Sequence record: SRR22947725_176
Length of the DNA stretch: 33,590 bases
Direction: 5' to 3' (one strand)
Position 1 is the first letter of the stretch. Every line of letters starts with the position of its first letter. Under the pieces are notes generated by a model. The model was not told the origin of the DNA. It made no database searches and saw only the letters and a program-made list of their open reading frames with translations. This document shows positions 1-33,590 of this stretch, in pieces. The position numbers and the translations under genes are program-made.

Positions 1-321
1 TCAATTTTCAAAACTATTTAGTAATTAAATGTTTTAAACACGATACCCTGAAAAAATACCTCAAACGATTAAAATTATTTTTGGGAATAAATTGTGACTC
101 AAATTTTTGGGAATATAATTATACATATTTTTGGTTTTTTTAATAAACTGAATTCCATTTAAGACAGGTTCTTTTGTTCATATTAAAAGAAAAAATAATA
201 TTATTGCTATTTGTAATGTAATTTTTTAGCAGATGAAAAACCAAAAAAATAACCTTGCTTTTCACAAAAATGGATAAATAACACTTGAAATGATCAATAA
301 ATATCTTTTAGAAAAAAAAAA

Positions 322-1491
322 ATGTCTTTTGTGTTTTCTGTTGCTGTATTCATTTTTGCTCTTTTGCCGTTGAATTTACAAGCTCAAGAATTAATAGATT
401 TGATTATTGAGGCCTTTAAAGAAACAGAAATTGCAAGAGCGAAAATATATTTGAGTTCAACTCCTGTTACTGTTACTGATGCACATTGTGAGCGCAGTGT
501 CGGAGGGTTACATGATTTTTATTCTGAAGGAGATTATTGGTGGCCAAACCCAGAGAATCCGGGAGGCGCTTATCAACAACGTGATGGGCAAACAAACCCA
601 AATAATTTCACGTTACATCGACATGCAATGATCAGGCTGAGTGAGATTACCGCTACATTAACCTCTGCTTGGTTGCTTACAAATGAAAATGTTTATGCAG
701 ATAAGGCATTGGAACATTTAAATGCATGGTTTGTGGATACTAAAACTAAAATGAATCCGAATATGCTCTATGCACAAGCAATTTCAGGAAAAGTTACAGG
801 TCGTAGCATCGGGTTGATAGATGCTTACCATTTTGTAGAAGTTACTAGATCTGTGGAAGTACTTTCTGATAAGGGAGGCATTTCACCTGAACAATCTGAT
901 AAAATTAAAGCCTGGTTTAGCGAATTTTTAACATGGATGACTACTCACGAATATGGAATTTTAGAAATGAATTCGAAGAATAATCATGGAACTAGTTGGG
1001 CAGCAACCGCAGCTTCAATGGCATTATTAACTGACAATGAAGAAATAAAGAAATTGTGCATAGATCGGTTTAAGAATATACTGCTTCCAAACCAAATGGC
1101 TACTGATGGCAGTTTTCCACTTGAATTAAAAAGAACCAAGCCATATGGATATTCTTTATTTAATATTGATGCATTTTTCAATGTAGCACAAATCTTATCT
1201 ACTCCAGAAGACAATTTATTTGAGTATGAAACAAAGGATGGAAAATCTTTAAAAAAGGGGCTAGAATATATATACCCATATATGGAAGATAAGACGATAT
1301 GGCCATTCGCTAAAGACGTTTACATTTGGAATGAATGGCCAGTTTGTCATCCATCTTTATTATTTGGTGCAGCAGCATATAATAATTCAAATTACCTCAA
1401 TGCTTACCTTGAATTACCTGCATATCCTATTCATTCCGAAGTTGTTAGGAATTTACCAGTGAGACATCCAATAATTTGGTTATTTGACTAA
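322..1491 (+). CDS. Secreted polysaccharide lyase of the Alginate_lyase (alpha/alpha-toroid) family, PL38-like (glucuronan/alginate lyase)
   Basis: 389 aa ORF. Motifs HDFYSEGDYWWPNP...YQQRDG.TNP, MNPNMLYAQ, NNHGT and FPLELKRTKPYGYSLFN are typical of this lyase group. Hydrophobic N-terminus ending NLQA|Q. Confidence 0.8.
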   Translation: MSFVFSVAVFIFALLPLNLQAQELIDLIIEAFKETEIARAKIYLSSTPVTVTDAHCERSVGGLHDFYSEGDYWWPNPENPGGAYQQRDGQTNPNNFTLHRHAMIRLSEITATLTSAWLLTNENVYADKALEHLNAWFVDTKTKMNPNMLYAQAISGKVTGRSIGLIDAYHFVEVTRSVEVLSDKGGISPEQSDKIKAWFSEFLTWMTTHEYGILEMNSKNNHGTSWAATAASMALLTDNEEIKKLCIDRFKNILLPNQMATDGSFPLELKRTKPYGYSLFNIDAFFNVAQILSTPEDNLFEYETKDGKSLKKGLEYIYPYMEDKTIWPFAKDVYIWNEWPVCHPSLLFGAAAYNNSNYLNAYLELPAYPIHSEVVRNLPVRHPIIWLFD

Positions 1492-1516
1492 TTTAAAGAT
1501 TTGTTTACAGGAGTGC

Positions 1517-2914
1517 TTAATCGATTTCTTTAAAGGGGTGGTCATGATTAGTGCCTTGTATTCGTTCAGCCACTTTTTCAGCAAGAAAAGCTATGGTTTC
1601 GGTATATTCAATATTATCAATTAAATTTAAGGTTTCGTTGGGATCTTTTTGGCGATCAAAAAATTCTTTGCCAACTTTTTCACCTGAACTCATTTTAATC
1701 CATTCTACATAATTGTATCTTGCTGTTTTGGCCGCATACCCCATTATGGTTTTACTGTAATCTTCTCTTTTAATAGGCCAGATGCTAAATACTACTCTTT
1801 GTTTTTGAGTATCAGGTTTGTTCAGTAACGTGACTATACTTTGCCCATCTAAATGATTAGGTTTTTGCATTCCATTGAGTTCTACAAGAGTAGGGTATAT
1901 GTCAAGTGCAGCCACAGGGGTTTTTGAAACACTATCTTGTTTTCCGCCTGGGACACTGAATATGAGCGGAATATTGGTGTCAAGATGCATATTAGTCCAT
2001 TTACACCATGAGTTATAGTCACCAAGTTTGTAGCCGTGATCACCCCATAATACTATAATTGTTTTGTCCCTAATGCCCAAGGTTTCTAGCTTATCGAGGA
2101 GTTTCCCTACTTGTGCATCGGCGTATGATACACAAGCATAGTATGCTCTACGAAGTTTCAAAGCCATATTGTCATCAATTTCATCATACAATTCTGGCAT
2201 TCTATAGTAGTTTTTAAGTTCCCCACCCGTCCTGATAGCTTTATTATATCCATTTCTAGGGCGTTCTTTTATGTCTGTTAGTTTGATAGTTGAAGTTGGA
2301 TACATATCCCAATATTTTTTTGGAGTAGTGAATGGAAGGTGTGGTTTAGATAAGCCAACCGACAAAAAAAATGGAGCGTCATCTTTGCTTAATTCTTCCA
2401 TTTTTTTCAGTGCATTCTGGGTATTCAAACCGTCTTTGTAAATTGTATCATTAACAGGTGCAAATTCGTAAGCGGGTCCCCTATTATATTTAGTATTTAG
2501 CGCAATTTTTTCAATAGCTTCTGGCGTCACATATCCTCTGCCTGTCCACGTTCCTTTAGGTTTCATTTCGTTGTTGCCAAACTGTTCTTTCGTGTCAATT
2601 TTATGGTGATATATTTTACCACATGACGCAATTTTATATCCATTTTGTTGAAAATACTTATTTAGTGTTAATGCGTCTGGCAAAACATCATTTACAGCTA
2701 GGCCTGTATAGATACCGTATTTTTCAGGTCTTATCCCTGTCATAATCGATGCTCTCGATGCCATGCAAATGGCTTGTTGAACATGTGCATTTTCAAATCT
2801 AACGCCTTGGGCAGCTAATCGGTCAATGTTTGGAGATTTTATGTGACTTGCACCATAACAATTTAGATCAGTACGGAGGTCATCAATTGAAATAAACAGA
2901 ATATTGTAAAGCAC
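1517..2914 (-). CDS. Type I (formylglycine-dependent) S1 sulfatase, iduronate-2-sulfatase/S1_7-like; catalytic part only, from a GTG
   Basis: NILFISIDDLR, active-site ICMASRASIMTG (CxAxR), GKIYH, KPHLPF, WGDHG and WCK motifs. Confidence 0.85.
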   Translation of the reverse strand: MLYNILFISIDDLRTDLNCYGASHIKSPNIDRLAAQGVRFENAHVQQAICMASRASIMTGIRPEKYGIYTGLAVNDVLPDALTLNKYFQQNGYKIASCGKIYHHKIDTKEQFGNNEMKPKGTWTGRGYVTPEAIEKIALNTKYNRGPAYEFAPVNDTIYKDGLNTQNALKKMEELSKDDAPFFLSVGLSKPHLPFTTPKKYWDMYPTSTIKLTDIKERPRNGYNKAIRTGGELKNYYRMPELYDEIDDNMALKLRRAYYACVSYADAQVGKLLDKLETLGIRDKTIIVLWGDHGYKLGDYNSWCKWTNMHLDTNIPLIFSVPGGKQDSVSKTPVAALDIYPTLVELNGMQKPNHLDGQSIVTLLNKPDTQKQRVVFSIWPIKREDYSKTIMGYAAKTARYNYVEWIKMSSGEKVGKEFFDRQKDPNETLNLIDNIEYTETIAFLAEKVAERIQGTNHDHPFKEID

Positions 2915-3007
2915 ATTTTTCTTGGTATTTGATGGGCTTATTTACCCCCGACAAACTACAACCGATGCTAAAAGTATAAAGCCGAGAAAAGATGTTTTAT
3001 AAAACAT
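1517..3007 (-). pseudogene. Full-length sulfatase gene interrupted by an in-frame TAA at codon 22 (nt 2942-2944)
   Basis: The ATG at 3007 is in frame, 93 nt upstream of 2914, and reads MFYKTSFLGFILLASVVVCRG*ISPSNTKKNVLYNILF. This is a signal peptide, a stop, then a linker into the catalytic domain. Confidence 0.6.
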
Positions 3008-3023
3008 ATTGTTTAATACTTTT

Positions 3024-3031
3024 CAAATTTA
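3024..3031 (-). promoter_or_regulatory. Putative Bacteroidota -7 promoter box (TAAATTTG) for the sulfatase
   Basis: Matches TAnnTTTG on the minus strand, about 17 nt upstream of the ATG at 3007. Confidence 0.4.
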
Positions 3032-3217
3032 TTAATCCGACTCTTCAAATTAGTACATTTTTAGGTTAAAAAAAGTTCAATACTGTTAATCACACTAAAT
3101 CCAATAAGAAGTTTTTATATGTTAGATGTAAATTACGAATGTCTTAAAATAACGCAACTTACTTTACAGCCAAGTTATTTTTTTTAGGCATTAATTTAGA
3201 AATTAATATTTAATGTC

Positions 3218-3250
3218 TATATTTGGAAAACCAATATGGTTAACCAATTA
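3218..3250 (+). promoter_or_regulatory. susC promoter -7 box overlapped by a tandem palindromic operator (GntR/FadR-like)
   Basis: TATATTTG (3218-3225) runs into TGGAAAACCA (3224-3233) and TGGTTAACCA (3237-3246). 30/33 identical to 32988-33020. Confidence 0.75.
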
Positions 3251-3334
3251 CATTGGCTTTATTAGTCATTTTTGTTATTCGTTTAAAATAAAAATATTAT
3301 TGAAAGATTAACTTCAATAAATAACCAACATAAT

Positions 3335-6300
3335 ATGAATTATAAGATTAAATTAACTCTTTTAGTTTCATTGCTTGTATGCTTAAGCACATATGCACAG
3401 AATACTATGAGTATAAAAGGACAAGTGTCCTCCAGTGAAGACAATGAACCCATCCCGGGTGTTAATGTTGTGGTAGCCAATTCCAATAATGGTACGGTTA
3501 CAGATTTTGATGGAAATTTTGAAATCAGCGCTGCTGCAGGAGACGTATTACAATTTTCCTACGTAGGGTTTAAAACTCAACTTGTTGCTGTTGACAGTAA
3601 TACTACACTTAATGTAGCGATGGATTTAGATGACAACCTACTTGATGAAATTGTTGTCATTGGATATGGAACTCAGAAAAGAAAAAATCTGACTGGGGCT
3701 ATCTCCAAAGTTAAAAGCGAGAATCTCGATAAAATTGCTGTTTCTCGTATAGATGATGCCCTTGTGGGACAGATTTCTGGAGTTAATATCCAAGCTACAG
3801 AAGGTGAAGCAGGGTCTGATCCTACCATACGCGTTAGGGGAACAGGATCTATTACCAGTAGTTCATCGCCACTCATTGTTGTAGATGGGATTGTTGTTGA
3901 TAATGATTTTTTAGGTAACCTTGATATGAACGACATTGAATCCTTTGAAGTTCTGAAAGATGCCTCTTCGGCTGCCATTTTTGGTGCTCGAGGTGGTAAT
4001 GGTGTCATCCTTATTTCAACCAAAAATGGCAAAGAAGGAAGAACAAAATTCACCTACAACACATATACAGGCTTTAAAGAAGCTCTAAGAGGTGACAACT
4101 TATATGTTACCATGCAAGAATGGGCAGACAAAGAACTTGCAGCAACAGGTCAGCTTTCTGATAAAACCACCTATAAACTTGCGCTTCAAAATGATCGTGA
4201 TTGGCAAGATATTATGTTTGATGGTGGTATGATAGAAAGTCACTCCATTTCAGCTAGAGGAGGAAGTCAGCGTACTACATTTAGCACATCTTTAAACTAC
4301 TTAAGCGATGAAGGTGTTTTGCTTACAGATAACTTTAATCGTTACAGTCTTAGTTTGAAGGTGGACTCGAAAGTTGGCGATAAATTTAAAATTGGCGCCA
4401 ATATATCACCTTCTTATTCTGACAGAAGAAGATTTGATGGTTCTACGCACGATGTATTAAGACAACCACCATGGTTGCCGGTCTACCACAACGACCACAC
4501 CATCCAGTTTGTGGATAGAAATGCATATCCAGATGTTCAAGTAGGTGATTATGCTGTGCAAAGACACTTTGATAATTTTGATTTATATGGAGACGGAGGT
4601 GAAACAGATATTAGCACAACCAGTAATACCAATCCAGCTGCCAAAATTTTGGAACGTGATCGCAATGATTATAAATTTAAGCTATACGGAAATATCTATG
4701 CACAATATGAAATTGCTGATGGTTTAAAGTTTAAAACAACTTTAGGTGGAGATTACTCGCACACAAAAAGAGATAGATGGCAAGGGGTTAAAGCGAGTCG
4801 TAACGGAGTAGCTGCAACAAGACTTGACCTTTCAAACGACAAGAGACTCCATATTGTTTCGGATAATGTTTTCACTTATGATAAAACCATAGGAAAACAT
4901 GACATTAATGCAGTGGCTGGTTTTTCTGCTGAACAGTGGGACTATGAAATTGAGGCTGCTACAGGAATAGGTTATACTTCAGATTTGGTAAGAACACTTT
5001 CTGGCGCAACAACTATTGCTGAAGCCACATCTGAAGAATATCAGCAAAGGCTGCTTTCCTATTTTGGTCGTATCAATTATGCATATGACGGCAAGTATCT
5101 TGTGTCATTAAGCGCAAGAAGGGATGGGTATTCTGCTTTTGGACCAGACTCTAAATACGGATTTTTCCCAGCAGCTTCTGCTGGATGGACGCTTTCTAAC
5201 GAGGATTTCCTGCGTGAAAGTAAGACCATTAATTTTTTAAAGCTAAGAGTTAGTTATGGATTAACAGGGAACAATGCATTTGATATTGGTAATGGTGATT
5301 TCAGAAACCAAATTAATAGTTACCCTTATTTGTCTTTAATTGGAGCTTCGTCAGCGTCATTTAATAATTCTATTGTTAATGGATTTAACCCACTTAACAT
5401 TTCCAATTCAGGTTTGGGTTGGGAAAAATCAGTGGAGGTGAACCCAGGAATTGATTTTGGATTTTTTAACAATAGACTTACAGGTTCTATAGATGTGTAT
5501 AAAAGGACAAGTGAGGACCTCTTGTTAGACGTTCCGGTTTCGTATACTACAGGTTTCCCGAATGCTCTTGACAATAGGGGAAAGGTTGAAAATAGAGGTA
5601 TTGAAATAGAATTGAGAACTAAAAATGTCATTCGACCAAATTTCCAATGGAACAGTACGTTTATCGCTTCACGAAACGAAAACGAGCTTGTGGACTTTGC
5701 GGAATCTAATGGTCTAATAACAAACGTTGATACCAAGCGTGCTGCAGAGTGGATTAATTTAGTTGGAAATCCGATTTCATCATTTTACGGATGGGTAGTA
5801 GACTCTGAGATTCCTGCTGAATACATTAATGCACCATGGGAGCGTGTGCGTCAAACCAATAGAGACGTTTATGTGAAAGACCTTAATGGTGATGGTGTAA
5901 TTGACGATGATGATAAAACCATTCTTGGAAATCCTTACCCTGATTTGGTATGGAGCATTTCAAATGAGTTTAAGGTAGGCGGTTTTGAATTAAGCTTTAT
6001 TTTTCAAGGAAGTCATGGGGCTGAAGTACGAAATATTGGTGATCAGTATATGTTCCGCCACTTTGGATCTGCTTCAACTGCCTTATCAACTGCACCTAAT
6101 CAAGGCTTTATAAAACAAAAAATATTCACAGATTCAATTGTACAAAATGCTTCATATGTAGCATTACGAACGATTTCAATTGGTTATGATTTACCTGAAG
6201 ATTTACTTTCGGAACTCTTTATTACTAACGCTAGAATCTATTTAACAGGGCAAAACCTCATGTATATAACGGCTGATGATTACAACGGCTTAAATCCGGA

Positions 6301-6397
6301 GTCTATTTACAATACGAGCCCAATTAATTACGGTTACCAACGCGTTGGTTCTCCGATTAATCGAACATTCTCATTAGGTCTTAATCTAAATTTCTAA
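3335..6397 (+). CDS. susC: SusC/RagA-family TonB-dependent outer-membrane transporter
   Basis: 1020 aa. N-terminal extension (EPIPGVNV...GTVTDFDGNF), LDEIVVIGYG, plug motif DIESFEVLKDASSAAIFGARGGNGVILI, C-terminal GLNLNF. Followed by SusD. Confidence 0.97.
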   Translation: MNYKIKLTLLVSLLVCLSTYAQNTMSIKGQVSSSEDNEPIPGVNVVVANSNNGTVTDFDGNFEISAAAGDVLQFSYVGFKTQLVAVDSNTTLNVAMDLDDNLLDEIVVIGYGTQKRKNLTGAISKVKSENLDKIAVSRIDDALVGQISGVNIQATEGEAGSDPTIRVRGTGSITSSSSPLIVVDGIVVDNDFLGNLDMNDIESFEVLKDASSAAIFGARGGNGVILISTKNGKEGRTKFTYNTYTGFKEALRGDNLYVTMQEWADKELAATGQLSDKTTYKLALQNDRDWQDIMFDGGMIESHSISARGGSQRTTFSTSLNYLSDEGVLLTDNFNRYSLSLKVDSKVGDKFKIGANISPSYSDRRRFDGSTHDVLRQPPWLPVYHNDHTIQFVDRNAYPDVQVGDYAVQRHFDNFDLYGDGGETDISTTSNTNPAAKILERDRNDYKFKLYGNIYAQYEIADGLKFKTTLGGDYSHTKRDRWQGVKASRNGVAATRLDLSNDKRLHIVSDNVFTYDKTIGKHDINAVAGFSAEQWDYEIEAATGIGYTSDLVRTLSGATTIAEATSEEYQQRLLSYFGRINYAYDGKYLVSLSARRDGYSAFGPDSKYGFFPAASAGWTLSNEDFLRESKTINFLKLRVSYGLTGNNAFDIGNGDFRNQINSYPYLSLIGASSASFNNSIVNGFNPLNISNSGLGWEKSVEVNPGIDFGFFNNRLTGSIDVYKRTSEDLLLDVPVSYTTGFPNALDNRGKVENRGIEIELRTKNVIRPNFQWNSTFIASRNENELVDFAESNGLITNVDTKRAAEWINLVGNPISSFYGWVVDSEIPAEYINAPWERVRQTNRDVYVKDLNGDGVIDDDDKTILGNPYPDLVWSISNEFKVGGFELSFIFQGSHGAEVRNIGDQYMFRHFGSASTALSTAPNQGFIKQKIFTDSIVQNASYVALRTISIGYDLPEDLLSELFITNARIYLTGQNLMYITADDYNGLNPESIYNTSPINYGYQRVGSPINRTFSLGLNLNF

Positions 6398-6407
6398 ATA
6401 ATTAATC

Positions 6408-7826
6408 ATGAAAAGCATTAGAATTATAATTTTTATTACGGTAATGGCTGTCTTTACTTCATGTGAAGACTATTTAGAACTAGCACCAACATCAGTAATA
6501 AGTGGCGGAAGTTTTTACGCCGATGAAGCACAGCTCATGCAAGGAGTCTACAATATGTATGATGGCCTTCAAGGAGCTAACGACACGAGCTCTAGGAGTA
6601 ATCACGCTACTCAAATTGAGTATTATGTAACTGAAATGCGTAGCGACAACACAAGATCAAAAAGCGGAGAGGGAGAAGCTGCCCAATTTGATAATCTTGC
6701 TGTTGAGTCAACTAATGGTTTAATTGCCGACCACTACAGGAGTTTTTATAATGTCATTTTTAGAGCCAATACGGTACTTCAAAATCTTGGTGTTGCTTCT
6801 GAGAGCAACAAATCAAAAATTGAAGGGGAAGCTAAATTTATTCGTGCCTATGTTTATTTTAACTTGGTAAGACTTTATGGCGCTATACCACTTCTTGACA
6901 ATGTTATTGGTGTAAGTGATGACGCTTCTTATATTAGGAGACCGGTGGCAGATGTATATGACTTAATAGTTAGTGATTTGAACAGCGCAGTAGCTGGATT
7001 AGATAATACTAATGGTAGGAACAGAGCTACAAAAGCTGCTGCTCAAGGATTACTTGCTAAAGTACACCTTACACTTGGTAATTATCTCGATGCACAACAG
7101 CTACTAGAGAGCGTTATGTCTGAAGGATTTGCTTTGGAGCCCAGCTTTAGTGATGTGTTTTTTAACGAAAGCAATTCGGAAGTTATTTTTGCTATAGGCT
7201 ATGCTTCAGGATTGGTGCAAGACAGTCAAAACTTTTCTGCTGAATTTTTAAACGGTGTTGGACGAACAGTGGGTGTAAATTACGTTACTGACGATGCAAA
7301 AGCTTTTATGGAAGCCAATGGTGGAGACAGAACTGTTGTTTCTATGCGCACTGATCCAATACAACCTACACAAACGCAAGTAACTAAGTTTTTACCTGAT
7401 GGTTTTGATGGCGGTTCAGATGGGAAAACATTTGATTTCGATGCACGACTTGCTGGGAATGATTGGATTGTGTTACGTTATGCCGACATCTTGTTGATGC
7501 ACGTTGAGGCCATTATGGGAAGCAGTAACGAAACCAATGCTACAGCGGCTTTAGCTTCATTTCAACAAGTGCGTGATAGAGCAGGACTAACAGACGCAGT
7601 AACTTCTATTACCAAAGACGATTTGTTAGCAGAACGTCGTGCAGAATTAGCATTTGAAAACCAAAGGTTGTATGACATAATGCGATTTGGAAAAGGTATA
7701 GATATACTTGGCACCTATGCAGTAGCAATTGGAGCAAATTTCACCTCTAATGATTTATTGCTTCCATTTCCACAAATAGAAATCGGACTTAGCAAAGGAT
7801 TATTAAAACAAAACCCAGGGTATTAA
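6408..7826 (+). CDS. susD: SusD/RagB-family glycan-binding lipoprotein
   Basis: Lipobox FTSC. Motifs GEAKFIRAYVYFNLVRLYG, LRYADILL, ERRAELAFENQR and C-terminal QNPGY. Confidence 0.96.
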   Translation: MKSIRIIIFITVMAVFTSCEDYLELAPTSVISGGSFYADEAQLMQGVYNMYDGLQGANDTSSRSNHATQIEYYVTEMRSDNTRSKSGEGEAAQFDNLAVESTNGLIADHYRSFYNVIFRANTVLQNLGVASESNKSKIEGEAKFIRAYVYFNLVRLYGAIPLLDNVIGVSDDASYIRRPVADVYDLIVSDLNSAVAGLDNTNGRNRATKAAAQGLLAKVHLTLGNYLDAQQLLESVMSEGFALEPSFSDVFFNESNSEVIFAIGYASGLVQDSQNFSAEFLNGVGRTVGVNYVTDDAKAFMEANGGDRTVVSMRTDPIQPTQTQVTKFLPDGFDGGSDGKTFDFDARLAGNDWIVLRYADILLMHVEAIMGSSNETNATAALASFQQVRDRAGLTDAVTSITKDDLLAERRAELAFENQRLYDIMRFGKGIDILGTYAVAIGANFTSNDLLLPFPQIEIGLSKGLLKQNPGY

Positions 7827-7846
7827 AACCAAATAAATAAATTAAA

Positions 7847-8827
7847 ATGAAAAATATATTTAATATTTCAATGGTTGCCTTACTAGTATTAGTTTCGGCA
7901 TGCGATGATTTCGACAAATACGAATTGCCTGAGGCAAATTCAATTCCAGATGCAACTCCACCTCAGGCTGTTTTCACAGCTATTCAAAGTGAGGAATTAG
8001 ATAACGACGGATGGAAAGACTATTATTTTTCCAATGGGTCTATCAGTGCTACTACCTATGCTTGGGACTTTGGAGATGGAAATACATCTTCAGATTATGA
8101 AGCAACAAATAGGTTTGGTGATGAGGGTACCTATACAGTCTCTTTGACTGCTTCTGACAACAATGGTCTTACAAATACATTAACACAGGATATATCCGTT
8201 GAGCAGCCGCCTGCACCACCCGTACCAGATCCTACTTTGATAAACACTGTTTTTGATAAGCTCGGTAAGTCATCTGGGTCTGACTGTACTTGTTCTGGTT
8301 GGATTAATAGAAGCCTCGGTACTCAGGGCGAATCTAGTTCAGCAAATGGTAGTGATGTAATGAAGTTTGACAATAACGAACCTGATCATATTTATCAAGA
8401 GTTTGAGGTTACGCCTAACGCAAATTATCAGATTGAAGTTGAGGTAGGATTCAGTACTAATGCTGGTAAATCAAACCCTGCAAGTCTCGAATTTAGAGTC
8501 CTTGCTGGGACAGGTTATGACAGTGGTTATACCCCGACGTATTACACTGAAACGACCGCATTCCCACAAGATGGATATGGGTACTCATCAGTTGCACAAA
8601 CAGAAGTTGAAGCAAATAATCTTATGACTAGAGTGCTTAATAACCCAGACGACACCAGCTATATTAAGTACATACTTAACTTCAATTCTGGTGCAAACAA
8701 CAGTATAGCATTATTTGCAAGAGGCATTGGCGGGCTTGCTACAGGACATTCAGACAATGAAAGATATGGATACTCTAGTGGAGATGAAGAAATTAGAATT
8801 GACAACTTAGTCATCACTGCTTTATAA
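7847..8827 (+). CDS. Surface glycan-binding lipoprotein with a PKD domain and a C-terminal CBM-like beta-sandwich
   Basis: Lipobox VSAC, PKD signature YAWDFGDG...GTYTVSLT, Pro-rich linker QPPAPPVPDP. Sits directly after susD. Confidence 0.8.
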   Translation: MKNIFNISMVALLVLVSACDDFDKYELPEANSIPDATPPQAVFTAIQSEELDNDGWKDYYFSNGSISATTYAWDFGDGNTSSDYEATNRFGDEGTYTVSLTASDNNGLTNTLTQDISVEQPPAPPVPDPTLINTVFDKLGKSSGSDCTCSGWINRSLGTQGESSSANGSDVMKFDNNEPDHIYQEFEVTPNANYQIEVEVGFSTNAGKSNPASLEFRVLAGTGYDSGYTPTYYTETTAFPQDGYGYSSVAQTEVEANNLMTRVLNNPDDTSYIKYILNFNSGANNSIALFARGIGGLATGHSDNERYGYSSGDEEIRIDNLVITAL

Positions 8828-8847
8828 GATATTATTAATGGTTATTT

Positions 8848-8885
8848 AAAAAAGGCAAGTGGTAATTTTAACTACTTGCTTTTTT
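8848..8885 (+). terminator. Intrinsic terminator after susC-susD-PKD
   Basis: AAAAAAG-GCAAGTGGT / loop AATTTTA / ACTACTTGC-TTTTTT: a stem with one G-U pair, followed by a T-tract. Confidence 0.75.
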
Positions 8886-8892
8886 ATTAAAA

Positions 8893-10812
8893 ATGATGTA
8901 TTTGACCTTCAAAACACATTATTTCAACTTGCTCTTTTTCACATTGACTTCGCTTGGTTTATGTGCACAAATAAGTTTACCTGCTTTTTTTTCAGATCAC
9001 ATGGTCTTACAACAGCAGCAGGATATACTTCTTTTTGGTAAGGCCGCTCCCAGTGAACAAGTTGTTGGCAGTTTTAAGGGAGAGGTGCGTAAAACTAATG
9101 CCAATCCAGACGGTTCATGGCGTTTGGTTTTTAGCCCATCTAAAGCTGGTGGTCCATACACCCTTAAATTATCTGGTAATAATACCATTGAATTCAATAA
9201 CATATTTGTTGGTGAAGTATGGTTCTGTTCGGGGCAGTCAAATATGGGATGGCCTCTTTACAAATCAGAAAATGGTATACATGAAACAGAAAATAGCTTT
9301 CACGACAAAATCAAGTTGTTAAATGTTAGACGTTCTATGAGCGGAACTCCAACAAAGGAACTTGATGTTAACAATAAATGGACTCCTTGTACTCCAAAAA
9401 CGGCAAAAAACTTTTCTGCAGTTGCCTATTATTTTGCTCGTGAGTTGTACAAGCGGTATCAAGTCCCTATCGGTTTAATTCATTCCTCGTGGGGCGGATC
9501 AAGTATTGAAGCTTGGATGAACGCAGATGCCTTTAAAAATGATAAAAGTAAAGAACAACTATTAAAGAAAATCAAGTCTACAGATCTTAATCAATTGGAG
9601 CAGGCATACAAATTTGTCGAAAAACAATATAAGATATATTTAGATGAGGCTGATTTAGGCTTAAAACAAAACTGGCAGTCCGTTCAAGAGGATTACAGCT
9701 CGTGGGAAAAAATGCAACTCCCCAATGTATGGAGACGCACTCCCCTGAAACAACGTGTGGGGGTTGTTTGGGTGTCGAAGTCCATAACGCTTTCTGCTCA
9801 AGACACTACTGCTGATTTAGAGCTTAGTTTTGGTTTGATTGACAATGAAGATATCACTTACTTTAATGGCATTCGGGTCGGGTCAATTAAAAAAAATGAT
9901 GTTCCAAGAAAATATACTGTTCCAAAGGAATTGTTAAAGCAAGGAGAAAATATTATCACCATACGCGTTAAAAACCCTTTGGATATTGGAGGTTTTAGAA
10001 GCGGCGAAAACTCATTTTATTTCCGTACAATTTCAGCAAAGGTTTCCTTATCTGGCACTTGGAGATATAAAGTAGGAATACCCAATATTAAAGAACCACC
10101 CAAGCGCGTGCATCCAAAATATTTACCCTCTTCTCTATACAATGCCATGCTTTATCCATTTTTTGATTATAAAATTCGAGGTGTTTTATGGTATCAGGGG
10201 GAGTCTAATGTAAGTAAGGCGACGGAATATGGAAAACTATTTCCTATAATGATTCAAGATTGGAGAGAAAAATGGCAAAACAATATACCTTTTTTATTTG
10301 TTCAACTTCCTAACAGGGCTAATATTGGAATTAAGCAAGCAAATTTTAGAGAGGCTCAAGCCCAAGCCTTAAATCTCGATTTAGTAGGCATGATACCCAC
10401 AATTGATATTGGTGACGATTACAATGTGCACCCAGCTAATAAATATGATGTTGGTTACCGGCTTGCTATCACTGCTGATTATTTGGTATATAATCCAAAA
10501 GTAAGCGGGCATTATCCTAAAATTATTGAGACGGTGCCTAGGTCAAAATCAGTTTTGTTTTCTTTTGACCAATCAATTGTACACAAGGGCACATCTGAAA
10601 TTATCAGGGGATTTGAGATTTTTAAAAATGGTGTTTTTGAGTCCAAAGCCAACGCAAAGCTAGTGGATGAAAAAACCATAGCTGTACTTCATTCAAGTAA
10701 TGATTATCCGATCGAAATCAGATATCTATGGAAAGATGCACCTTCTGAAGTTTCAATTTACAACGATTTAGAAATTCCCTTACCACCTTTCAGGAAAACA
10801 GTTGGTAATTAG
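8893..10812 (+). CDS. Sialate O-acetylesterase-type (SASA, SGNH; CE20-like) carbohydrate acetylesterase with an inserted beta-sandwich domain
   Basis: GEVWFCSGQSNM, FSAVAYYF, WGGSSIEAW, WYQGESN and D..VHP motifs. Signal peptide ending LCA|Q. Confidence 0.85.
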   Translation: MMYLTFKTHYFNLLFFTLTSLGLCAQISLPAFFSDHMVLQQQQDILLFGKAAPSEQVVGSFKGEVRKTNANPDGSWRLVFSPSKAGGPYTLKLSGNNTIEFNNIFVGEVWFCSGQSNMGWPLYKSENGIHETENSFHDKIKLLNVRRSMSGTPTKELDVNNKWTPCTPKTAKNFSAVAYYFARELYKRYQVPIGLIHSSWGGSSIEAWMNADAFKNDKSKEQLLKKIKSTDLNQLEQAYKFVEKQYKIYLDEADLGLKQNWQSVQEDYSSWEKMQLPNVWRRTPLKQRVGVVWVSKSITLSAQDTTADLELSFGLIDNEDITYFNGIRVGSIKKNDVPRKYTVPKELLKQGENIITIRVKNPLDIGGFRSGENSFYFRTISAKVSLSGTWRYKVGIPNIKEPPKRVHPKYLPSSLYNAMLYPFFDYKIRGVLWYQGESNVSKATEYGKLFPIMIQDWREKWQNNIPFLFVQLPNRANIGIKQANFREAQAQALNLDLVGMIPTIDIGDDYNVHPANKYDVGYRLAITADYLVYNPKVSGHYPKIIETVPRSKSVLFSFDQSIVHKGTSEIIRGFEIFKNGVFESKANAKLVDEKTIAVLHSSNDYPIEIRYLWKDAPSEVSIYNDLEIPLPPFRKTVGN

Positions 10813-11897
10813 TTTTTGATGGTAAAAGTATAAATACTAACAGGTTGTTTTGCGACTAAAAAGGAAACATAATAATCTCCTTTTTTAAGTCCAGAAATCG
10901 TTATTTTCTGTTTTCGTAATAATCTAGTATGGGCTATTTTTTTTCCGTTTTCGTCAACTAATTCGATTTCTTCATAGCTGTTTTTTGGTATATTTTTTAG
11001 AGAAACAATCCCTTTTGAATTATTTACCTTTAGTTTGTTGTTTGTTGACTTGGCTCGATAATCTAGCACACTAAGTGGAATCAACTCTTGAATACTAAAA
11101 TCGGCAAACCTCACCTGCTCATCCCTTAAATCAGATAGGCTTTTAATACTTCTATAAATACCCCATTTTGGCCGCGTAAAGCTTGATCCATCCTGCCACA
11201 TATCCATCGCAGAAATATTATAATTAAATAAGACTAACCCATCAGAGACGCGTGAAATTTTTATGTAATAACCCCCTAAGTTGTCGTATTTTATGACCTC
11301 AGTAACTCTAACCCATTGTCCTCGAAATAAATCTAAAGACGCTGTTTTCAATGTACTTTGCATATTGGTAGCGGTATAACGTAATTCCATTCGGTCTGGT
11401 GTAGCCTTTCGTGCTGTGAGTGTAACCATCGGAGTACTAGAATACAGACCTCCGACAGATTTGATTTGATGTAGGTGTGTAAAGTTTTTTGAGACTTTAA
11501 AATTTTGAGGTAGTTTAAACTTCCACGAGTAAGCAACGGTTTCCCCTTGAATTGCTTTTAGGTTGTCTGGTGATCCACCATATGTTTTGATTTCTACACG
11601 CTGACGATCAAAGTTTTGGCAACGGTCATTATCGGGTGTTTTGTGTACTAAAAAATTAAAAACATATTTCCCTAGTTCGTTATCATACACTTCTTCAATA
11701 TGTCTTCCAAATTCTGTGTGAACGCAGTCAGGAACTTCTACCACATCTCTTCCTGGAGCCAAAGCATTATTTATTTCTTCATACGTTTTACCAAGACCAT
11801 TTGCAGATAGCCATACTTTTTGTGCGTTCGCTATGTTAAAAACAAAAATATTAAAAGCGAATACTTTTAATAATGGCCTATAGTAAAACGTTTTCAA
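10809..11897 (-). CDS. Secreted beta-jelly-roll polysaccharide lyase (Polysacc_lyase/heparin lyase I-like), paralog A, with a degenerate T9SS-like tail
   Basis: DRQRVEIK, HLHQIK and RPKWGIYRS resemble the RxE, QxH/K and KxGxY strands of jelly-roll lyases. TTG start overlaps the upstream stop (TTGA). Paralog of 31863-32975. Confidence 0.65.
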   Translation of the reverse strand: MKTFYYRPLLKVFAFNIFVFNIANAQKVWLSANGLGKTYEEINNALAPGRDVVEVPDCVHTEFGRHIEEVYDNELGKYVFNFLVHKTPDNDRCQNFDRQRVEIKTYGGSPDNLKAIQGETVAYSWKFKLPQNFKVSKNFTHLHQIKSVGGLYSSTPMVTLTARKATPDRMELRYTATNMQSTLKTASLDLFRGQWVRVTEVIKYDNLGGYYIKISRVSDGLVLFNYNISAMDMWQDGSSFTRPKWGIYRSIKSLSDLRDEQVRFADFSIQELIPLSVLDYRAKSTNNKLKVNNSKGIVSLKNIPKNSYEEIELVDENGKKIAHTRLLRKQKITISGLKKGDYYVSFLVAKQPVSIYTFTIKN

Positions 11898-13072
11898 AGT
11901 TGTTTATTTTGTCTAATTATAGAAACTTGTAGTGGACTTTCTAGGCATTGTGCAAACTGTTCCAAATAGTTGTTCCATTCGTCTTTACTATCAAATTGAC
12001 CACTTTTTTTCCATCCGAAACCTGCATAGTAGCTAAACAACCCATTATAGCTTCTATTAAGTTCGAGAAATAAGTTGCTTTTATCTTTTTCGCTTGAAAT
12101 ATATTCATCAACACCATTCACATTTTTAACATTGGTGACGATCCCCATTCCTAATGCTGAGTCATCGTGTGGCTCCCAATAGCTAATCCAGCCATTATTC
12201 GAATTTGCCGTAATTTCACCTTCTTTTTTATGAAGCGTAATTCCAGTTGAAATAGTTTTTACCCCTTCTAATTTAATTGAGAATTTTGATAAATTTTGGC
12301 CAAAGTCCAACGAAATAATTTTCTTTTCAGAGATGATTTTACCATTTGCCTCCCAATTATCGTATGTTAACTCGAATTTTGTTCTAATTGGGCCATTTGT
12401 AATGGTTTTCCAATCGACGAAATTTTTTGAAGTTGCATATGACTCTTTTGTTTTTACAGCAATTCCACCAATCCCCCTGCTTGTTCCAACATGGAAATTA
12501 TCCAACCCCTCACCATTGTCAATATGATAAGACGCTTCACCAGACAAATGTTGTTTATACCATTTGTTGATGATGGGGTATTCCACTCTCTTTAGCCAAG
12601 CATCTATACCGCTGGTTAGGGTACCTCCTTTGATATTTTCTTCAATCATCTTTTGAGCAGTTGGCCCAAAAGTCCGAAAAGCAACGCGGTTATTTTCCCA
12701 TGCATAATCGTCAGTTCGTTCTGGCACAAAACGTGAGTAACAATGCGTTTCTAGTAACTGCGGTGCATTTGAATATTTTATGTAAAATACCTTTTCAACG
12801 TTTGCAGGAATTTGAGGTTGAAACAATAGCACATCTTTCTGTCCATCTAAATTATTGTCAACAAGTTGTGATGTGATTTTTTCATCTTTTAAAGCACTAA
12901 CTACCATTAAGTATTTATCGTTGAGGTTTAAATGAGAAACATCAACTTCAACAGTTTCAAACATGCGGTCAACTGACAAGTCATTTTTAATATGTACAAC
13001 TATGGCGATGTCATTTTTGTTTGAACAGCTAAACAACACTAAAGAAGCATAAAGAAAATACAATAGTTTCAT
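11894..13072 (-). CDS. DUF4861-family lipoprotein
   Basis: Lipobox LFSC. RFVPERTDDYAWENNRVAFRTFGP, SGIDAWLKR and YHIDNGEGLDNFHVG resemble DUF4861. Confidence 0.75.
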   Translation of the reverse strand: MKLLYFLYASLVLFSCSNKNDIAIVVHIKNDLSVDRMFETVEVDVSHLNLNDKYLMVVSALKDEKITSQLVDNNLDGQKDVLLFQPQIPANVEKVFYIKYSNAPQLLETHCYSRFVPERTDDYAWENNRVAFRTFGPTAQKMIEENIKGGTLTSGIDAWLKRVEYPIINKWYKQHLSGEASYHIDNGEGLDNFHVGTSRGIGGIAVKTKESYATSKNFVDWKTITNGPIRTKFELTYDNWEANGKIISEKKIISLDFGQNLSKFSIKLEGVKTISTGITLHKKEGEITANSNNGWISYWEPHDDSALGMGIVTNVKNVNGVDEYISSEKDKSNLFLELNRSYNGLFSYYAGFGWKKSGQFDSKDEWNNYLEQFAQCLESPLQVSIIRQNKQL

Positions 13073-13134
13073 GATGAATGTTTTATAACCAAAAATCTGT
13101 AATTAGCATAAACTAAATTAACATTTTATCAGAG

Positions 13135-14322
13135 TTACAAGGATTGTCTGATACCTAGCTCCAAACCTCTTAACTCAGCTAAACCACGTAAACGTCCTAT
13201 ACCTGAATATCCCGGATTTGTTTTTTTAATTAAGTCGTCTAGCATTTTATGACCATGGTCAGGTCTAAAAGGCATACGCATATCTTTTCTCTCATTTTTT
13301 TGCCTTAGTATTTGTTCCTCAATCAAGGCTTTCATAACTCCAAACATATCCACATCGCCTTCTAGATGGTTGGCCTCATGAAAGTTTCCGTTTTTATCTC
13401 TTTTGGTTGCGCGCAAATGAATAAAATGAATACGGCTACCTAATCGTTTTACCATACCCACCAAGTCATTATCCGCACGAACACCAAAAGAACCCGTGCA
13501 AAAAGTCAGACCATTGTTGGGACTTTTAACTGCATCGTATAAGTCGATGACATCTTGTTCTGTACTTAACACTCTGGGTAATCCAAGAATGGGATAAGGC
13601 GGATCATCGGGATGAATACACAACAGAATCCCTGCTTTTTCAGCAGCAGGAATTATCTCTGCGACAAAAGAAAATAGATTTGCCTTTAGTTCTTTTGCCC
13701 CTATGTTTTTGTAAGTCGCTAATATTTCGTTGAACTCTTCTAAAGTGTAACCTTCTTCAGCTCCCGGTAGTCCAGCGATAATATTTTTAATTAATTTTTG
13801 TTGTTGTTCTAAAGAACTATTTTCAAGATATTTTTTAGCTGCTATAATCTCAGCTTCAGAATAAGCTTCTGTTGCACCAGGCCTCTTTAGTAAAAACAAT
13901 TCAAAAGCAGCAAATGCAGCAGCTTCAAATCGCAGAGCCGTAGATGAATCTGAAACTTCATAATCTAAGTTTGTACGTGTCCAGTCTAAAACAGGCATAA
14001 AGTTGTAACAAACAATATCGATACCACAGGCTCCTAAATTTAAAAGCGTTTGTTTGTAATTGTCTATGTACGTTTGGTAGTTTCCAGATTTGGTTTTGAT
14101 ATTTTCATGTACGGGTACACTTTCAACAACTGACCAAGTAAGTCCTGCTTTTGCAATTTCAGCTTGCCGTTTTTTTATGTCATTAATTGGCCAAACAACT
14201 CCATTAGGAATTTGATGAAGTGCAGAAACGATTCCTGTTGCACCTGCTTGCTTGATGTCCAACAGAGACACAGGGTCATTAGGACCATACCAGCGCCAAG
14301 TTTGTTCTAGTGAAATATGCAT
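13135..14322 (-). CDS. uxuA: Mannonate dehydratase
   Basis: [43 protein letters not shown] and NPGYS motifs. Confidence 0.97.
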
Positions 14323-14333
14323 ATTATTAAATA

Positions 14334-15161
14334 TTAAACGCCACTATATGCGGCAAACCCTCCATCAATTGGAATTACTACTCCAGTAACGAATTTTGAT
14401 CCCTCACCACAAAGCCATATGGTAGTGCCAACCAAGTCGTCAGGTGTACCATAGCGCCCCATAGGAGTCTGATCAATAATTTGTTGTCCTCGTTGTGTTA
14501 AACTTCCATCCGTATTTGTTAACAGTGTTCTGTTCTGATCGGTAAGGAAAAACCCAGGAGCAAGGGCATTTACGCGGATACCTACTTTAGAAAAATGAAC
14601 CGCCAACCATTGTGTGAAATTAGATACAGCAGCTTTAGCTCCACTGTATGCAGGAATTTTTGTCAATGGAGTAAAGGCATTCATAGACGAAATATTCAGG
14701 ATACTACAATTTTCCCGACCTACCATATCTTGCGCAAAAACTTGTGTGGGAAGTAAGGTGCCAAGAAAATTTAGATTAAATGTAAACTCAATACCTTTAG
14801 GGTCTAAGTCAAAAAAAGTTTTAAACCCTTCGTTTTTATTCTCCATATCTTCCAGTGCAAAGAACGGATTTGAAGTTGTTCCCATCGGGTGATTTCCACC
14901 AGCGCCATTTATCAAAATATCTATTTTACCAAAGGCTTTATTTATCGTTTCTTTCGCACGTATCAAAGTATCTTTTTCTAAAACATTAGCAGCCTGGCCA
15001 ATGGCATTTCCACCATTTGCTTTAATACGTGCTACAACTGCATCTGCGGCCTCCATTCGAAGGTCTAATACAGCAATTTTATGTCCTTCTTGAGCAAGTG
15101 CCTCAGCTAGTTTTCCACACAAAACTCCGCCAGCTCCTGTCAATACAATTGTTTTACCCAT
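14334..15161 (-). CDS. uxuB: SDR-family D-mannonate oxidoreductase (fructuronate reductase)
   Basis: [32 protein letters not shown]. Adjacent to uxuA. Start moved to the ATG at 15161 (MGKTIVLTG) rather than 15248. Confidence 0.85.
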
Positions 15162-15418
15162 TTTTAATATTTTGTGTGAATTTAAAGTAAATTTAGAAGA
15201 AACATATTTGCTGCGCATCTCTTCTTTGCATTTGGCATTATTCCACAACTAATTTTGTACAATACTTTACCGCAAATAAACACACATAATTAATAATTAT
15301 CGTTGCGTACACAAAGTGCTTAATATTGTTCATATTTATGATTTGATGTTTTGAATTTTTCGTTGAATACCAACATTTTGATTAAATTGAGTGACTTTAA
15401 TAATTAAGCAAAATATTA

Positions 15419-17800
15419 ATGAAAATTTTACACATAAGAATAACTGTTTTACTCCTTTTTTCAAGTTTTTTTGCAACTGCCCAATCTATTATGGTTTCTA
15501 CAATAGATGAGTACAATTCGGCCATTAAAAAAGTAAGCACTGGAGGCACTATAATTTTAAAGAATGGTGAGTGGAAAGATGTTTCACTCAATGCATTCGG
15601 CAATGGAACCAAACAAAACCCAATTATTGTAAAAGCCGAAACACCAGGCAAAGTTTTGATTACGGGCGATTCAAGTTTGAGCATTTATGGGACTTATGTC
15701 ATTGTTAGTGGTTTATGGTTTAAAGATGGTATGACAACAAAAAAACACGTTGTACAGTTTAGAAAAAACTCAAAAATATTTGCATATAACTGTAGGTTTA
15801 CCAACTCCACCATTTCATATTTTGATACTGCTGAAGATATCAGTAATCATTGGGTTGATTTATATGGTAAAAACAACCGCGTAGACCACAATAACTTTAC
15901 AGGAAAGGAATCGCGAGGAACTACTTTAGTTGTGGTTTTACGGGATATTGAACACCAGGACAACAACCATAGGATTGACCACAATTATTTTGGATCACGA
16001 CCTGAATTAGGTGAAAATGGGGGCGAAACCATTCGAGTAGGTACAAGTACTTACTCTCGTAGTTCTTCCAAAACCCTTATAGAAAATAATATTTTTAGTG
16101 GCTGTAACGGAGAATCTGAAATCATTTCAAACAAATCAGGAGATAATATCTACCGCAACAACTTATTCATTGAAAGTGAGGGAACATTGACCCTTAGACA
16201 CGGTAACAATGCACTTGTAGAAAATAATGTATTTGTTGGGAATGGTAAGTCAAAAACGGGTGGTGTTCGCGTTATTAATGCTGGGCATGTGGTTCAAAAC
16301 AACTTGATGATTAGTCTTAAAGGCACTGGTTTCAGGGGGCCAATTGTTGTTATGAATGGTGTTCCAAACTCTCCATTAAATCGCTATGATCAAGTAAAGG
16401 ATGTTGTGATACAAAATAACACGGTCATTGATTGTAGTCCTATTACTTTTGGTGCCGGGAAGAGCGCTGAGTTATCCTTGCCAGCTATCAACTCTGTGTT
16501 CACCAACAATTTAGTATTAAATACTGAGGGCGGTAAAGTAGCGGAGTATTTAGATCGTGTTGATGGTATTCAATTTAGCGGAAATATTGTTGATAGTGAT
16601 ACCCCCGTAGATTCTCGCTTTTTTACCAAAGCGTCAATAGATTGGTCATATGATATTTCAATTCCTGTTCCATCCGAAAACAACTCCGTATTAGATGTTA
16701 GTGAGAATGTTAAAAGCCCTGCTAGGGACATACTAAATGCGACAAGATCCAACTTAACTGCAGGCGCCTTTAATTTAGGGTCTACTAAAATTCCAAAAGC
16801 ATTAAAACTAAGAGCCGGCCCAGGTTGGAAGCCCAATATCAAAATACGTGTAAAAAAACCAGCTGTCATTGAGGTATTTCCTGGCCCTGGAAATTTGAGG
16901 CGTGCTATTGACAAAGCATCTTCAGGTTCCACCATCCGCTTGGCAGGGGCAATATATGAAATAGAAAAAAGTATAAAAGTTGAAAAGGAGATTACCATTG
17001 AAGGCGCTTCTGATGGATCAACTATGCTTAAATCTATGGAAGATTTGGACAGCCCATTTATGTATTTTTTTAAAGTAACTGAGGGTGGGAAGTTAAGGAT
17101 GAAAAACCTAACTCTTGATGCCCTGGATCAAAACGCAATTAAGTATGCATTAACATCGCCCTCTGAAAATGAATCTGGGCTATATAGTATTTATGCGGAT
17201 AATTGTATTTTCCAAAACTTCAACACTAAAAATGGTGGAAGTATATTTAAGGCATATGTTGGTACAACAGCGGACACGCTTAGCTTTACCAATACACGTT
17301 TTGAAAACAGCTATCGTGGCCTTAATTTATCTTACGATAAAGATAATATGGGTAAATACAACGCAAATGTTATTATACTCAACAATACTGTTTTTAAGGA
17401 TATTGAAGAGCACGCGGTAAATTATTTAAGAAAAACTTCCGACATAAGCCTCCCTGGTGGGGAGCTTATTATTGACCATTGTGTATTTGATAATGTTTAC
17501 AACAGTGAGAAAGGAAAAATTATAGTTTCTGATGGAATACACAAGGTAAACATCACCAATTCTGTATTTGTGAATAGCTATAAAATACAAATCCCATTCC
17601 GCCTATCTGGTGCTGCAAACAAGATAGATAATTGCCTTTTTCATGACGTAGGATTCCCTAAATTTTTAAAGGGCGTAATGGACACTAATGTGCTGTACAA
17701 AAAACCAAAATGGTCTGATGATAATGCATACATCCCAGATGCAAAGTCTCCTTTATTAAAAGACAAAAACGGAGTAGGGGATATTGGTCTGATTTACTAA
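15419..17800 (+). CDS. PL6 (chondroitinase B-fold) polysaccharide lyase, probably an alginate lyase, with a second C-terminal beta-helix domain
   Basis: NRVDHN, NGGETIRVGTS, EIISNKS and GTLTLRHG (the catalytic Lys/Arg region of PL6). Signal peptide ending ATA|Q. 793 aa two-domain size. Confidence 0.9.
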   Translation: MKILHIRITVLLLFSSFFATAQSIMVSTIDEYNSAIKKVSTGGTIILKNGEWKDVSLNAFGNGTKQNPIIVKAETPGKVLITGDSSLSIYGTYVIVSGLWFKDGMTTKKHVVQFRKNSKIFAYNCRFTNSTISYFDTAEDISNHWVDLYGKNNRVDHNNFTGKESRGTTLVVVLRDIEHQDNNHRIDHNYFGSRPELGENGGETIRVGTSTYSRSSSKTLIENNIFSGCNGESEIISNKSGDNIYRNNLFIESEGTLTLRHGNNALVENNVFVGNGKSKTGGVRVINAGHVVQNNLMISLKGTGFRGPIVVMNGVPNSPLNRYDQVKDVVIQNNTVIDCSPITFGAGKSAELSLPAINSVFTNNLVLNTEGGKVAEYLDRVDGIQFSGNIVDSDTPVDSRFFTKASIDWSYDISIPVPSENNSVLDVSENVKSPARDILNATRSNLTAGAFNLGSTKIPKALKLRAGPGWKPNIKIRVKKPAVIEVFPGPGNLRRAIDKASSGSTIRLAGAIYEIEKSIKVEKEITIEGASDGSTMLKSMEDLDSPFMYFFKVTEGGKLRMKNLTLDALDQNAIKYALTSPSENESGLYSIYADNCIFQNFNTKNGGSIFKAYVGTTADTLSFTNTRFENSYRGLNLSYDKDNMGKYNANVIILNNTVFKDIEEHAVNYLRKTSDISLPGGELIIDHCVFDNVYNSEKGKIIVSDGIHKVNITNSVFVNSYKIQIPFRLSGAANKIDNCLFHDVGFPKFLKGVMDTNVLYKKPKWSDDNAYIPDAKSPLLKDKNGVGDIGLIY

Positions 17801-17822
17801 TTCTTTTATTGTATCTATAAAC

Positions 17823-17850
17823 AAAAAAAGCACCCATCTAGGGTGCTTTT
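17823..17850. terminator. Bidirectional intrinsic terminator between the convergent PL6 and T9SS genes
   Basis: AAAAGCACCC-ATCTA-GGGTGCTTTT, a perfect 10-bp inverted repeat with A/T tails. Confidence 0.9.
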
Positions 17851-17869
17851 AGAATAAGTCTTAAAAAGT

Positions 17870-18823
17870 TTAGCGTTTTACTAGTTTGCTAACGGATGTT
17901 TTTCCTTCGTCTTCAATTTCAATCATGTAAAGGCCACTTAGTTGACTCGTTAAGTCAAGTGAGTTGGCATTTGTAACTTCCTTAATAAGTTGGCCACTTA
18001 TATTAAACACGCGAATAGCATCAACTGATTTTTTTCCAGAAATATGAACCATACCATTTGTTGGGTTTGGATACATATGAATTTTGGCATCAGATAAATC
18101 GCTTATAGAAGCTGTATTAGCTTCAACAAGCGATAAGTTGTCAATAAAGACTTCAGTTGCGCTATCTACAGCTTCTAAACACCTAACATATATAACCACT
18201 ATATTTTCAGAGGCAGTAAAATTAAATGTACTTGTCGTAAAAGTGTTTGTATCTGCATCTCCTTTGCTAGAATTGAAATCATTTGTGATTTTGAGATAAG
18301 CATCTACACTACTCTCAGCAGCAGGATCATTTGCATCTACACTTGTTTCGTCGGTGATTACAGTATTTAGAATAAAAACTTCACTATTTAGATTTTCAAC
18401 TTCAGAGCGTGATTCCATTGAAAATGTATATTCAGTTCCAGCGGTAACAGCAATTTCTTGATACAATCGCCTTGAAGAACTATACAATTTAAATCCTCTA
18501 GTTTTGACGCCATCCTGATATGTGCCGTCAGTAGTTGATCCAGGTTGTTCATCAGTGCCATAAGCCCCATCAATAAAGGTATTTAAAGCAGTGTTGTTCC
18601 ATAATGCTTTGAATGGACTATCTACAGTTTCACCGTTAAGGTTTACAATTGTACTGGGTGGCGTCATGTCAAATGCATCAGCGTTATCTGTTCCATTCCA
18701 TTCATCAGATGAGCCATTTAATATCAGATTTTGACTCCAGCCGAAATTCACAAAGAAACATAACATCAAAATTGTAATTGTGTATGTTGTCTTATTATTT
18801 GTTTTGAGTAAATATTTTTTCAT
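17870..18823 (-). CDS. T9SS-secreted protein with an acidic CBM-like beta-sandwich and no recognisable catalytic domain
   Basis: Signal peptide ending WS|Q. NLILNG...LYQEIAV...VFIDNLSL is a CBM4/9-like pattern. C-terminal MYPNPT...GLYMIEI...KLVKR is a T9SS type A sorting domain. Confidence 0.75.
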   Translation of the reverse strand: MKKYLLKTNNKTTYTITILMLCFFVNFGWSQNLILNGSSDEWNGTDNADAFDMTPPSTIVNLNGETVDSPFKALWNNTALNTFIDGAYGTDEQPGSTTDGTYQDGVKTRGFKLYSSSRRLYQEIAVTAGTEYTFSMESRSEVENLNSEVFILNTVITDETSVDANDPAAESSVDAYLKITNDFNSSKGDADTNTFTTSTFNFTASENIVVIYVRCLEAVDSATEVFIDNLSLVEANTASISDLSDAKIHMYPNPTNGMVHISGKKSVDAIRVFNISGQLIKEVTNANSLDLTSQLSGLYMIEIEDEGKTSVSKLVKR

Positions 18824-18935
18824 AAAAGTGGTATTTTAATGTATAAATTTAGTTTGATTTTAGGTTAATATAATATTGAAAAGGAGTAAAATCGTACGTA
18901 TTTTTAGTTTATTGTAATGCTATATTCATTTAAGT

Positions 18936-21356
18936 TCATTCAATAGTTAGATAAGTACCTTTGAAATTTTGGCTTAGCACCATCATTTTTAAGGGTATAT
19001 TTTTATTTGCTCTTACTACTTCAATTGATGCTCTTCCATTAGCCATTTCTATAACTTCACTTCCTGTTGGCGTACCCATTGCTTCTTGTGTTTCTCCCCC
19101 AGATAAGCACTGAAAGTACACTCGTTCTTCAAAGTCCAACACGCGAAGACCATTTTTGTCATGCGCCGTTGCCGTGACCAAATAATTTCCATTCTCCAAT
19201 TGGGTGTACACCAGTGCAAGGCTTTTTGCGGTTCCATTTTTTGTAAACCTGTAGTTGACTTTTAATTTGTCCCTTACTTCGTTGCCAGAGGATATTTTTC
19301 CGACAGCTTCAAGCACATTTTCTCCATCCGTAAAGGGAACATTCCAATTTAGTCCTGCTGCTGGGAAGCTCTTAATATTCCTTTTTTTTGTGCCCATGCT
19401 TTTACCATTTAAAAACAGCTCAACTTCTTGGCAGTTACTATATACACTAACAGCACGTTTTAACCCTTTTGGCCCTTGACGCTCTGTCCATGTATGCGAC
19501 TCAATATAGGCAAAAGGTGTAGTGTCATTCCAATAGCTTTTAAACACATAAAAAGCATCTTTAGGGTTGTTGTTTCTATCTACCAAGCCCTTTTGATTAA
19601 TATAGGGTATTGCATTTTCAGGGCGTAATGGTGTTCCAAAATCCTTGAATGCCCACTGCGCGTTCCCTACAAATGCGGTGTCATTTTCACTAATGCGCAA
19701 GTGCCAATCAAATAAATCGACAATATAGTTTTCACTCCAATCGCCAACTTTTGCAATATTAGGAACATCATTTTGTACAATGGCTTCTTCCCAGCCATCG
19801 GCTTGGATTTTGCCTTCACCAGTGATGGGGTTTTCTGTGTGTCTTCCCACATGACTAGAACCGCCATACTCGGTATGTAAAAAATGTTTGTATTCTTTTT
19901 TGTATTTGTCAACGGCTTTTTGATAACTCTTATAACTTCCAGAATACCATCCAGACCATATGGATGGTGAAAAAACATCCACGATATCTGAGCCCTCATA
20001 AAACTTTCTGATGGCTGTTTTTCGTGTTGGGTCTAGCTTGTGTGCATAGTCGTTTAGTTCTGAGAGGTAATCTTTTAATTGATCAATATCATCACCTCCT
20101 TCAAAATCGGGTAACCAATAAATTTCATTACCTAAGGACCAGAGAATTACACTGGGGTGGTTATAATTTTGTTCTATAATTTCTTTGAGCATATATTTGG
20201 TGTTCTTTTTCCACGCATCGTTGCCCAAACCCCCACGGCACCACGGTAATTCGTCCCAAACAAGTATGCCCAACTCATCGCAAGCCTTATAGATTTCAGG
20301 ATCTTGAGGATAATGTGCAAGTCGAACGAAATTAGCACCCATCTCTTTGATAAGTTCCATGTCTGTCCGGTGTTGTATATTACTCATTGCTGAGCCAACT
20401 CCAGCGTGTTCTTCATGCCGATGTGTACCTCTAAGTTTTAAGCGCTTTCCATTAAGGTAAAACGCTCCATAATCCTTAAACTCAAACCAACGAAAACCAA
20501 AATTTTCATTTAACTCGTCAATTGCTTTGCCATCTTTTACAAGTGCTACAGTAAGATTATACAGATATGGGTTTTTTGTATCCCAAAGATTGGGATTTGT
20601 GATGTTGGTAAAGTTAATATCCGCCGAATTATCCACCACATCAAATACAGCTGTTTTGACCATATTGCCGTCATTGTCAGCAAGAACTGCTTCAACCGAT
20701 AGTTTACTATTTTTGGGATTTGTAATCAACACTTTTGCATTCAATGCTGCATTACTGCTTGTCACTTTGGGTGTGGTAATTTTTAAATCATTTACGTGCT
20801 CAGCAGGAAGTGTTTTTAACCAAACATCCCGTGTGATGCCCCCATATATGAAAAAATCACTCTTTTGTGATGGGATAACTTCTGGATTGTACCCATTGTT
20901 TGCATACACCAAAATTTGATTTTTACCTTCCTTAACTGCATCTGTAATATCTAGGTTAAACCCAATATACCCACCAATGTGTTGACCAACATTCTTACCA
21001 TTCACATAAACCTTAGATGTAATGTTGACCCCCTCAAAGTATAGCTGAAAAACTTGACCCGCGCTAATGTTTGAGATTTCAATGTCTTTCCGATACCAGC
21101 TGCCGTCTCTTCTGTAGCCCGGCGCTAAGTCTGTTGCATCAATAGCATTCCAAGTATGTGGTAGATCAATGTCTTTCCAATTTTCATTGGCAAGTGCAGC
21201 ATCAGGCGTTTCTGCATTATACTCTAGATATTCCCAACCTTTGTTAATGTTAGTCGTTTGTCGTAACCCCTTATCAGAAATCGAATTACACGAGCTTGTA
21301 ATAAAGGCAAGGATTAGGGTATAAATGAATGCAAAGTTGTTAAATCGAGACTTCAT
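18936..21356 (-). CDS. GH2 glycoside hydrolase, probably a beta-glucuronidase (lipoprotein)
   Basis: LPHTWN, YGGITRDV, RLAHYPQ, WSLGNE (acid/base), TEYG (nucleophile) and the NQKG glucuronidase-type motif. Lipobox TSSC. Confidence 0.88.
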   Translation of the reverse strand: MKSRFNNFAFIYTLILAFITSSCNSISDKGLRQTTNINKGWEYLEYNAETPDAALANENWKDIDLPHTWNAIDATDLAPGYRRDGSWYRKDIEISNISAGQVFQLYFEGVNITSKVYVNGKNVGQHIGGYIGFNLDITDAVKEGKNQILVYANNGYNPEVIPSQKSDFFIYGGITRDVWLKTLPAEHVNDLKITTPKVTSSNAALNAKVLITNPKNSKLSVEAVLADNDGNMVKTAVFDVVDNSADINFTNITNPNLWDTKNPYLYNLTVALVKDGKAIDELNENFGFRWFEFKDYGAFYLNGKRLKLRGTHRHEEHAGVGSAMSNIQHRTDMELIKEMGANFVRLAHYPQDPEIYKACDELGILVWDELPWCRGGLGNDAWKKNTKYMLKEIIEQNYNHPSVILWSLGNEIYWLPDFEGGDDIDQLKDYLSELNDYAHKLDPTRKTAIRKFYEGSDIVDVFSPSIWSGWYSGSYKSYQKAVDKYKKEYKHFLHTEYGGSSHVGRHTENPITGEGKIQADGWEEAIVQNDVPNIAKVGDWSENYIVDLFDWHLRISENDTAFVGNAQWAFKDFGTPLRPENAIPYINQKGLVDRNNNPKDAFYVFKSYWNDTTPFAYIESHTWTERQGPKGLKRAVSVYSNCQEVELFLNGKSMGTKKRNIKSFPAAGLNWNVPFTDGENVLEAVGKISSGNEVRDKLKVNYRFTKNGTAKSLALVYTQLENGNYLVTATAHDKNGLRVLDFEERVYFQCLSGGETQEAMGTPTGSEVIEMANGRASIEVVRANKNIPLKMMVLSQNFKGTYLTIE

Positions 21357-22540
21357 TAATTAATATTTTTAAGTCTAATTAGGGTTTCAAGAAAATAGTA
21401 ATCTCCATATGCAATGGGCTCATCTATCTCATCGTTTTTTGGCCAGTTTCCTGTACTGTGATCTAGTATAAAAGGTGCATCGAAATCAGATGCCAAAATA
21501 TAATCTGGTGATTTTAGGCTCGTCATCACTTTTTTACTGTAATCCAAGTATTTTTCCTCTTGTGTATATACATAAATTTCAACCATAGCAGCGGCTACAA
21601 TTGTTCCAGCAGAAACATCTCTTGGCGCATTTGGAATGGCAGGGTCATCAAAATCCCAGTAGGGTATTCCGTCTTTTGGTAAATTTTTGTGATTTAAGAA
21701 ATATTCAGCTGTGGCAATGGCACGATTTAGGTACCTAGTATCTTTGGTATATCGGAAGGCAAGTGTATAGCCATAAATCCCCCAACCGTGACCGCGCGCC
21801 CATGAAGACTCATCATTAATCCCTTGATGTGTGACTTTCATTCTGGGGTGGTATGTCAGGGTATCATAATCTACCACGTGATAGCAACTATTGTCTGGTC
21901 TAAAATGGTGTTTTAATGTGGTGTTTGCATGGGTAACTGCTAACTTATGAAAGCTACTATCCCCTGAAATTTTAGTTGCTTCGAAAAGTAGTTCTAAGTT
22001 CATCATGTTGTCAATGATTACTGGAAATTGCCATACTTCTTTGTTGAAATCCCAAGAGCGAATACTTTTAATATTTTCATCAAATCGAGTACTTAACGTT
22101 TTGGCACTTTCAACAATAATATTTTTGTACCGTTTGTTCTCTTTTATTTTGAGTCCGTTGCCAAAACTGTTGTACACCTTAAAACCCATGTCGTGGGTGC
22201 GATTATTAAACTTTTCCTTTTCAATAAATGCTGTCCACTCCTCGGCTTTTTCGATGTAATCTTGATTTCCAGTTAAGGAGTATAAGTGCCAAAGGTTACC
22301 TGCAAAAAATCCGCTAGTCCAATCTTTAGAAGGAACTTTTTTAATAGCATTTGCTTTGTAAGAATAGCTTCTTGGGAATGCTAATGAATCAACCGAGTAT
22401 GTTAGTAATTTTTCATACCTCTTTTCTAAAAGTATTTCTATATCCGATTTAGCATCTTCTTTTTTTCTTGAGCACCCCGATAATATAAGGGCTAAAAAAA
22501 TCAAGAGAAAATAATAATTTTTATTTTGGCTAAAGATCAT
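21356..22540 (-). CDS. GH88 unsaturated glucuronyl hydrolase (lipoprotein)
   Basis: DWTSGFF, THDMGF, IIDNMMNLELL, WARGHGW, YWDF and YGDYYFLE motifs. Lipobox LSGC. Confidence 0.93.
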   Translation of the reverse strand: MIFSQNKNYYFLLIFLALILSGCSRKKEDAKSDIEILLEKRYEKLLTYSVDSLAFPRSYSYKANAIKKVPSKDWTSGFFAGNLWHLYSLTGNQDYIEKAEEWTAFIEKEKFNNRTHDMGFKVYNSFGNGLKIKENKRYKNIIVESAKTLSTRFDENIKSIRSWDFNKEVWQFPVIIDNMMNLELLFEATKISGDSSFHKLAVTHANTTLKHHFRPDNSCYHVVDYDTLTYHPRMKVTHQGINDESSWARGHGWGIYGYTLAFRYTKDTRYLNRAIATAEYFLNHKNLPKDGIPYWDFDDPAIPNAPRDVSAGTIVAAAMVEIYVYTQEEKYLDYSKKVMTSLKSPDYILASDFDAPFILDHSTGNWPKNDEIDEPIAYGDYYFLETLIRLKNIN

Positions 22541-22598
22541 GGTTGTTAAGATTAGCTTAAGTTGTTAAATGCTTTTTAATTTCAGTAAATTTAAAGCA

Positions 22599-23225
22599 TT
22601 AGATCGCGTATTTTTTTTGAAATTGACTAGGAGTAAGACCAAATTTTTCACTAAAACACATACTGAAATATTTTGGGTTTTTATATCCAACATGATAGCT
22701 TACTTCTGAAATAATCATTTTGCCTTTTTCAAGTAATTGTACAGCACGTCTCATGCGATAATGTTTTATTAAATCGTTTGGAGTAAAGTTTGTCCATGTT
22801 TTAACCTTTAAGAACAACAATGTACGACTAACACCTAGTTCATAACAAAATGCAGAAATATTAAAAAATTCGTTACTGATATTTTCCTCTATAATGAGAA
22901 GCGCTTTTTTAAATAGTTTTTCATCAAATGAGGGGATAGATACTTCATTTGGCTGAAAAAAATCTTGTGTGTTTATTTCTTTTATGAATCGCTGCTCGTT
23001 TTCCCTTTCAAGAAATTCAATTCTTGACTTTAGCCTAGCCACTTCTTGAAAAAGCGTTCGCACCTGTTCTTTAAGCGCTTCGTTTTTATAGGCAGGTTGA
23101 GCCATTAATGACTCTAAATTTTTTGCCCTAGTTTTAAGTTCATCTGCTAAATACATGTTTCCGCTATTATTTAATTCTTGTATGTTTTCTTTTATATCAG
23201 ACCTGACTCTTGTTTCAATCATCAT
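22599..23225 (-). CDS. AraC-family HTH transcriptional regulator with a coiled-coil N-terminus
   Basis: ELGVSRTLLFLKVK...RMRRAVQLL...ISEVSYHVGYKNPKYFSMCF.EKFGLTPS. The N-terminal ~80 aa are heptad-like. Confidence 0.88.
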   Translation of the reverse strand: MMIETRVRSDIKENIQELNNSGNMYLADELKTRAKNLESLMAQPAYKNEALKEQVRTLFQEVARLKSRIEFLERENEQRFIKEINTQDFFQPNEVSIPSFDEKLFKKALLIIEENISNEFFNISAFCYELGVSRTLLFLKVKTWTNFTPNDLIKHYRMRRAVQLLEKGKMIISEVSYHVGYKNPKYFSMCFSEKFGLTPSQFQKKYAI

Positions 23226-23231
23226 TGGGGC

Positions 23232-24893
23232 TTATTTTTTTTGTCGCGTTGTTAGTTGATAGTTGTAAAGTGATGGGTGTTTTTCAAAAACTTCATTAAC
23301 TGCCTTTATCATAGTCATAGGCTGGTAGTTAACTTCAAAAGTTTGATTCCCATTAATTCCTATAATACGAGCAAATGGGCCATCTTTCATTCCATCTAAC
23401 TTTATTGTTTTTGATGAATTGATATCATTCAATACATTAACTTTAGTGTTCCAAAAAGTACTAAATGCACCGTGGGAAGGTTTCCAGTAGCCGGCACCCC
23501 CACCTTTAAATAGGGGGTAACTCATTTCTTCATCTGGCGAAATATGTACTGTGGTATTGTCAAATAAGTTTTGATGATTCGCACCCGAATGCTGATCCAA
23601 AATGGGATCCACAAAAACTTCACAGTTCAGGTATACACATTTTGTTGCTAATGTATTGAAGCTCAGCGGGTGCACCGCTTTGTTATAAACTTTTATCCCT
23701 CTGGCCAATACATTATATGTACCAGACATTGCAACAGTATAATGTGCTGTGTTTTCCCCTTTAGTGACTACGTCTTCAATGGTTACATTGGCAATATTTT
23801 CTGTAAGTATGCCACTATCTGCATTTTCAATGATGATATTTTTCACCCAACTGTTATATACACGCGTAAGGTAAATACCATTAAAACCGGGTTCAACGTG
23901 ATGCGCAATTCGAGGCGATTTTGGAAACCGAATACTGAAATCTTGGATACCAATTTCTTTTAGATGATTCCATCTCACTAATTGCGCTTCAAATACGGGT
24001 TTTATATCAATGGTTAGTGGGCTACTTACTGTTGCTATTCCTTCTGATATTGCAAGGACTTTTAACTGTTGGCGCACTAGTGGTAAGTCTGGAAAATTCC
24101 AATGATGGCTGCCAATTCTTGTTAATTGATTTTTATAAAGCTCCTGGATTATCTGACTTTCTTCTCCTTGCTTATTAAAGAGTTGGAGTTCGACAACATC
24201 CCCAACATTTAAATGTTGCGATTCGGAAACACTTAAGGAGAAGCCCCCCCTTTTTCCTTCAGAAACTTTTGCGAGCACCTCGTAGGGCCGCTCATATTTT
24301 TTTAGATAGGGCTTAACACGCTCTCCAGGGACTCGAGTCCATATAAACCCGCCTGACCAAGCGAATTGGGAAAATGGTAAGTCTATATTGTTCTCTTTCT
24401 CCCGTTGCCTTTTGTCAAATTCAATTAGATACTCACGCAATTCTTTAAGATCTTCAGGATCTTTGGTGTACATTAGGGGTCTAGGACAATATATTTCAGT
24501 ACCATGCTCACCTGATCCAGCACCACTTAAAATAAAATTATTGCGCTCAATGTAAATGATTCCACTAATAATTATTTTTCCAGGCGGTAATAATAATGTA
24601 ACAGGCCCCTTTAATTTACTGACTTCGCTAATGGCATGTTGCAGTGCTTTAGTGTCGTCAAGACCATCATTAGCCACAACATTATAATCAACTGCATCTA
24701 CAATAATTCCTGTAAAATCTGGAATTTGTTTATTTCCATTATGGTAGCCAGCATAACTAAAGTCGGGAATATAATTCTCGTCATTAACATTAACCCCAGA
24801 ATGTATAAAGGACATATTTTGCGACCAACTAACTGAAAATAAGTTTAGTATCGCTATTATAAGCATTAAAAAGTTTAATTTTATTTTTATCAT
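23232..24893 (-). CDS. Uncharacterised secreted right-handed beta-helix protein (Pectate_lyase_3/GH28-related N-terminus)
   Basis: Signal peptide ending WS|Q. IPDFSYAGY...VDAVDYNVVANDGLDDTKALQHAI...LLPPG is a typical beta-helix cap, followed by N-V-T-I-E/N-like rungs. Confidence 0.65.
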   Translation of the reverse strand: MIKIKLNFLMLIIAILNLFSVSWSQNMSFIHSGVNVNDENYIPDFSYAGYHNGNKQIPDFTGIIVDAVDYNVVANDGLDDTKALQHAISEVSKLKGPVTLLLPPGKIIISGIIYIERNNFILSGAGSGEHGTEIYCPRPLMYTKDPEDLKELREYLIEFDKRQREKENNIDLPFSQFAWSGGFIWTRVPGERVKPYLKKYERPYEVLAKVSEGKRGGFSLSVSESQHLNVGDVVELQLFNKQGEESQIIQELYKNQLTRIGSHHWNFPDLPLVRQQLKVLAISEGIATVSSPLTIDIKPVFEAQLVRWNHLKEIGIQDFSIRFPKSPRIAHHVEPGFNGIYLTRVYNSWVKNIIIENADSGILTENIANVTIEDVVTKGENTAHYTVAMSGTYNVLARGIKVYNKAVHPLSFNTLATKCVYLNCEVFVDPILDQHSGANHQNLFDNTTVHISPDEEMSYPLFKGGGAGYWKPSHGAFSTFWNTKVNVLNDINSSKTIKLDGMKDGPFARIIGINGNQTFEVNYQPMTMIKAVNEVFEKHPSLYNYQLTTRQKK

Positions 24894-24901
24894 ATACTTT
24901 A

Positions 24902-24922
24902 TGCAATGGATTGCACAATATA
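24902..24922 (-). promoter_or_regulatory. LacI-type operator (TGCAATCCATTGCA) next to a -7-like box (TATATTGTG) for the beta-helix/araC/GH88/GH2 operon
   Basis: Palindrome TGCAAT-nn-ATTGCA at 24902-24915, between the divergent 553-aa gene and lacI. 13/14 match to the site at 26058-26071. Confidence 0.7.
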
Positions 24923-24980
24923 AAACGTTTTTGATTAAAATTCAAAACATTTTTAATAAGTTTACCGAACTTTAAAGATT

Positions 24981-26012
24981 GTGAAGAAAAAAACCACCAT
25001 ATACGACATTGCTGCAAAGCTTAAAATTACGGCCGCTACGGTATCTCGCGCTTTAAACGATAGTGAGCTAATAAGTAGGAAAACCAAGAAAATGGTTTTG
25101 GAAGCTGCACACGAATTAAGTTATTACAAAAACCGGCATGCATTGGCTTTGAAAAGCGGCAGAACAAATCAGATTGGTTTGGTTGTGCCGTTTATTAATC
25201 GTCATTTTTTCTCAAATATTATTATGGGTGTTGAGGAAGAGTTATATCCTAAGGGCTATCAAGTCATGATATTCCAATCAAATGAATCTGAGAAAAAAGA
25301 GCAAGATATTATTGAAGCGCTCTTGCAAAATCAGGTTGATGGGGTGCTTGTTTCTGTTTCCAAAACAACTCGATCAAAAGATCATTTTAATAAGATTGTC
25401 GAAAATAATTTACCCCTTATTTTTTTTGATAGAAGGGCTGAGATTGATAACTCTAGTTGTGTAGAGACAGATGATGTGTTGGGTGGAAAAATTGCCACAC
25501 AACACTTGATTGATCAAGGCTGTAGCCAAATAGCTTATGTTACGGTTGATTTAAACCTTAATATCTATATAAATCGTTTTAAGGGCTATAAAGAAACTCT
25601 AAAACACAACGGTATTGACTTTAATGCTGACTTCGTCTTTCAAGCCAATAGTGATATTGCTTCAGGAAGAAAAGTAGCACGTCAAATATTGTCTAGCGCT
25701 GCCAATATTGATGCTATTTTTTGCTCAAGTGATTATATAGCGCTTGGTGTTATGCAAGAGCTCAAAGATAATAACATCGTTATACCAGGTGATGTGGCGG
25801 TGGTTGGATTTAGTAACGAACCCTTTACTGAACTATTGGATTTGACGTTGACTTCAATTGACCAAAACCCTTATGAAATGGGCAAAAGTGCTGCACGTGT
25901 TTTCTTGGACCAAGTGAATTCAAAAGACGCGATTATTGAGCACGCTGTTAAGCTAAAACCCAAGCTTTGCATTAGGGATTCTTCATTGAAGAATGCACAG
26001 AAAACAAATTAG
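24981..26012 (+). CDS. LacI-family transcriptional regulator
   Basis: TTIYDIAAKLKITAATVSRALN HTH, periplasmic-binding-fold effector domain, IPGDVAVVGF, LTSIDQ. GTG start. Confidence 0.96.
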   Translation: MKKKTTIYDIAAKLKITAATVSRALNDSELISRKTKKMVLEAAHELSYYKNRHALALKSGRTNQIGLVVPFINRHFFSNIIMGVEEELYPKGYQVMIFQSNESEKKEQDIIEALLQNQVDGVLVSVSKTTRSKDHFNKIVENNLPLIFFDRRAEIDNSSCVETDDVLGGKIATQHLIDQGCSQIAYVTVDLNLNIYINRFKGYKETLKHNGIDFNADFVFQANSDIASGRKVARQILSSAANIDAIFCSSDYIALGVMQELKDNNIVIPGDVAVVGFSNEPFTELLDLTLTSIDQNPYEMGKSAARVFLDQVNSKDAIIEHAVKLKPKLCIRDSSLKNAQKTN

Positions 26013-26051
26013 AACTTAAAAACTATATTTAAAACAATTGATCAGTTTAAT

Positions 26052-26071
26052 TATATTTGCAATCCATTACA
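26052..26071 (+). promoter_or_regulatory. kduI operon promoter -7 box (TATATTTG) overlapped by a LacI-type operator (TGCAATCCATTACA)
   Basis: TAnnTTTG at 26052-26059 and operator at 26058-26071, 7 nt before the kduI ATG. Confidence 0.72.
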
Positions 26072-26078
26072 ATTTTAT

Positions 26079-26915
26079 ATGCAATCAAATAATATATACC
26101 TAGCTACCAGCCCAACAGAAGCGAAAAACTTTGATACAGATGAGTTAAGAAATCGCTTTTTAATAGGAACCATTTTCAAACCTGATCATGTTACGGCCTA
26201 TTACACCACTTACGACCGATACCTTGTAGGCGGCGCACAGCCTGTAACCAAACCTCTTGCCCTAGAGGTTATTGATGAGCTACGAGCGGATTATTTTTTG
26301 GAACGCAGAGAATTGGGCATTATCAATGTTGGCGAAACGGGTACTGTTCGCGTAGATGGTATTGTTTTTACACTTGAAAACCAGGAGGCCTTATATGTTG
26401 GTAGAGGCGCTAAAGATGTCGTTTTTGAAAACACCTCAGGCTCTTCCCCTTTGTTTTACTATAATTCAACCCCAGCACATAAAAGCTACCCAACCGAAAA
26501 AATTTCATCTGAACGCGCACAATATGTAGAGCTTGGAGACGATAAAAATGCTAATAAAAGACGCATAAAAAAACTCATTGTTCAAGAAATTATACCTACT
26601 TGCCAATTGCAGATGGGCCTTACCATGTTATATGAAGGAAATGTGTGGAATACCATGCCTGCACATACGCATCTAAGAAGAATGGAGGTTTATTTTTATT
26701 TTAATATTAATACAGACAATTCTATTTCTCATTTTATGGGTGAACCTCAAGAAACAAGACATATATTTATGCAAAACCATCAAGCGGTAATTTCGCCATC
26801 TTGGTCTATACACAGTGGATGTGGCACTTCAAACTATACTTTTATTTGGGGTATGGCAGGTGAGAACTTAGATTATGGAGATATGGATGGTGTAAAAATT
26901 AACGAACTACGTTAA
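26079..26915 (+). CDS. kduI: 4-deoxy-L-threo-5-hexosulose-uronate ketol-isomerase
   Basis: YFLERRELGIIN, CQLQMG, WNTMPAHTHLRRMEVYFYF, SPSWSIHSG and WGMAGEN motifs. Confidence 0.97.
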   Translation: MQSNNIYLATSPTEAKNFDTDELRNRFLIGTIFKPDHVTAYYTTYDRYLVGGAQPVTKPLALEVIDELRADYFLERRELGIINVGETGTVRVDGIVFTLENQEALYVGRGAKDVVFENTSGSSPLFYYNSTPAHKSYPTEKISSERAQYVELGDDKNANKRRIKKLIVQEIIPTCQLQMGLTMLYEGNVWNTMPAHTHLRRMEVYFYFNINTDNSISHFMGEPQETRHIFMQNHQAVISPSWSIHSGCGTSNYTFIWGMAGENLDYGDMDGVKINELR

Positions 26916-26918
26916 AAT

Positions 26919-27701
26919 ATGAATCCATTTGATCTGACAGGAAAAACAGCTTTTGTTTCTGGCGCAACCCACGGACTTGGCATGGCTATGGCTGCAGGAC
27001 TTGCTGAGGCAGGAGCCAAACTCATTATTTCAAGTACAAGCGCACATAAGTTAGAAGGTGCCTTGAATGAATACAAAATAATGGGTTTTGAGGTTTCTGG
27101 TTATGTACTGGATGTTACCAATGATGAACAGGTCAAAACAGTGACTGCTGAAATTCTTAAAAAGCAACGAGTCGATATTCTAGTCAATAATGCGGGTATT
27201 ATAAAAAGAACTCCGGCACTTGAAATGAGCCCTGAGGACTTTAGAGCCGTCACGGATGTTCACCTTACAGGTTCGTTTCATCTTGCACAACAGTTTGCCA
27301 TCCCTATGGTAGCGCGTAAGTCAGGAAAGATTATTAATATTTGCTCGATGATGAGCGAGTTGGGCCGTAACACAGTTAGTGCTTATGCGGCTGCTAAAGG
27401 TGGTTTGAAAATGCTTACAAGAAACTTAGCCACAGAGTGGGCCAAACACAATATACAAGTCAATGGCATTGGCCCTGGCTATTTTGAGACTTCTCAAACC
27501 GCTCCAATACGAGTAGATGGACACCCATTTAACGATTTTATCATCAACAGAACACCAGCTGGCCGTTGGGGTAAAACAGAGGACCTTAAAGGAACTGCTG
27601 TATTCCTCGCATCAAAAGCAAGTGATTTTGTGAATGGCCAAATTATTTACGTAGACGGCGGTATATTGGCAACAATTGGAAAACCAACTAATGAGCTATG
27701 A
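26919..27701 (+). CDS. kduD: SDR dehydrogenase, KduD/gluconate 5-dehydrogenase type (2-keto-3-deoxygluconate-forming)
   Basis: SGATHGLG, NNAGIIKR, ICSMMSELGR and YAAAKGG motifs. Directly after kduI. Confidence 0.8.
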   Translation: MNPFDLTGKTAFVSGATHGLGMAMAAGLAEAGAKLIISSTSAHKLEGALNEYKIMGFEVSGYVLDVTNDEQVKTVTAEILKKQRVDILVNNAGIIKRTPALEMSPEDFRAVTDVHLTGSFHLAQQFAIPMVARKSGKIINICSMMSELGRNTVSAYAAAKGGLKMLTRNLATEWAKHNIQVNGIGPGYFETSQTAPIRVDGHPFNDFIINRTPAGRWGKTEDLKGTAVFLASKASDFVNGQIIYVDGGILATIGKPTNEL

Positions 27702-29116
27702 TGAGAAAATCCAAATCGTTTATTGATGAAGGTTTTTTACTCGATAATCCCTTCGCACTTGAACTTTACGTAAACTACGCTGCCAAGCAACCTATCATTG
27801 ATTATCATTGTCATTTATCCCCTGCTCAAATAGCAAATGATTATCAGTTTAAAAATATTACAGAAATATGGATTGAGGGCGATCATTACAAGTGGCGTGC
27901 TATGCGGACCTTGGGCGTTGATGAGCGATACATAACGGGGAATGCATCGCCTAAAGAAAAATTTATTGCTTGGGCTTCTTGTGTTCCAAAGCTTATTCGT
28001 AACCCACTCTATCACTGGACACACCTCGAACTTAAAAGATACTTTGGCATTGATGTATTGCTCAGTGCTGATAACGCAGCAGCTATTTATGAGCAAACTA
28101 CTGCTTTACTTCATCAAACAGAATACAGTTGCTTAAATCTTATTAAAAAATTAGGCGTTGAAATAATATGTACGACAGATGACCCTACGGATAGTTTAGA
28201 ATACCATAAAGCATTTGATGCCAATGATTCACTTACGCTTTTACCTGCTTTTCGTCCAGACAAGGCCATAGAAATACAGCATGAGGACTTTACTGCCTAT
28301 TTAGCCAAATTAGCAATGGTTGTAGGACACAAGATAGATTCATTTAGCACACTTAAAAAAGCCTTGAATAACAGGATGGATTACTTTGCTGCTCATGGGT
28401 GTTCAATATCAGATCATGGTTTGGAACAAATTCGCTATACTGAGACTTCAGATGAAATGGCCGATGCTGTAATGCAAAAAAAAGCCCAAGGAAAGCTTTT
28501 GACCGTCAATGATCTTGACCAATATAAAACCGCTGTTTTACTGTTTTTAGCAAAGGGCTATCACAAGCACGGCTGGGTGCAACAATACCACCTTGGCGCA
28601 TTACGTAACAATAGCAGTCGCATGCTCAATAATTTGGGCCCTGATATGGGTTGTGACTCTATTGGTGATTTTCACCAAGCGCAAGGCCTCTCAAGGTTTT
28701 TAGATACACTTGACACCAATAATGAGTTGGCTAAAACCATTTTATACAATTTGAACCCGGCACAAAATGCACTTTTTGCAACCATGGCAGGAAATTTTAA
28801 CGATGGTAGCGCAAGCGGCAAGATTCAATATGGTGCAAGTTGGTGGTTTTTAGATCAATTAGATGGAATGCGCAAACAAATTAATTGCCTGTCAAACATG
28901 GGTGTTTTGAGCACATTTGTTGGAATGCTTACAGATTCACGAAGCTTTATGTCTTTTCCAAGACATGAGTACTTTAGAAGGTTGTTATGTAATATTATCG
29001 GAGAAGATGTAGAAAAGGGGTTGTTACCACGCGATTTAGATGCCATGGGAACCATAGTGTCCGACATATGTTATCACAATGCTAAATCCTATTTTAATTT
29101 TTATTCACACGAATGA
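27698..29116 (+). CDS. uxaC: Glucuronate (uronate) isomerase
   Basis: PIIDYHCHL, GDHYKWRAMR, NPLYHWTHLEL, CTTDDP and GMLTDSRSF.S.PRHEYFRR motifs. Confidence 0.97.
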   Translation: MMRKSKSFIDEGFLLDNPFALELYVNYAAKQPIIDYHCHLSPAQIANDYQFKNITEIWIEGDHYKWRAMRTLGVDERYITGNASPKEKFIAWASCVPKLIRNPLYHWTHLELKRYFGIDVLLSADNAAAIYEQTTALLHQTEYSCLNLIKKLGVEIICTTDDPTDSLEYHKAFDANDSLTLLPAFRPDKAIEIQHEDFTAYLAKLAMVVGHKIDSFSTLKKALNNRMDYFAAHGCSISDHGLEQIRYTETSDEMADAVMQKKAQGKLLTVNDLDQYKTAVLLFLAKGYHKHGWVQQYHLGALRNNSSRMLNNLGPDMGCDSIGDFHQAQGLSRFLDTLDTNNELAKTILYNLNPAQNALFATMAGNFNDGSASGKIQYGASWWFLDQLDGMRKQINCLSNMGVLSTFVGMLTDSRSFMSFPRHEYFRRLLCNIIGEDVEKGLLPRDLDAMGTIVSDICYHNAKSYFNFYSHE

Positions 29117-30078
29117 AAAAAACCTTATTATATATTTTGCTTCTCCAGTTTGTTGCTTGTCAACAGGACAATAGCAAGCGTATTATTCGCTTGGGCCATG
29201 CGCTTGATACCAACCACTCTGTCCACAAAGCCATGGAAAAAATGGGGGAAGAGCTTTATCGGATTTCTTCAGGGACTATGGAAATTAAAATATATCCAAA
29301 TCAACAGCTGGGTTCTGAGCGCGAATGCCTTGAATTATTACAAATAGGAAGCCTTGATATTACCAAAGTATCTACAGGCGTTCTGGAAAATTTCTCTCCC
29401 AACATGAAAGTGCTTGGGCTACCATATTTATTCCGTGACAAAGCACACACGTTTTCAGTTTTAGATGGCGCTATTGGTAAGGAGTTACTCAATGAAACAT
29501 TATCCTTCAGAATTAAGGGCTTGGCTTATTATGATGCTGGTAGTCGAAGTTTTTATACTAAGCGTAAACCAATTACATCCCCCTCAGATTTAAAGGGATT
29601 AAAAATTAGAGTCATGGAAAGTGTTACAGCCATGAAAATGGTTGAAAGCATGGGTGGTTCTCCTACGCCGATTTCATGGGGTGAACTGTATACTTCGCTG
29701 CAACAAGAAGTGGTGGATGGCGCAGAAAATAACCCACCAAGCTTTTTCCTTTCCAAGCAGTTTGAGGTGTGTAAACACTACACTCTTGACGAACATACAA
29801 CCTTGCCTGATGTTTTGGTAAGTGGTTCTTATTTTTGGGACGGCTTAAACGAAAACCAAAAAGAATGGCTTAATGAAGCAGTTGCAATTTCTGTTATTTA
29901 TCAACGTCAGTTGTGGGCAGAATCCGAAGCGTATTCACTCAGTGAACTTAAAAAATCGGGTGTAGAAATTGTTTATCCTGACAAGAAAATGTTTGAGAAC
30001 ATGGTTAAGCCTGTTTATGATTATTACCGCACAAATGGTGAAATGGATGTGTTGATCAATCAAATAAAAAATCAATAG
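29113..30078 (+). CDS. dctP: TRAP transporter substrate-binding protein (DctP family), predicted lipoprotein
   Basis: YPNQQLGSE, DLKGLKIRV, ELYTSLQQEVVDGAENN. Lipobox-like FVAC. Confidence 0.93.
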   Translation: MKKTLLYILLLQFVACQQDNSKRIIRLGHALDTNHSVHKAMEKMGEELYRISSGTMEIKIYPNQQLGSERECLELLQIGSLDITKVSTGVLENFSPNMKVLGLPYLFRDKAHTFSVLDGAIGKELLNETLSFRIKGLAYYDAGSRSFYTKRKPITSPSDLKGLKIRVMESVTAMKMVESMGGSPTPISWGELYTSLQQEVVDGAENNPPSFFLSKQFEVCKHYTLDEHTTLPDVLVSGSYFWDGLNENQKEWLNEAVAISVIYQRQLWAESEAYSLSELKKSGVEIVYPDKKMFENMVKPVYDYYRTNGEMDVLINQIKNQ

Positions 30079-30080
30079 GG

Positions 30081-30548
30081 ATGAAAGGCATGCAAGATAA
30101 ATTAAATCGCATTTTGGAGATTGTTTTGGTAGCCTTGCTGGGCATCATGGTGCTTAATGTAAGTTGGCAAGTTTTTTCAAGATATGTTTTGGCAAATCCA
30201 AGCTCCTTTACCGACGAATTGGCACGCTATCTAATGATATGGTTGGGTGTTATGGGCACTGCCTATGTTTCTGGTAAACGACTTCATGTTGCAATTGACA
30301 TTCTTCCCAGTCAATTGAGTTCGTCTCGTCAAAAAGCTATGCAAAGAGTCATATTTTCAATCATCATTTTGGCGACTGTTTTGATTTTTATCATTGGCGG
30401 CTCAAGACTCGTGTATTTAAGTTATGTGCTTGGTCAAAAATCTGCCGCATTACAAATTCCACTATACCTTGTTTATATGTGTGTACCACTAAGTGGCGCT
30501 TGCATTGTTTTTTACAAGTTTTGTGATCTAACTTCAAACAAATCATAA
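30081..30548 (+). CDS. dctQ: TRAP transporter small permease
   Basis: 155 aa with 4 hydrophobic segments. QVFSRYV...TDELARYLMIW and HVAID. Confidence 0.92.
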   Translation: MKGMQDKLNRILEIVLVALLGIMVLNVSWQVFSRYVLANPSSFTDELARYLMIWLGVMGTAYVSGKRLHVAIDILPSQLSSSRQKAMQRVIFSIIILATVLIFIIGGSRLVYLSYVLGQKSAALQIPLYLVYMCVPLSGACIVFYKFCDLTSNKS

Positions 30549-31843
30549 TGGAAGCTTTTTCAATAGCCATACTGTTAGTTAGTTTTTTGTTGTTGCTGTC
30601 AATAGGGACACCTGTTGCTTGGAGTATTACAATATCATCGCTTTTCACCCTTTTAGTGAGTGTTCCTTTTTTACCGGCATTGACTACTATCTCTCAACGC
30701 ATGGCAACTGGGATAGATAGTTTTGCCTTGTTGGCTATCCCGTTTTTTATATTGTCAGGAGAGTTGATGAATAAGGGAGGTGTAGCCCACAGACTGGTTG
30801 CATTTGCCAAATCATTGGTTGGCTTTTTACCGGGTGGTTTAGCGCTCATTAATGTTATATCCGCAATGTTAATGGGTTCAGTGGCAGGTTCTGCCATGGC
30901 ATCTGCTTCTGCAATGGGAAGTATTTTGGGACCTGAGATGGAAAAGGAAGGATACTCTAAAGGTTTTGGGGTGGCAATAAATATCACTTCTGCTACTACT
31001 GGATTGGTTATTCCACCTAGTAATATTTTAATCGTGTATTCATTGGCTAGCGGAGGTGCTTCCATTGCGGCTTTGTTTTTGGCTGGATATATTCCTGGCA
31101 TACTAACAGGTTTATTTTTAATGGCTGTTGCTATGATATGGGCAAAGAAGAAAAACTTTAAAACGGGAAAACGCGCACCACTCAAAACAGTTTTCAACTC
31201 TTTTGTTCGCGCCTTTCCAAGTTTGATGCTGCTTTTTGTGGTAATTGGTGGTATTGTTTCGGGAGTTTTTACAGCTACAGAAGCATCTGCAATTGCCGTT
31301 ATTTACACTCTTGTTTTGGGATTTGTTTATAAAGAAATCACGGTTAAAACGCTCCCTAGTATTTTGCTAAAATCTTCTACCACAACAGCTATTGTAATGT
31401 TCCTTATAGGTGCATCTATGAGCATGTCCTGGGTATTGTCTTATGAGAATATTCCCGAAATGATAAGCAGTGGTATTTTATCGCTTAGCGATAACAAAAT
31501 TGTGATACTACTACTAATTAATTTCACCTTGTTGTTTGTGGGTATTTTCATGGACATGACACCAGCAGTATTGATATTCACTCCTATTTTTCTTCCCATA
31601 GTAACCCAGTTGGGAATTGATCCTGTTCATTTTGGTATCATCATGATTTTAAATTTATGTATTGGCTTATGTACGCCGCCAGTTGGAAGTGTTCTTTTTG
31701 TTGGTGTTGGTGTTGCTAATACGTCTATACAAAAAGTTATCAAGCCGCTTATACCTTTATTTTTAGCTATGATTGTTGCCCTTTTGTTAGTTACTTATAT
31801 TCCCGCACTTTCACTCTGGCTTCCATCAATATTTGGTCTGTAA
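30548..31843 (+). CDS. dctM: TRAP transporter large permease
   Basis: SFALLAIPFFIL.GELM, IPPS, GVFTATEA, DPVHFGII and TPPVG motifs. Confidence 0.95.
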   Translation: MEAFSIAILLVSFLLLLSIGTPVAWSITISSLFTLLVSVPFLPALTTISQRMATGIDSFALLAIPFFILSGELMNKGGVAHRLVAFAKSLVGFLPGGLALINVISAMLMGSVAGSAMASASAMGSILGPEMEKEGYSKGFGVAINITSATTGLVIPPSNILIVYSLASGGASIAALFLAGYIPGILTGLFLMAVAMIWAKKKNFKTGKRAPLKTVFNSFVRAFPSLMLLFVVIGGIVSGVFTATEASAIAVIYTLVLGFVYKEITVKTLPSILLKSSTTTAIVMFLIGASMSMSWVLSYENIPEMISSGILSLSDNKIVILLLINFTLLFVGIFMDMTPAVLIFTPIFLPIVTQLGIDPVHFGIIMILNLCIGLCTPPVGSVLFVGVGVANTSIQKVIKPLIPLFLAMIVALLLVTYIPALSLWLPSIFGL

Positions 31844-31862
31844 TTTTTTAACGTAAAATCAA

Positions 31863-32975
31863 ATGAGAAAAATCTTTCATAATGTCAGTTTAGCCTATCG
31901 TATTTCAAAAAGAAGAACGTTTGCTGTTATAATGCTTTCATTGTTTGCATCGAATCAAACTTGGTCGCAGGAAGTTATTGAAGCAAATGGCCCTGGGAAT
32001 ACCTATGAAGAACTCACTGCTTTTTTGGCGCCTGGGTATAACCCTATTGAAGTACCAGATTGCAATCACGCTAGTTTTGGAAATCATATAGACGAAGTAT
32101 ATGACAGCAGCCTTGGAGGCAATACGTTCCGTTTTTTTATTCATGTAACTCCAGATGATGATCGCTGTATTTCAACAATTAATGACCGGCAACGTAATGA
32201 AATTAAAACCTATGACAAATCGCCTGCAAATTTAAAAGGAACGCAGGGTGAGAAAGTTATATATAAATGGGCATTTAAACTTGCTGATGGATTTCAATCT
32301 TCACCCAACTTTACGCACATTCACCAGTTAAAATCGGTCGGGGGAGACTACTCAAGTATGCCCATGTATACGTTGACTACACGCAAGGGAACTCCAGATA
32401 AGTTGCAATTACGGTATGCTGAAACCACAAATCAAATAACCCTCAAAGAAACACAGTTAAGCTCTATGATTGGTGTTTGGGTTGAGGTTGTTGAGCAAAT
32501 TGAATACACCAGCTCCGGTTACTATTCCATTAGGTTGACCAATAAGTTAAATGGTCAAGAGTTGTTTTATTATGACAATACAGCGCTTAACGAACCAAAG
32601 ATAAACTGGCGGCCAGGGGGTAGTTTTGTGCGTCCCAAATGGGGTATATATCGCAGCTTAATTAATGCACAAGACCTTCGGGATGAGGAAGTACTGTTTT
32701 CTTATTTTAGCATTGAAGAAGTGAGTTCCTTGTCAACAGCTTCAGTAGAAAACATTAATCCGCTTGTATATCCTAACCCAACAACAGGAATATTACACAT
32801 TTTAGAGACAGACGCTACGCACACGCAAATTTTTGCCATGGACGGTCAGCTGCTTATGCAGTCAAATAGCGCGCAAATTGACCTAAGTGATTTACCGCCT
32901 TCCCTTTATTTTTTAAAAGTATTTGATAACAACAACAACTTGCTCTTAAAGCAGAAGGTGCTAAAGTCGAATTAA
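31863..32975 (+). CDS. T9SS-secreted beta-jelly-roll polysaccharide lyase (Polysacc_lyase/heparin lyase I-like), paralog B
   Basis: DRQRNEIK, HIHQLK, RPKWGIYRS. Signal peptide ending WS|Q. C-terminal VYPNPT...IDLSDLPPSLYFLKV is a T9SS sorting domain. Confidence 0.68.
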   Translation: MRKIFHNVSLAYRISKRRTFAVIMLSLFASNQTWSQEVIEANGPGNTYEELTAFLAPGYNPIEVPDCNHASFGNHIDEVYDSSLGGNTFRFFIHVTPDDDRCISTINDRQRNEIKTYDKSPANLKGTQGEKVIYKWAFKLADGFQSSPNFTHIHQLKSVGGDYSSMPMYTLTTRKGTPDKLQLRYAETTNQITLKETQLSSMIGVWVEVVEQIEYTSSGYYSIRLTNKLNGQELFYYDNTALNEPKINWRPGGSFVRPKWGIYRSLINAQDLRDEEVLFSYFSIEEVSSLSTASVENINPLVYPNPTTGILHILETDATHTQIFAMDGQLLMQSNSAQIDLSDLPPSLYFLKVFDNNNNLLLKQKVLKSN

Positions 32976-32987
32976 ATATAATTTGTT

Positions 32988-33020
32988 TATATTTGGAAAA
33001 CCAAACTGGTTTACCAATTA
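32988..33020 (+). promoter_or_regulatory. PL7 promoter -7 box overlapped by a tandem palindromic operator (second copy of the susC element)
   Basis: TATATTTGGAAAACCAAACTGGTTTACCAATTA, 30/33 identical to 3218-3250 and 14 nt before the ATG at 33035. Confidence 0.75.
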
Positions 33021-33034
33021 AACAAATCTTTAAA

Positions 33035-33590
33035 ATGACAACAACAAAAACAATCCTCCGTGTATTTATACTCATTTTTGTTTTGCACTTACAGGGGTGT
33101 ACTGAAAATAGTAAGCCAGCGCTCATAGCAAGTAAGGTCATCCCTTTTTTCCAGCATTGGAATTTAATTTTAGGAGACGGCTCAAATGCGGGTGTAGCAA
33201 TTGATTATGAAAACAAGGACTTTTTTTACGCCACAAATGATGGTGAGGAAGAGTGGGTTGTTTTCAAAACGCCCAACGCTGGGAACACACACGGTACTTC
33301 AAACAATTCAAGAACTGAGCTAGCGCAGCTAAAAAAGTGGTCGCCGCTAACCGATGCAAAATTGGAAGCGACACTAAAAGTAATGAATATAGCAAGTACA
33401 GGCGATGCGAGGGTAGCAGCAAGTTACTCAGTAGTAGTCGGTCAGATTCACAGTGCAGATGGGCACGAAAATGAACCCCTTAAGATCTTCTATAAAAAAT
33501 TTCCTGGGCATACAAAAGGATCTGTTTTTTGGAACTATGAAATCAATACAGCGGGTGAAGACAATTCAAAAAGATGGGATTATTCCTATC
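33035..33590 (+). CDS. PL7 alginate lyase lipoprotein, 5' part (cut by the window end; not in the ORF track)
   Basis: Manual translation: MTTTKTILRVFILIFVLHLQGC...SNNSRTELAQ...VVGQIHSADGHENEPLKIFYKKFPGHTKGSVFWNYEIN... It has lipobox LQGC and the PL7 RxEL and QIH motifs, and stays open to the end of the window. Confidence 0.9.
   Translation, partial: MTTTKTILRVFILIFVLHLQGCTENSKPALIASKVIPFFQHWNLILGDGSNAGVAIDYENKDFFYATNDGEEEWVVFKTPNAGNTHGTSNNSRTELAQLKKWSPLTDAKLEATLKVMNIASTGDARVAASYSVVVGQIHSADGHENEPLKIFYKKFPGHTKGSVFWNYEINTAGEDNSKRWDYSY

Follow-up and report, generated by a model that had tools for sequence, protein, structure and literature searches.

A polyuronate locus joining an alginate module to a conserved cassette, probably for a glucuronate polymer

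Genes of the window

The DNA analysed here, referred to as the window, is a stretch of 33,590 nucleotides from record SRR22947725_176 in which alginate-type genes are interleaved with genes of glucuronate metabolism (Table 1). Family searches of 25 window proteins found, at 322-33590, all the genes named in a preliminary description: a PL38-like lyase, SusC/D/PKD, an esterase, two jelly-rolls, PL6, PL7, GH2, GH88, uronate genes and TRAP. As that description had stated, none of the 25 proteins matches rhamnosidase, hexosaminidase, PL1 or UxaA; PL8 is likewise absent. A susC/susD pair is accompanied by CAZymes and a regulator, the composition expected of a PUL in Bacteroidota. The clustering is not a matter of chance, since a comparison of neighbourhoods found the same genes adjacent or fused in many other Bacteroidota. 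The window also contains features that had escaped notice, namely a sulfatase, a DUF4861 protein, a T9SS protein, an AraC stub and a beta-helix protein.

Table 1. Features of the window, in order of position
Feature	Coordinates	Strand	Basis
PL38-like lyase, GH2/GH88-associated clade; candidate glucuronan (oligo)lyase	322..1491	+	PF05426 E 2e-78
Sulfatase, iduronate-2-sulfatase-like	1517..2914	-	PF00884
SusC, alginate-locus type	3335..6397	+	TIGR04056 above cut-off
SusD, alginate-locus type	6408..7826	+	PF07980/PF14322
PKD-domain lipoprotein	7847..8827	+	PF18911; 56% to G271 alginate-locus PKD protein
SASA-family O-acetylesterase, putative	8893..10812	+	PF03629 E 4e-20
JR1 jelly-roll lyase candidate, T9SS tail	10809..11897	-	PF14099 E 3e-6, below cut-off
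DUF4861 / BT3233-family protein	11894..13072	-	PF16153 and NF058564 above cut-off
uxuA mannonate dehydratase	13135..14322	-	TIGR00695 above cut-off
uxuB D-mannonate oxidoreductase	14334..15248	-	PRK08277 above cut-off
Two-domain PL6 alginate lyase, AlyGC/BcAlyPL6 type	15419..17800	+	BcAlyPL6 410 bits, AlyGC 403, chondroitinase B 124
T9SS-secreted protein, unassigned N-terminal domain	17870..18823	-	PF18962 only
GH2 beta-glucuronidase, 6D7J/6D1P clade	18936..21356	-	611 and 606 bits, next match 345
GH88 unsaturated glucuronyl hydrolase	21356..22540	-	3WIW 293 bits
AraC stub, left from the C-terminus of the hybrid two-component regulator (HTCS) of the cassette	22599..23225	-	
553-aa parallel beta-helix protein, candidate depolymerase	23232..24893	-	model pLDDT 88
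LacI-family regulator	24981..26012	+	PF00356, PF13377
kduI	26079..26915	+	PRK00924 above cut-off
kduD-like SDR	26919..27701	+	PRK07097 above cut-off, TIGR01832 below
uxaC uronate isomerase	27698..29116	+	PRK02925 above cut-off
TRAP transporter dctP-dctQ-dctM	29113..31843	+	TIGR00787, PF04290, TIGR00786
JR2 jelly-roll lyase candidate, T9SS tail	31863..32975	+	PF14099; model pLDDT 92
AlyA5-type PL7 alginate lyase, start only (window end)	32993..33590	+	4BE3 221 bits over 152 aa

The host is best explained as a member of a streamlined marine lineage of Flavobacteriaceae, a small-genome seawater bacterium. Flanking DNA was taken from the nearest genome, G001, which is distinct from the genome of the window itself and 94-97% identical to the window; its completeness, 87%, bounds its negatives. 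Seventeen runs recorded as RNA contain 0.27-0.48 of the sampled words. Among contigs from four such runs, those of three cover both the cassette and the alginate genes, and those of run X1 leave about 19600-28900 without coverage, contigs being unable to show transcription or its level.

Judged by its sequences, the alginate side is an ordinary alginate system, with PL6 and PL7 of the alginate type. The window SusC is 69% identical to the SusC beside KdgF-PL17-PL7-PL6 in genome G271 and 31-35% to the SusCs of cassettes; the corresponding figures for SusD are 68% and 26-30%. The PL7 gene continues in relatives as a two-domain PL7, and past it G001 has a KdgF cupin, an SDR which from its position would be the DEH reductase (DehR), an MFS protein, a PfkB kinase (KdgK) and an aldolase (KdgA). 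Relatives of the T9SS protein lie in alginate loci (L022, L023, L025, L034, L036). According to the accessible part of PMC6298971, flavobacterial alginate PULs of the Zobellia AlyA5 and Gramella type have in common with this system PL6, PL7, SusC/D/PKD, the KdgF cupin, GntR, MFS, SDR, KdgK and KdgA. The window locus differs from them in its interleaved GlcA cassette, and no PL17/PL15-type domain (PF07940) was found in G001 (87% complete). The PULs described there are without sulfatases (PMC6298971), whereas the window lineage has them.

The genes for catabolism of DKI and glucuronate (kduI/D, uxaC, uxuB/A) are present in the window. Its kduI had been correctly named, but its kduD is kduD-like: the SDR scores 393 on PRK07097 (gluconate 5-dehydrogenase; cut-off 369) and 244 on TIGR01832 (KduD; cut-off 339), and it is termed kduD-like because it lies above the former cut-off and below the latter. 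KduI does not fit the alginate monomer. The AraC stub aligns at 62% over 128 aa with the C-terminus of a 1349-aa HTCS found at the same position in G836, and is 186-208 aa long in five close relatives.

The GH88-GH2 cassette and its PL38 lyase

The genes of the glucuronate side form a cassette that is conserved across Bacteroidota. Within a set of 401 genomes of the phylum, 23 have a GH2 of the window type. In the 22 besides G001, counted over fetched regions of 11-80 kb, GH88 stands beside this GH2 or is fused to it 20 times, six of the loci having a GH88-GH2 fusion and one a GH88-PL38 fusion. Such a GH88-GH2 fusion implies beta-GlcA as the residue that GH88 uncovers. Seven genomes of genus g5 combine a beta-helix gene, HTCS, GH88, GH2 and uxuA and lack any alginate marker over 40 kb, and for this reason the cassette is held to be independent of alginate genes. 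As for depolymerases, 11 of the 22 loci have PL38 only, six the beta-helix protein only, one both and four neither; in cassettes other than this one, the beta-helix protein seems to take the place of PL38. The window GH2 has the motifs WSLGNE, TEYGGS and NQKG and keeps the glucuronidase motifs of 6D7J, a match that leaves its reading as a mannuronidase acting on alginate unsupported, if still conceivable.

The window PL38 has a PF05426 domain and, as its best PDB match, 3NFV (203 bits). Its residues N220-N221-H222 and Y277, which we take to be the catalytic motif of PL38, are invariant across eight aligned PL38s. It belongs to a clade of 19 rows (SH-aLRT 99). An identification of the second PL38 clade with the alginate-lyase clade of 8BDQ was dropped: that protein, too, has 3NFV as its top-scoring match, and the clades are therefore not labelled by alginate specificity. 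PL38 is polyspecific, with activities on alginate, glucuronan and hyaluronan/CS (PMC13027841). A separate PL38 search found the close clade in 14 other genomes; its PL38 adjoins a window-type GH2 in 11 of them and has no GH2 or GH88 within 10 kb in three.

The enzyme BlCUL1 provides the link to a substrate. It is a lyase with proven action on beta-1,4-glucuronan (cellouronate, 31.1 U/mg; alginate, 3.7) that yields unsaturated di-glucuronate, and cellouronate supports growth of its strain as glucose does (PMC12423752). Both BlCUL1 cloning primers match without mismatch in 16 of 21 metagenome loci. GH2 and a window-type PL38 lie directly upstream of the BlCUL1-type gene in 10 of the 21, and the full order HTCS-GH88-GH2-PL38-BlCUL1-SusC-SusD is found in six; in L182 the BlCUL1-like gene follows an unrelated ORF. 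Accession WP_143257364.1 did not turn up in this material, and the primer-matched proteins carry the label B. ovatus. Elsewhere, a PL38 of the BlCUL1 clade adjoins GH2 and GH88 (G430). GH88 and a beta-glucuronidase are syntenic with a proven glucuronan lyase, and this linkage, though indirect, is the strongest evidence that the substrate is glucuronan. The window PL38 is 50% identical to the PL38 beside the BlCUL1 orthologue and 32% to that orthologue itself, which falls in a different clade; by sequence, it is the orthologue of BlCUL1's neighbour and not of the proven lyase. The locus of the Bacteroides luhongzhouii / B. ovatus group and the window share GH88 (50%), GH2 (41%), this PL38 and, in the corresponding place, an HTCS. 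The window is without the BlCUL1 orthologue, the cassette SusC/D and the sensor part of HTCS, and adds the beta-helix protein, JR lyases, TRAP, catabolic genes, a sulfatase and the alginate module. PMC12423752 characterises BlCUL1 as a single enzyme and does not describe its locus.

Candidate lyase families and accessory enzymes

The JR and beta-helix families are two candidate new polysaccharide lyase families. Atlas matches for homologues P0013 and P0172 are unnamed clusters only. For the beta-helix protein, a PDB sequence search gave no family, and a structure search gave no close solved relative, the best Z being 25 at 14% identity or less. Alginate lyase 6KFN, presumably of family PL31, reaches Z 22.8 at 11% identity and is tied with unrelated beta-helices. 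All 50 members of the family weakly match the BT3328 family (PL29), also a parallel beta-helix; the window protein scores 72 bits on NF058554 against a cut-off of 1100, outside that family, and has 553 aa against about 840. No homology links it to the gene of 514 aa in the BlCUL1-type locus. In a profile search of 401 genomes of the class, the family occurred only in four genomes of family f1; beyond these matches, G1301 has a copy at 41% identity among alginate genes, and in G876 the gene again lies among alginate genes, without GH88/GH2.

JR1 and JR2 share 51% identity. JR2, with the invariant motifs Q121-x-K123 and K225-W-G-x-Y229, finds its closest folds in the glucuronan lyase TrGL (PL20) and in heparinase I (PL13, PF14099). 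Foldseek ranks the PL20 structure 2ZZJ first for JR2 (16% identity) and ulvan lyase NLR48 third; Z scores of 18.0 for heparinase I and 17.6 for 2ZZJ amount to a tie. The likeness to PL20 is one of fold: JR2 gave no family against PDB sequences and no phmmer match to TrGL at E up to 1, and differs from both enzymes in its 12-18% identity, its T9SS tail and its mostly alginate-locus context. At 13 of 25 JR homologue loci alginate markers are present with no cassette gene within 10 kb, a finding that leaves the earlier assignment of the two JR proteins to the glucuronan half unsupported. Either the JR or the beta-helix family might prove to be part of the alginate lyases PL_New1/PL_New2 (Niaso_1999, Niaso_2009; bioRxiv 10.64898/2026.05.19.726164).

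Nor did the proposal of an acetylated substrate hold, the esterase not being a core cassette gene: an esterase (SASA, AXE1 or BD-FAE) occurs in six of the 22 cassette loci, five of these alginate-linked, and in none of the BlCUL1-type loci examined. DUF4861 is found in eight of the 22. The best PDB match of the window sulfatase is 6HHM (335 bits; iduronate 2-sulfatase, 193 bits), presumably an ulvan S1_7 sulfatase. G001 has 18 sulfatase matches; three further sulfatases lie upstream of the locus there and one inside the uxuA-DUF4861 operon. With a sulfatase in the window, a sulfated substrate is possible for this lineage.

Substrate of the merged locus

The window probably represents a merged polyuronate locus, in which an ordinary alginate system is joined to a conserved cassette directed at a chain of successive beta-linked GlcA residues, most simply beta-1,4-glucuronan. 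Acetylation is no part of this claim. We infer the substrates of the window's own enzymes as follows. PL38, the beta-helix protein and perhaps JR1/JR2 would cut the chain to unsaturated oligoglucuronates; GH88 would remove the unsaturated end, releasing DKI, and GH2 the saturated GlcA newly exposed. TRAP would import the acids, and KduI/KduD with UxaC/UxuB/UxuA would turn DKI and GlcA into KDG, to be passed to the KdgK/KdgA step common to the alginate route. The catabolic steps leading to KDG are an established pathway. Uptake would proceed via the alginate-type SusC/D or a transporter elsewhere. Of the preliminary reading, the union of an alginate module with a glucuronate-polymer module is retained, as is beta-1,4-glucuronan as the likeliest substrate, on account of the conserved GH88-GH2-PL38 block, its frequent GH88-GH2 fusions and its position next to a BlCUL1 orthologue. 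It had also been described as a complete system, but its one SusC/D pair is of the alginate type, and the window has neither the SusC/D that belongs to the cassette nor the cassette's sensor.

Other substrates have to be weighed. The natural target might be a GlcA-block heteropolymer lying beside alginate in algal walls or exudates, for example a sulfated fuco- or manno-glucuronan whose GlcA backbone is unmasked by sulfatases and esterase, with pure glucuronan only a laboratory substrate. Alginate genes (PL17 or KdgF) in five of the 22 GH2-picked loci, PL6 alone in three more, in several families, and the sulfatases of the window and G001 agree with this, as do the xylofucoglucuronans and glucuronomannans of brown algae and diatoms reported in the accessible part of PMC6298971 and the Niabella PUL which, in that of bioRxiv 10.64898/2026.05.19.726164, mixes alginate lyases with unrelated activities. 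We consider it rather unlikely, however: sulfatase and GH29 each occur in one of the 22 loci, fucosidase, mannosidase and xylosidase were not found among the window proteins, and KdgK/KdgA in common would explain the co-location without a common polymer. Much less credit can be given to an extended alginate PUL, with PL38, JR1/JR2 and the beta-helix protein as alginate lyases of unassigned families and GH88/GH2/Uxu/Kdu as uronate-scavenging passengers. The alginate-type SusC/D, the JR loci free of cassette genes and the beta-helix genes of G876 and G1301 suit it, and so do the side activity of BlCUL1 on alginate (PMC12423752) and the alginate lyase families still emerging from such PULs (bioRxiv 10.64898/2026.05.19.726164, accessible part). 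Against this, GH88, GH2 and the beta-helix gene make up separate PULs, equipped with an HTCS, in the seven g5 genomes and in G122, with no alginate marker nearby. GH88-GH2 fusions and KduI would make no sense for the alginate monomer, given the established pathway.

It is highly improbable that the window is a fragment of an ulvan PUL, even with the sulfatase's match to 6HHM and NLR48 in the JR fold search, as GH78 and GH106 were found neither in the window or G001 (87% complete) nor among the 68 scanned of 134 unlabelled neighbour ORFs. G001 likewise yielded no GH20, PL8, PL12/15/17-type or UxaA gene, so that neighbours which the preliminary description had thought capable of overturning it did not appear. 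A glycosaminoglycan-like target (hyaluronan, unsulfated chondroitin or heparosan), for which lyase and GH88 would suffice without GH20, is improbable as well. RiPL38 is active on HA/CS (PMC13027841), GH88 is a standard glycosaminoglycan enzyme (PMC12269599), and the BT3328 hyaluronan-lyase matches, the heparinase I tie and the iduronate-2-sulfatase-like sulfatase lean the same way. Yet GH88 would then expose a hexosamine, and the fused or adjacent glucuronidase would need an intervening hexosaminidase; GH20 and PL8 are missing from the window too, PL8 occurs in one of the 22 loci, the window PL6 is alginate-type and BlCUL1 is inactive on hyaluronate and on chondroitin sulfate (PMC12423752).

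Beyond the merged locus favoured here, a wider picture is conceivable, if doubtful: an undescribed core of glucuronan PULs that spans the phylum (GH88, beta-glucuronidase and either of two interchangeable depolymerases) and has become attached to alginate PULs on several occasions in Bacteroidota, the beta-helix protein being a new glucuronan lyase family that replaces PL38 and the PF14099 jelly-rolls a second new lyase family. The gene set is widespread and apparently undescribed; a literature search, with subscription papers mostly outside its reach, found no paper on such a PUL among the entries listed. Many organisms are known to have glucuronan lyases, yet natural glucuronan is said to be scarce, and no downstream enzyme removing unsaturated di-glucuronate is known in Bacteroidota (PMC12423752). 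Were this picture true, a glucuronan-like polymer would be a real and overlooked marine carbon pool, since a 1.6-Mb seawater flavobacterium retains the whole set. The locus offers candidates for the post-lyase step (GH88, then GH2), markers by which glucuronan users could be recognised in genomes, and two unassigned enzyme families that could be assayed directly. For one clade of gut beta-glucuronidases, it points to a natural substrate. The glucuronidase PUL of Bacteroides uniformis, to which the 2018 work of Pellock reportedly assigned no glucuronan substrate, has GH2 enzymes of the 6D1P and 6D1N/6D6W (BuGUS-1) clades; both clades occur together with GH88, a lyase and uxuAB, the latter in g5 cassettes.

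Composition of the locus

The locus is a real composite, and the preliminary description was right to see in it an alginate module joined to genes that would serve a glucuronic acid polymer. All the genes it named are present among the 25 main ORFs of the window according to Pfam and NCBIfam, with a single qualification: at the place of kduD lies an SDR gene that passes the cut-off of PRK07097 but stays under that of TIGR01832, and is kduD-like. Five genes had been missed, coding for a sulfatase (iduronate-2-sulfatase-like, with 6HHM, 335 bits, and IDS, 193, as top structures), a DUF4861 protein, a T9SS protein, a 208-aa AraC protein and a 553-aa beta-helix protein. The nearest genome, G001 (1.6 Mb, 87% complete), is 94-97% identical to the window; named relatives are Flavobacteriaceae or Bacteroidetes records, and the RNA runs in which the stretch occurs come from seawater or marine samples. 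The literature searched did not yield an account of this PUL. A 560-aa sulfatase gene, present between uxuA and DUF4861 in G001 and missing there from the window, is a strain-level gain or loss within the operon. In contigs of two RNA runs, 447 bases of the T9SS protein gene are swapped for 444 others, which suggests a swappable domain.

The alginate half is ordinary. Its PL6 has two domains and is of the type of BcAlyPL6 (410 bits) and AlyGC (403 bits), chondroitinase B scoring 124; its PL7 matches AlyA5 (4BE3, 221 bits). SusC, SusD and the PKD protein are 69%, 68% and 56% identical to a set adjoining KdgF-PL17-PL7-PL6 in genome G271; identity to SusC and SusD lying inside cassettes, the conserved GH88/GH2 gene sets of Bacteroidota with PL38 or a beta-helix gene, is 31-35% and 26-30%. 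Beyond the window end, this PL7 gene extends in G001 into a double PL7, and next come cupin, second PL7, GntR, MFS, SDR, PfkB kinase and KDPG aldolase genes; from position and pathway knowledge, the cupin, SDR, kinase and aldolase are read as KdgF, DEH reductase, KdgK and KdgA. A PL17-type domain was not found in this 87% complete genome. In close relatives, the TRAP genes and JR2, one of the two jelly-roll lyase candidates, are followed directly by two kinase- and aldolase-sized ORFs, with PL7, cupin, GntR, MFS and SDR missing, an arrangement showing that the alginate operon can be removed as a block. The cassette is found joined to alginate genes repeatedly, in other organisms as well as in that of the window, and common KDG catabolism may explain this linkage.

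The GH88/GH2 cassette and its substrate

The window GH2 groups with 6D7J (611 bits), deposited as a beta-glucuronidase, and 6D1P (606 bits), the next match scoring 345; N-x-K-G is kept in 27 of 27 full-length copies selected by script. This GH2 type occurs in 23 of 401 genomes of the phylum, and loci of 11-80 kb from the 22 besides G001 were compared by BLAST with single references. GH88 is present in 20 (six GH88-GH2 fusions, one GH88-PL38 fusion), window-type PL38 in 12, DUF4861 in 8, the beta-helix gene and uxuA in 7 each, an esterase in 6, kduI in 5, and sulfatase, PL8 and GH29 in one each; alginate is marked by PL17 or KdgF in 5 loci and just by PL6 in another 3. A second survey, picked by PL38 alone to avoid circularity, matched 22 of 386 genomes, 15 of them in the close clade, where PL38 adjoins window-type GH2 in 11 of 14 genomes (G001 excluded); GH2 and GH88 are both absent within 10 kb in 3 of the 14. 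The surveyed genomes are kin rather than independent, and plain counts are given. In genome G645, a GH29 fucosidase fused to GH88 adjoins PL38 and GH2, a hint of a fucosylated glucuronan target there.

The cassette can be tied to a proven enzyme. BlCUL1, a Bacteroides PL38, cuts beta-1,4-glucuronan (31.1 U/mg; alginate 3.7), cleaves neither hyaluronate nor chondroitin sulfate, and ends at unsaturated di-glucuronate, requiring a further partner (PMC12423752). Its forward primer retrieved 21 metagenome loci, 16 of which match both primers without mismatch; because the matched proteins looked up are labelled B. ovatus, the gene is counted as a BlCUL1 orthologue, not as WP_143257364.1 itself. GH2 and a second PL38 lie immediately upstream in 10 of the 21, with the full order HTCS-GH88-GH2-PL38-BlCUL1-SusC-SusD in 6 (HTCS, hybrid two-component regulator); among the others, L182 has an unrelated upstream ORF, L177 is a chance match and the rest are short. 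Identity to the window is 50% for GH88, 41% for GH2 and 50% for the second PL38, and 32% between the orthologue and the window PL38. The window PL38 and this second PL38 share a 19-row clade (SH-aLRT 99), also recovered by the careful-method tree without rows from BlCUL1-type loci; the orthologue falls outside, paired with a PL38 of genome G430 that adjoins GH2 and GH88. SusC of BlCUL1-type loci appears as two overlapping ORFs in six loci and as a single 1035-aa ORF in L176.

For the target of the non-alginate half, synteny and orthology give the best support to glucuronan, or a polymer with glucuronic acid blocks, as had been proposed; the acetylation proposed with it is unsupported. An alginate target might be read from 3NFV, the best structure for the window PL38, labelled 'alginate lyase', yet this label is weak evidence since, by eye, the protein shares about 82% of its first 103 aligned residues with the BlCUL1 orthologue. 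Ulvan or glycosaminoglycan genes just outside the window were among the findings that the preliminary description had set against its own reading. In the G001 flanks, three sulfatase genes and one for a metallophosphoesterase lie upstream, and the alginate operon is followed by housekeeping genes; sulfatase matches number 18 in the genome. Searches of G001 (87% complete) for GH78, PL8, GH20, GH106 and UxaA found none of them, controls being detected each time, and ulvan, glycosaminoglycan and pectin readings are therefore unlikely. Among the 68 of 134 unlabelled neighbour ORFs of the surveyed loci scanned with Pfam, GH20, GH78 and GH106 were likewise absent. A missing GH20 is by itself insufficient against glycosaminoglycans; it counts against them because GH88 and the glucuronidase are paired or fused.

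Beta-helix and jelly-roll proteins

The model of the 553-aa protein is a parallel beta-helix to which no solved structure comes close. Homologues at E <= 0.001 number 1915; the best 120 of these, at 58-99% identity, include no characterised enzyme by name, and named ones occur in Winogradskyella, Algibacter, Formosa, Polaribacter and Flavobacterium. The BT3328 hyaluronan-lyase family matches weakly in 50 of 50 aligned members (window protein 72 bits, cut-off 1100). In genomes picked by the beta-helix gene, GH88 and window-type GH2 adjoin it in 14 of 15, G876 having alginate genes only. The genes are usually arranged as beta-helix, HTCS, SusC, SusD, GH88, GH2; in the window, HTCS is reduced to its DNA-binding end (62% identity over 128 aa) and SusC/D are missing from this position. 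In seven genomes of one genus (g5) and in G122, the loci have no alginate marker nearby and the beta-helix protein is the sole candidate depolymerase, barring a jelly-roll gene in G336. PL38 matches none of 15 g5 genomes, a sample likely to include the cassette carriers, and a second GH2, of BuGUS-1 type, sits in 7 of 7 g5 cassettes. In our reading, the beta-helix protein takes the place of PL38.

Several g5 cassettes adjoin GH16 and GH64 beta-1,3-glucanase genes, assigned by Pfam on L062 and by same-sized ORFs in three other loci; such a neighbourhood would agree with glucuronan coming from fungal walls, and may be mere synteny. A distant beta-helix relative of 620-650 aa, without Pfam match in the two scanned, adjoins PL38-GH2 in anaerobe-type loci.

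The predicted JR2 model ranks the PL20 glucuronan lyase 2ZZJ first in Foldseek (16% identity), heparinase I being tied with it by Z score (18.0 versus 17.6). The motifs Q-x-K and K-W-G-x-Y, such as PL7 and PL28 would lead one to expect in a lyase, are invariant across 54 jelly-roll sequences. Locus context points away from the glucuronan-lyase likeness of the fold: of the loci of 25 homologues, 13 show alginate markers and no cassette gene inside 10 kb, cassette genes are present in 7, and the other 5 lack both. The jelly-roll or the beta-helix family may fall within the alginate-lyase families newly reported in bioRxiv 10.64898/2026.05.19.726164. One 1121-aa T9SS protein combines an N-terminal jelly-roll domain with some 700 unassigned residues, next to tandem PL38s, GH2 and GH88.

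Coordinates of individual features in the window and in fetched loci (L numbers)
Feature	Position	Also in
uxuA-DUF4861 interval without sulfatase	window:13073-13134	
560-aa sulfatase gene, G001	L011:345-2027	
Swapped segment, T9SS protein gene	window:18132-18580	
TRAP-JR2, kinase- and aldolase-sized ORFs	L014:10001-13026; L018:3615-6460	
GH29-GH88 fusion, G645	L124:14683-17865	
1121-aa jelly-roll T9SS protein	L110:11801-15166	
SusC as two overlapping ORFs	L187:11167-14273	L174, L181, L188, L189, L194
Cassette with GH16 and GH64	L062:12304-19116	L053, L064, L065
620-650-aa beta-helix relative	L114:13622-15547; L120:4927-6798; L128:3734-5623; L129:5478-7424; L113:3058-4959
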